Of a DNA stretch of 59,008 nt, positions 1 to 59,008 are shown piece by piece (within the stretch, counting starts at the first letter, position 1; each line of letters begins with the position of its first letter). The DNA comes from a bacterium (lineage in GTDB: Bacteria; SAR324; NAC60-12). The position numbers and the translations under genes were made by a program. The DNA lies in assembly GCA_965233585.1 (NCBI GenBank), contig CBDDTI010000352.1, forward strand, positions 1 through 59,008. The letters run 5' to 3'. The notes under the pieces are model-generated. The model saw only the letters and a list, made by a program, of their open reading frames with translations. It was not told the origin of the DNA and did no database searches.

Positions 1-365
1 GCTTAGTCTGCGCCAAGCTTTTAAAAAGTAGAAGCCAACTAAGCTCCATCAGAATTGCCCTGAGTGTTCCTCTGGTTGCTGCCAGCTGATGGCTGCCCAA
101 GAACTTCCTTCTTATCCTCAGGTCCTGCCAGGGTGAAGACAGCTAAGAACAAGATAACCTAATTAATTATTTGGGTTGCAGAAGCAGCAATGAAGAATCC
201 CACCACATCAGCTGCATTTTTGTACTTGCAAGCTGCTTCTCAGACTTAGCTGATGCCACAAATTTAATGCCAGACTTAGCTGATTGATTATTTAGCTGCT
301 TAGCTGAGGTGATGCTTCAAAAAAACAACTGAGGCTTTTGCTCAGGCTGCAAACTCACTAATTAA

Positions 366-1410
366 TTAGTATGTTTCCAAATCAGGCTCAGTTGTGCCTT
401 CAGTTGTTGCATTACTCCTCTGAGGAAGCTGCCAAGGAGCATTCTGATGATCATTAGCAGCCTCGGGCTCCTGTCTCCTCTGAGTTGCATCACTCCCCTG
501 AGCAGCCTGAGCAACCTGCCAAGGAGCAGTCTTAAAAGAAGGTTTGGGTGGAGGCTCCTGTCTCTTCTGAGTTGCATCACTCCCCTGAGCAGCCTGAGCA
601 ACCTGCCAAGGAGCAGTCTTAAAAGAAGGTTTGGGTGGAGGCTCCTGGCTCTTCTGAGTAGCATCACTCCCCTGAGCAGCCTGAGCAACCTGCCAAGGAG
701 CAGTCTTCTTAGAAGGTTTGGGTGGAGGCATCTGATGATCATTGGCAGCCTCAGGCCCCTGGGCAGCCTGAGAAGGCATGGGGGCAAACACATAAGCCAA
801 AGAAGAAGGAGGAGCCTTGAAGACAGGAGCCTTAGACTGAGACTGCTTCATGTTCTGAAAGCTTTTCTTCTCCTCCATCTCAGTCAAAGCAGTGCTGATC
901 TTCTCCTTGGCCTGAGTGAGTTCCAACTGCATCTGAGCTAAGAGGAGTTGCTCATCTTGCATCTTCTTAGCATCCTCCAAGATCTTGAAAAGAGTAAACT
1001 CCTGAGCATCCATGCCATACTTCAGAGCCTCAAGCTTCTGAGTGATCTCATTGTGGATGTTCTCAAGGGAGCCTATTTCACTGAGATCTTCAGCCCCTTG
1101 CACCAGCTTGATGAAGTGATAGTATGCTCAGGGTCAATCACAGCATATTGGGATTTGTAGTACCCCTCAGATTTGCTGGCCTGAGCTTTTGGCCTAGCCT
1201 TGGCTGAAGGAGCTGACTTGAACAACTGATACAACTGAGAAGGCCCAGCAGATTTAGGAGGCTCAGCAGGCTCCAGTTTGTGCATGAACTGAGCACAATA
1301 GAAAGGCTCTGTGACAAACACCTGCCAGGGGAGTGGGCAAAGGTTGAGAATCATCTGGTAATACTGAGCAATGGTCTCCTTAGACCACCCATTGATATCC
1401 TGCAGGGTTG
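366..1410 (-). pseudogene. Module 1 coiled-coil protein (GW..YY..IL..PLPW..AQF family), frameshifted near 1115
   Basis: Split into ORFs 1073..1438 and 366..1103; intact in copy 36689..37765. Confidence 0.7.
430..770. repeat. 87-bp coding tandem repeat (29 aa, PPPKPSFKTAPWQVAQAAQGSDATQKRQE) x3; also near 30800-31140 and 36755-37095
   Basis: TGAGTTGCATCACTCC recurs at 481 and 568, with a variant at 655. Confidence 0.9.
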
Positions 1411-1513
1411 TAAGGGATGTGAAAAACCTATCAAACATACATTACAGTTTAGTGATGAATTAATTAATTATATGATTAGTTAATTGACTAGTAATCAAAT
1501 CATGCCCACATGC

Positions 1514-1807
1514 TCAGAAACACAAAGAACAAATGCATTCACACATGTTCAAACCCATGTCCTTGCAGAAGGTGCAGCCATTCTGAAATGGGATCCTGCT
1601 GAGCATCACCTTAGACCTGCAGTTAGGACACTGAACATAAGGCTCTTCATCATACCTTGGGTAATGTATGATCTCCTTAGGATCTGAGCCAGGACCAAAT
1701 AGATCCTCCACTGAGGGAAAACTTGATGAAGGCCTCAGTCTGATCACAATGTGAGGGCCTGCCATAGCCCAGCTTAAGCCATGTGGGACTGAGTGAGGTT
1801 TGTCCAT
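1514..1807 (-). CDS. Module 1 small Zn-ribbon-like protein (YPRY..EP...CxxC...LSRIPFQNGCxxC)
   Basis: Motif conserved in four paralogs; ATG in TCAGCCATGG context. Confidence 0.65.
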   Translation of the reverse strand: MDKPHSVPHGLSWAMAGPHIVIRLRPSSSFPSVEDLFGPGSDPKEIIHYPRYDEEPYVQCPNCRSKVMLSRIPFQNGCTFCKDMGLNMCECICSLCF

Positions 1808-1886
1808 GGCTGAGTTGCAGCTGAGTTGGGATTCAAATATGCTCACTATGGGCTTGAGTTCATTAAGCAGCTGAGCTATCACACAA

Positions 1887-2117
1887 TCATGCATTCCTGA
1901 ACAAAGCTGAGCACAAGTCCAAGACCATGAGCAAGCTTGGAACCAACCCCACACCACCAGAACCAACCCTGAGTCCTCTCTCAGCTTTGCCACCCTTCTG
2001 AGATGCATCCTTAGGGTTGAGCTTCAGGTAATCCACAACTTCTTTTGCTGAGAGACCATAATCTTCAATTGCCTGAAGAAAGACTTGTCTCTGCTCCTGA
2101 GAAAACTTTGGTGCCAT
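1887..2117 (-). CDS. Module 1 small helical protein (MAPKFSQEQR...) ending in the GxSGGVGLV motif
   Basis: TCAGCCATGG start; similar to the N-terminus of 45017..45556 and to the conserved GVSGGVGLV block of the other modules. Confidence 0.5.
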   Translation of the reverse strand: MAPKFSQEQRQVFLQAIEDYGLSAKEVVDYLKLNPKDASQKGGKAERGLRVGSGGVGLVPSLLMVLDLCSALFRNA

Positions 2118-2219
2118 GGCTGAGGAAGTGAACTGGCTAGCCTGAGAGCTTCTTAAACTTGGGATTGAGCCCTCACAAGCTGAGAAATGGACCCTTGCTG
2201 AGGTGAACACAAGAAAAAC

Positions 2220-2430
2220 CAATTGAAAATAATTAATTAACTTGAAGTCAACTGAAAATCCTTTGAAATCAATTGGAAGTAAATTGATTTAAATTGAACA
2301 TCAATTGGAACCAATTGGAAATCAGTTGAAAGTAATTGATTAATTAATTTAAAATCAATTGAAAATGCATTGAAATTCAACTTACTTCAATTGAAAATTC
2401 ATTGAAAGTAAATAGATATCAACTGAACAT
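2220..2430. repeat. Degenerate (AAATTGAAATCAATTG) satellite; also near 16090-16280, 32590-32790, 38550-38750, 52435-52620
   Basis: Related to the clean 21-bp satellite at 17970-18744. Confidence 0.75.
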
Positions 2431-2699
2431 AATTAATTAATTACTTATGTTTGTTTTGGTGGTCCACTATTGTGTTCAGCTACTTATTGAGGTCAATTGT
2501 CTTTAGAAACATTCCCTTTACCTTTTTCCTGTGCTAAAGTTTTTTCTTAGAATTATGTGTCAACCCAGACCATGTCACAGTTCCTTATCACTTTTTTTTG
2601 CTTACACTGAATGTCAAAGCTTTATTTGCTGAGATTTGTGCAGTTTGGCTCAGAACATAGTATATAGCACATAATGTTTTTCTAAGAGTTTGCTGAGAT

Positions 2700-4950
2700 C
2701 TAAACTAAGAATAATGCTCATGAGCCAGATTGAAAATGAATCTCAGCTGAGAGGAAGAGACAGGTAGCCTTGCTTAGAAGGCACCTGAGGAAATTGAAAA
2801 TTAATTACTGCTGAGAATTTTTTCTCAGCACTTGCAGATCCAAAGAACCACTCAAGTTCTTTCTCATGAGCATCTACCTGAGCTGCAGGCTACATCAAAT
2901 TTTAACAATGTCTTCAGTTGAAAAAATAATCATGTTCCAAAAACATTGATGGCCCAAAAGTAAAAAATACATTTTTCAATGAGCAACCTCAGTCTGAGTG
3001 TTCCAAGGTGGAAGTGCATCAGGAGGAGAAATGTCACTGAGGTCAATGGAGTCCAATACTGAGAATTTCTCAGCCTGAGAAGGAAATAATAAACACAACA
3101 TCACATGAACTAGTTAATCTAAAGACTATGTTGAAGTTGTTGCTTACCCCAATGCTCAAGTTAAAACAAACTAATTCAAGCTGAGCAATCTTGGTTTTCA
3201 GGCCATTTTGCCTGGTCAGAGCAGCTTGGTAATGCTGCTTAGCCATACTCCATCCTGAGGTGTGAGTAAGATTATGCTCTAAGTCAAACTCCTTGCGCAT
3301 AAAGACTGAGTCAAGCTCTGGGCGCATTGTGTTCTGCACCAGAAGCACCTCATGGCTGAGCTCTTGCTCAGATGCCTCAGTCTTGTAGATGGCCTGAGAT
3401 TGTTTGGCATCACAGCATGGTAAAAGATATTGCTGATCAGTTAAACTTAAGAAAGAACTAATGAAAAGTAAAATTGCAAATAGAAAAAATACCAACACAA
3501 AAAAAATGTCATTGATTAATTATCCTGAGTTGCTCTGAGAAAACGCTGATATTGCACCCCCTCCTGGATGCTGAGGATAGCTGTGCTGAGCAACAAATCC
3601 CATTCCATCTCTAAGTCCTCAGTTGCTGAAGCATTCTTGTTTCATTAATTACTAAGCACACAGATTTGATCTTAAACAAATCTATTAATTGATTAATTAA
3701 TTAATATAATTGATTAATTAGTTAATTCATTAATTAATTGCATTGAAAAAAACATAAAACTGACAGTGGCTTTAACCAAGACACCATGTTGGTATACTGA
3801 GAGACTCCTTTACTTCCACTCAGAAAGGACCACTTCTGAGTGTTTATGAACTCCAAATAGAGCTGAGATCCTCCAGCCTGGGGGCTGAAGTCATTGAAGT
3901 GCTGCTTGAGGTGTCTCAGGACATCCCATGGCCTCCCCTGAGAAAGGTCCACCCTGAGTTCCATTGATTGCAGCTTGGAGTTGCCATACTCAGATGAGGT
4001 CAAGTGTTCTTGACTGAGCTCCCACATCTCCTGGCTGGGTCAAATGAACCAACTAAAAAGGAATATGTTTTTTGAGATAATTCATTAATTAATATGGAAA
4101 GCATCAACCTTAGGCCATCATCTTTCTGACATATGCTCAAGTGCCACCAAGTTTCCTCCCTCAGGTTGCCTATCTGAGTGTCCAGTTTCTCAACTGAATT
4201 ACTGAACAGCTTCAGATCAGAGGATATCTCAAGCAAAGTCTTGAGGATGATGCTCAGGAGGATGATAGCTGAGCATATTCCCTTGGCATTGCAACCAAGA
4301 ACTTATCAAGAATGTGTCTAAAAATGATAGGAACCCAGTTATTTGCTTGGAGAAAGCTAGTGGAGAAACAAAAGTGTTTATTTACTTAAATCTTGCCCAA
4401 GATCCAGCTGAGAACTGGTCAAGAGTGGTTCCAACCCACTCAGCCTCTTGCTCAGATCAACTGAGTTCTGCAATGCAGGCTGCATGAGATGGAAAAAACA
4501 TATTTCCTCAATTAATTAATGAGGTTAACAAAAACCCATTCAATAGCCCAAGGTTTAAAACCAAAAAGCTGAGATGCAAGCTCAGATGCTGGCAATGCTT
4601 ATCCCTGAGCTCATCACCAAGGCCAAGAAAGCAAAGGTTTTGAGCTGAGTTGAAATAGCCATGCTGAGCCTTGGCTGACAAGATTAGAATTTAGCAACTG
4701 AAAACTGAAACAAGGTAATTAATTAAGTAATTAAATATACCACTTTTATACAGTAATTAATTGACAACCTCTATTTCATAGGAAAAACTTGATACAATAA
4801 ACAAATGCAACAAAAAACAAAACTTAAATTTCATTGACAATCTCAGGAACACAGTTGACAGGAGCTGAAGGAAGCTGAGGCTGCTCTGGGCACTGCTGAG
4901 CTTTGGATGCTGCTGTGCACACATGCAAGCTCTGAGGCAAAACATCAGGT
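2700..4950 (-). CDS. Probable multi-exon gene of unknown function (open blocks near 4100-4285, 3780-4030, 3170-3420)
   Basis: GC-richer open blocks separated by TAATTAAT-rich gaps with AG|G junctions; 5' part paralogous to 28440-29400; exon structure unresolved. Confidence 0.4.
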
Positions 4951-5098
4951 TTTTTTTAATTGTAATTACTTTCTTAGTTTCTTTCATTTGAAATTCCCAG
5001 AAATGCCCAATTTCCCAAACTATATAATGCCTTATTAAAACCCAATTTAAATACATCTCTCAAACAATTTTTCAAGGTGGTAGTCCATGAGCAACCCT

Positions 5099-6095
5099 GA
5101 TACACAATAGTGTGGTTTGTTTGAGGGTACACTATTGTGTCCAGCTGCTTCCTGAGGTCATGATTTTTAGATTTTTTCAATCAGTTCCTTTACCTTTTCC
5201 TTTGCTAGCTAAAGTTTTTTCCTTTTAATTAATTCCTTTCTTAGTTTCTTTCATTTGAAATTCTCAGAAATGCACAGTTTCCCAAAATATATGATGCCTT
5301 ATTAAAACCCAATTAAAAAACATCACTCAGACAATTTTTCAAAGGGGTAGTCCATGAGCAAGCCTGATACACAATAGTGTGGTTTGTTTGAGGGTACACT
5401 ATTGTGTCCAGCTGCTTCCTGAGGTTATGTGTTTTTTTTTGAACCAGTTCCTTTCCCTTTTCCTTTGTTAAAGTTTGTTTCCCTTTTACTTAGCCTCATC
5501 CTTCTTGGAATCAAAACCAAAGGCTTTCCAAAGGATTAGTTTCAGCCAACCAAAAAAAGACATGAATGATCCTGATACACAATAGTATGGTTTGTTTGAG
5601 GGTACACTATTGTGTCCAGCTGCTTCCTGAGGTGACTTTGTTTTTTACCATTCCCTTTACCTTTTCCTTTGCTAAAGTTTTTTCCTTTTAATTAATTCCT
5701 TCTTAATTAGTTTCTTTCATTTGAAATTCCCAGAAATGCTCAATTTCCCAAAATTTATGATGCCTTATTAAAACGAAATTAAAAAACATCACCCAGACAA
5801 TTTTTCAAGGGGGTAGTCCATGAGCAACCCTGATACACAATAGTATGGTTTGTTTGGGGGTACACTATTGTGTCCAGCTGCTTCCTGATGTGTTTTTTTT
5901 CAACCATTTCCTTTCCCTTTTCCTTTGCTAAAGTTTTTTCCTTTTAATTACTTAGCTTCATTCTTCTTGGAATCAAAACCAAAGGCTTTCCAAAGGATTA
6001 GTTTCAGCTAACCAAACAAACACATGAACGATCATGATACACAATAGTATGGTTTGTTTGAGGGTACACTATTGTGTCCAACTGCTTCCTGAGGT
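5099..6095. repeat. Array of 5 hairpin repeats GATACACAATAGTRTGGTTTGTTTGAGGGTACACTATTGTGTCCAGCTGCTTCCTGAGG
   Basis: Constant ~58-bp core with 12-bp stem ACACAATAGTGT/ACACTATTGTGT, separated by two types of T-rich linker. Confidence 0.9.
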
Positions 6096-6732
6096 GATTT
6101 TGTTTTTAAACATTCCCTTTACCTTTTCCTTTGCTAAAGCTGTCTTCCTTTTAATTTCAGTAATTACTTTCTTAGTTTCATTTGAAATTTTCAAAAATTC
6201 TCAGTTAGTTAATTATATAATTAATTAATTATAGCAATTGTTGGTTCCTTCTGCTGAGCTCAACCTTAGTCATTGGAAGTTTACCCAATCCCATCACTTT
6301 CCCAAACTTCTTTTTGGCCATGCATTTTGCTCATAGTGCTTTGCTGAGGCATACTGAGCCTTGCTCAGGACAAAGTTGAAAAAACCATTGAAGCTGGCTG
6401 AGGTAGAACATGATGTAGATCATGCTGAGATCCTGTCAGGGACAAAATGCTGAAAGCAAAACATTCAACTGTCTGGCACTAATTAATCTCATTGCATATT
6501 GTTCATTGAATAATTACTCAAAAAAAGTAAGTAACTACACATCATTGTGTGTTAAACAAATTGACTATGCAGTCAAATGCATCCAACAATTAACATACTT
6601 AATTACTGTAGAAGCCCTCCACATCCCTTCAGAGCTGCACACTTTTTTCCTTAGCTTGAAGCTGCATGGATTGCTTGTGATAGCAAATTTTAAAAAAAGA
6701 CACTGAGATTTTACTCAGTGATGCTGATGCTT

Positions 6733-7461
6733 TCAGTCAGCTGCCTTGCTCTTATCAGAATCCTCCTCAGCATCTTCTTGGTGCTCACTGCTCTTAGAAG
6801 GCTGAGAATCTCCCTGAGTTTGCTTTTGTTTCTCCTCCAAAAATTCAAGAATCTGAGCATCAGTGAGTTTAAGGGCTTTTCTGATGGCTTCAAATTGGAT
6901 GGTAGCTTCCTCCAAATTTTTCTGATCCTCAGATTGGATGCTGCTGCTTCCTGAGCTATTCTTCTTCTCTTCCTCTTTCTGAGCCATGCTTTTGATGAGC
7001 TTGTGCTTAGCATCTTCAAACTGGATCTTAGTCTCATGCCACTGATTCATGAGGTCCTCCATGAGCTCAATGTCTTTCCTGAGCTTGTTCACAGTTGCAT
7101 GCTGAGCATCCTCAGCTGCAGTGATAGTTTGGCTGAGCAAGATGAAGTCCTCATGGTAATCACTGAGAGCCAACCAATTTCCAGTCTTCTCAGCTTTGGC
7201 CACCTCCTCCTTCAAGACATCTATCTGCCTCTGAGCATCATTCTTCTGTATCTCATTGATGCAGAAGGTTTCCATCCAAGGGCTGAGGTCTGAGGTTGAA
7301 GAAGCAGCAGGAGATGGTTTCTCAGGCCTGGCCTCCTGTGCCATGAACTGAGCAACACCAAACTCTGCTTCCACTGAGTTGGCCCATGGCAAAGGATTCA
7401 TGCTGAGGATATTGCTGTAGTAGGCCTGAATCACATACTTAGGCCACCCAACTGAGTCCTG
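6733..7461 (-). CDS. Module 2 coiled-coil protein exon (GWPKYVIQAYYSNILSMNPLPW...)
   Basis: 233-aa ORF paralogous to modules 1, 3 and 4; begins after a CAG|G acceptor-like site. Confidence 0.65.
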   Translation of the reverse strand, partial: QDSVGWPKYVIQAYYSNILSMNPLPWANSVEAEFGVAQFMAQEARPEKPSPAASSTSDLSPWMETFCINEIQKNDAQRQIDVLKEEVAKAEKTGNWLALSDYHEDFILLSQTITAAEDAQHATVNKLRKDIELMEDLMNQWHETKIQFEDAKHKLIKSMAQKEEEKKNSSGSSSIQSEDQKNLEEATIQFEAIRKALKLTDAQILEFLEEKQKQTQGDSQPSKSSEHQEDAEEDSDKSKAAD

Positions 7462-7649
7462 ACTGCCAACTGCTTTGAATGAAACAACAAAGTAAACTGT
7501 AATTGATTGTAATTATCAAGTAATTAACCAAGTATTTTTTTAAATTAATTGACTAATATGTGTATATAATTGGTGGTTTTAATTGTCACTGAGGTACTTT
7601 TTGACTTCCTGAACACTCAACAAATATTGAAAATAAACATGAAATGATG

Positions 7650-8303
7650 CTAAGCCAACCCAGGATCATGACATTCTCTGCAGCTAGATTGCCATGGGAT
7701 CCTGCTGAGCATCACCTTGTGGCCTCTTGGACATTCGAAGTTTGGCTCTCTGAGGTACCTGGGGTAGATCACAATGTCTTCCTCAGTATGGTGACCCTCT
7801 TCCCCAAAGATTTCTGGCAGCTTGATCTCAGGAGGCTCATCAGGAACAAGCTGAGCATGTCTTGGACCACCCTCACAAGTGAATCTCATGTTAGCTGGGA
7901 TGGTGTCTAAGACTTTGCTGTAAACTGAGGGGCCTTTTCTGCCCTTCATAGCTTTGCCTTCTGGAATCATTGATCCTAAGATGGGGTCTCTGCTGGAGAA
8001 GGCTTGGGCATGGATTCTGCCTGTTTCTGAGCCCTGGCCTTTGCCCCAGCTTGTGCTATAGCCTGGGTCTTTGCCATGGCCTCTGCCTTTGCCTGAGTCT
8101 TTGCCATAGCCTTTGTCTTTTCCTGAGTCTTTGCCATAGCCATAGTCTTTGCCTTTGTCTTTGCCTGAGTCTTTGCCTTTGCCTGAGTCTTTGCCAAAGC
8201 CTTTGCCATAATAGCCTTGGTCTTTGCCTGAGTCTTTGCTCCACCATTTGCCTGAGCCTTTGCCCCTAGGCAAAATCAAGCCAGCTTCATCTGGGCCACC
8301 CAT
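7650..8303 (-). CDS. Module 2 Zn-ribbon-like protein with N-terminal GKDSGKG repeats
   Basis: YPRYLREPNFECPRGHKVMLSRIPWQSSCREC; CAAGCCATGG start; G/K-rich repeat at about 8030-8270. Confidence 0.7.
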   Translation of the reverse strand: MGGPDEAGLILPRGKGSGKWWSKDSGKDQGYYGKGFGKDSGKGKDSGKDKGKDYGYGKDSGKDKGYGKDSGKGRGHGKDPGYSTSWGKGQGSETGRIHAQAFSSRDPILGSMIPEGKAMKGRKGPSVYSKVLDTIPANMRFTCEGGPRHAQLVPDEPPEIKLPEIFGEEGHHTEEDIVIYPRYLREPNFECPRGHKVMLSRIPWQSSCRECHDPGLA

Positions 8304-8679
8304 GGCTTGCAAGAAGTGCAGCTGAGTTGGTAGAAATCACACTGAGATCAAAGCAGCTGAGGAATCACATAGACATGCATAATTCAACACCATGCAAGCA
8401 AAATATCTAGTTGACTAATTCATTTAATTAATTATATATATATATAATTAATGAGTCAATAAATATATAATTATTGAATATGATCCATGTGCAAGTAACC
8501 ACATAGACATGCGCATATAAAAATGCTACAACTTCATTGGTTAATTAATTAATTAACCAATTAGTTAGCTAATTAGCAAATTATTTGATGTCAACATTAC
8601 TGATAAAACTTGCCAAAAGTCTAAGATTATGGCCAAGCTGAGCACTAATCCCACACCACCAGAAACACCCTTCAGTCCT

Positions 8680-9219
8680 CTAGGCATCTCCAGTCTTGGC
8701 CTTCTTGGACTTGGGCTCAGCATCTGAGGATGGATCTGATGCTGAATCATCATCCTGCTGAGAGTCACCAAAGACCTGAGAGTCATCATCCTACTGAGAG
8801 TCACCAAAGACCTGAGAGTCATCAGCATGCTGAGAGTCCTCAGTGACCTGCTGGGGCATCCTGCTGAGCACTTTGTCCCTGATCTCAGCAAGCTCCTCCT
8901 TGATCACATCAGCCCTGAGCTTCTCAAAGTTCTGGCAATGCTGGACCCACTGATGCTGCCTGAGCTCCACAAGTGCCAGCATGTTGATCAGCTCAGCCTT
9001 GCACTTGATGAGGTTGATTCCATTTCCCTGAGACTGTCCTCTGAGGCAGGCATGCACCTTGTGCAGCTCATCAAGGGAAGACCTGAGGTCCTGATGCTCC
9101 CCCATGTCGATCTCATGCCTACTGAGGAAGATAAGAGCATCCTGAGGTGTAATGCCAAGATCTGAGATGAACTTAAGGAGCTTTCCCTCTTCCTGAGTAG
9201 TAAGCTTCCCCATTGCCAT
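8680..9219 (-). pseudogene. Module 2 helical protein with acidic SQ-repeat tail and KKAK NLS-like end; premature TAG at 8791-8793
   Basis: Intact (CAG) in copy 45017..45556. Confidence 0.6.
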
Positions 9220-9604
9220 GGCTGAACAAGTTAGTGCAGTGGAACTGAGCAAAGGTTCTACTGGCTGTGTTTGATCCTTCACAAGCTCAAAAATGAACCT
9301 GAACCATTGCAAAGAAACTGAGAGGTTGCATACAAGCTCAATCTAAGCCATAACTCATGACACCAAATCAAAGTTGAACATATTGTGATTAATTAATGAA
9401 CAGTTAGTTATAGAAATGGTTGGTTCCTTCAGCTGAGTTCAACCTTAGTCATTGAAACCTTACCCAGACCCACCACTTTCCCAAACATTTTCTGGCAATG
9501 CCTTTTGCTGATAGTGCTATGCTGATGCATACTGAGCCTTGCTCAGGACAAAGTTGGAAACAACTGAGAAGCTAGCTGAGGTAGAAGATGATGTAGCTCA
9601 CATT

Positions 9605-9651
9605 CTGAGGTTCTACTTCATAGTGAGTCTCACTATGAAGTAGAACCTCAG
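9605..9651. repeat. Perfect 47-bp palindrome (23-bp arms, 1-nt centre); second copy 45942-45988
   Basis: CTGAGGTTCTACTTCATAGTGAG-T-CTCACTATGAAGTAGAACCTCAG. Confidence 0.95.
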
Positions 9652-10040
9652 TGCCTTGGCTTCTCCTTCTCCTCAGCACTGAAGATGCTCACAACTAAGA
9701 AGGATGATGTAGTCACCAGGTACTCCACTTGCTCAGGATGCTGATGTCCTGTCAGGGACAAAAAGCTGAGAGCAAAGCATACAACTCTTTGACACTAATC
9801 TCAGTGTATAGTGTTCATTGAATAATTAATCAGATAAATAAGTCTCTACCCATCAATGTGTCAAACAAATTGACTATGCAATCAAATACTTCCAACAATT
9901 AACATGCAGAAGAAGCCCTCCACATCCCTTCAGATCTGCACACTTTTTTCCTTCATTCAAGCTGCATGGATTGCTTCTGAAAGCAAATTTAAAAAGGACA
10001 CTGAGATTTCACTCAGTGATGTTCCATCTGCCTGAGGCAG

Positions 10041-10769
10041 CTACTCATCCTCATCATTCTGAGATTTTTGTTTCTTAGGTGGAGGGCTGAGCAAATAGAG
10101 AACCCTCTGCCTTGAGATTGGCAGCTTCTCTATGAAATCTTCAATTTCCTGAGTCATGAAAGCATCCTGAGCCTCCTGAGCCTCCCTCTCAGCTTTTTCA
10201 GCCTCCTGCTGAGCCTCCTCCTCAGCTAGTACTGCATCTTTCATTAAAAGCATGTTCTCATGGGTTCCTTGGAAAGCAATGATGTTGTTTGAAATCTCCT
10301 GAGACACATCTTCCATCAAGCTGAGATCCTTTTTCAGTCTGGCCACAGTCCTTTCCTGCATTTTCTGAGCTTTTTCCATCAATTCTATGCATTCTTTGAG
10401 CTCATCCATGTGAACTAACAGGTCCTCCAGAGGTTGATCATTCATGGAAGCATCTGAGAGAAGCAAAGCCATTGCTGAGCACCTACCCTCAGGATCCATC
10501 TGCTGGAGCTGGTTGAAGTAGTATGCTTCACCACTAGGACACTCACTGGCCTGAGGTGGATCAGCTGGCCTTGCCTTAGGCATCACTGGTGTGCCTAGAG
10601 GCTCAGGAGGACGCTGAGAAGATGAAGGCCTAGAAGCAGAAGGATCACCTTCCATGAACTGAGCCTTACCATAATCTGCCTTCACTGACTTAGCCCATGG
10701 CAATGGATCCATGCTGAGAATCCTGGTGTAGTACCACTGGATCACCCACTGAGGCCATCCATCTGAGCC
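10041..10769 (-). CDS. Module 3 coiled-coil protein exon (GWPQWVIQWYYTRILSMDPLPW...), ends PPPKKQK
   Basis: 234-aa ORF with the paralog motif conserved. Confidence 0.65.
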   Translation of the reverse strand, partial: GSDGWPQWVIQWYYTRILSMDPLPWAKSVKADYGKAQFMEGDPSASRPSSSQRPPEPLGTPVMPKARPADPPQASECPSGEAYYFNQLQQMDPEGRCSAMALLLSDASMNDQPLEDLLVHMDELKECIELMEKAQKMQERTVARLKKDLSLMEDVSQEISNNIIAFQGTHENMLLMKDAVLAEEEAQQEAEKAEREAQEAQDAFMTQEIEDFIEKLPISRQRVLYLLSPPPKKQKSQNDEDE

Positions 10770-11017
10770 CTCAATGCAAGCTGCTTTGAATGAAACAAAA
10801 AAAGTAGACTGTAATTGATCAATTAATTCATGATGTTACCAAGTAATGAATTGCTCAATTAATTAATTAATTGGCTAATTAATTAATTAATTATATGATT
10901 AATGTTGTTTGCTTTGTTTTGAACTGTCACTGAGGTACTTGTAATTAGCAGTAATACTTTAGTTCAAAGCACATAAAAATCAGGAACAAAAAACAGGTAA
11001 ACAAAAATAACATTATT

Positions 11018-11393
11018 CTAAGTCCACCCAGGAACTCTGCATTTGCCACATCCTGACTGCCAAGGAATTCTGCTGAGAAAAATGTCAGCTCCACAGGAAC
11101 CACAGGCAACCTTAGGCTCATCCCAAGTACCTGGGGTACTTGACCATAACTTCCTTATCCTGATTCTGGAACAGCTCAGAGATGTAAGGTCTCTTAGGAT
11201 CACATGGTTGCACCAACTGAGCATGCTTTCCATTCTCTGATCTATACACCATTCCAGCAGGAATAGTGCTGAGGAGATGCTGAGGTACCCAGGGCCCAAA
11301 TCTGCCCTCAGCATCCTTTTTTCCTGAGCCTTGGGCAGCTGTCCTCTGCTGCCAAGGGTGATTCTGCTGACTAGCAGCAGTGTTTGAACTCAT
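11018..11393 (-). pseudogene. Module 3 Zn-ribbon-like protein, 1-nt frameshift near 11125
   Basis: VKYPRY in one frame, WDEPKVACGSC..LSRIPWQSGCGKC in another; same lesion in copy 47352..47727. Confidence 0.65.
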
Positions 11394-11618
11394 GGCTTGC
11401 AAGAAGTGCAGCTGAGTTGGTGGAAATCGCACTGAGATCAAAGCAGCTGAGGAATCACATAGACATGCATAATTCAACACCATGCAAGCAAAATATCTAG
11501 TTGACTAATTCATTTATTACAATTATATATAATGAATCAATAAATATATAGTTATTGAATATGATGCATGTGCAAGTAATTATAAGAAACTTACACATGC
11601 ATAAGCATGCATTACTGA

Positions 11619-11753
11619 TCAAGATTGCCACAGGTCTGAGGCCATGGTCAAGCTGAGCACCAATCCTACCCCACCAGAAACACCCTTCAGTCCTCTGGAG
11701 CTAAGTGATCTCATGGTGCTGAGTGATTCCAGCATGCTCTTCAGCAGCACCAT
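11619..11753 (-). CDS. Module 3 short ORF ending RGLKGVSGGVGLVLSL (shortened paralog)
   Basis: Same position, upstream motif and terminal motif as in the other modules. Confidence 0.35.
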   Translation of the reverse strand: MVLLKSMLESLSTMRSLSSRGLKGVSGGVGLVLSLTMASDLWQS

Positions 11754-11874
11754 TGCTGAGAAAATCAACACAGTTGGATCTGAGCCTTCACAAGCTTTGG
11801 TATATAACATCAAAACTAAGTAAAGATTTTCCAAAGGATGAGTTTCAGCCAACCAAAAAAACATGAATGATCAT

Positions 11875-13075
11875 GATACAAAATAGTATGGTTTGTTTGG
11901 GGGTACACTATTGTGTCCAGCTGCTTCCTGATGTGTTTTTTTAACAGTCTCTTTGCCTTTTCCTTTGCTATTATTTTTTATTTTCTCAATTAGTTTCTTT
12001 TATTTACAATTCTCAGAAATGCTCAATTTCTCGAAATGTATGATGCCTTATTAAAATCCAAAAAACATGACTCAAACAATTTTTCAAGAGGGTAGTCCAT
12101 GAGCAACCCTGATACACAATAGTATGGTTTGTTTGAGGGTACACTATTGTGTCCAGCTGCTTCCTGAGGTGATTCTGTTTTTTAACATTCCCTTTGCATT
12201 TTCCTTTGCTAAAGTTTATGTCTTTTATTTTCTCAATTACTTTCTTGTATTTAGAATTCTCAGAAATGCCTAATTTCCCAAAATATATGATGCCTTATTA
12301 AAACCCAATTAAAAACATCACTCAAACAATTTTTCAAGGGGGTAGTCCATGAGCAACCCTGATACACAATAGTATGGTTTGTTTGAGGGTACACTATTGT
12401 GTCCAGCTGCTTCCTGAGGTTATATTTTTTTAAGCATTTCCTTTCCCTTTTCCTTTACTAAAGTTTGTTTCCTTTTACTTAGCTTCATTCTTCTTGGAAT
12501 CAAAACCAAAGGCTTTCCAAAGGATGAGTTTCAGCCAACCAAAAAAAACATGAATGATCCTGATACACAATAGTATGGTTTGTTTGAGGGTACACTATTG
12601 TGTCCAGCTGCTTCCTGAGGTGATTTTGTTTTTTTAACATTCCCTTTACATTTTCCTTTGCTAACGTTTATGTCTTTTATTTTCTCAATTACTTTCTTGT
12701 ATTTAGAATTCTCAGAAATGCCTAATTTCCCAAAATATATGATGCCTTATTAAAACCCAATTAAAAACATCACTCAAACAATTTTTCAAGGGGGTAGTCC
12801 ATGAGCAACCCTGATACACAATAGTATGGTTTGTTTGAGGGTACACTATTGTGTCCAGCTGCTTCCTGAGGTTATATTTTTTTCAAGCATTTCCTTTCCC
12901 TTTTCCTTTGCTAAAGTTTGTTTCCTTTTACTTAGCTTCATTCTTCTTGGAATCAAAACCAAAGGCTTTCCAAAGGATCAGTTTTAGCCAAGCAAAAAAA
13001 ACATGAATGATCCTGATACACAATAGTATGGTTTGTTTGAGGGTACACTATTGTGTCCAGCTTCTTCCTGAGGTG
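11875..13075. repeat. Array of 6 hairpin repeats
   Basis: Same core as 5099-6095. Confidence 0.9.
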
Positions 13076-13756
13076 AAAAAACAATCATCCATCCAAGTAA
13101 TTATTTTAAAGAATATCAAATCTAAATTGATTCACATCTGCTAAATTCAATCTTAGTCCATGCTGCTAAGTTCAATCTCAGTAATTAATTAAGTATCTTA
13201 GTGCTTGCAACTCTACCCAACCCCATCACTTTCCCAGCCATCTTTTGCCAGTGTGTCCTGCTGATAGTCACATGCTGAGACATTCAAAAATCATTAAGCC
13301 TTGCTTAGCTCAATGTAAAAAACAATCACTCAAGCTTGCTGAAGACCTTAATGCTGAGTGAGGTAGGCAGAATGCTGAGGTCCTGTCAGGGACAAGAAAC
13401 TGATAGCAAAACTGAAAGACCCATTATTTGACACTAAACTCAGTGATGTTAATGTCCAACATTACCCATTACTTATGCTAAAGTAATCAATTAATTAACT
13501 AAATAATTGATTAATTATTAATTAATTCATTAATTAGTTAATTAAGTAATTAACTAATTAATTAATTAATTAATCAATTATTCTAAACTGCAACAACAAC
13601 CAGCAGCAGTGGCAAAACCACCCACATCACTTCAGAGGTGCACTCATTTTTTCTGCCAGCTAAGTAATTCTTCACAATGCCTCTGGTATAATTACTCAGG
13701 AAGTGACTGCTTCTAATTAACTATATATCTGCTCAGCAGACATGCACCTGAGTTAA

Positions 13757-14489
13757 TTATACATCCACAACTTCCTTCACTGAGTCCTGAGGCTTGTGAT
13801 CAATCTGAGGAGATTTTTGCATCAGCTGTTTGACATCCAGTTCACTCATTTGATGAGTTTCCATGAACTTTCTCAGAGCTTCCTTATTCACAAGATCCTG
13901 AGACAGCTTCTGCTCCCAGTACAACTGAGCTCTTTTCACATTCAGTTGAAGCTCAGCATGCAAAGCCCTGAGCTCACCTTGCTCCTCTTCCATTTTCTTA
14001 GCATCTTTCCTGAGCCTAAGCATTGTGAGCTCCTGAGATTCAAGTGCCTGCTCAAGTAGAAGAATCTTGGACTTCATGTCCTCAATCAGGTCAGGTACAT
14101 TGTCCAAGTCACTGAGCTTCTGATCTGATTCTGAGTTGTCCAGGAGCTTGTCAATCTCATTGATGTTCAGCTTTTGGAGCTCAGACTTGACATAGCCCTG
14201 AGCATCATTGGCAGTCCTGATAGGCTGAGGCTTCCAAACTGAGCTTCTCTGCATATTTGATAAAGCAGCATCTAGCACATCGAAGGGCTGATGAGGTCTG
14301 CCTGAGCCCTTCCCTGTTGATGAAGAAGCAGTTGCTGCTGAGAATCCAGCTGGTGCATCAGGCTCAGGAGGCTTGAACTGAGCTTGTCTGAACTGAGGAG
14401 CTACAAATGCACCCCAAGGCAATGGGTCCATTCTGAGCACCTCAGTGTAATATCTTTGAACCACTTCCTGAGACCAGCCATTGTGTTCC
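13757..14489 (-). CDS. Module 4 coiled-coil protein exon (GWSQEVVQRYYTEVLRMDPLPW...)
   Basis: 235-aa ORF with the paralog motif conserved; starts after CCCTGCAG|G. Confidence 0.65.
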
Positions 14490-14559
14490 TGCAGGGTTGC
14501 AAATGGTGTCCATGAAAAAATGACAACTATATCAGTTAATTAATGCTCATTGTCCTATG

Positions 14560-14913
14560 CTAAAACACACACACCAACAAAAAAAAAATCATCCATTTGT
14601 TCAACCCAGGCACATGGCATTCTCTACATCCTGATTGCCAGGGAATTCTGCTGAGGAAGACTGTGTGGCCATTGCCACAGTCAACCTTAGGCTCCCTAAG
14701 GTATCTAGGATACTCCACAATGTTTTCTGAGTCCAAGTTGTTGAAGAGTGCTAAGCATGAGGGTTCCTGAGGTGGATCATTGGACTGAAGCTGGTAGCGC
14801 CCTTGGCCACCCCTCTGAGTCCACAAAACTCCATCTGGCACCTCAGCAGGCTTCTCTTCAAACATAGGATGAGGTTTGCCTGAGCCTCTCCCATGATAGT
14901 CAAAGAAAGACAT
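14560..14913 (-). CDS. Module 4 Zn-ribbon-like protein
   Basis: YPRYLREPKVDCGNGHTVFLSRIPWQSGCREC; TCAGCCATG start. Confidence 0.7.
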   Translation of the reverse strand: MSFFDYHGRGSGKPHPMFEEKPAEVPDGVLWTQRGGQGRYQLQSNDPPQEPSCLALFNNLDSENIVEYPRYLREPKVDCGNGHTVFLSRIPWQSGCRECHVPGLNKWMIFFLLVCVF

Positions 14914-15189
14914 GGCTGAGATGATATGGAGCAAAGGTTGATTAGTCCTTGCCCTTAGATTTGAGCCTTAAAAAGCTGAGGAATCACATAGACATGCACA
15001 AATATGAACATGCTACAACTTCATTGGTTAATTAATTAGCTAATTACTCAATTATAAGAAACTTAAACATGCATAAGCATGCTAATTAATTAATTAATTG
15101 ATTAATTAATTAATCAAAATTACCAAAAGTCTAAGATTATGTCCAAGCTGAGCACTAATCCCACACCACCAGAAACACCCTTCAGTCCT

Positions 15190-16002
15190 CTAGGGCTCTT
15201 CAGTCTTGGCCTTCTTGGACTTGGGCTCAGCATCTGAGGATGGATCTGATGCTGAATCATCACTGCTCATAGGCTGAGAGTCTAAGACCTGAGAATCATC
15301 AGCCAGCTCCTGGGACCCAAAGGGTGTATCTGATGGTGCTTCATCATCACTCCCCATAGGCTGAGAGTCTAAGACCTGAGAGTCCTTAGCCACCTCCATC
15401 ACCTCATCGTCAGGCTGTGCATTCAACTCCTTTTCCATATCCTGAAACTTGCTGAGGGTAGCATCAAATGTATCAGGTTTAGCAGGTTGGGCAGGCTGAG
15501 GAAGAGGGATACACTCTGAGCATCCTGAAGAGCTGTCTTGAGAATCCTAATCCATTGCCCCTGAGTGATCTTTGGGTAACCCTTGAAGTCTTTGAAGATC
15601 TGACTGAGTTCATTCCTGAAACTGAGCATCACCCAATCAGGCACAGCATCAGGATCCTCAAGCTGAACCAACTGCTGAGTGTAGTACTTCTGCAGCATGT
15701 CCACAAACTGTTCCTGAGAGCACCTGAGCTTCACCTTGATGTCAGCCATCTCAGCTGTCAGAGCCACCACCTTCATGGAGTTGCTTAAAGAACCACCCAA
15801 AAATAAAACTCATTGCTAATTAACCATTTCACTAATTAATTAATGGATTTCCCATTGGGAAACAAAAAAAACAAATCCAAGCCTTAGGGCTCAAAGAGAA
15901 TTTCTCCAGAGTCAGGATATTCCTGAGGTTGGAAAACCATTCCACAAGATGATAATTGTAGTCCTTCCTGAGCTTGTCCATCTCAGTGTTGAATTGCTCC
16001 AT
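15190..16002 (-). pseudogene. Module 4 probable two-exon helical protein with acidic SQ tail and KKAK end; 16-bp deletion near 15518
   Basis: Second exon intact in copy 51519..52145; tail DDSASDPSSDAEPKSKKAKT shared with the module 2 ORF. Confidence 0.55.
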
Positions 16003-16339
16003 GGCTGAGCTGATGGGATGCAAAGAAGCTGGCTAGAATGGGCTTGAGCCTTCACAAGCAAAGAAATAAATCCTCCCATGTGAGATGAAAATTGATTGAA
16101 ATCAAATGAAAAGCAATTCCTTGTTAATTAATAAATTAAGTTGAAATCAATTCAAAGTAAAGTGAAAATCAATTGAAAAACAATTTAATTAAACAAATTG
16201 AAAATCAATCGAAATTAATTTGAAATCATTTGAAATCAATTGAACATCAGTTGAAAATGAATTGAAATCAATTGAAATCAAAAACAAAGGCTTTCCAAAG
16301 GATGAGTTTCAGCCAAGCAAAAAAACATGAATGATCATA

Positions 16340-17955
16340 ATACACAATAGTATGGTTTGTTTGAGGGTACACTATTGTGTCCAGCTGCTTCCTGAGGTTA
16401 TGTTTTTTTTCAAGCATTTCCTTTCCCTTTTCATTTACTAAAGTTTGTTTCCTTTTACTTAGCTTCATCCTTCTTGGAATCAAAACCAAAGGCTTTCCAA
16501 AGGATCAGTTTTAGCCAAGCAAAAAAAACATGAATGATCCTGATACACAATAGTATGGTTTGTTTGAGGGTACACTATTGTGTCCAGCTGCTTCCTGAGG
16601 TGATTTTGTTTTTTAACATTCCCTTTACATTTTCCTTTGCTAAAGTTTGTTTCCTCTTACTTAGCTTCATTTTTCTTGGAATCAAAACCAAAGGCTTTCT
16701 AAAGGATTAGTTTCAGCCAAGCAAAAAAAACATGAATGATCATGATACACAATAGTATGGTTTGTTTGAGGGTACACTATTGTGTCCAGCTGCTTCCTGA
16801 GGTGATTTTGTTTTTTTAACATTCCCTTTGCATTTTCCTTTGCTAAAGCTTTTTTATTTTCTCAATTAGTTTCCTTTTATTTAGAATTCTCAGAAATGCA
16901 CAATTTCCCAAAATATTTAATGCCTTATTAAAACCCAATTAAAAAACATGACTCCAACAATTTTTCAAGGGGGTAGTCCATGAGCAACCCTGATACACAA
17001 TAGTGTGGTTTGTTTGGGGGTACACTATTGTGTCCAGCTGCTTCCTGAGGTGATTGTTTTTTTTCAACCATTTCCTTTTCTTTTTCCTTTGCTAAAGTTT
17101 GTTTCCTTTTACTTAGCTTCATTTTTCTTGGATTCAAAACCAAAGGCTTTCCAAAGGATTAGTTTCAGCCAAGCAAAAAAAACTTGAATGATCATGATAC
17201 ACAATAGTATGGTTTGTTTGAGGGTACACTATTGTGTCCAGCTGCTTCCTGAGGTGATTTTGTTTTTTTAACATTCCCTCTACATTTTCCTTTGCTAAAG
17301 CTTTTTTTATTTTCTCAATTAGTTTCTTTTATTTAGAATTCTCAGAAATGCACAATTTCCCAAAATATATGATGCCTTATTAAAACCCAATTAAAAAACA
17401 TGACTCAAACACTTTTTCAAGGGGGTAGTCCATGAGCAACCCTGATACACAATAGTGTGGTTTGTTTGGGGGTACACTATTGTGTCCAGCTGCTTCTTGA
17501 GGTTATTTTTTTTTTCCAACCATTTCCTTTTCCTTTTTCTTTGCTAAAGTTTGTTTCCTTTTACTTAGCTTCATTTTTCTTGGAATCAAAACCAAAGGCT
17601 TTCCAAAGGATTAGTTTCAGCCAAGCAAAAAAAACATGAATGATCATGATACACAATAGTATGGTTTGTTTGAGGGTACACTATTGTGTCCAGCTGCTTC
17701 CTGAGGTGATTTTGTTTTTTAACATTTCCTTTACATTTTCCTTTGCTAAAGCTTTTTTATTTTCTCAATTAGTTTCTTTTATTTAGAATTCTCAGAAATG
17801 CACAATTTCCCAAAACATATGATGCCTTATTAAAACCCAATTAAAAAACATGACTCAAACAATTTTTCAAGGTGGTAGTCCATGAGCAACCTTGATACAC
17901 AATAGTGTGGTTTGTTTGGGGGTACACTATTGTGTCCAGCTGCTTCCTGAGGTGA
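16340..17955. repeat. Right subterminal array of 8 hairpin repeats
   Basis: Same core with mostly alternating ~200/~250-bp periods. Confidence 0.9.
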
Positions 17956-17969
17956 TTGTTTTTTTCTTT

Positions 17970-18744
17970 TACTTGAAAGTAAATTGAAATCAATTGCAAG
18001 TAAATTGAAATCAATTGAAATTGAAATCAATTGAAAGTAAATTGAAAGCAATTGAAAGTAAATTGAAATCAGTTGAAAGTAAATTGAAATCAATTGAAAG
18101 TAAATTGAAATCAATTGAAAGTAAATTGAAATCAATTGAAAATAAATTGAAATCAATTGAAAGTAAATTGAAATCAATTTAAATTGAAATCAATCGAAAG
18201 TAAATTGAAATCACTTGAAAGTAAATTGAAATCAATTCGAAACAAATTCAAATCAATTGAAAGTAAATTGAAATCAATTCAAAATAAATTGAAATCAATT
18301 GAAAGTAAATTGAAATCAATTGAAAGTAATTTGAAATCAATTCAAAATAAATTCAAATCAATTGAAAGTAAATTGAAATCAATTGAAAGTAAATTGAAAT
18401 CAATTGAAAATAAATTGAAATCAATTGAAAGTAATTTGAAATCAATTCAAAATAAATTCAAATCAATTGAAAGTAAATTGAAATCAATTGAAAGTAAATT
18501 GAAATCAATTCAAAATAAATTCAAATCAATTGAAAGTAAATTGAAATCAATTCAAAGTAAATTGAAATCAATTGAAAATAAATTCAAATCAATTGAAAGT
18601 AAATTGAAATCAATTGAAAATAAATTCAAATCAATTGAAAGTAAATTGAAATCAATTGAAAATAAATTCAAATCAATTGAAAGTAAATTGAAATCAATTC
18701 AAAATAAATTCAAATCAATTGAAAGTAAATTGAAATCAATTTAA
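17970..18744. repeat. 21-bp tandem satellite (GAAAGTAAATTGAAATCAATT)n, roughly 35-37 copies
   Basis: Directly visible; explains the spurious KLKSIES and ISIYFQL ORFs. Confidence 0.95.
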
Positions 18745-18835
18745 ATCTATTTTTTTTTTGATTTTACACTATTCTGTACCCGGTACCTTGGTTTTTCCAC
18801 ACTATTCTGTAACCAAAATTTGTTTGGGGGGGGCC

Positions 18836-18861
18836 TCCCCACACTAATCAGTAACCAACAT
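18836..18861. repeat. Right terminal inverted repeat (26 bp), followed by TA (18862-18863)
   Basis: Reverse complement ATGTTGGTTACTGATTAGTGTGGGGA matches 21257-21282 at 25/26 positions. Confidence 0.9.
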
Positions 18862-18863
18862 TA

Positions 18864-21254
<2,391 letters not shown>

Positions 21255-21256
21255 TA

Positions 21257-21282
21257 ATGTTGGATACTGATTAGTGTGGGGA
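21257..21282. repeat. Left terminal inverted repeat (26 bp), preceded by TA (21255-21256)
   Basis: ATGTTGGATACTGATTAGTGTGGGGA, 25/26 identical to the reverse complement of 18836-18861. Confidence 0.9.
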
Positions 21283-21369
21283 TACACTATTGTGTCCACA
21301 GACCTCAAAATTATTCTGTAACTCTGGAAATGATGGAGGGGTACACTATTGTGTCCACAGGATTTTGGT

Positions 21370-21660
21370 GTAAGTTTTTTTTTCATTTTTTTTGTTTTTT
21401 AGTTTTTAATTGTTTTTTATTTTATTTTAAAATTTTAAAATATTTTTTATTTTTATTTTTAATTATAATAATTTTTAATTTAATTATTTTTTATTTTATT
21501 TTAAATTATTTTTTATTTTTATTTTTAATTAATTAATTATAATAATTTTTAATTTAATTATTTTTTATTTTATTTTAAATTATTTTTTATTTTTATTTTT
21601 AATTATAAAAATTTTTAATTTAATTATTTTTATTTTTAATTATATATTTTTTATTATTTT
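21370..21660. repeat. Almost pure A/T low-complexity tract inside the left end, with an internal ~67-bp duplication
   Basis: TTTTTAATTTAATTATTTTTTATTTTATTTTAAATT recurs. Confidence 0.85.
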
Positions 21661-21810
21661 GTAAAATTGTGTCAGGATACACAATTGTGTCTTGGTCTTT
21701 TTTTTGTTCAAACATTTTTCATTTTTTCATATGTTTAAAGCTTTTTCCTTTTACTTTTTATTTTCCATCATTGAAATTTTCCAGATGCCTTCCACAGAAA
21801 AATACATCCA

Positions 21811-23745
21811 GGTACAAAATAGTGTGGTTTGTTTGGAGGGTACACTATTGTGTCCAGCTGCTTTCCTGAGGTCATGATTTTTTGTTTTTTTTCAATCATT
21901 TCCTTTACCTTTTCCTTTGCTAGCTAAAGTGTTTTCCTTTTAATTAATTCCTTTCTTAGTTTCTTTCATTTGAAATTCTCAGAAATGACCAGTTTCCCAA
22001 AATATATGATGCCTTATTAAAACCCAATAAAAAAACATCACTCAAACAATTTTTCAAGGGGGTAGTCCATGAGCAACCCTGGTACACAATAGTGTGGTTT
22101 GTTTGAGGGTACACTATTGTGTCCAGCTGCTTTCCTGAGGTCATGATTTTTTTGATTTTTTCAATCATTTCCTTTACCTTTTCCTTTGCTAGCTAAAGTG
22201 TTTTCCTTTTAATTAATTCCTTTCTTAGTTTCTTTCATTTGAAATTCTCAGAAATGACCAGTTTCCCAAAATATATGATGCCTTATTAAAACCCAATTAA
22301 AAAACATCACACAAACAATTTTTCAAGGGGGTAGTCCATGAGCAACCCTGATACACAATAGTGTGGTTTGTTTGGAGGGTACACGATTGTGTCCAGCTGC
22401 TTCCTGAGGTCATGATTTTTTTGATTTTTTCAATCATTTCCTTTACCTTTTCCTTTGCTAGCTAAAGTGTTTTCCTTTCAATTAATTTATTTCTTAGTTT
22501 CTTTCATTTGAAATTCTCAGAAATGACCAGTTTCCCAAAATATATGATGCCTTATTAAAACCAAATTAAAAAACATCACACAAACAATTTTTCAAGGGGG
22601 TAGTCCATGAGCAACCCTGATACAGAATAGTGTGGTTTGTTTGGAGGGTACACTATTGTGTCCAGCTGCTTCCTGAGGTCATGATTTTTTTGATTTTTTC
22701 AATCATTTCCTTTACCTTTTCCTTTGCTAGCTAAAGTGTTTTCCTTTTAATTAATTCCTTTCTTAGTTTCTTTCATTTGAAATTCTCAGAAATGACCAGT
22801 TTCCCAAAATATATGATGCCTTATTAAAACCCAATTAAAAAACATCACACAAACAATTTTTCAAGGGGGTAGTCCATGAGCAACCCTGATACACAATAGT
22901 GTGGTTTGTTTGAGGGTACACGATTGTGTCCAGCTGCTTCCTGAGGTCATGATTTTTGATTTTTTCAATCATTTCCTTTACCTTTCCCTTTGCTAGCTAA
23001 AGTGTTTTCCTTTTAAATAATTCCTTTCTTAGTTTCTTTCATTTGAAATTCTCAGAAATGACCAGTTTCCCAAAATATATGATGCCTTATTAAAACCCAA
23101 TAAAAAAAACATCACTCAAACAATTTTTCAAGGGGGTAGTCCATGAGCAACCCTGACACAGAATAGTCTGGTTTGTTTGGAGGGTACACTATTGTGTCCA
23201 GCTGCTTCCTGAGGTCATGATTTTTTTGATTTTTTCAATCATTTCCTTTACCTTTTCCTTTGCTAGCTAAAGTGTTTTCCTTTTAAATAATTCCTTTCTT
23301 AGCTTCTTTCATTTGAAATTCTCAGAAATGACCAGTTTCCCAAAATATATGATGCCTTATTAAAACCCAATAAAAAACATCACTCAAACAATTTTTCAAG
23401 GGGGTAGTCCATGAGCAAGCCTGATACACAATAGTGTGGTTTGTTTGAGGGTACACTATTGTGTCCAGCTGCTTTCCTGAGGTCATGATTTTTTTGATTT
23501 TTTCAATCATTTCCTTTACCTTTTCCTTTGCTAGCTAAAGTGTTTTCCTTTCAATTAATTTCTTAGTTTCTTTCATTTGAAATTCTCAGAAATGACCAGT
23601 TTCCCAAAATATATGATGCCTTATTAAAACCCAATTAAAACACATCACCCAAACAATTTTTCAAGGAGGTAGTCCATGAGCAACCCTGATACACAATAGT
23701 GTGGTTTGTTTGAGGGTACACTATTGTGTCCAGCTGCTTCCTGAA
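21811..23745. repeat. Left subterminal array of 8 hairpin repeats with a ~269-bp period
   Basis: Cores near 21811, 22081, 22350, 22619, 22888, 23155, 23423 and 23688. Confidence 0.92.
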
Positions 23746-23844
23746 GAGATTTTCTAGCACTGACTCAATTATATCAGAATGAAAGTGAAAGCCACTGAGT
23801 TTTTATCAGTGCAAAGCTGCAAATCACTCACTCTCAGTAGAGCT

Positions 23845-26800
23845 TCAGGCAGGAGCAGCTGATGTTGCTGAGGTAGATGCAGCTGAGCTCGAGGAAATAG
23901 GTTCTAAAGATGAGCTTGCTGAGATAGCTAGGGTGGCTGACTTGAGCAGTTGCTCAAGATCCTCAGGCCCTGTGCTGAGAAAGGGCAACTTCTTGGCCTT
24001 GGCAGCCTCTGAGTGCAGGTGGTACCTGAGGCATTTGTAGGCATCACAGCTCAGGCAGCCTGATTGCCATCTGCACTTAGAACATTTTCCCAAGGCATGC
24101 TCCAGGAGCCTGACCTTGTGAACTGATTCCTCAGAGAGGTTTTTCCAGGTGAACCTCACTGAGTTCTTGTCCAGCTGCTGCTGAGCAGTAATGTAGGCAA
24201 CTGAGGTGATGTCCTTGAGCTTAGAAAGCTTTGCCTTAGCTTTTTCTTGTTGCTCAGCAGTCTTAGCCTTCTCAGATTGGAATTTCCCCCACCTGACCTT
24301 GGCAGCATCAGTGATAAGTTTTTGCTCAGCAATGACCTTGGTGCAAGCCATCTCCAACCTCTGCTTCCAGTTCTTCCACCCTGTCTCAGGCCAAACTGAG
24401 AGCCACTCTCCTCTGAGAAGCCTGATTTCTTCCTCCATGTAGTGAAGCACATAGCAGCCACAGGCATTGCTGCCCACAGGCTGCTTGGCAGAGTTGCTGA
24501 GTGGTGGAAGGATGAACTGAGGGTCAAGCAAGTTCCCCATGAGGATCTGCTGAGGATGAGATTCTTCATGCTCTTTGCTGAGGGAGTCATACCTCCTCCA
24601 AGTGATGGGTTGCCCAGTGCCTTCCCTCTGAGCTACCAGCAAAATCCAGTGAAACTGAGAATACACTGGAACCAGAAGAAGCCTGGTGCTCTCAGTCCAG
24701 CTGAGCTGCAAGCCTTGCTTCAAGCCATCCAGCTGCTCAGTATCCTCAGTCTCAAGAATCAGCTTGCTCAGGATGGGATCAATACAATGCACCCCAATTT
24801 CCTCTGGCTGAGGGACATTAGCCTTCTTGAAGCACCAGCTGAGAAGACACCAGCCAAACCAAAGGTGCTGATCCTCCATCTCAGGTATGTTGGCAGGGCA
24901 TGGCAACACTGTGTGAGTGGACCATTCCTCAGGGCCCATGCCAAGCTGATCATCAGGGTTGCAGCTCAGTTGGGACAGCCATAACTTGAGGTCATTCTTG
25001 CTGAGCTGGCTCCACTTAGGCCACTGAACTCTTGCAACAAAAGGCTTAGAGCTTTTGAGTTGCAGCCACTCAGGCTTAATCTGAAAGACTCCTGAGGTAG
25101 TGACCATGGTGTAGAAGCCTTTATCACCTTTGAAAGTGATCTTGCCTTCCTTGCCAAAGTGAAGCTTGCCTGCAGCATCTGAGGTGACAACAGCTTCCTG
25201 CATCAGAAGGGGGTCATCAGAATCTGGTGCTTCCTGAGGAGCCTCAGCAGGAGGAGGCAAAGGTGGTGGTGCCTTAGTTGCTTCCTCCTCACAAGTCTTC
25301 TTGGGCTCAGCATCTGAGATGGCTTGCTGCTGAGTGGCTTGCTCCTGAGTTTTCTTAGCAGCTTTCTTCAAGGATTTGAACTTAGCTGAAGGCTTGTTTT
25401 TGGCTGAGGGCTTGTTCTTCAAAGAATGTTTGAAGGCAAGGCTGAGCTTTTTCTTGCCTTGCTTCTGCTTCACCTCAGGCACCATCTCTGAGAAAGCTTC
25501 TTGTCTGCTTTGGGAACCAATTTTCTCAGATGCCTGTGCCACAATCTTCTGCCTGTGTTTTCTGAGCCATTTGTTTGCATGCCTCGCCCTGAGCCTCTTA
25601 GCCACATCTCTTTCCTTCTTTGCTTGGTACTCAGCTGTGCCCATTCTTCTGAATTGAGCTCTTCTGAGGGCAGGATGGATTCTCAGGGACAAGGAGTTCT
25701 GAAGCTCTAGCTCCAAGTCATCAGCAATGGCATCCTCTATCTCAGGCTTCTTCTCCTCTTCATCTAACTCTTTGTCATCCTCAGGATGCCGATAATCCCA
25801 TACTTGAAGATCTGAGATGTTCTTAGCTGTTTTGCTGAGATTCCAATCTGCCTTTATGGGCACCCCCTCATCATCTCTCCACTTGAGCCTGTCTCTGAGC
25901 CACTCAGGGTTGTACCTCTTGGTGCCAACCTCTAAGCCCATCTCCTTAGCCCAGCTCTGAGACAGCAGTTCTACAAGCCTCCCTGAGGCTGGATCAGGCC
26001 TGTAGACCAGGATCCCATTCCTGACTGCAGCTCTGAGAACCTAATTGTCATTGAGATTCTTCTCAGACATAAGCTCCTGAGCATGGACAACTGCAGTGAC
26101 AATCTCTAAGGGGCCAACTTTCCAAACTGAGTGCTCCTCCTTTCTCTGCTTCTGCCACTCAGCTCTGAGCTCAATGAGCCTCATTCTCACAATGGCTTTG
26201 AACTGCTTAGAAAAATCAGTGTCTGTGATTTGAAGCCTAGAGGTGCACTTCTCAGCCACCAGGCAACTGACCTGGTTTGCCAATGCCATGGCCTCAGTGG
26301 CTGTGTCACTGAACACTGAGCTGAAGCAGTCTCTCTGCCAGAGTGATGCTGGGTACTGCTGAGCTTGAGCTTCAATGCTCCAACTGAGGATGACTGAGTC
26401 CACATTGGCAGCTGGCTGCTGCATGAGCTCAATCTTTGACATGGGCTCAGGGTTGCTCGCCCTCAGCTTCCTATAGGGCAGTAAGACCCTACCAGCTGAT
26501 GTTCCCTGAGTTCTGGTGATGACAGTGTCACCTACTTTGAAGCTCTCAGTTTGGAGCCAAGTGCCTGAGTCTGAGATGTTGCTCAGTCTGGCCCATTGCC
26601 CTGGCACAACTAAGAGGCCTTTGCCCACTGAGCCAATAATCTCCTTATCCTCAGAAGCATAGACATTGTGCAGGAGCTGTCTTGCCTCATAGGTGATCCT
26701 GTATCTATCCTCCCCTGAGATTCCAATGAGAGTGGTGGATCCTGGCTGAGGCAAAGCTGGCTTGGCTGCTGGTGCTGAGGGCTGACTTGAGCTCGCTGCA

Positions 26801-28396
26801 CCTTGCTGGGTGCTGGCGTCTGCATCTTGCTGAGGGCTGGCTGGTACAATTTGCTCAGCATCTTCTGGAGATTGGCTTGGTGGAGCTGAGTCAAAGCTGG
26901 CCTTCTTCACCAGAGAATCTTTCTCAGAAAACTTGGAGGGAGAACCACTGTCTGCTGATGCAAAGCTGAGCTGCCTCACTACTGACCCCTTGGGAGATGA
27001 CTGAGATGACTCAAAGGTCAGCTGTTGTTTTGCCTTAGCCTTAGGTGCTGGTACCAATTGCTCAACAAGCATGTCAGGCCCACCAGCTGAGTGCATGACC
27101 TCCTTGATGGCTTCCCTAACTGAAGAAAATTCTTTGACATCATCAGATTTATGAAGCTCCTCCTGGGCAAAGACAGCTCTCCTCCCTGTAGCTTTGGCCC
27201 ACAAGGGCACCTGGTCTGAGAAGCCAATGACCAGTTGATGCCTTGCTGAGATGAACTGCACTGGGCCGCTGACCCTTTTGCTCTCAGCTAAGACCTGCTG
27301 AGATGCAAGTGTGCTCAGCCACAGGCTGTGGTCAAACTCCTGCCATGTCAGCTTAGTTCTGGTCTCAGCTTCAGTGGCTGAAATGTTGGTCACCAGCTCA
27401 GTGGCCATATACTTAGCATCAAGCCATGAAACAAGTCTGAAAGCAGTTATTTTCCTATATCCAGGATTTTCAAGCAACTTAGTCTTCCTCTCCTCTCTCT
27501 CTCTCTGTGCTATCTTTGAGCAACTCAGCTCTTTGCAAGGCAGTGATGTCCTTGTTTGATGCTTTGTTTCTGAGCTCATTTGCTGTGAGCTGCAGTCTGG
27601 CCATGTACTCAGCCATCAGATCCTGCTTAGAGATAGTGTTGCCACAAGCTCTTTCAAGACTGAGCCATTGCTTCATACTTGAGAGGATATCTGGGAAAGC
27701 AAGTTTTCTTCCACCTCCCTGAGCCCTCTTTCTCTTAGATTTCTCTTGTTTTCTGAGGTTCTTGAGCTTGCTCTGAGACACAAGTTGCTTGTATGACTCA
27801 TGGTTTGCCAGCATGTGGCTGAGTTGCTTTTTGGTGATGCCATACTTGCTGCTCTGAGCCTTCCAAAAATCCTCAAGCTTAGTGAACCTGGGCTTGTCTG
27901 CAAGCATCTCCTCACAGTACTTCACCTTTGTCTCAGCTGAGATTTCTGCTCTTTTGGTGGCTGAGCCTGGCTTCTTCCTGTTGGTACCTGATGAGCTGGC
28001 TTGTGGAGACTGCTGAGGTTCCCTCCTTACAAGCCTGGCTGTTTTCTTAGCTATCTCTATGAGTTCTGAATCTCTCTCAGCTTTTTGAGCCTTCAGCTCA
28101 GCATTTTCTCTCAGCAATTCATTCCTTTCCCTCATGGCATCCTGCTGAAATCTGCTGAGCCTTTGCCTTTTCTGAGGTACCAGTTCTTCTGACACTGGCT
28201 TCTCAGCACCTCTCTTCTGGCTTCCTGAGCCAAAAAACTTGCCAAGACCAGACTGCAACCTCCCTGAGCTGGGTGGTGAAGACTCAGGGCTGCCAGTAGA
28301 GCCCTTCTGAGGTGTAGATTCAGCTCCTCCACCTCTAGCTCTGAGCTGCTTCTTCACCTTAGTTGAATACAATGTTGAGGCAAATCCCCAAGACAT
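23845..28396 (-). pseudogene. pogo-family DD35D transposase fused to a Ulp1/SENP-like (C48) protease and a C-terminal Cys4 finger; disrupted by a (GA)n frameshift near 27495 and an in-frame TAG at 26041-26043
   Basis: HTH/CENP-B-like KRKRAQGGGRKLAFPDILSSMKQWLSLERACGNTISKQDL; DDE motifs IGFSDQVPLW, SLWQRDCF, CTSRLQITDTDFSKQFK (35 aa between D2 and D3); Ulp1 motifs LLLVPVYSQFHWILLV, YDSL, KQPVGSNACGCYVL; ORFs 26041..27579 and 23845..25941 share a frame with an open 33-codon bridge. Confidence 0.88.
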
Positions 28397-28439
28397 GTAT
28401 TAAAACCTAATTTCAAAACAGCTGAGAACTCAGTTTTTT

Positions 28440-29400
28440 CTAAGTGTTTTTGACTGAGTTCCCACATCTCCTGGCTTGGCCAAATGAAGAATCAAAAAAT
28501 CTTAGGTAATTAATTAATTAATATGGAAAGCATCAACCTTAGGCCATCATATCTATGACACATGCTCAAGTGCCATCAAGTTTCTTCTCTGAGGATGCCC
28601 AGCTGAGTGTTCACTTTGGAGACTGAGCCACTGAAGACATTCTTGAGCTGAGCTGATTTGGAAAGGAAGATCTTGATGATGTAGCCCAACAAGATCATGG
28701 CTGAGAACCAGCCCTTGGCATTGCAATCAACAATGAATTAATTAACTAATTAATTATATAATTATATAAGTGTACAATTGTACAGTTATATGCTTAGAGG
28801 AAGCTAGTGGAGAAACAAAAGTGTTTACTTACTTAAATCTTGCCTAAGATCCAGCTGAGCACTGTTGAAGAATTGTTCCAGAGCATTGAGCCTCTTGCTC
28901 AGATCCACTGAGTTACAGCCTGCAATGCAGGCTGCATGAGATGGAAAAAACATATTTCCTCAATTAATTAATTAGGTAAACAAAAGCCCATTCAATAGCC
29001 CAAGGTTTAAAACCAAAAAGCTGAGATGCAAGCTCAGATGCTGGCCATGCTGATCCCTGAGCTCATCACCAAGGCCAAGAAAGCAAAGGTTTTGAGCTGA
29101 GATGAAATAGCCATGCTGAGCCTTGGCTGACAAGATTTGAATTAATCAACTAAGCAACTGAGAACTGAAACAATGTAATTAACTAAGTAATTAAATATCC
29201 CACTTTTATATAGTAATTAATTAATTGACAACTTCTATTTCATAGGAAAAACTTGAGACAATAAAAAACAAAATTGGATACAAAAACCAAAACTTGATTT
29301 CATTCACAATCTCAGGAACTTCCAGTTGAAATAAGCTGATAGAGGAATAGTCGCTGCTGAGCTCTGGATGCTGCTGTGCACACATGCAAGCTCAGAACCA
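28440..29400 (-). other. Exon-like region upstream of the transposase, paralogous to 4000-4950; second copy near 57085-58045
   Basis: Shared blocks such as CCCACATCTCCTGGCT, GGAAAGCATCAACCTTAGGCCATCAT and GCTAGTGGAGAAACAAAAGTGTTTA. Confidence 0.7.
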
Positions 29401-29554
29401 AAACATCAAACTTTGCTGAAAGTGCTTTGCTGAGAAATAATTATTCAATTTCCCAAATGTATATAATTATATAATTATATAAAATTATATAATATCTTGC
29501 AAAAAAAAAAAAAAATCAAAACAACTTTTCAAGAGGTAGTCCATGAGCAACCCT

Positions 29555-30110
29555 GATACACAATAGTATGGTTTGTTTGGGGGTGCACTATTGTGTCCAG
29601 CTGCTTCCTGAGGTTATTTTTTTTCAACCATGTCCTTTACCTTATCCTTTAACTACTAAACTTTTTCTTTTACTTTTCTATTTTTCTTATAATTCTCAGA
29701 AATGACCAGTTTCCCAAAATATATGATGCCTTATTAAAACCCAATTAAAAAACATCACTCAAACAATTTTTCAAGGGGGTAGTCCATGAGCAACCCTGAT
29801 ACACAATAGTGTGGTTTGTTTGAGGGTACACTATTGTGTCCAGCTGCTTCCTGAGGTTATGTTTTTTTCAACCATTTCCTTTTCCTTTTCCTTTGCTAAA
29901 GTTTGTTTCTTTTATTTTCTCAATTAGTTTCTTTTATTTAGAATTCTCAGAAATGCCAAATTTCCCAAAATATATGATGCCTTATTAAAACCCAATTAAA
30001 AAATATCACTCAGACAATTTTTCAAGGGGGTAGTCCATCAGCAACCCTGATACACAATAGTGTGGTTTGTTTGAGGGTACACTATTGTGTCCAGCTGCTT
30101 CCTGAGTTGA
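29555..30110. repeat. Array of 3 hairpin repeats
   Basis: Same core. Confidence 0.9.
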
Positions 30111-30732
30111 TTTTTTGTTGCATTCCCTGTACCTTTTCCTTTGCTAAGATTTTTTTTTTGCTGTTTGAGTTTGAGTTTCTTTCATGTAAAATGCTCAGAA
30201 ATGCTCAATTTCTTAAAACATATGGTGCCTTATTTAATCCCAATTAAAAAACAGCATCCAACTCAGTGATTGCAGCCAGCTTCAATCTCCTTTTTCATCC
30301 AATGCCTCTAAGATCTGATGCTGTTGAGGAGCTGAGACATGATGAGAATTCAAAGTAGCTGATGATTGCTTAGTCTGCGCCAAGCTTTTAAAAAGTAGAA
30401 GCCAACTAAGCTCCATCAGAATTGCCCTGAGTGTTCCTCTGGTTGCTGCCAGCTGATGGCTGCCCAAGAACTTCCTTCTTATCCTCAGGTCCTGCCAGGG
30501 TGAAGACAGCTAAGAACAAGATAACCTAATTAATTATTTGGGTTGCAGAAGCAGCAATGAAGAATCCCACCACATCAGCTGCATTTTTGTACTTGCAAGC
30601 TGCTTCTCAGACTTAGCTGATGCCACAAATTTAATGCCAGACTTAGCTGATTGATTATTTAGCTGCTTAGCTGAGGTGATGCTTCAAAAAAACAACTGAG
30701 GCTTTTGCTCAGGCTGCAAACTCACTAATTAA

Positions 30733-31777
30733 TTAGTATGTTTCCAAATCAGGCTCAGTTGTGCCTTCAGTTGTTGCATTACTCCTCTGAGGAAGCTGCC
30801 AAGGAGCATTCTGATGATCATTGGCAGCCTCGGGCTCCTGTCTCCTCTGAGTTGCATCACTCCCCTGAGCAGCCTGAGCAACCTGCCAAGGAGCAGTCTT
30901 AAAAGAAGGTTTGGGTGGAGGCTCCTGTCTCTTCTGAGTTGCATCACTCCCCTGAGCAGCCTGAGCAACCTGCCAAGGAGCAGTCTTAAAAGAAGGTTTG
31001 GGTGGAGGCTCCTGGCTCTTCTGAGTAGCATCACTCCCCTGAGCAGCCTGAGCAACCTGCCAAGGAGCAGTCTTCTTAGAAGGTTTGGGTGGAGGCATCT
31101 GATGATCATTGGCAGCCTCAGGCCCCTGGGCAGCCTGAGAAGGCATGGGGGCAAACACATAAGCCAAAGAAGAAGGAGGAGCCTTGAAGACAGGAGCCTT
31201 AGACTGAGACTGCTTCATGTTCTGAAAGCTTTTCTTCTCCTCCATCTCAGTCAAAGCAGTGCTGATCTTCTCCTTGGCCTGAGTGAGTTCCAACTGCATC
31301 TGAGCTAAGAGGAGTTGCTCATCTTGCATCTTCTTAGCATCCTCCAAGATCTTGAAAAGAGTAAACTCCTGAGCATCCATGCCATACTTCAGAGCCTCAA
31401 GCTTCTGAGTGATCTCATTGTGGATGTTCTCAAGGGAGCCTATTTCACTGAGATCTTCAGCCCCTTGCACCAGCTTGATGAAGTGATAGTATGCTCAGGG
31501 TCAATCACAGCATATTGGGATTTGTAGTACCCCTCAGATTTGCTGGCCTGAGCTTTTGGCCTAGCCTTGGCTGAAGGAGCTGACTTGAACAACTGATACA
31601 ACTGAGAAGGCCCAGCAGATTTAGGAGGCTCAGCAGGCTCCAGTTTGTGCATGAACTGAGCACAATAGAAAGGCTCTGTGACAAACACCTGCCAGGGGAG
31701 TGGGCAAAGGTTGAGAATCATCTGGTAATACTGAGCAATGGTCTCCTTAGACCACCCATTGATATCCTGCAGGGTTG
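30733..31777 (-). pseudogene. Module 1 coiled-coil protein copy 2 (same frameshift as 366..1410)
   Basis: Identical split ORFs. Confidence 0.7.
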
Positions 31778-31880
31778 TAAGGGATGTGAAAAACCTATCA
31801 AACATACATTACAGTTTAGTGATGAATTAATTAATTATATGATTAGTTAATTGACTAGTAATCAAATCATGCCCACATGC

Positions 31881-32174
31881 TCAGAAACACAAAGAACAAA
31901 TGCATTCACACATGTTCAAACCCATGTCCTTGCAGAAGGTGCAGCCATTCTGAAATGGGATCCTGCTGAGCATCACCTTAGACCTGCAGTTAGGACACTG
32001 AACATAAGGCTCTTCATCATACCTTGGGTAATGTATGATCTCCTTAGGATCTGAGCCAGGACCAAATAGATCCTCCACTGAGGGAAAACTTGATGAAGGC
32101 CTCAGTCTGATCACAATGTGAGGGCCTGCCATAGCCCAGCTTAAGCCATGTGGGACTGAGTGAGGTTTGTCCAT
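31881..32174 (-). CDS. Module 1 Zn-ribbon-like protein copy 2
   Basis: Identical to 1514..1807. Confidence 0.65.
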   Translation of the reverse strand: MDKPHSVPHGLSWAMAGPHIVIRLRPSSSFPSVEDLFGPGSDPKEIIHYPRYDEEPYVQCPNCRSKVMLSRIPFQNGCTFCKDMGLNMCECICSLCF

Positions 32175-32253
32175 GGCTGAGTTGCAGCTGAGTTGGGATT
32201 CAAATATGCTCACTATGGGCTTGAGTTCATTAAGCAGCTGAGCTATCACACAA

Positions 32254-32484
32254 TCATGCATTCCTGAACAAAGCTGAGCACAAGTCCAAGACCATGAGCA
32301 AGCTTGGAACCAACCCCACACCACCAGAACCAACCCTGAGTCCTCTCTCAGCTTTGCCACCCTTCTGAGATGCATCCTTAGGGTTGAGCTTCAGGTAATC
32401 CACAACTTCTTTTGCTGAGAGACCATAATCTTCAATTGCCTGAAGAAAGACTTGTCTCTGCTCCTGAGAAAACTTTGGTGCCAT
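32254..32484 (-). CDS. Module 1 small helical protein copy 2
   Basis: Identical to 1887..2117. Confidence 0.5.
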   Translation of the reverse strand: MAPKFSQEQRQVFLQAIEDYGLSAKEVVDYLKLNPKDASQKGGKAERGLRVGSGGVGLVPSLLMVLDLCSALFRNA

Positions 32485-33069
32485 GGCTGAGGAAGTGAAC
32501 TGGCTAGCCTGAGAGCTTCTTAAACTTGGGATTGAGCCCTCACAAGCTGAGAAATGGACCCTTGCTGAGGTGAACACAAGAAAAACCAATTGAAAATAAT
32601 TAATTAACTTGAAGTCAACTGAAAATCCTTTGAAATCAATTGGAAGTAAATTGATTTAAATTGAACATCAATTGGAATCAATTGGAAATCAGTTGAAAGT
32701 AATTGATTAATTAATTTAAAATCAATTGAAAATGCATTGAAATTCAACTTACTTCAATTGAAAATTCATTGAAAGTAAATAGATATCAACTGAACATAAT
32801 TAATTAATTAATTACTTATGTTTGTTTTGGTGGTCCACTATTGTGTTCAGCTACTTATTGAGGTCAATTGTCTTTAGAAACATTCCCTTTACCTTTTTCC
32901 TGTGCTAAAGTTTTTTCTTAGAATTATGTGTCAACCCAGACCATGTCACAGTTCCTTATCACTTTTTTTTGCTTACACTGAATGTCAAAGCTTTATTTGC
33001 TGAGATTTGCGCAGTTTGGCTCAGAACATAGTATATAGCAAATAATGTTTTTCTAAGAGTTTGCTGAGA

Positions 33070-35325
33070 TCTAAACTAAGAATAATGCTCATGAGCCAGA
33101 TTGAAAATGAATCTCAGCTGAGAGGAAGAGACAGGTAGCCTTGCTTAGAAGGCACCTGAGGAAATTGAAAATTAATTACTGCTGAGAATTTTTTCTCAGC
33201 ACTTGCAGATCCAAAGAACCACTCAAGTTCTTTCTCATGAGCATCTACCTGAGCTGCAGGCTACATCAAATTTTAACAATGTCTTCAGTTGAAAAAATAA
33301 TCATGTTCCAAAAACATTGATGGCCCAAAAGTAAAAATACATTTTTCAATGAGCAACCTCAGTCTGAGTGTTCCAAGGTGGAAGTGCATCAGGAGGAGAA
33401 ATGTCACTGAGGTCAATGGAGTCCAATACTGAGAATTTCTCAGCCTGAGAAGGAAATAATAAACACAACATCACATGAACTAGTTAATCTAAAGACTATG
33501 TTGAAGTTGTTGCTTACCCCAATGCTCAAGTTAAAACAAACTAATTCAAGCTGAGCAATCTTGGTTTTCAGGCCATTTTGCCTGGTCAGAGCAGCTTGGC
33601 AATGCTGCTTAGCCATACTCCATCCTGAGGTGTGAGTAAGATTATGCTCTAAGTCAAACTCCTTGCGCATAAAGACTGATTCAAGCTCTGGGCGCATTGT
33701 GTTCTGCACCAGAAGCACCTCATGGCTGAGCTCTTGCTCAGATGCCTCAGTCTTGTAGATGGCCTGAGATTGTTTGGCATCACAGCATGGTAAAAGATAT
33801 TGCTGATCAGTTAAACTTAAGAAAGAACTAATGAAAAGTAAAATTGCAAATAGAAAAAATACCAACACAAAAAAAATGTCATTGATTAATTATCCTGAGT
33901 TGCTCTGAGAAAACGCTGATATTGCACCCCCTCCTGGATGCTGAGGATAGCTGTGCTGAGCAACAAATCCCATTCCATCTCTAAGTCCTCAGTTGCTGAA
34001 GCATTCTTGTTTCATTAATTACTAAGCACACAGATTTGATCTTAAACAAATCTATTAATTGATTAATTAATTAATATAATTGATTAATTAGTTAATTCAT
34101 TAATTAATTGCATTGAAAAAAACATAAAACTGACAGTGGCTTTAACCAAGACACCATGTTGGTATACTGAGAGACTCCTTTACTTCCACTCAGAAAGGAC
34201 CACTTCTGAGTGTTTATGAACTCCAAATAGAGCTGAGATCCTCCAGCCTGGGGGCTGAAGTCATTGAAGTGCTGCTTGAGGTGTCTCAGGACATCCCATG
34301 GCCTCCCCTGAGAAAGGTCCACCCTGAGTTCCATTGATTGCAGCTTGGAGTTGCCATACTCAGATGAGGTCAAGTGTTCTTGACTGAGCTCCCACATCTC
34401 CTGGCTGGGTCAAATGAACCAACTAAAAAGGAATATGTTTTTTTGAGATAATTCATTAATTAATATGGAAAGCATCAACCTTAGGCCATCATCTTTCTGA
34501 CATATGCTCAAGTGCCACCAAGTTTCCTCCCTCAGGTTGCCTATCTGAGTGTCCAGTTTCTCAACTGAGTTACTGAACAGCTTCAGATCAGAGGATATCT
34601 CAAGCAAAGTCTTGAGGATGATGCTCAGGAGGATGATAGCTGAGCATATTCCCTTGGCATTGCAACCAAGAACTTATCAAGAATGTGTCTAAAAATGATA
34701 GGAACCCAGTTATTTGCTTGGAGAAAGCTAGTGGAGAAACAAAAGTGTTTATTTACTTAAATCTTGCCCAAGATCCAGCTGAGAACTGGTCAAGAGTGGT
34801 TCCAACCCACTCAGCCTCTTGCTCAGATCAACTGAGTTGCAGCCTGCAATGCAGGCTGCATGAGATGGAAAAACCATATTTCCTCAATTAATTAATGCGG
34901 TTAACAAAAACCCATTCAATAGCCCAAGGTTTAAAACCAAAAAGCTGAGATGCAAGCTCAGATGCTGGCAATGCTTATCCCTGAGCTCATCACCAAGGCC
35001 AAGAAAGCAAAGGTTTTGAGCTGAGTTGAAATAGCCATGCTGAGCCTTGGCTGACAAGATTAGAATTTAGCAACTGAAAACTGAAACAAGGTAATTAATT
35101 AAGTATTTAAATATACCACTTTTATACAGTAATTAATTGACAACCTCTATTTCATAGGAAAAAACTTGATACAATAAAAAAAATGCAACAAAAAACAAAA
35201 CTTAAATTTCATTGACAATCTCAGGAACACAGTTGACAGGAGCTGAAGGAAGCTGAGGCTGCTCTGGGCACTGCTGAGCTTTGGATGCTGCTGTGCACAC
35301 ATGCAAGCTCTGAGGCAAAACATCA
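33070..35325 (-). CDS. Probable multi-exon unknown gene copy 2
   Basis: Near-identical to 2700-4950. Confidence 0.4.
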
Positions 35326-35476
35326 GGTTTTGTTTAATTGTAATTACTTTCTTAGTTTCTTTCATTTGAAATTCCCAGAAATGCCCAATTTCCCAAACTA
35401 TATAATGCCTTATTAAAACCCAATTTAAATACATCTCTCAAACAATTTTTCAAGGTGGTAGTCCATGAGCAACCCT

Positions 35477-36058
35477 GATACACAATAGTGTGGTTTGTTT
35501 GAGGGTACACTATTGTGTCCAGCTGCTTCCTGAGGTCATGATTTTTAGATTTTTTCAATCAGTTCCTTTACCTTTTCCTTTGCTAGCTAAAGTTTTTTCC
35601 TTTTAATTAATTCCTTTCTTAGTTTCTTTCATTTGAAATTCTCAGAAATGACCAGTTTCCCAAAATATATGATGCCTTATTAAAACCCAATTAAAAAAAC
35701 ATCACTCAAACAATTTTTCAAGGGGGTAGTCCATGAGCAACCCTGATACACAATAGTGTGGTTTGTTTGGAAGGTGCACTATTGTGTCCAGCTGCTTCCT
35801 GAGGGTATGTTTTTTTTCAACCATTTCCTTTTCCTGTTCCTTTGCTAAAGTTTGTTTCTTTTATTTTCTCAATTAGTTTCTTTTATTTAGAATTCTCAGA
35901 AATGCCAAATTTCCCAAAATATATGATGCCTTATTAAAACCCAATTAAAAAATATCACTCAGACAATTTTTCAAGGGGGTAGTCCATCAGCAACCCTGAT
36001 ACACAATAGTGTGGTTTGTTTGAGGGTACACTATTGTGTCCAGCTGCTTCCTGAGTTG
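35477..36058. repeat. Hybrid array of 3 hairpin repeats at the duplication junction
   Basis: First unit matches the unit at 5099; the last two match 29798 and 30049. Confidence 0.88.
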
Positions 36059-36688
36059 ATTTTTTGTTGCATTCCCTGTACCTTTTCCTTTGCTAAGATT
36101 TTTTTTTTGCTGTTTGAGTTTGAGTTTCTTTCATGTAAAATGCTCAGAAATGCTCAATTTCTTAAAACATATGGTGCCTCATTTAATCCCAATTAAAAAA
36201 CAGCATCCAACTCAGTGATTGCAGCCAGCTTCAATCTCCTTTTCATCCAATGCCTCTAAGATCTGATGCTGTTGAGGAGCTGAGACATGATGAGAATTCA
36301 AAGTAGCTGATGATTGCTTAGTCTGTGCCAAGCTTTTAAAAAGTAAAGCCAACTAAGCTCCATCAGAATTGCCCTGAGTGTTCCTCTGGTTGCTGCCAGC
36401 TGATGGCTGCCCAAGAACTTCCTTCTTATCCTCAGGTCCTGCCAGTCCTGCCAGGGTGAAGACAGCTAAGAACAAGATAACCTAATTAATTATTTGGGTT
36501 GCAGAAGCAGCAATGAAGAATCCCACCACATCAGCTGCATTTTTGTACTTGCAAGCTGCTTCTCAGACTTAGCTGATGCCACAAATTTAATGCCAGACTT
36601 AGCTGATTGATTAATTAGCTGCTTAGCTGAGGTGATGCTTCAAAAAAACCACTGAGGCTTTTGCTCAGGCTGCAAACTCACTAATTAA

Positions 36689-37737
36689 TTAGTATGTTTC
36701 CAAATCAGGCTCAGTTGTGCCTTCAGTTGTTGCATTACTCCTCTGAGGAAGCTGCCAAGGAGCATTCTGATGATCATTGGCAGCCTCGGGCTCCTGTCTC
36801 CTCTGAGTTGCATCACTCCCCTGAGCAGCCTGAGCAACCTGCCAAGGAGCAGTCTTAAAAGAAGGTTTGGGTGGAGGCTCCTGTCTCTTCTGAGTTGCAT
36901 CACTCCCCTGAGCAGCCTGAGCAACCTGCCAAGGAGCAGTCTTAAAAGAAGGTTTGGGTGGAGGCTCCTGGCTCTTCTGAGTTGCATCACTCCCCTGAGC
37001 AGCCTGAGCAACCTGCCAAGGAGCAGTCTTCTTAGAAGGTTTGGGTGGAGGCATCTGATGATCATTGGCAGCCTCAGGCCCCTGGGCAGCCTGAGAAGGC
37101 ATGGGGGCAAACACATAAGCCAAAGAAGAAGGAGGAGCCTTGAAGACAGGAGCCTTAGACTGAGACTGCTTCATGTTCTGAAAGCTTTTCTTCTCCTCCA
37201 TCTCAGTCAAAGCAGTGCTGATCTTCTCCTTGGCCTGAGTGAGTTCCAACTGCATCTGAGCTAAGAGGAGTTGCTCATCTTGCATCTTCTTAGCATCCTC
37301 CAAGATCTTGAAAAGAGTAAACTCCTGAGCATCCATGCCATACTTCAGAGCCTCAAGCTTCTGAGTGATCTCATTGTGGATGTTCTCAAGGGAGCCTATT
37401 TCACTGAGATCTTCAGCCCCTTGCACCAGCTTGATGAGCTGAGTGATAGTATGCTCAGGGTCAATCACAGCATATTGGGATTTGTAGTACCCCTCAGATT
37501 TGCTGGCCTGAGCTTTTGGCCTAGCCTTGGCTGAAGGAGCTGGCTTGAACAACTGATACAACTGAGAAGGCCCAGCAGATTTAGGAGGCTCAGCAGGCTC
37601 CAGTTTGTGCATGAACTGAGCACAATAGAAAGGCTCTGTGACAAACACCTGCCAGGGGAGTGGGCAAAGGTTGAGAATCATCTGGTAATACTGAGCAATG
37701 GTCTCCTTAGACCACCCATTGATATCCTGCAGGGTTG
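36689..37737 (-). CDS. Module 1 coiled-coil protein, intact copy
   Basis: 358-aa open frame DINGWSKETIAQYYQMILNLCPLPW...AQFM, coiled coil, 29-aa repeats. Confidence 0.7.
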
Positions 37738-37840
37738 TAAGGGATGTGAAAAACCTATCAAACATACATTACAGTTTAGTGATGAATTAATTAATTATAT
37801 GATTAGTTAATTGACTAGTAATCAAATCATGCCCACATGC

Positions 37841-38134
37841 TCAGAAACACAAAGAACAAATGCATTCACACATGTTCAAACCCATGTCCTTGCAGAAGGT
37901 GCAGCCATTCTGAAATGGGATCCTGCTGAGCATCACCTTAGACCTGCAGTTAGGACACTGAACATAAGGCTCTTCATCATACCTTGGGTAATGTATGATC
38001 TCCTTAGGATCTGAGCCAGGACCAAATAGATCCTCCACTGAGGGAAAACTTGATGAAGGCCTCAGTCTGATCACAATGTGAGGGCCTGCCATAGCCCAGC
38101 TTAAGCCATGTGGGACTGAGTGAGGTTTGTCCAT
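37841..38134 (-). CDS. Module 1 Zn-ribbon-like protein copy 3
   Basis: Identical to 1514..1807. Confidence 0.65.
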   Translation of the reverse strand: MDKPHSVPHGLSWAMAGPHIVIRLRPSSSFPSVEDLFGPGSDPKEIIHYPRYDEEPYVQCPNCRSKVMLSRIPFQNGCTFCKDMGLNMCECICSLCF

Positions 38135-38213
38135 GGCTGAGTTGCAGCTGAGTTGGGATTCAAATATGCTCACTATGGGCTTGAGTTCATTAAGCAGCTG
38201 AGCTATCACACAA

Positions 38214-38444
38214 TCATGCATTCCTGAACAAAGCTGAGCACAAGTCCAAGACCATGAGCAAGCTTGGAACCAACCCCACACCACCAGAACCAACCCTGAG
38301 TCCTCTCTCAGCTTTGCCACCCTTCTGAGATGCATCCTTAGGGTTGAGCTTCAGGTAATCCACAACTTCTTTTGCTGAGAGACCATAATCTTCAATTGCC
38401 TGAAGAAAGACTTGTCTCTGCTCCTGAGAAAACTTTGGTGCCAT
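38214..38444 (-). CDS. Module 1 small helical protein copy 3
   Basis: Identical to 1887..2117. Confidence 0.5.
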   Translation of the reverse strand: MAPKFSQEQRQVFLQAIEDYGLSAKEVVDYLKLNPKDASQKGGKAERGLRVGSGGVGLVPSLLMVLDLCSALFRNA

Positions 38445-39029
38445 GGCTGAGGAAGTGAACTGGCTAGCCTGAGAGCTTCTTAAACTTGGGATTGAGCCCT
38501 CACAAGCTGAGAAATGGACCCTTGCTGAGGTGAACACAAGAAAAACCAATTGAAAATAATTAATTAACTTGAAGTCAACTGAAAATCCTTTGAAATCAAT
38601 TGGAAGTAAATTGATTTAAATTGAACATCAATTGGAATCAATTGGAAATCAGTTGAAAGTAATTGATTAATTAATTTAAAATCAATTGAAAATGCATTGA
38701 AATTCAACTTACTTCAATTGAAAATTCATTGAAAGTAAATAGATATCAACTGAACATAATTAATTAATTAATTACTTATGTTTGTTTTGGTGGTCCACTA
38801 TTGTGTTCAGCTACTTATTGAGGTGAATTGTCTTTAGAAACATTCCCTTTACCTTTTTCCTGTGCTAAAGTTTTTTCTTAGAATTATGTGTCAACCCAGA
38901 CCATGTCACAGTTCCTTATCACTTTTTTTTGCTTACACTGAATGTCAAAGCTTTATTTGCTGAGATTTGCGCAGTTTGGCTCAGAACATAGTATATAGCA
39001 AATAATGTTTTTCTAAGAGTTTGCTGAGA

Positions 39030-41285
39030 TCTAAACTAAGAATAATGCTCATGAGCCAGATTGAAAATGAATCTCAGCTGAGAGGAAGAGACAGGTAGCC
39101 TTGCTTAGAAGGCACCTGAGGAAATTGAAAATTAATTACTGCTGAGAATTTTTTCTCAGCACTTGCAGATCCAAAGAACCACTCAAGTTCTTTCTCATGA
39201 GCATCTACCTGAGCTGCAGGCTACATCAAATTTTAACAATGTCTTCAGTTGAAAAAATAATCATGTTCCAAAAACATTGATGGCCCAAAAGTAAAAATAC
39301 ATTTTTCAATGAGCAACCTCAGTCTGAGTGTTCCAAGGTGGAAGTGCATCAGGAGGAGAAATGTCACTGAGGTCAATGGAGTCCAATACTGAGAATTTCT
39401 CAGCCTGAGAAGGAAATAATAAACACAACATCACATGAACTAGTTAATCTAAAGACTATGTTGAAGTTGTTGCTTACCCCAATGCTCAAGTTAAAACAAA
39501 CTAATTCAAGCTGAGCAATCTTGGTTTTCAGGCCATTTTGCCTGGTCAGAGCAGCTTGGTAATGCTGCTTAGCCATACTCCATCCTGAGGTGTGAGTAAG
39601 ATTATGCTCTAAGTCAAACTCCTTGCGCATAAAGACTGATTCAAGCTCTGGGCGCATTGTGTTCTGCACCAGAAGCACCTCATGGCTGAGCTCTTGCTCA
39701 GATGCCTCAGTCTTGTAGATGGCCTGAGATTGTTTGGCATCACAGCATGGTAAAAGATATTGCTGATCAGTTAAACTTAAGAAAGAACTAATGAAAAGTA
39801 AAATTGCAAATAGAAAAAATACCAACACAAAAAAATGTCATTGATTAATTATCCTGAGTTGCTCTGAGAAAACGCTGATATTGCACCCCCTCCTGGATGC
39901 TGAGGATAGCTGTGCTGAGCAACAAATCCCATTCCATCTCTAAGTCCTCAGTTGCTGAAGCATTCTTGTTTCATTAATTACTAAGCACACAGATTTGATC
40001 TTAAACAAATCTATTAATTGATTAATTAATTAATATAATTGATTAATTAGTTAATTCATTAATTAATTGCATTGAAAAAAACATAAAACTGACAGTGGCT
40101 TTAACCAAGACACCATGTTGGTATACTGAGAGACTCCTTTACTTCCACTCAGAAAGGACCACTTCTGAGTGTTTATGAACTCCAAATAGAGCTGAGATCC
40201 TCCAGCCTGGGGGCTGAAGTCATTGAAGTGCTGCTTGAGGTGTCTCAGGACATCCCATGGCCTCCCCTGAGAAAGGTCCACCCTGAGTTCCATTGATTGC
40301 AGCTTGGAGTTGCCATACTCAGATGAGGTCAAGTGTTCTTGACTGAGCTCCCACATCTCCTGGCTGGGTCAAATGAACCAACTAAAAAGGAATATGTTTT
40401 TTTGAGATAATTCATTAATTAATATGGAAAGCATCAACCTTAGGCCATCATCTTTCTGACATATGCTCAAGTGCCACCAAGTTTCCTCCCTCAGGTTGCC
40501 TATCTGAGTGTCCAGTTTCTCAACTGAGTTACTGAACAGCTTCAGATCAGAGGATATCTCAAGCAAAGTCTTGAGGATGATGCTCAGGAGGATGATAGCT
40601 GAGCATATTCCCTTGGCATTGCAACCAAGAACTTATCAAGAATGTGTCTAAAAATGATAGGAACCCAGTTATTTGCTTGGAGAAGGCTAGTGGAGAAACA
40701 AAAGTGTTTATTTACTTAAATCTTGCCCAAGATCCAGCTGAGAACTGGTCAAGAGTGGTTCCAACCCACTCAGCCTCTTGCTCAGATCAACTGAGTTGCA
40801 GCCTGCAATGCAGGCTGCATGAGATGGAAAAACCATATTTCCTCAATTAATTAATGCGGTTAACAAAAACCCATTCAATAGCCCAAGGTTTAAAACCAAA
40901 AAGCTGAGATGCAAGCTCAGATGCTGGCAATGCTTATCCCTGAGCTCATCACCAAGGCCAAGAAAGCAAAGGTTTTGAGCTGAGTTGAAATAGCCATGCT
41001 GAGCCTTGGCTGACAAGATTAGAATTTAGCAACTGAAAACTGAAACAAGGTAATTAATTAAGTAATTAAATATACCACTTTTATACAGTAATTAATTGAC
41101 AACCTCTATTTCATAGGAAAAAACTTGATACAATAAAAAAAATGCAACAAAAAACAAAACTTAAATTTCATTGACAATCTCAGGAACACAGTTGACAGGA
41201 GCTGAAGGAAGCTGAGGCTGCTCTGGGCACTGCTGAGCTTTGGATGCTGCTGTGCACACATGCAAGCTCTGAGGCAAAACATCAG
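39030..41285 (-). CDS. Probable multi-exon unknown gene copy 3
   Basis: Near-identical to 2700-4950. Confidence 0.4.
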
Positions 41286-41435
41286 GTTTTGTTTAATTGT
41301 AATTACTTTCTTAGTTTCTTTCATTTGAAATTCCCAGAAATGCCCAATTTCCCAAACTATATAATGCCTTATTAAAACCCAATTTAAATACATCTCTCAA
41401 ACAATTTTTCAAGGTGGTAGTCCATGAGCAACCCT

Positions 41436-42430
41436 GATACACAATAGTGTGGTTTGTTTGAGGGTACACTATTGTGTCCAGCTGCTTCCTGAGGTCATGA
41501 TTTTTAGATTTTTTCAATCAGTTCCTTTACCTTTTCCTTTGCTAGCTAAAGTTTTTTCCTTTTAATTAATTCCTTTCTTAGTTTCTTTCATTTGAAATTC
41601 TCAGAAATGCACAGTTTCCCAAAATATATGATGCCTTATTAAAACCCAATTAAAAAACATCACTCAAACAATTTTTCAAAGGGGTAGTCCATGAGCAAGC
41701 CTGATACACAATAGTGTGGTTTGTTTGAGGGTACACTATTGTGTCCAGCTGCTTCCTGAGGTTATGTGTTTTTTTTGAACCAGTTCCTTTCCCTTTTCCT
41801 TTGTTAAAGTTTGTTTCCCTTTTACTTAGCCTCATCCTTCTTGGAATCAAAACCAAAGGCTTTCCAAAGGATTAGTTTCAGCCAACCAAAAAAAGACATG
41901 AATGATCCTGATACACAATAGTATGGTTTGTTTGAGGGTACACTATTGTGTCCAGCTGCTTCCTGAGGTGACTTTGTTTTTTACCATTCCCTTTACCTTT
42001 TCCTTTGCTAAAGTTTTTTCCTTTTAATTAATTCCTTCTTAATTAGTTTCTTTCATTTGAAATTCCCAGAAATGCTCAATTTCCCAAAATTTATGATGCC
42101 TTATTAAAACCCAATTTAAAAACATCACCCAGACAATTTTTCAAGGGGGTAGTCCATGAGCAACCCTGATACACAATAGTATGGTTTGTTTGGGGGTACA
42201 CTATTGTGTCCAGCTGCTTCCTGATGTGTTTTTTTTCAACCATTTCCTTTCCCTTTTCCTTTGCTAAAGTTTTTCCTTTTAATTACTTAGCTTCATTCTT
42301 CTTGGAATCAAAACCAAAGGCTTTCCAAAGGATTAGTTTCAGCTAACCAAACAAACACATGAACGATCATGATACACAATAGTATGGTTTGTTTGAGGGT
42401 ACACTATTGTGTCCAACTGCTTCCTGAGGT
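41436..42430. repeat. Array of 5 hairpin repeats
   Basis: Copy of 5099-6095. Confidence 0.9.
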
Positions 42431-43067
42431 GATTTTGTTTTTAAACATTCCCTTTACCTTTTCCTTTGCTAAAGCTGTCTTCCTTTTAATTTCAGTAATT
42501 ACTTTCTTAGTTTCATTTGAAATTTTCAAAAATTCTCAGTTAGTTAATTATATAATTAATTAATTATAGCAATTGTTGGTTCCTTCTGCTGAGCTCAACC
42601 TTAGTCATTGGAAGTTTACCCAATCCCATCACTTTCCCAAACTTCTTTTTGGCCATGCATTTTGCTCATAGTGCTTTGCTGAGGCATACTGAGCCTTGCT
42701 CAGGACAAAGTTGAAAAAACCATTGAAGCTGGCTGAGGTAGAACATGATGTAGATCATGCTGAGATCCTGTCAGGGACAAAATGCTGAAAGCAAAACATT
42801 CAACTGTCTGGCACTAATTAATCTCATTGCATATTGTTCATTGAATAATTACTCAAAAAAAGTAAGTAACTACACATCATTGTGTGTTAAACAAATTGAC
42901 TATGCAGTCAAATGCATCCAACAATTAACATACTTAATTACTGTAGAAGCCCTCCACATCCCTTCAGAGCTGCACACTGTTTTCCTTAGCTTGAAGCTGC
43001 ATGGATTGCTTGTGATAGCAAATTTTAAAAAAAGACACTGAGATTTTACTCAGTGATGCTGATGCTT

Positions 43068-43796
43068 TCAGTCAGCTGCCTTGCTCTTATCAGAATCCTC
43101 CTCAGCATCTTCTTGGTGCTCACTGCTCTTAGAAGGCTGAGAATCTCCCTGAGTTTGCTTTTGTTTCTCCTCCAAAAATTCAAGAATCTGAGCATCAGTG
43201 AGTTTAAGGGCTTTTCTGATGGCTTCAAATTGGATGGTAGCTTCCTCCAAATTTTTCTGATCCTCAGATTGGATGCTGCTGCTTCCTGAGCTATTCTTCT
43301 TCTCTTCCTCTTTCTGAGCCATGCTTTTGATGAGCTTGTGCTTAGCATCTTCAAACTGGATCTTAGTCTCATGCCACTGATTCATGAGGTCCTCCATGAG
43401 CTCAATGTCTTTCCTGAGCTTGTTCACAGTTGCATGCTGAGCATCCTCAGCTGCAGTGATAGTTTGGCTGAGCAAGATGAAGTCCTCATGGTAATCACTG
43501 AGAGCCAACCAATTTCCAGTCTTCTCAGCTTTGGCCACCTCCTCCTTCAAGACATCTATCTGCCTCTGAGCATCATTCTTCTGTATCTCATTGATGCAGA
43601 AGGTTTCCATCCAAGGGCTGAGGTCTGAGGTTGAAGAAGCAGCAGGAGATGGTTTCTCAGGCCTGGCCTCCTGTGCCATGAACTGAGCAACACCAAACTC
43701 TGCTTCCACTGAGTTGGCCCATGGCAAAGGATTCATGCTGAGGATATTGCTGTAGTAGGCCTGAATCACATACTTAGGCCACCCAGCTGAGTCCTG
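43068..43796 (-). CDS. Module 2 coiled-coil protein copy 2
   Basis: Same translation as 6733..7434. Confidence 0.65.
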   Translation of the reverse strand, partial: QDSAGWPKYVIQAYYSNILSMNPLPWANSVEAEFGVAQFMAQEARPEKPSPAASSTSDLSPWMETFCINEIQKNDAQRQIDVLKEEVAKAEKTGNWLALSDYHEDFILLSQTITAAEDAQHATVNKLRKDIELMEDLMNQWHETKIQFEDAKHKLIKSMAQKEEEKKNSSGSSSIQSEDQKNLEEATIQFEAIRKALKLTDAQILEFLEEKQKQTQGDSQPSKSSEHQEDAEEDSDKSKAAD

Positions 43797-43986
43797 ACTG
43801 CCAACTGCTTTGAATGAAACAACAAAGTAAACTGTAATTGATTGTAATTATCAAGTAATTAACCAAGTATTTTTTCAAATTAATTGACTAATATGTGTAT
43901 ATAATTGGTGGTTTTAATTGTCACTGAGGTACTTTTTGACTTCCTGAACACTCAAAAAATATTGAAAAAATAAACATGAAATGATG

Positions 43987-44640
43987 CTAAGCCAACCCAG
44001 GATCATGACATTCTCTGCAGCTAGATTGCCATGGGATCCTGCTGAGCATCACCTTGTGGCCTCTTGGACATTCGAAGTTTGGCTCTCTGAGGTACCTGGG
44101 GTAGATCACAATGTCTTCCTCAGTATGGTGACCCTCTTCCCCAAAGATTTCTGGCAGCTTGATCTCAGGAGGCTCATCAGGAACAAGCTGAGCATGTCTT
44201 GGACCACCCTCACAAGTGAATCTCATGTTGGCTGGGATGGTGTCTAAGACTTTGCTGTAAACTGAGGGGCCTTTTCTGCCCTTCATAGCTTTGCCTTCTG
44301 GAATCATTGATCCTAAGATGGGGTCTCTGCTGGAGAAGGCTTGGGCATGGATTCTGCCTGTTTCTGAGCCCTGGCCTTTGCCCCAGCTTGTGCTATAGCC
44401 TGGGTCTTTGCCATGGCCTCTGCCTTTGCCTGAGTCTTTGCCATAGCCTTTGTCTTTTCCTGAGTCTTTGCCATAGCCATAGTCTTTGCCTTTGTCTTTG
44501 CCTGAGTCTTTGCCTTTGCCTGAGTCTTTGCCAAAGCCTTTGCCATAATAGCCTTGGTCTTTGCCTGAGTCTTTGCTCCACCATTTGCCTGAGCCTTTGC
44601 CCCTAGGCAAAATCAAGCCAGCTTCATCTGGGCCACCCAT
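43987..44640 (-). CDS. Module 2 GK-repeat Zn-ribbon-like protein copy 2
   Basis: Same translation as 7650..8303. Confidence 0.7.
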   Translation of the reverse strand: MGGPDEAGLILPRGKGSGKWWSKDSGKDQGYYGKGFGKDSGKGKDSGKDKGKDYGYGKDSGKDKGYGKDSGKGRGHGKDPGYSTSWGKGQGSETGRIHAQAFSSRDPILGSMIPEGKAMKGRKGPSVYSKVLDTIPANMRFTCEGGPRHAQLVPDEPPEIKLPEIFGEEGHHTEEDIVIYPRYLREPNFECPRGHKVMLSRIPWQSSCRECHDPGLA

Positions 44641-45016
44641 GGCTTGCAAGAAGTGCAGCTGAGTTGGTAGAAATCACACTGAGATCAAAGCAGCTGAGGA
44701 ATCACATAGACATGCATAATTCAACACCATGCAAGCAAAATATCTAGTTGACTAATTCATTTAATTATTATTATATATATATAATTAATGAGTCAATAAA
44801 TATATAATTATTGAATATGATCCATGTGCAAGTAACCACATAGACATGCACATATAAAAATGCTACAACTTCATTGGTTAATTAATTAATTAACCAATTA
44901 GTTAGCTAATTAGCAAATTATTTGATGTCAACATTACTGATAAAACTTGCCAAAAGTCTAAGATTATGGCCAAGCTGAGCACTAATCCCACACCACCAGA
45001 AACACCCTTCAGTCCT

Positions 45017-45556
45017 CTAGGCATCTCCAGTCTTGGCCTTCTTGGACTTGGGCTCAGCATCTGAGGATGGATCTGATGCTGAATCATCATCCTGCTGAGA
45101 GTCACCAAAGACCTGAGAGTCATCATCCTGCTGAGAGTCACCAAAGACCTGAGAGTCATCAGCATGCTGAGAGTCCTCAGTGACCTGCTGGGGCATCCTG
45201 CTGAGCACTTTGTCCCTGATCTCAGCAAGCTCCTCCTTGATCACATCAGCCCTGAGCTTCTCAAAGTTCTGGCAATGCTGGACCCACTGATGCTGCCTGA
45301 GCTCCACAAGTGCCAGCATGTTGATCAGCTCAGCCTTGCACTTGATGAGGTTGATTCCATTTCCCTGAGACTGTCCTCTGAGGCAGGCATGCACCTTGTG
45401 CAGCTCATCAAGGGAAGACCTGAGGTCCTGATGCTCCCCCATGTCGATCTCATGCCTACTGAGGAAGATAAGAGCATCCTGAGGTGTAATGCCAAGATCT
45501 GAGATGAACTTAAGGAGCTTTCCCTCTTCCTGAGTAGTAAGCTTCCCCATTGCCAT
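45017..45556 (-). CDS. Module 2 helical protein with DDSQVFGDSQQ repeats and NLS-like end, intact
   Basis: TCAGCCATGG start; open to PKSKKAKTGDA stop. Confidence 0.65.
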   Translation of the reverse strand: MAMGKLTTQEEGKLLKFISDLGITPQDALIFLSRHEIDMGEHQDLRSSLDELHKVHACLRGQSQGNGINLIKCKAELINMLALVELRQHQWVQHCQNFEKLRADVIKEELAEIRDKVLSRMPQQVTEDSQHADDSQVFGDSQQDDDSQVFGDSQQDDDSASDPSSDAEPKSKKAKTGDA

Positions 45557-46377
45557 GGCTGAACAAGTTAGTGCAGTGGAACTGAGCAAAGGTTCTACTG
45601 GCTGTGTTTGATCCTTCACAAGCTCAAAAATGAACCTGAACCATTGCAAAGAAACTGTGAGGTTGCATACAAGCTCAATCTAAGCCATAACTCATGACAC
45701 CAAATCAAAGTTGAACATATTGTGATTAATTAATGAACAGTTAGTTATAGAAATGGTTGGTTCCTTCAGCTGAGTTCAACCTTAGTCATTGAAACCTTAC
45801 CCAGACCCACCACTTTCCCAAACATTTTCTGGCAATGCCTTTTGCTGATAGTGCTATGCTGATGCATACTGAGCCTTGCTCAGGACAAAGTTGGAAACAA
45901 CTGAGAAGCTAGCTGAGGTAGAAGATGATGTAGCTCACATTCTGAGGTTCTACTTCATAGTGAGTCTCACTATGAAGTAGAACCTCAGTGCCTTGGCTTC
46001 TCCTTCTCCTCAGCACTGAAGATGCTCACAACTAAGAAGGATGATGTAGTCACCAGGTACTCCACTTGCTCAGGATGCTGATGTCCTGTCAGGGACAAAA
46101 AGCTGAGAGCAAAGCATACAACTCTTTGACACTAATCTCAGTGTATAGTGTTCATTGAATAATTAATCAGATAAATAAGTCTCTACCCATCAATGTGTCA
46201 AACAAATTGACTATGCAATCAAATACTTCCAACAATTAACATGCAGAAGAAGCCCTCCACATCCCTTCAGATCTGCACACTTTTTTCCTTCATTCAAGCT
46301 GCATGGATTGCTTCTGAAAGCAAATTTAAAAAGGACACTGAGATTTCACTCAGTGATGTTCCATCTGCCTGAGGCAG

Positions 46378-47106
46378 CTACTCATCCTCATCATTCTGAG
46401 ATTTTTGTTTCTTAGGTGGAGGGCTGAGCAAATAGAGAACCCTCTGCCTTGAGATTGGCAGCTTCTCTATGAAATCTTCAATTTCCTGAGTCATGAAAGC
46501 ATCCTGAGCCTCCTGAGCCTCCCTCTCAGCTTTTTCAGCCTCCTGCTGAGCCTCCTCCTCAGCTAGTACTGCATCTTTCATTAAAAGCATGTTCTCATGG
46601 GTTCCTTGGAAAGCAATGATGTTGTTTGAAATCTCCTGAGACACATCTTCCATCAAGCTGAGATCCTTTTTCAGTCTGGCCACAGTCCTTTCCTGCATTT
46701 TCTGAGCTGTTTCCATCAATTCTATGCATTCTTTGAGCTCATCCATGTGAACTAACAGGTCCTCCAGAGGTTGATCATTCATGGAAGCATCTGAGAGAAG
46801 CAGAGCCATTGCTGAGCACCTACCCTCAGGATCCATCTGCTGGAGCTGGTTGAAGTAGTATGCTTCACCACTAGGACACTCACTGGCCTGAGGTGGATCA
46901 GCTGGCCTTGCCTTAGGCATCACTGGTGTGCCTAGAGGCTCAGGAGGACGCTGAGAAGATGAAGGCCTAGAAGCAGAAGGATCACCTTCCATGAACTGAG
47001 CCTTACCATAATCTGCCTTCACTGACTTAGCCCATGGCAATGGATCCATGCTGAGAATCCTGGTGTAGTACCACTGGATCACCCACTGAGGCCATCCATC
47101 TGAGCC
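46378..47106 (-). CDS. Module 3 coiled-coil protein copy 2
   Basis: One aa difference from 10041..10745. Confidence 0.65.
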   Translation of the reverse strand, partial: GSDGWPQWVIQWYYTRILSMDPLPWAKSVKADYGKAQFMEGDPSASRPSSSQRPPEPLGTPVMPKARPADPPQASECPSGEAYYFNQLQQMDPEGRCSAMALLLSDASMNDQPLEDLLVHMDELKECIELMETAQKMQERTVARLKKDLSLMEDVSQEISNNIIAFQGTHENMLLMKDAVLAEEEAQQEAEKAEREAQEAQDAFMTQEIEDFIEKLPISRQRVLYLLSPPPKKQKSQNDEDE

Positions 47107-47351
47107 CTCAATGCAAGCTGCTTTGAGTGAAACAAAAAAAGTAGACTGTAATTGATCAATTAATTCATGATGTTACCAAGTAATGAATTGCTCAATTAAT
47201 TAATTAATTGGCTAATTAATTAATTAATTATATGATTAATGTTGTTTGCTTTGTTTTGAACTGTCACTGAGGTACTTGTAATTAGCAGTAATACTTTAGT
47301 TCAAAGCACATAAAAATCAGGAACAAACAGGTAAACAAAAATAACATTATT

Positions 47352-47727
47352 CTAAGTCCACCCAGGAACTCTGCATTTGCCACATCCTGACTGCCAAGGA
47401 ATTCTGCTGAGAAAAATGTCAGCTCCACAGGAACCACAGGCAACCTTAGGCTCATCCCAAGTACCTGGGGTACTTGACCATAACTTCCTTATCCTGATTC
47501 TGGAACAGCTCAGAGATGTAAGGTCTCTTAGGATCACATGGTTGCACCAACTGAGCATGCTTTCCATTCTCTGATCTATACACCATTCCAGCAGGAATAG
47601 TGCTGAGGAGATGCTGAGGTACCCAGGGCCCAAATCTGCCCTCAGCATCCTTTTTTCCTGAGCCTTGGGCAGCTGTCCTCTGCTGCCAAGGGTGATTCTG
47701 CTGACTAGCAGCAGTGTTTGAACTCAT
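47352..47727 (-). pseudogene. Module 3 Zn-ribbon-like protein copy 2 (same frameshift)
   Basis: Identical to 11018..11393. Confidence 0.65.
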
Positions 47728-48209
47728 GGCTTGCAAGAAGTGCAGCTGAGTTGGTGGAAATCGCACTGAGATCAAAGCAGCTGAGGAATCACATAGACAT
47801 GCATAATTCAACACCATGCAAGCAAAATATCTAGTTGACTAATTCATTTATTACAATTATATATAATGAATCAATAAATATATAGTTATTGAATATGATG
47901 CATGTGCAAGTAATTATAAGAAACTTACACATGCATAAGCATGCATTACTGATCAAGATTGCCACAGGTCTGAGGCCATGGTCAAGCTGAGCACCAATCC
48001 TACCCCACCAGAAACACCCTTCAGTCCTCTGGAGCTAAGTGATCTCATGGTGCTGAGTGATTCCAGCATGCTCTTCAGCAGCACCATTGCTGAGAAAATC
48101 AACACAGTTGGATCTGAGCCTTCACAAGCTTTGGTATATAACATCAAAACTAAGTAAAGATTTTCCAAAGGATGAGTTTCAGCCAACCAAAAAAAACATG
48201 AATGATCAT

Positions 48210-49410
48210 GATACAAAATAGTATGGTTTGTTTGGGGGTACACTATTGTGTCCAGCTGCTTCCTGATGTTTTTTTTAACATTCTCTTTGCCTTTTCCTTT
48301 GCTATTATTTTTTATTTTCTCAATTAGTTTCTTTTATTTACAATTCTCAGAAATGCTCAATTTCTCAAAATATATTATGCCTTATTAAAATCCAAAAAAC
48401 ATGACTCAAACAATTTTTCAAGAGGGTAGTCCATGAGCAACCCTGATACACAATAGTATGGTTTGTTTGAGGGTACACTATTGTGTCCAGCTGCTTCCTG
48501 AGGTGATTTTGTTTTTTTAACATTCCCTTTACATTTTCCTTTGCTAAAGTTTATGTCTTTTATTTTCTCAATTACTTTCTTGTATTTAGAATTCTCAGAA
48601 ATGCCTAATTTCCCAAAATATATGATGCCTTATTAAAACCCAATTAAAAACATCACTCAAACAATTTTTCAAGGGGGTAGTCCATGAGCAACCCTGATAC
48701 ACAATAGTATGGTTTGTTTGAGGGTACACTATTGTGTCCAGCTGCTTCCTGAGGTTATATTTTTTTAAGCATTTCCTTTCCCTTTTCCTTTACTAAAGTT
48801 TGTTTCCTTTTACTTAGCTTCATTCTTCTTGGAATCAAAACCAAAGGCTTTCCAAAGGATGAGTTTCAGCCAACCAAAAAAAACATGAATGATCCTGATA
48901 CACAATAGTATGGTTTGTTTGAGGGTACACTATTGTGTCCAGCTGCCTCCTGAGGTGATTTTGTTTTTTTAACATTCCCTTTACATTTTCCTTTGCTAAA
49001 GTTTATGTCTTTTATTTTCTCAATTACTTTCTTGTATTTAGAATTCTCAGAAATGCCTAATTTCCCAAAATATATGATGCCTTATTAAAACCCAATTAAA
49101 AACATCACCCAAACAATTTTTCAAGGGGGTAGTCCATGAGCAACCCTGATACACAATAGTATGGTTTGTTTGAGGGTACACTATTGTGCCCAGCTGCTTC
49201 CTGAGGTTATATTTTTTTTCAAGCATTTCCTTTCCCTTTTCCTTTACTAAAGTTTGTTTCCTTTTACTTAGCTTCATTCTTCTTGGAATCAAAACCAAAG
49301 GCTTTCCAAAGGATCAGTTTTAGCCAAGCAAAACAAACATGAATGATCCTGATACACAATAGTATGGTTTGTTTGAGGGTACACTATTGTGTCCAGCTTC
49401 TTCCTGAGGT
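48210..49410. repeat. Array of 6 hairpin repeats
   Basis: Copy of 11875-13075. Confidence 0.9.
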
Positions 49411-50085
49411 GAAAAAAACAATCATCCATCCAAGTAATTATTTTAAAGAATATCAAATCTAAATTGATTCACATCTGCTAAATTCAATCTTAGTCCATGC
49501 TGCTAAGTTCAATCTCAGTAATTAATTAATTATCTTAGTGCTTGCAACTCTACCCAACCCCATCACTTTCCCAGCCATCTTTTGCCAGTGTGTCCTGCTG
49601 ATAGTCACATGCTGAGACATTCAAAAATCATTAAGCCTTGCTTAGCTCAATGTTAAAAAAATCACTCAAGCTTGCTGAAGACCTTAATGCTGAGTGAGGT
49701 AGGCAGAATGCTGAGGTCCTGTCAGGGACAAGAAACTGATAGCAAAACTGAAAGACCCATTATTTGACACTAAACTCAGTGATGTTAATGTCCAACATTA
49801 CCCATTACTTATGCTAAAGTAATCAATTAATTAACTAAATAATTGATTAATTATTAATTAATTCATTAATTAGTTAAGTAATTAACTAATTAATTAATTA
49901 ATTAATTATTCTAAACTGCAACAACAACCAGCAGCAGTGGCAAAACCACCCACATCACTTCAGAGGTGCACTCATTTTTTTCTGCCAGCTAAGTAATTCT
50001 TCACAATGCCTCTGGTATAATTACTCAGGAAGTGACTGCTTCTAATTAACTATATATCTGCTCAGCAGACTTGCACCTGAGTTAA

Positions 50086-50818
50086 TTATACATCCACAAC
50101 TTCCTTCACTGAGTCCTGAGGCTTGTGATCAATCTGAGGAGATTTTTGCATCAGCTGTTTGACATCTAGTTCACTCATTTGATGAGTTTCCATGAACTTT
50201 CTCAGAGCTTCCTTATTCACAAGATCCTGAGACAGCTTCTGCTCCCAGTACAACTGAGCTCTTTTCACATTCAGTTGAAGCTCAGCATGCAAAGCCCTGA
50301 GCTCACCTTGCTTATCTTCCATTTACTTAGCATCTTTCCTGAGCCTAAGCATTGTGAGCTCCTGAGATTCAAGTGCCTGCTCAAGTAGAAGAATCTTGGA
50401 CTTCATGTCCTCAATCAGGTCAGGTACATTGTCCAAGTCACTGAGCTTCTGATCTGATTCTGAGTTGTCCAGGAGCTTGTCAATCTCATTGATGTTCAGC
50501 TTTTGGAGCTCAGACTTGACATAGCCCTGAGCATCATTGGCAGTCCTGATAGGCTGAGGCTTCCAAACTGAGCTTCTCTGCATATTTGATAAAGCAGCAT
50601 CTAGCACATCGAAGGGCTGATGAGGTCTGCCTGAGCCCTTCCCTGTTGATGAAGAAGCAGTTGCTGCTGAGAATCCAGCTGGTGCATCAGGCTCAGGAGG
50701 CTTGAACTGAGCTTGTCTGAACTGAGGAGCTACAAATGCACCCCAAGGCAATGGGTCCATTCTGAGCACCTCAGTGTAATATCTTTGAACCACTTCCTGA
50801 GACCAGCCATTGTGTTCC
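50086..50818 (-). pseudogene. Module 4 coiled-coil protein copy 2 with premature TAA at 50323-50325
   Basis: AAA in copy 13757..14464, TAA here. Confidence 0.65.
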
Positions 50819-50888
50819 TGCAGGGTTGCAAATGGTGTCCATGAAAAAATGACAACTATATCAGTTAATTAATGCTCCTTGTCCTATG

Positions 50889-51242
50889 CTAAAACACACA
50901 CACCAACAAAAAAAAATTCATCCATTTGTTCAACCCAGGCACATGGCATTCTCTACATCCTGATTGCCAGGGAATTCTGCTGAGGAAGACTGTGTGGCCA
51001 TTGCCACAGTCAACCTTAGGCTCCCTAAGGTATCTAGGATACTCCACAATGTTTTCTGAGTCCAAGTTGTTGAAGAGTGCTAAGCATGAGGGTTCCTGAG
51101 GTGGATCATTGGACTGAAGCTGGTAGCGCCCTTGGCCACCCCTCTGAGTCCACAAAACTCCATCTGGCACCTCAGCAGGCTTCTCTTCAAACATAGGATG
51201 AGGTTTGCCTGAGCCTCTCCCATGATAGTCAAAGAAAGACAT
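50889..51242 (-). CDS. Module 4 Zn-ribbon-like protein copy 2
   Basis: Near-identical to 14560..14913. Confidence 0.7.
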   Translation of the reverse strand: MSFFDYHGRGSGKPHPMFEEKPAEVPDGVLWTQRGGQGRYQLQSNDPPQEPSCLALFNNLDSENIVEYPRYLREPKVDCGNGHTVFLSRIPWQSGCRECHVPGLNKWMNFFLLVCVF

Positions 51243-51518
51243 GGCTGAGATGATATGGAGCAAAGGTTGATTAGTCCTTGCCCTTAGATTTGAGCCTTAA
51301 AAAGCTGAGGAATCACATAGACATGCACAAATATGAACATGCTACAACTTCATTGGTTAATTAATTAGCTAATTACTCAATTATAAGAAACTTAAACATG
51401 CATAAGCATGCTAATTAATTAATTAATTGATTAATTAATTAATCACAATTGCCAAAAGTCTAAGATTATGTCCAAGCTGAGCACTAATCCCACACCACCA
51501 GAAACACCCTTCAGTCCT

Positions 51519-52346
51519 CTAGGGCTCTTCAGTCTTGGCCTTCTTGGACTTGGGCTCAGCATCTGAGGATGGATCTGATGCTGAATCATCACTGCTCATA
51601 GGCTGAGAGTCTAAGACCTGAGAATCATCAGCCAGCTCCTGGGACCCAAAGGGTGTATCTGATGGTGCTTCATCATCACTCCCCATAGGCTGAGAGTCTA
51701 AGACCTGAGAGTCCTTAGCCACCTCCATCACCTCATGGTCAGGCTGTGCATTCAACTCCTTTTCCATATCCTGAAACTTGCTGAGGGTAGCATCAAATGT
51801 ATCAGGTTTAGCAGGTTGGGCAGGCTGAGGAAGAGGGATACACTCTGATGGCCAACCATCCTGAGCATCCTGAAGAGCTGTCTTGAGAATCCTAATCCAT
51901 TGCCCCTGAGTGATCTTTGGGTAACCCTTGAAGTCTTTGAAGATCTGACTGAGTTCATTCCTGAAACTGAGCATCACCCAATCAGGCACAGCATCAGGAT
52001 CCTCAAGCTGAACCAACTGCTGAGTGTAGTACTTCTGCAGCATGTCCACAAACTGTTCCTGAGAGCACCTGAGCTTCACCTTGATGTCAGCCATCTCAGC
52101 TGTCAGAGCCACCACCTTCATGGAGTTGCTTAAAGAACCACCCAAAAATAAAACTCATTGCTAATTAACCATTTCACTAATTAATTAATGGATTTCCCAT
52201 TGGGAAACAAAAAAACAAATCCAAGCCTTAGGGCTCAAAGAGAATTTCTCCAGAGTCAGGATATTCCTGAGGTTGGAAAACCATTCCACAAGATGATAAT
52301 TGTAGTCCTTCCTGAGCTTGTCCATCTCAGTGTTGAATTGCTCCAT
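51519..52346 (-). CDS. Module 4 probable two-exon helical/acidic protein, intact copy
   Basis: Exon 1 MEQFNTEM.. (TCAGCCATGG), AT-rich gap near 52140-52235, then a 208-aa open frame ending PKSKKAKTEEP. Confidence 0.55.
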
Positions 52347-52679
52347 GGCTGAGCTGATGGGATGCAAAGAAGCTGGCTAGAATGGGCTTGAGCCTTCACA
52401 AGCAAAGAAATAAATCCTCCCATGTGAGATGAAAATTGATTGAAATCAAATGAAAAGCAATTCCTTGTTAATTAATAAAGTTGAAATCAATTCAAAGTAA
52501 AGTGAAAATCAATTGAAAAACAATTTAATTAAACAAATTGAAAATCAACCGAAATTAATTTGAAATTATTTGAAATCAATTGAACATCAGTTGAAATGAA
52601 TTGAAATCAATTGAAATCAAAACCAAAGGCTTTCCAAAGGATGAGTTTCAGCCAAGCAAAAAAAACATGAATGATCATA

Positions 52680-55154
52680 ATACACAATAGTATGGTTTGT
52701 TTGAGGGTACACTATTGTGTCCAGCTGCTTCCTGAGGTTATGTTTTTTTTTCAAGCATTTCCTTTCCCTTTTCATTTACTAAAGTTTGTTTCCTTTTACT
52801 TAGCTTCATCCTTCTTGGAATCAAAACCAAAGGCTTTCCAAAGGATCAGTTTTAGCCAAGCAAAAAAAACATGAATGATCCTGATACACAATAGTATGGT
52901 TTGTTTGAGGGTACACTATTGTGTCCAGCTGCTTCCTGAGGTGATTTTGTTTTTTAACATTCCCTTTACATTTTCCTTTGCTAAAGTTTGTTTCCTCTTA
53001 CTTAGCTTCATTTTTCTTGGAATCAAAACCAAAGGCTTTCTAAAGGATTAGTTTCAGCCAAGCAAAAAAAACATGAATGATCATGATACACAATAGTATG
53101 GTTTGTTTGAGGGTACACTATTGTGTCCAGCTGCTTCCTGAGGTGATTTTGTTTTTTTAACATTCCCTTTGCATTTTCCTTTGCTAAAGCTTTTTTTATT
53201 TTCTCAATTAGTTTCTTTTATTTAGAATTCTCAGAAATGCACAATTTCCCAAAATATTTAATGCCTTATTAAAACCCAATTAAAAAACATGACTCCAACA
53301 ATTTTTCAAGGGGGTAGTCCATGAGCAACCCTGATACACAATAGTGTGGTTTGTTTGGGGGTACACTATTGTGTCCAGCTGCTTCCTGAGGTGATTGTTT
53401 TTTTTCAACCATTTCCTTTTCTTTTTCCTTTGCTAAAGTTTGTTTCCTTTTACTTAGCTTCATTTTTCTTGGATTCAAAACCAAAGGCTTTCCAAAGGAT
53501 TAGTTTCAGCCAAGCAAAAAAAACTTGAATGATCATGATACACAATAGTATGGTTTGTTTGAGGGTACACTATTGTGTCCAGCTGCTTCCTGAGGTGATT
53601 TTGTTTTTTTAACATTCCCTCTACATTTTCCTTTGCTAAAGCTTTTTTTATTTTCTCAATTACTTTCTTTTATTTAGAATTCTCAGAAATGCCTAATTTC
53701 CCAAAATATTGATGCCTTATTAAAACCCAATTAAAAACATCACTCAAACAATTTTTCAAGGGGGTAGTCCATGAGCAACCCTGATACACAATAGTATGGT
53801 TTGTTTGAGGGTACACTATTGTGTCCAAGGTTATATTTTTTTTAAGCATTTCCTTTCCCTTTTCCTTTACTAAAGTTTGTTTCCTTTTACTTCATTTTTC
53901 TTGGATTCAAAACCAAAGGCTTTCCAAAGGATTAGTTTCAGCCAAGCAAAAAAACTTGAATGATCATGATACCAATTGTGTCCAGCTGCTTCCTGAGGTT
54001 ATATTTTTTTTAAGCATTTCCTTTCCCTTTTCCTTTACTAAAGTTTCCTTTTACTTAGCTTCATTTTTCTTTTCAAAACCAAAGGCTTTCAAAGGATTAG
54101 TTTCAGCCAAGTGAATGATCATGATACACAATAGTATGGTTTGTTTGAGGGTACACTATTGTGCCCAGCTGCTTCCAAGCAAAAAATCCTTCATGAATTT
54201 CCAAAGGATCAGTTTTGCAAAAAATACACAATAGTATGGTTTGTTTGAGGGTACACTATTGTGTCCAGCTGCTTCCTGAGGTGATTTTGTTTTTTTAACA
54301 TTCCCTTTGCATTTTCCTTTGCTAAAGCTTTTTTTATTTTCTCAATTAGTTTCTTTTATTTAGAATTCTCAGAAATGCACAATTTCCCAAAATATTTAAT
54401 GCCTTATTAAAACCCAATTAAAAAACATGACTCCAACAATTTTTCAAGGGGGTAGTCCATGAGCAACCCTGATACACAATAGTGTGGTTTGTTTGGGGGT
54501 ACACTATTGTGTCCAGCTGCTTCCTGAGGTGATTGTTTTTTTTCAACCATTTCCTTTTCTTTTTCCTTTGCTAAAGTTTGTTTCCTTTTACTTAGCTTCA
54601 TTTTTCTTGGATTCAAAACCAAAGGCTTTCCAAAGGATTAGTTTCAGCCAAGCAAAAAAAACTTGAATGATCATGATACACAATAGTATGGTTTGTTTGA
54701 GGGTACACTATTGTGTCCAGCTGCTTCCTGAGGTGATTTTGTTTTTTTAACATTCCCTCTACATTTTCCTTTGCTAAAGCTTTTTTTATTTTCTCAATTA
54801 GTTTCTTTTATTTAGAATTCTCAGAAATGCACAATTTCCCAAAATATATGATGCCTTATTAAAACCCAATTAAAAAACATGACTCAAACAATTTTTCAAG
54901 GTGGTAGTCCATGAGCAACCTTGATACACAATAGTGTGGTTTGTTTGGGGGTACACTATTGTGTCCAGCTGCTTCCTGAGGTTATGTTTTTTTTCAACCA
55001 TTTCCTTTTCCTTTTCCTTTGCTAAAGTTTGTTTCCTCTTACTTAGCTTCATTTTTCTTGGAATCAAAACCAAAGGCTTTCCAAAGGATTAGTTTCAGCC
55101 AAGCAAAAAAAACATGAATGATCATGATACACAATAGTATGGTTTGTTTGGTTT
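52680..55154. repeat. Expanded array of about 12-13 hairpin repeats, partly scrambled, last unit truncated
   Basis: Copy of 16340-17955 plus extra and deleted units at 53780-54240. Confidence 0.88.
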
Positions 55155-57039
55155 GTTCTGGTGATGACAGTGTCACCTACTTTGAAGCTCTCAGTTTGGA
55201 GCCAAGTGCCTGAGTCTGAGATGTTGCTCAGTCTGGCCCATTGCCCTGGCACAACTAAGAGGCCTTTGCCCACTGAGCCAATAATCTCCTTATCCTCAGA
55301 AGCATAGACATTGTGCAGGAGCTGTCTTGCCTCATAGGTGATCCTGTATCTATCCTCCCCTGAGATTCCAATGAGAGTGGTGGATCCTGGCTGAGGCAAA
55401 GCTGGCTTGGCTGCTGGTGCTGAGGGCTGACTTGAGCTCGCTGCACCTTGCTGGGTGCTGGCTTCTGCATCTTGCTGAGGGCTGGCTGGTACAATTTGCT
55501 CAGCATCTTCTGGAGATTGGCTTGGTGGAGCTGAGTCAAAGCTGGCCTTCTTCACCAGAGAATCTTTCTCAGAAAACTTGGAGGGAGAACCACTGTCTGC
55601 TGATGCAAAGCTGAGCTGCCTCACTACTGACCCCTTGGGAGATGACTGAGATGACTCAAAGGTCAGCTGTTGTTTTGCCTTAGCCTTAGGTGCTGGTACC
55701 AATTGCTCAACAAGCATGTCAGGCCCACCAGCTGAGTGCATGACCTCCTTGATGGCTTCCCTAACTGAAGAAAATTCTTTGACATCATCAGATTTATGAA
55801 GCTCCTCCTGGGCAAAGACAGCTCTCCTCCCTGTAGCTTTGGCCCACAAGGGCACCTGGTCTGAGAAGCCAATGACCAGTTGATGCCTTGCTGAGATGAA
55901 CTGCACTGGGCCGCTGACCCTTTTGCTCTCAGCTAAGACCTGCTGAGATGCAAGTGTGCTCAGCCACAGGCTGTGGTCAAACTCCTGCCATGTCAGCTTA
56001 GTTCTGGTCTCAGCTTCAGTGGCTGAAATGTTGGTCACCAGCTCAGTGGCCATATACTTAGCATCAAGCCATGAAACAAGTCTGAAAGCAGTTATTTTCC
56101 TATATCCAAGATTTTCAAGCAACTTAGTCTTCCTCTCCTCTCTCTCTCTGTGCTATCTTTGAGCAACTCAGCTCTTTGCAAGGCAGTGATGTCCTTGTTT
56201 GATGCTTTGTTTCTGAGCTCATTTGCTGTGAGCTGCAGTCTGGCCATGTACTCAGCCATCAGATCCTGCTTAGAGATAGTGTTGCCACAAGCTCTTTCAA
56301 GACTGAGCCATTGCTTCATACTTGAGAGGATATCTGGGAAAGCAAGTTTTCTTCCACCTCCCTGAGCCCTCTTTCTCTTAGATTTCTCTTGTTTTCTGAG
56401 GTTCTTGAGCTTGCTCTGAGACACAAGTTGCTTGTATGACTCATGGTTTGCCAGCATGTGGCTGAATTGCTTTTTGGTGATGCCATACTTGCTGCTCTGA
56501 GCCTTCCAAAAATCCTCAAGCTTAGTGAACCTGGGCTTGTCTGCAAGCATCTCCTCACAGTACTTCACCTTTGTCTCAGCTGAGATTTCTGCTCTTTTGG
56601 TGGCTGAGCCTGGCTTCTTCCTGTTGGTACCTGATGAGCTGGCTTGTGGAGACTGCTGAGGTTCCCTCCTTACAAGCCTGGCTGTTTTCTTAGCTATCTC
56701 TATGAGTTCTGAATCTCTCTCAGCTTTTTGAGCCTTCAGCTCAGCATTTTCTCTCAGCAATTCATTCCTTTCCCTCATGGCATCCTGCTGAAATCTGCTG
56801 AGCCTTTGCCTTTTCTGAGGTACCAGTTCTTCTGACACTGGCTTCTCAGCACCTCTCTTCTGGCTTCCTGAGCCAAAAAACTTGCCAAGACCAGACTGCA
56901 ACCTCCCTGAGCTGGGTGGTGAAGACTCAGGGCTGCCAGTAGAGCCCTTCTGAGGTGTAGATTCAGCTCCTCCACCTCTAGCTCCGAGCTGCTTCTTCAC
57001 CTTAGTTGAATACAATGTTGAGGCAAATCCCCAAGACAT
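55155..57039 (-). pseudogene. 3'-truncated second copy of the transposase gene (HTH and first catalytic D only)
   Basis: Near-identical to 26510-28396; breaks at 55155 into a hairpin-repeat loop; (GA)n frameshift near 56140. Confidence 0.88.
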
Positions 57040-58188
57040 GTATTAAAACCTAATTTCAAAACAGCTGAGAACTCAGTTTTTTCTAAGTGTTTTTGACTGA
57101 GTTCCCACATCTCCTGGCTTGGCCAAATGAAGAATCAAAAAATCTTAGGTAATTAATTAATTAATATGGAAAGCATCAACCTTAGGCCATCATATCTATG
57201 ACACATGCTCAAGTGCCATCAAGTTTCTTCTCTGAGGATGCCCAGCTGAGTGTTCACTTTGGAGACTGAGCCACTGAAGACATTCTTGAGCTGAGCTGAT
57301 TTGGAAAGGAAGATCTTGATGATGTAGCCCAACAAGATCATGGCTGAGAACCAGCCCTTGGCATTGCAATCAACAATGAATTAATTAACTAATTAATTAT
57401 ATAATTATATAAGTGTACAATTGTACAGTTATATGCTTAGAGGAAGCTAGTGGAGAAACAAAAGTGTTTACTTACTTAAATCTTGCCTAAGATCCAGCTG
57501 AGCACTGTTGAAGAATTGTTCCAGAGCATTGAGCCTCTTGCTCAGATCCACTGAGTTACAGCCTGCAATGCAGGCTGCATGAGATGGAAAAAACATATTT
57601 CCTCAATTAATTAATTAGGTAAACAAAAGCCCATTCAATAGCCCAAGGTTTAAAACCAAAAAGCTGAGATGCAAGCTCAGATGCTGGCCATGCTGATCCC
57701 TGAGCTCATCACCAAGGCCAAGAAAGCAAAGGTTTTGAGCTGAGATGAAATAGCCATGCTGAGCCTTGGCTGACAAGATTTGAATTAATCAACTAAGCAA
57801 CTGAGAACTGAAACAATGTAATTAACTAAGTAATTAAATATCCCACTTTTATATAGTAATTAATTAATTGACAACTTCTATTTCATAGGAAAAACTTGAG
57901 ACAATAAAAAACAAAATTGGATACAAAAACCAAAACTTGATTTCATTCACAATCTCAGGAACTTCCAGTTGAAATAAGCTGATAGAGGAATAGTCGCTGC
58001 TGAGCTCTGGATGCTGCTGTGCACACATGCAAGCTCAGAACCAAAACATCAAACTTTGCTGAAAGTGCTTTGCTGAGAAATAATTATTCAATTTCCCAAA
58101 TGTATATAATTATATAATTATATAAAATTATATAATATCTTGCAAAAAAACAAAACAACTTTTCAAGAGGTAGTCCATGAGCAACCCT

Positions 58189-58740
58189 GATACACAATAG
58201 TATGGTTTGTTTGGGGGTGCACTATTGTGTCCAGCTGCTTCCTGAGGTTATTTTTTTCAACCATGTCCTTTACCTTATCCTTTAACTACTAAACTTTTTC
58301 TTTTACTTTTCTATTTTTCTTATAATTCTCAGAAATGACCAGTTTCCCAAAATATATGATGCCTTATTAAAACCCAATTAAAAACATCACTCAAACAATT
58401 TTTCAAGGGGGTAGTCCATGAGCAACCCTGATACACAATAGTGTGGTTTGTTTGAGGGTACACTATTGTGTCCAGCTGCTTCCTGAGGTTATGTTTTTTT
58501 CAACCATTTCCTTTTCCTTTTCCTTTGCTAAAGTTTGTTTCTTCTATTTTCTCAATTAGTTTCTTTTATTTAGAATTCTCAGAAATGCCAAATTTCCCAA
58601 AATATATGATGCCTTATTAAAACCCAATTAAAAAATATCACTCAGACAATTTTTCAAGGGGGTAGTCCATCAGCAACCCTGATACACAATAGTGTGGTTT
58701 GTTTGAGGGTACACTATTGTGTCCAGCTGCTTCCTGAGTT
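58189..58740. repeat. Array of 3 hairpin repeats
   Basis: Copy of 29555-30110. Confidence 0.9.
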
Positions 58741-59008
58741 GATTTTTTGTTGCATTCCCTGTACCTTTTCCTTTGCTAAGATTTTTTTTTTGCTGTTTGA
58801 GTTTGAGTTTCTTTCATGTAAAATGCTCAGAAATGCTCAATTTCTTAAAACATATGGTGCCTTATTTAATCCCAATTAAAAAACAGCATCCAACTCAGTG
58901 ATTGCAGCCAGCTTCAATCTCCTTTTTCATCCAATGCCTCTAAGATCTGATGCTGTTGAGGAGCTGAGACATGATGAGAATTCAAAGTAGCTGATGATTG
59001 CTTAGTCT

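Follow-up and report, generated by a model that had tools for sequence, protein, structure and literature searches.

DNA transposons of the pogo/Tigger/Fot1 group, which belong to the Tc1/mariner superfamily and encode transposases of the Pfam DDE_1 family, are a few kb long and hold one gene. Elements of tens of kb with extra genes between their ends are known from elsewhere, and one such group, the Starships, is fungal and uses tyrosine recombinases. Another, Teratorn, found in fish, is a fusion of a piggyBac element and a herpesvirus (PMC6431247). According to a review of giant transposons, which has no mention of mariner, Tc1 or pogo, DNA transposition becomes markedly less effective once the cargo exceeds about 6 kb (PMC6431247). 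Transposases fused to a C-terminal Ulp1 domain are described for Ginger1 and Mutator-type elements, with cores that are Gypsy-integrase-like or MuDR-like; Ginger1 elements measure 2.6–7 kb, end in terminal inverted repeats (TIRs) of 40–270 bp and create 4-bp CCGG/CCGT duplications (PMC2836005). Dinoflagellates have unidirectional tandem gene arrays, and Symbiodinium harbours SymbioLINE-Dnmt, a retrotransposon family with a methyltransferase that is poorer in CG dinucleotides than the whole genome (PMC5890265). Neither a giant pogo element nor a pogo–Ulp1 fusion in dinoflagellates was found in the open-access literature covered.

Here we describe a locus that resembles each of these systems in part. 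It fills a 59 008-nt stretch of DNA (the window) whose source is a Symbiodiniaceae-type (coral-symbiont-type) dinoflagellate. An earlier reading made from the letters alone (the sequence-only reading) had proposed a giant pogo-type transposon of about 28 kb. We regard a pogo-like, gene-carrying transposon of this size as quite possible, at somewhat less than an even chance, and the window alone cannot prove it.

Organization of the window

The window contains about 2.3 tandem copies of one unit of about 28 kb, arranged head to tail with every gene on one strand. The first copy opens with module A (1–4948, minus strand), which by ORFs and tblastn holds the first paralog of a four-member gene family (about 366–2288) and further ORFs at 3070–4302, with no Pfam family. 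A palindrome-bearing satellite array (4949–6206), with copies of an invariant 15-mer at 5128–6065, is followed by modules B1 and B2 (6209–11820, minus strand), the second and third paralogs by ORFs and tblastn. Another satellite array, delimited by self-comparison and motif copies (11822–13076), leads to module B3 (13077–16085, minus strand), the fourth paralog. A protein search with B3 returned 21 relatives, including unnamed proteins of Cladocopium goreaui, and those with a named source, from this species, are 77–92% identical. The paralogs are old, with 30–64% amino acid identity between them, and no function could be assigned. Beyond B3 lie a satellite array of 202/452-bp units (16272–17965), each with a predicted hairpin core of 12-bp stem (−10.6 kcal/mol, z −2.6), and a 21-bp minisatellite (17973–18745), the translation of which produced artefactual coiled-coil Pfam matches at 18172–18744. 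Pfam scans of 23 window ORFs and NCBIfam scans of six proteins gave nothing relevant, and Rfam and tRNA scans found none.

After the inverted repeats and the 2.4 kb between them, described below, the unit continues with a stretch at 21283–21812 that contains two perfect motif copies (21283, 21342), an AT-rich minisatellite (21405–21705) and a small palindrome. Seven units of a 269-bp satellite (21813–23744), the transposase-like gene (23845–28399, minus strand) and a 251-bp satellite (29519–30253) come next. An extra tandem copy of module A (30368–36315, minus strand; period about 5.95 kb) then precedes the second copy of modules A and B1–B3 with their satellites (36316–53976, minus strand), which is 99.0% identical to 1–17657. 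An expanded satellite (53976–55154) ends in a hairpin loop that is fused directly to the middle of the transposase-like gene, and the third copy of that gene, truncated at its 3′ end, runs with its upstream region to the end of the window (55155–59008, minus strand; 99.5% identical to 26510–30376). At this second unit junction (about 55150), the equivalent of 17673–26509 is missing, and with it both repeats and half of the gene; the breakpoint lies in the hairpin loop and carries 4 nt of filler. Both this 8.8-kb deletion and the duplication of module A terminate in satellites.

The sequence-only reading had set position 1 equal to position 30368 and had derived the unit length from it. The alignment stands (1–5481 versus 30368–35858, 99.2% identity), but position 1 matches 36316 as well, at 99.0%, because module A is duplicated. 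The sum of 9.1 and 18.9 kb is likewise correct, but the 28-kb unit is stitched together from two partial copies, and a contiguous TIR-to-TIR element is absent from the window. There is a single repeat pair, which faces away from the long DNA, and the copy that starts at 21257 meets no right repeat within the remaining 37.7 kb. Head-to-tail order, 99.0–99.5% identity and junctions in repeats are those of a tandem segmental duplication. Since adjacent copies share their flanks, tandem duplication is required under any reading of the locus; copies with unrelated flanks, as the sequence-only reading had expected, are not what the window holds, and shared flanks were the outcome that it had itself named as telling against it.

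Inverted repeats and their junctions

The 26-bp inverted repeats at 18836–18861 (plus strand) and 21257–21282 (minus strand), which the sequence-only reading had taken for the right and left ends of the unit, respectively, were borne out with 25 of 26 positions matching between the first and the reverse complement of the second. At up to three mismatches, the 26-mer occurs in the window at these two sites only, with none expected from 100 shuffles; at up to seven, one more degenerate direct copy appears (18794–18819, five mismatches). The repeat had no match in a prokaryote genome collection, as expected for a eukaryote. A TA adjoins each repeat, as had been claimed, on the sides that face the intervening 2.4 kb (18862–18863 and 21255–21256). 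TA is palindromic and lengthens the inverted repeat to 28 bp (27/28), so that a target duplication and part of a 28-bp repeat are indistinguishable from these letters. Outside the repeats stand CC (left) and TA (right), with no target duplication of 2–8 bp, and no empty site was found inside the window, where the left outer flank is unique. End structures of the piggyBac (TTAA) and Ginger-like (TGTNR with a 4-bp duplication) kinds were rejected on visual inspection of the flanks, which do not fit either.

The DNA between the repeats starts with TA and the tail of a 16-bp minisatellite unit and ends with the head of such a unit and TA. Each unit contains one TA, and when the outer DNA and one TA are removed, a minisatellite unit is restored. 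On the left, 1.7 units follow the TA (18862–18894); on the right, about 21 units end in TA (20917–21256). A nested insertion of 2014 bp separates the two parts (18895–20908), and the last 8 bp before it (18887–18894) recur behind it (20909–20916) as a flanking direct repeat, an 8-mer with just these two occurrences in the window. The insertion is CpG-normal, includes a dispersed repeat of about 600 bp (19171–19770) and has four related junk ORFs on other contigs. A hAT element was considered for it in view of the 8-bp duplication, but was rejected for want of inverted ends.

The two edges differ in their relation to the satellites. On the right, homology to the satellite core crosses the outer edge of the repeat (21268–21298), with a score reached in 0 of 500 shuffles. 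Outside the left repeat lie two motif-like copies (18765 and 18799) and a loop-like G-run (together 18765–18835, plus strand), and the only match there is a 12-nt loop-like one, attained in 5 of 500 shuffles; the likeness of the left repeat itself to a satellite arm is not significant (166/500). Three motif copies lie within about 100 bp of each repeat on its outer side. A 12-nt core pattern is common to repeat and satellite arms, and the innermost 9 nt of the repeat are unrelated to the satellites.

A break in CpG composition

In the 56.6 kb that lie outside the repeats, with 56 CpGs, the CpG observed/expected ratio is 0.02; in the intervening 2.4 kb, which contain 79 of the window's 135 CpGs, it is 0.75. 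The CpGs nearest to the edges are at 18781 and 18884 on the left and at 21168 and 22384 on the right. The transposase-like gene uses 87 AGR codons for arginine versus one CGN codon, and a homolog from another assembly is likewise CpG-poor (0.063). Symbiodinium transcriptomes are reported to have little codon bias (Nc 48–54), with CGC named among the GC-rich codons (PMC5450531), which suggests that the host genome is not CpG-free, on a baseline taken from the literature and not from host DNA. The near absence of CpG sets the unit apart from pogo/Tigger/Fot1 elements; it recalls SymbioLINE-Dnmt (PMC5890265), but that element is a retrotransposon, and the methyltransferase domain described for it was not found here.

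The transposase-like gene and its family

The gene at 28399–23845 is a pseudogene of a three-part protein of about 1500 aa. A frameshift in an (AG)n run (27497–27501, minus strand) is shared with the second copy (56131–56134), which is also truncated, an in-frame TAG occupies 26041–26043 (minus strand), and an intact ORF is absent. Ciliate-type reassignment of the stop was rejected because homologs have Trp at this position. The predicted protein consists of a helical, HTH-like N-terminal part, an RNase-H-like core that resembles pogo, and an Ulp1/SENP-type protease followed by a Cys-rich tail.

The sequence-only reading had assigned a CENP-B HTH and a DDxD transposase, for which modelling gives leads. 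The best fold match of the N-terminal part is the DNA-binding domain of CENP-B (residues 1–129, 1hlv_A; Foldseek probability 0.92, E 0.16). The core model (mean pLDDT 60) has Mos1 as its best PDB match at E 0.042, with none reaching E ≤ 0.001, and after Mos1 and CENP-B the fold matches are integrase cores, RuvC and SETMAR. Its nearest named language-model clusters all carry DDE_1 (scores 0.86–0.89, to be taken as a lead only). Three aspartates (D134, D429 and D465) show conservation of 90% or more, and 35 residues separate the second from the third. Together, the sub-threshold fold matches and the language-model neighbours weakly suggest a pogo-like protein. Pfam, in contrast, recognizes neither part: DDE_1 (PF03184), HTH_Tnp_Tc5 and CENP-B_N matched none of 34 homologs (4 scanned at E ≤ 10 and 30 at E ≤ 0.01) and none of three window pieces, seven sequences in all having been scanned to E ≤ 10. 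A PDB sequence-profile search with one family alignment (A1) gave no match. The predicted core further differs from pogo/Tigger/Fot1 transposases in a segment of about 150 residues, mostly of pLDDT < 50, between strands 257–267 and 423–432 (P0020 model).

The C-terminus, by its model (mean pLDDT 74.7), is clearly an Ulp1/SENP-type protease of clan CE (Peptidase_C48), a domain that pogo/Tigger/Fot1 elements lack. It has 52 PDB matches at E ≤ 0.001, among them XopD (2.4e-7), NEDP1, SENP1/2/5/7 and Ulp1, and Pfam PF02902 was detected in 3 of 30 relatives, in two of them above the cut-off. The alignment consensus contains HW..L, DSL and CG, with the motifs in His-Asp-Cys order. The architecture is shared with Ginger1 and Mutator-type transposases (PMC2836005), but the integrase (rve) family gave no match in Pfam scans of window ORFs and homologs. 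This is a large family of pogo-like enzymes fused to an Ulp1 protease and absent from Pfam. It comprises 1350 representatives at E ≤ 1e-3 and is under purifying selection (dN/dS 0.27, 430 codons). In the prokaryote collection, its relatives amount to one 1541-bp contig in a bacterial bin, without flanks.

Weighing the explanations

That the long DNA ends at the repeats, as the sequence-only reading proposed, is favoured by the CpG discontinuity, the restored minisatellite and the homology across the right edge. The 26-bp TIRs with a TA at each end and, in the modelled protein, the helical N-terminal part, RNase-H-like core and aspartate spacing would also suit a pogo-like element, and its size and extra genes recall Teratorn and the Starships, although 28 kb with at least five genes is far from the usual pogo format. 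Against a giant element stand the missing contiguous copy, the shared flanks, the second junction without repeats, the dead gene, the palindromic nature of the TA, the slight satellite likeness at the left edge, the lack of Pfam recognition and the loss of transposition efficacy reported for large cargo. The main rival is a resident tandem gene array, either of the host or selfish but not bounded by repeats, and no giant transposon at all; the repeats would then be the ends, facing inward, of a small cassette. This we hold to be a plausible account, at distinctly less than an even chance. The cassette would have measured 425 bp (26 + 373 + 26) before the nested insertion and would have entered one satellite unit at a unit junction or taken the place of that unit's body. 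It is the sole contiguous repeat-bounded object in the window. The loop-like G-run outside it to the left and a perfect 15-mer arm to the right look like a single satellite core that has been interrupted, and the other rearrangement junction, at about 55150, likewise breaks in a hairpin loop. Single-strand genes and head-to-tail units at 99% identity are as in dinoflagellate arrays, the extra module A copy shows satellite-mediated unequal exchange, and a young insert would account for the normal CpG content. The cassette, however, lacks a target duplication of any length at its outer flanks, the homology of its right repeat runs on into the outer DNA, and the in-phase TA ends of the minisatellite would have to be accidental, at a chance of roughly 1 in 16. 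The extreme CpG deficit is unlike what the literature suggests for host genes (PMC5450531, PMC5890265), and an edge made of an inverted repeat and TA also departs from dinoflagellate tandem arrays.

The hairpins invite a further account, which we find improbable, that the repeats are not transposon ends but products of the satellites, in which hairpins caused breaks and inverted duplication and foreign DNA was captured. Satellite cores are predicted to form hairpins, the deletion junction with its filler lies in a loop, and repeat and satellite arms share the 12-nt pattern; yet 12-bp arms are too little for a 26-bp repeat with one mismatch and nine unrelated innermost nucleotides, and the TA ends and restored minisatellite unit stay unexplained. 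Less probable still is that the unit is an integrated mobile element of a different sort, for instance a virus-like one, with the DDE protein as integrase and the protease for maturation instead of cut-and-paste transposition of the pogo type. The unit combines a cysteine protease and a DDE enzyme with several unassigned genes in DNA of foreign-looking composition, and integrase cores are among the fold matches, but polymerase, capsid and packaging families were not found in the 23 window ORFs, and the four extra genes all belong to one paralogous family.

Under the giant-transposon reading, the unit would end at the 26-bp repeats and sit at a TA within the ordinary, CpG-normal 16-bp minisatellite, which would later have received the 2-kb nested insertion. 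It carries the decayed pogo-like transposase–Ulp1 gene, the four paralogs and the hairpin-bearing satellites. A transposase of the family, encoded by an intact copy at another place, would bind both the terminal repeats and the internal motif that resembles them, and would insert the unit at TA. The copies in the window would stem from unequal crossing-over and not from separate jumps, and the hairpin satellites would drive duplication and deletion of modules.

Implications

Even if the unit is immobile, the large pogo-like–Ulp1 enzyme family is of use, and so is near-zero CpG as a simple marker that could segment dinoflagellate genomes into such DNA and the rest. With this marker, the transposon question can be put to the test in any assembly. 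A wider proposal, which we consider rather doubtful at present, is that Symbiodiniaceae genomes contain a family of TA-inserting elements, giant in size (about 28 kb) and nearly CpG-free, that have 26-bp repeats, are moved by a divergent pogo-like transposase fused to an Ulp1 protease, and possess a four-member gene family of their own and satellites derived from their ends. If this is true, the near absence of CpG would hide such elements from the default CG methylation of the host. Should the unit prove mobile as a whole, it would be the first giant element with extra genes in the Tc1/mariner–pogo group. Given the 1350 representative clusters of the protein family, it would then also make up a major part of coral-symbiont genomes that has gone undescribed.

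Layout of the window

The order of parts in the window follows from self-BLAST matches. Module A, modules B1–B3 and satellites are followed by a repeat, a 2.4-kb segment and a second repeat, then by satellites, the large gene (28399 to 23845, minus strand) and its upstream region, then by A, a second A, B1–B3 and satellites, and finally by a truncated copy of the large gene. The stretch 36316–53976 is a second copy of 1–17657 (99.0% identity), 30368–35858 likewise copies 1–5481 (99.2%), and 55155–59008 matches 26510–30376 (99.5%). At ~55150, a satellite hairpin breaks off in its loop and, after 4 nt of filler, the sequence resumes in the middle of the large gene, so that the counterpart of 17673–26509 is absent there; the lost stretch takes in both repeats. 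The ~28-kb unit proposed in the sequence-only reading holds up only in part, being stitched together from two partial copies, of which the one starting at 21257 is without a right repeat.

All credible genes of the window lie on the minus strand. The four modules carry paralogs of one uncharacterised multi-exon gene (30–64% amino-acid identity) for which Pfam returned no family; its relatives comprise 21 matches, including one cluster with 153 members, and those with a species name are unnamed proteins of Cladocopium goreaui. Module B2 starts with a 47-nt near-perfect palindrome (9605–9651, copied at 45942–45988; −23.8 kcal/mol, z −9.8). Upstream of the large gene, 28442–29408 is ~82% identical to the region preceding module A (4002–4947), possibly reflecting a common promoter or leader region. 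The motif W-Q-S-G-C-x-x-C is common to the Cys-rich tail of the large protein (~24050–24090) and a zinc-ribbon-like exon of the module genes (~14610–14650), both on the minus strand, with a 12-aa BLASTP match (E 0.004 in a single comparison).

The window contains 53 exact copies of a 15-nt motif, all on the plus strand (for example at 5128, 12140, 17677, 21283, 23717 and 54952). In most cases the copy supplies the right arm of a hairpin with a 12-bp stem, and the motif is invariant although the surrounding satellite units diverge by 10–20%; it is possibly a protein-binding or recombination site.

The inverted repeats and the segment between them

The repeat pair seen in the sequence-only reading is real. 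The 26-mer at 18836–18861 is identical to the reverse complement of 21257–21282 at 25 of 26 positions, and these are the only two sites in the window at up to three mismatches (none expected from 100 shuffles); allowing seven mismatches added one degenerate direct copy at 18794–18819. A TA adjoins each repeat on the side facing the intervening 2.4 kb (18862–63 and 21255–56). TA reads the same on both strands and thereby lengthens the inverted repeat, in formal terms, to 28 bp (27 matching), so that by itself it is indistinguishable from a target duplication.

Between the repeats lies a segment with TA at either end; 1.7 units of a 16-bp minisatellite follow the first TA, and ~21 units of the same minisatellite precede the last. 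An 8-mer found nowhere else in the window (18887–18894 and 20909–20916) bounds 2014 bp of non-repetitive, CpG-normal DNA, which we take to be an insertion that arrived later, nested in the minisatellite, and duplicated 8 bp; ~600 bp of it is a dispersed repeat on other contigs (4 of 16 candidates match). Before that presumed insertion, the segment would have been 373 bp of pure minisatellite.

The CpG observed/expected ratio is 0.75 between the repeats (79 of the 135 CpGs in the window) and 0.02 across all 56.6 kb outside them, where TpG and CpA are over-represented and arginine is nearly always encoded by AGA/AGG (87 AGR versus 1 CGN in the large gene). A homolog of the large gene from another assembly, L001, is CpG-poor too (0.063). 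In the parts of the sources consulted, Symbiodinium shows default methylation of CG sites, with only one retrotransposon family poorer in CGs than the genome overall (PMC5890265), and its transcriptomes show slight codon bias (PMC5450531). Given the default methylation and the slight bias, the host itself is probably not CpG-free, a baseline taken from the literature rather than from host DNA.

The large gene and its protein

A word-indexed search with the large gene gave 72 relatives, the named ones from Symbiodinium natans and Fugacium kawagutii. From these, 33 were picked for coverage and combined with the window ORF into a profile, which reached 1350 representative clusters at an E-value cut-off of 1e-3 and 260 at 1e-30. 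The window copy is decayed, with a TAG (26041–43) where homologs have Trp and a frameshift within an (AG)n run (27497–27501) where their frame is unbroken. The frameshift, present also in the second copy of the gene, falls in a dinucleotide run and might conceivably be a sequencing error; such an error is less likely for the TAG. The family is under purifying selection, with a dN/dS of 0.27 over 430 codons against L001, at near-saturated dS. L001 itself is a 1541-bp contig in a bacterial metagenome bin, bearing a fragment of this eukaryotic family, and is probably mis-binned. One long relative, P0144, has WD40 repeats at its N-terminus, either a real fusion or a merged gene model.

The C-terminal 731 aa gave a confident structure model (mean pLDDT 74.7) with 52 PDB matches at E ≤ 0.001 to Ulp1/SENP/NEDP1/XopD-type proteases, and Pfam Peptidase_C48 was found in 3 of 30 long relatives. 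The front part had been called a pogo-type transposase, a claim that survives in weakened form. Pfam DDE_1, Tc5 HTH and CENP-B_N were detected in none of the three window pieces or 34 homologs, and a PDB sequence-profile search gave no match. The mediocre AlphaFold model of the homolog P0020 (mean pLDDT 60.1) matched no fold at E ≤ 0.001; its top sub-threshold matches were Mos1 transposase (E 0.042) and the CENP-B DNA-binding domain (E 0.16, probability 0.92), with retroviral integrase cores, RuvC and SETMAR also below threshold. The nearest named language-model clusters were all DDE_1 (scores 0.86–0.89, a lead only), and the conserved Asp spacing fits D, D, 35-residue, D. A divergent Tc1/mariner–pogo-like enzyme, outside Pfam DDE_1 as searched, is a plausible but weak assignment. 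Transposase–Ulp1 fusions are described for Ginger1 and Mutator elements in the part of PMC2836005 consulted; our literature search found none for pogo or dinoflagellates.

A giant element or a small cassette

Either long DNA ends at the repeats, as in the sequence-only geometry, or a small cassette bounded by them was inserted in a tandem gene array. The cassette is the sole contiguous object that the repeats bound, and its outer flanks resemble a single interrupted satellite core; the other junction likewise breaks in a hairpin loop, and a tandem duplication is required in any case. Against such an insertion, the outer duplication is absent.

The long-DNA geometry fits the composition break at the repeats, the TA ends that restore a minisatellite unit (with only one TA per unit), the clustering of the motif on the outer sides of the repeats, the satellite-core homology that continues past the right repeat's outer edge (score reached by 0 of 500 shuffles) and the relative of TA-type transposases 2.6 kb inside. 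Continuity on the left is weak, however (reached by 5 and 166 of 500 shuffles), the window holds no sign of mobility, and 28 kb far exceeds the size usually moved, according to the part of PMC6431247 consulted. A giant element, its mobility being a proposal, is nevertheless the single likeliest explanation, although we hold it tentatively and somewhat short of probable.

Follow-up and report, generated by a model that had tools for sequence, protein, structure and literature searches.

On the minus strand of the window, the whole 59,008-nucleotide stretch of DNA analysed here, lies a gene that is probably a dead copy of a eukaryotic family fusing a pogo-type transposase with a CE-clan protease. 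Its start ATG (28394-28396) and final TGA (23845-23847), positions that we verified by script, delimit the gene whose features are listed in Table 1. The gene falls into three minus-strand ORF pieces (27479-28399, 26041-27615 and 23845-26040); between pieces 2 and 3 the frame is kept, with a TAG alone parting them, and piece 1 overlaps piece 2 in another frame, at a (GA)7 run. An earlier, sequence-only reading had joined these pieces into one protein of about 1,500 aa, and the homologs bear this out. The read-through piece retrieved 36 proteins at E<=1e-3, the best at 1,943 bits, which places the homology far above chance. Among seven homologs that were fetched, four (1,430-1,464 aa) span both joins and reach the Cys motif, each with a W at the TAG position and unbroken sequence across the GA-run join. 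Since intact homologs (1,387-1,464 aa) read through both breaks, the window copy is a pseudogene with one frameshift in the (GA)7 run and one TAG for W, and the full protein cannot be made from it. The coordinates given by the sequence-only reading all proved correct in a script check, and its claim that the protein ends in the Cys motif has to be amended, with 66 further residues lying downstream of that motif.

Other accounts of the breaks and of the 5' end were considered and rejected: a coding role for the TAG (W stands there in homologs, and nothing else points to a variant code), splicing of an intron from the GA run (the homologs have an unbroken ORF across it) and a ubiquitin exon further upstream (two codons ahead of the ATG the frame is closed by a stop, and no upstream ORF reaches 60 aa). 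Rfam and tRNA scans returned nothing, and the dinoflagellate spliced-leader relic motif had 0 matches in the window.

Table 1. Features of the gene and of its second copy in the window, in the order of the predicted protein
Feature	Positions	Strand	Basis or remark
Whole gene, ATG to TGA	23845..28396	-	Pseudogene copy; ~1,517 aa if read through
R-A-R-G-G-G motif, residues 19-24	28325..28342	-	Ubiquitin-tail-like; candidate cleavage site
Putative bipartite helix-turn-helix DNA-binding region, including GGGRKLAFPDILSSMKQWLSLERACGNTIS	27590..27982	-	Conserved block
(GA)7 run	27493..27506	-	Frame lost between pieces 1 and 2; homologs continuous here
RNase H-like DD35D catalytic core	26146..27243	-	Conserved Asp, model, Foldseek, Atlas neighbours
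Low-complexity, predicted-disordered insertion, ~128 aa, S/P/A/Q-rich	26707..27090	-	pLDDT <50, model residues 139-266
In-frame TAG stop	26041..26043	-	Trp in homologs
Conserved middle domain (VLRAAVRNGIL...WDY)	25636..26040	-	Conserved in alignments; no Pfam match
Basic linker, 24% K+R	25216..25635	-	
CE-clan (Ulp1/SENP/XopD-like) cysteine protease domain	24376..24918	-	AlphaFold2 model, Foldseek, profile
Single helix, ~75 residues, possibly coiled coil	24163..24390	-	Model helix 287-362
C-x2-C-x6-C-x2-C (CSKCRWQSGCLSC), putative zinc knuckle	24046..24084	-	Conserved; no Pfam match
Second copy, 3'-truncated	55155..57042	-	Within segmental duplication; abuts satellite repeat at 55155

A large eukaryotic family

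The family is large, eukaryotic and mostly unannotated. It comprises 1,399 representative clusters at E<=1e-3; the stricter thresholds of 1e-10 and 1e-30 leave 797 and 275, and clusters at 90% identity hold up to 179 members. The only named members come from Symbiodiniaceae dinoflagellates (coral symbionts), the closest relatives are 71-95% identical, and a scan of bacterial and archaeal genome contigs gave one match, on a 1.5-kb contig without flanks in a MAG. Literature searches on Ulp1 and transposase in dinoflagellates or Symbiodiniaceae, on Peptidase_C48 with DDE_1 and on Zisupton with Ulp1 found no description of the family.

Intact members are single polypeptides of about 1,400-1,490 aa. 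The fusion in one protein that had been proposed for the window copy is indeed the norm, as seen in the four continuous homologs and in a domain map made with local HMMs, where 24 of the 36 family proteins of at least 1,000 aa carry the protease in a constant domain order. Local HMMs also placed the conserved middle domain in 69 of 183 proteins and the Cys4 motif in 24 of the 183. Because five long relatives (P0075, P0077, P0098, P0131 and P0134), with ~150 or more residues after the core, have no protease detectable by local HMM, the transposase-protease fusion may not be universal in the family. All domains and catalytic residues are kept down to 43-45% identity.

The protease half

An H-D-Q-C block in the C-terminal half had been taken for a Ulp1/SENP-type protease, and structure model, Foldseek and profile all uphold this as a CE-clan fold. 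The block consists of H989 (24649-24651, within H-W, CAC TGG, 24646-24651), D1010 (24586-24588, within YDSL, 24580-24591) and Q1045-x6-C1052 (24481-24483 to 24460-24462). The AlphaFold2 model of the domain (pLDDT 85.9, pTM 0.71) had 48 Foldseek matches in the PDB at E<=1e-3, including XopD (E 1.6e-6, TM 0.69), NopD, SENP5, NEDP1, SENP1/2/7 and Ulp1. A family profile matched RickCE (5ham) in the PDB at E 3e-4 with HW, DSL and aCG aligned, and the catalytic residues align to the catalytic positions of RickCE and XopD. Across 12 aligned proteins, H and D are conserved in 12 each, Q in 11 and C in 10, the two proteins without C being shortened or diverged there. The domain thus has the fold and active-site order of XopD, NopD, RickCE, SENP1/2/5/7, NEDP1 and Ulp1, but it differs from these effectors and SENPs in its sequence (12-20% identity) and in being embedded in a transposase-like protein. 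As modelled, the C-terminal domain is a CE-clan (Ulp1/SENP/XopD-like) protease fold with its catalytic residues intact.

Sequence profiles detect the domain in few relatives. Peptidase_C48 had no match in the window copy at E<=1, and a single-sequence PDB search with piece 3 gave 0 matches; an hmmscan check for C48 or DDE_1 on the window copy is thus literally negative, and the protease is rescued by its fold only. Among 40 distant relatives, Peptidase_C48 scored above the Pfam cut-off in two (P0057, 24.3 bits; P0140, 22.2 bits) and below it in one; elsewhere, 2 of 12 relatives match (best E 0.001), as does 1 of 69 below the cut-off. The Cys4 finger that had been noted downstream is at its place and is kept in all eight proteins, of the 12 aligned, that reach this region.

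The probable transposase half

The three candidate catalytic residues of the N-terminal half, D134 (27214-27216), D429 (26329-26331) and D465 (26221-26223), are all encoded by GAC. All 12 aligned proteins have the first two, and 11 of them have D465, with P0017 having Ala at this position; D429, D465 and D467 are near-invariant in a 40-sequence set reaching down to 24% identity. D429 and D465 are separated by 35 residues, and D134 and D429 by ~295 owing to the large disordered insertion, which sits between core strands 1 and 2. In the model (mean pLDDT 61.7), the first Asp is part of strand 1, the second directly follows strand 4 and the third directly precedes the helix that comes after strand 5, a strand/helix order and placement that would fit an RNase H fold.

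Pogo membership, the other part of the earlier claim, is less direct. The three conserved Asp and the DD35D spacing stand, but Pfam DDE_1 (PF03184) matched 0 of 3 window pieces at E<=1 and 0 of 121 family proteins, of which 12 were scanned at E<=1, 40 at E<=0.01 and 69 at E<=0.1. HTH_Tnp_Tc5 matched one of these 121 proteins below threshold (P0076, 16.6 bits versus a cut-off of 22.2), at the stretch equivalent to the putative helix-turn-helix. Pfam gave nothing relevant on the window with the three main pieces at E<=1 or four sub-pieces at E<=10, and no transposase family of any kind in the 121 proteins and window pieces. Against PDB sequences, two family profiles found no transposase; one of the two, that of the catalytic core (40 sequences), found chance-level ankyrin and CAF1A matches only. 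Foldseek of the transposase model against the PDB yielded nothing at E<=1e-3; the matches listed (ranks 1-50) are all catalytic cores of retroviral integrases, the best at E 0.024, with no Tc1/mariner structure among them, and viral structures likewise gave nothing at E<=1e-3. Language-model neighbours in the Atlas, whose scores are leads without E-values, point to pogo: the named clusters nearest to residues 150-800 of P0002 all carry DDE_1 (score 0.94, 191 of 256 features in common), and those nearest to the N-terminal piece of the window carry HTH_Tnp_Tc5, CENP-B or BrkDBD (score 0.91), with 160-165 shared features, under the tool's mark of 170.

The pogo superfamily is described as having a DDxD triad whose last two members are separated by 29-59 residues, and a DD35D spacing is reported for its Passer and Fot families (PMC7386202). 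The window family has its D, D(35)D within this range, a putative helix-turn-helix N-terminal to a putatively RNase H-like core, and nearest language-model neighbours with DDE_1 and HTH_Tnp_Tc5. Around its third Asp it reads T-x-x-L-Q-x-T-D, which resembles the pogo motif T-S-x-x-Q-P-L-D. It differs from pogo in the long interval between its first two Asp, in having no above-threshold Pfam match to DDE_1 or HTH_Tnp_Tc5, in the added C-terminal protease, helix and zinc knuckle, and in that no TIR or TA duplication is seen at the window copy. The window protein is also ~3 times longer than the pogo-derived proteins of ~470-670 aa tabulated in one survey (PMC7386202). POGZ, with added zinc fingers, exceeds that range. 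Two surveys of pogo elements (PMC7386202, PMC7325037) do not use the word 'protease' anywhere in their main text. What backs the assignment is evidence from motifs, topology and language models only, which suggests that the N-terminal half is probably of pogo type.

Two copies and the question of mobility

The second copy holds the 5' part of the gene only, without D429, D465 and everything downstream, and differs by one GA unit at the (GA)7 run. Positions 26510-30376 match 55155-59008 at 99.5%, and, judged from the alignment, the two window copies are born of segmental duplication and not of transposition. Upstream, 28442-29408 is ~82% identical to 4002-4947, a module common to neighbouring genes. 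We infer mobility and do not observe it, because the gene has the orientation of all its neighbours and lies amid the same intergenic (satellite) repeats. No inverted repeats pair the two ORF flanks of the degraded window copy, the only copy examined, and neither an empty-site signature nor a TA target-site duplication was seen for it.

A ubiquitin-tail-like motif near the N-terminus

The present analysis adds a motif near the N-terminus that was not part of the sequence-only reading. Of the 20 family proteins whose sequence extends far enough upstream, 15 have the pattern [RK]x0-2GGG at this place, versus 23 of 1,206 background windows; the conserved form is R-x-R-G-G-G, and some members have L-R-L-R-G-G-G. 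The sequence-only reading had proposed that the protease could counter SUMO-dependent silencing or process the protein itself; for such self-processing, R-x-R-G-G-G is a candidate site. Prediction of a complex between the protease domain and the first 45 residues gave no answer and is neutral on binding.

From N- to C-terminus, an intact protein would comprise a short leader that ends in R-x-R-G-G-G, a pogo/Tc5-like helix-turn-helix, an RNase H-fold D, D(35)D core with its insertion, the middle domain and basic linker, a CE-clan cysteine isopeptidase, and the long helix with the Cys4 zinc knuckle. Its N-terminal half would be a transposase of the IS630-Tc1-mariner/pogo type that works by cut and paste, and its protease would take off ubiquitin-like modifiers, possibly from the transposase itself, from chromatin or from repair factors at the excision site. 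In addition, the protease may cut behind Gly-Gly and so free the protein of its N-terminal leader. That these are pogo-like dinoflagellate transposons whose own deubiquitinase-type protease cuts an N-terminal ubiquitin-tail mimic in cis is a speculative extension to which we give a small chance, as we do to its corollary that the transposase matures or is regulated via ubiquitin-style processing.

Relation to known transposon-protease fusions and other explanations

Proteases of this kind are known in transposons. Mutator-like elements with ULP1 domains are described, as the sequence-only reading had it, and a part in transposition has been suggested for Ulp1/OTU-type proteases (PMC2836005). 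The window family resembles Mutator elements in bearing a CE-clan protease, but its transposase probably belongs to another superfamily, with no Mutator-type Pfam match. Both Mutator-like and Zisupton-KDZ transposase families should be represented in the Pfam copy used, and neither matched in the 121 proteins and window pieces. ULP1 domains in Mutator-like elements were reportedly noted by Hoen in 2006 and by van Leeuwen in 2007. Ginger1 has a DDE transposase with a C-terminal Ulp1 (Bao et al. 2010, PMC2836005). The architecture had been called unusual; it is less so than that reading held, as DDE-Ulp1 fusions are described for Ginger1 and Mutator (PMC2836005). Ulp1-transposase fusions are thus already known, and what looks new is this type of transposase.

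The nuclease half could instead be integrase-like, which would make the family an ordinary Ginger1 with Ulp1. As in Ginger1, a single ORF encodes both a transposase with a putative RNase H-fold core and, C-terminal to it, a Ulp1-type protease, and the structures listed for the model of its core are retroviral integrases; HIV integrase is over-represented in the PDB, however, which inflates its share of weak matches. The D,D35E spacing of integrases, with the same 35 residues, also counts for this explanation. Ginger1 is characterized by a Gypsy-integrase-like core with YPYY, an H2C2 finger, DDE and GPY/F (PMC2836005). By contrast, the third residue of the window family is an Asp within the pogo-resembling motif, what precedes the core is HTH-like and not an H2C2 finger, and the Atlas neighbours carry DDE_1 and not rve. 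Pfam found rve or another integrase family in 0 of 121 proteins, and H2C2 and GPY/F are unseen in the alignments. We regard a Ginger1-type origin as distinctly improbable. Hardly credible at all is a reading of the locus as two or three separate genes, with the TAG at 26041 as the natural end of the first; the TAG and frameshift of the window copy suggest it, but the continuity of all four fetched homologs that reach the Cys motif, and the constant domain order of the long protease-bearing proteins, already refute it for the family.

It is unlikely, though deserving of more weight than either of these, that a transposase was domesticated and gave rise to a host gene family of many copies, whose product is a deubiquitinase or deSUMOylase bound to chromatin and whose copies multiplied as the other tandem arrays of this genome did. 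That no terminal inverted repeats were found at the window copy speaks for this, as do the strand, intergenic satellite and upstream module that the gene has in common with its neighbours and the origin of the window copies in segmental duplication. Retention of all domains and catalytic residues down to 43-45% identity would, on this account, reflect selection on the whole protein. However, all three catalytic Asp are kept, as an active transposase needs, the family consists of hundreds of diverged clusters with many fragments and with 90%-identity clusters of up to 179 members, and the window copy is decaying; a selfish repeat therefore fits better than a host gene, and we retain a dead copy of a transposase-protease fusion as the likely explanation.

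Significance for the family

The practical import of the window itself is modest, as it holds a pseudogene within a segmental duplication. The family exposes a gap in Pfam coverage, its transposase half, middle domain and zinc tail having no matching model. Proteases of the Ulp1 and OTU types turn up repeatedly in Mutator, Ginger1 and other transposons, and the present family is an independent case on what looks like another type of transposase. As the polypeptide also contains its own candidate cleavage site, the role of the protease becomes testable with one construct. If cleavage in cis were true, it would be the first concrete and testable function of the Ulp1 domains found time and again in transposons of unrelated superfamilies.

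A dead copy of a long fusion gene

The minus-strand gene at 23845-28396, which reads through to about 1,517 residues, falls into the three open pieces listed in the table. When pieces 2 and 3 were read through with X at the TAG, 36 of 8,000 candidate proteins matched at E<=1e-3. Seven homologs were fetched, and four of these (1,430-1,464 aa) span both joins and reach the Cys motif, with a Trp at the position of the TAG and unbroken sequence across the GA-run join. Because intact homologs read through both joins, the window copy is, as judged by sequence, a pseudogene carrying two lesions, either of which could in principle stem from assembly error. The sequence-only reading had joined the pieces into one frame, which the four continuous homologs bear out, and each codon it named was verified in position; it had ended the protein at the Cys motif (C-x2-C-x6-C-x2-C, 24046-24084), beyond which 66 more residues follow. 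Its observation was confirmed and its interpretation partly supported: the protease fold stood, and pogo membership was not established.

Features of the gene and its surroundings in the window
Feature	Coordinates	Strand	Remarks
Open pieces 1, 2, 3	27479-28399, 26041-27615, 23845-26040	-	within 23845-28399
Start ATG	28394-28396	-	
R-A-R-G-G-G	28325-28342	-	near N-terminus, within K-K-Q-L-R-A-R-G-G-G-A-E
(GA)7 run	27493-27506	-	site of out-of-frame overlap of pieces 1 and 2
In-frame TAG	26041-26043	-	sole separator of pieces 2 and 3, frame common to both
Final TGA	23845-23847	-	
Intergenic satellites	5098-6156, 11874-13076, 16272-17965, 21813-23744, 29519-30253		plus duplicates
Three paralogous two-ORF modules	6733-8336, 10041-11504, 13757-14967	-	plus duplicates
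21-bp tandem repeat	17973-18745		37 copies (TTGAAAGTAAATTGAAATCAA)
87-bp tandem repeat	466-772 (also 30833-31139, 36789-37052)		3-3.5 copies, inside 253-aa minus-strand ORF
Direct duplications	1-17657 = 36316-53976; 1-5481 = 30368-35858; 28442-35858 ~ 34372-41817; 26510-30376 = 55155-59008		last pair carries second gene copy

The window also holds a second copy, at 55155-57042, which shows 99.5% identity to the first over the 5' part, differs by one GA unit in its GA run and ends abruptly at 55155, exactly at a satellite repeat. Since this copy lies inside a segmental duplication, its sequence context indicates an origin by duplication, not transposition. Large direct segmental duplications, 96-99.5% identical, make up the window, so that most genes in it occur in two or three copies.

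A predicted CE-clan protease

The C-terminal domain had been read as a Ulp1/SENP-type protease. No Pfam entry, Peptidase_C48 included, matched the window copy at E<=1; of 40 distant relatives, two scored above the Pfam cut-off for Peptidase_C48. A 12-sequence family profile matched RickCE, a deubiquitinase of the CE clan, at E 3e-4 and gave a weak match to XopD, with HW, DSL and the catalytic Cys lining up in the alignment to RickCE/XopD. The AlphaFold2 model of window 23848-25248 has a mean pLDDT of 85.9, and Foldseek against the PDB matched it to XopD (E 1.6e-6, target TM 0.69) and also to NopD, SENP5, NEDP1, SENP1/2/7 and Ulp1, with 48 matches at E<=1e-3. Among 12 aligned proteins His989 and Asp1010 are invariant, Gln1045 is found in 11 and Cys1052 in 10, the two remaining sequences being truncated or diverged at that position. 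In the model Cys1052 sits at a helix start, as in papain-like enzymes. Model, Foldseek, profile and conserved His/Asp/Gln/Cys uphold the earlier call, and we regard the predicted CE-clan protease as secure.

A likely DDD nuclease core

The other half had been called a DD35D pogo transposase. Its Asp triad held up: Asp134 and Asp429 occur in 12/12 aligned proteins and Asp465 in 11/12, with 35 residues between the latter two, and the three are nearly invariant in a 40-sequence set with identity down to 24%. In the structural model (mean pLDDT 61.7) they lie in strand 1, right after strand 4 and right before the post-strand-5 helix, a predicted RNase H-fold DDE arrangement, and a disordered insertion of ~128 residues separates strands 1 and 2. 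Foldseek of this model against the PDB gave no match at E<=1e-3, and the PDB matches listed are all retroviral integrase catalytic cores.

Against the pogo assignment, DDE_1 matched 0/121 family proteins in Pfam, and profile searches of the PDB found no transposase. The language-model neighbour resource Atlas, whose scores we take as leads only, placed DDE_1 on all neighbours of residues 150-800 of the family protein P0002 (0.94, 191/256 features) and, for the N-terminal piece of the window copy, HTH_Tnp_Tc5, CENP-B or BrkDBD on its neighbours (0.91); one distant relative has a sub-threshold HTH_Tnp_Tc5 match at the equivalent stretch. Pogo elements combine HTH_Tnp_Tc5/CENP-B_N with DDE_1 at DD29-59D spacing, Passer and Fot being DD35D, according to the main text of two surveys, from which the word 'protease' is absent (PMC7386202, PMC7325037). 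We conclude that the core is likely an RNase H-fold DDD nuclease and that affinity to pogo is the more probable reading, family membership not being established.

Architecture and spread of the family

A domain map built from local HMMs for five segments showed a constant order of N-terminal region, core, middle domain, protease and zinc tail. The protease was detected in 24 of the 36 family proteins of at least 1,000 aa; seven of the 12 without it end at or close to the last detected domain, and P0075, P0077, P0098, P0131 and P0134 carry ~150 or more extra residues with no protease detectable by HMM. Fusion of the two halves is the family norm, though perhaps not universal; a probable DD35D pogo-like transposase is joined in one protein to a protease of the CE clan and to a zinc knuckle. 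Passages of PMC2836005 describe Ulp1 domains in Mutator elements and, in Ginger1, a DDE transposase with Ulp1 at its C-terminus. No description of this transposase-protease family was found in the literature searched, and relatives are labelled only 'unnamed protein product' or, in UniRef, 'Ubiquitin-like protease family profile domain'. Six of 36 are named, the named relatives being from Durusdinium trenchii, Symbiodinium natans, Symbiodinium sp. CCMP2592 and two EukProt 'Skav' models. The gene in the window is one dead member of this large family, which is unannotated.

At E<=1e-3 that family comprises 1,399 representative clusters; its 90%-identity clusters have up to 179 members, and fragments are numerous. 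This size and decay point to a selfish, possibly mobile repeat. No inverted repeat pairs the gene's two flanks in the window, and no empty-site signal was found for it. The gene is oriented like its neighbours: 53/63 window ORFs of at least 110 aa are on the minus strand, and plus-strand ORFs of that size coincide in part with tandem repeats or with ORFs on the minus strand. Dinoflagellate genomes typically have unidirectional gene arrays; no spliced-leader relic motif was found in the window. G+C is ~0.45-0.50 in coding blocks versus 0.32-0.38 in spacers. The only match in a prokaryote genome collection, a 1,541-bp contig in a bacterial MAG, carries a piece of this eukaryotic family that is 57% identical over query residues 293-716, and probably reflects eukaryotic DNA contaminating the bin.

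Repeats and neighbouring ORFs

An upstream module of ~950 bp (28442-29408) is ~82% identical to 4002-4947 (plus duplicates), which lies upstream of an unrelated neighbouring ORF; it contains a short signal-peptide-like ORF (MAISSQLKTFAFLALVMSS...) and TTAATTAATTAA blocks stopping all frames. The satellite families, whose units measure ~250, 269 and 452 bp, have in common a core with a hairpin (ACACAATAGT.. / ..ACACTATTGTGT); this core might be an element that resembles a terminator or is prone to recombination. An array of 7.2 units starts ~100 bp past the gene's stop codon, and there is a second array on the gene's upstream side.

The two-ORF modules have no Pfam match, and homologs of one module are all records without an assigned name. 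One ORF carries GWPxWVIQxYYxxILSMxPLPWA and the other ends YPRYLREP...C..GH..LSRIPWQSGCRECHVPG. Over 12 residues the WQSGCxxC stretch aligns with the zinc motif of the gene (pairwise E 0.002), and the two may share a small zinc module. Translation of the 21-bp repeat gives spurious coiled-coil Pfam matches, and related shorter arrays occur at 2215-2432, 16086-16281 and elsewhere. The 87-bp repeat lies inside an ORF, whose protein therefore has an internal 29-residue repeat.

A ubiquitin-tail-like motif near the N-terminus

Relatives carry equivalents of the R-A-R-G-G-G motif, including I-R-L-R-G-G-G, L-R-L-R-G-G-G, M-R-L-R-G-G-G, T-L-R-G-G-G and similar. Of 20 family proteins in which a QYGLxKFF anchor is preceded by at least 22 residues, 15 have [RK]x0-2GGG within 70 residues upstream of the anchor, against a background of 23/1,206 windows taken from other parts of these proteins. 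In a 22-sequence alignment, whose members were mostly picked for carrying the motif, all three Gly are invariant. Ubiquitin ends in L-R-L-R-G-G, and CE-clan enzymes cleave after Gly-Gly. Because of this likeness and this cleavage preference, the motif is a candidate for a site that the protease of the same protein would cut in cis, or for a pseudosubstrate of that protease, and we regard it as the most interesting aspect of the family.
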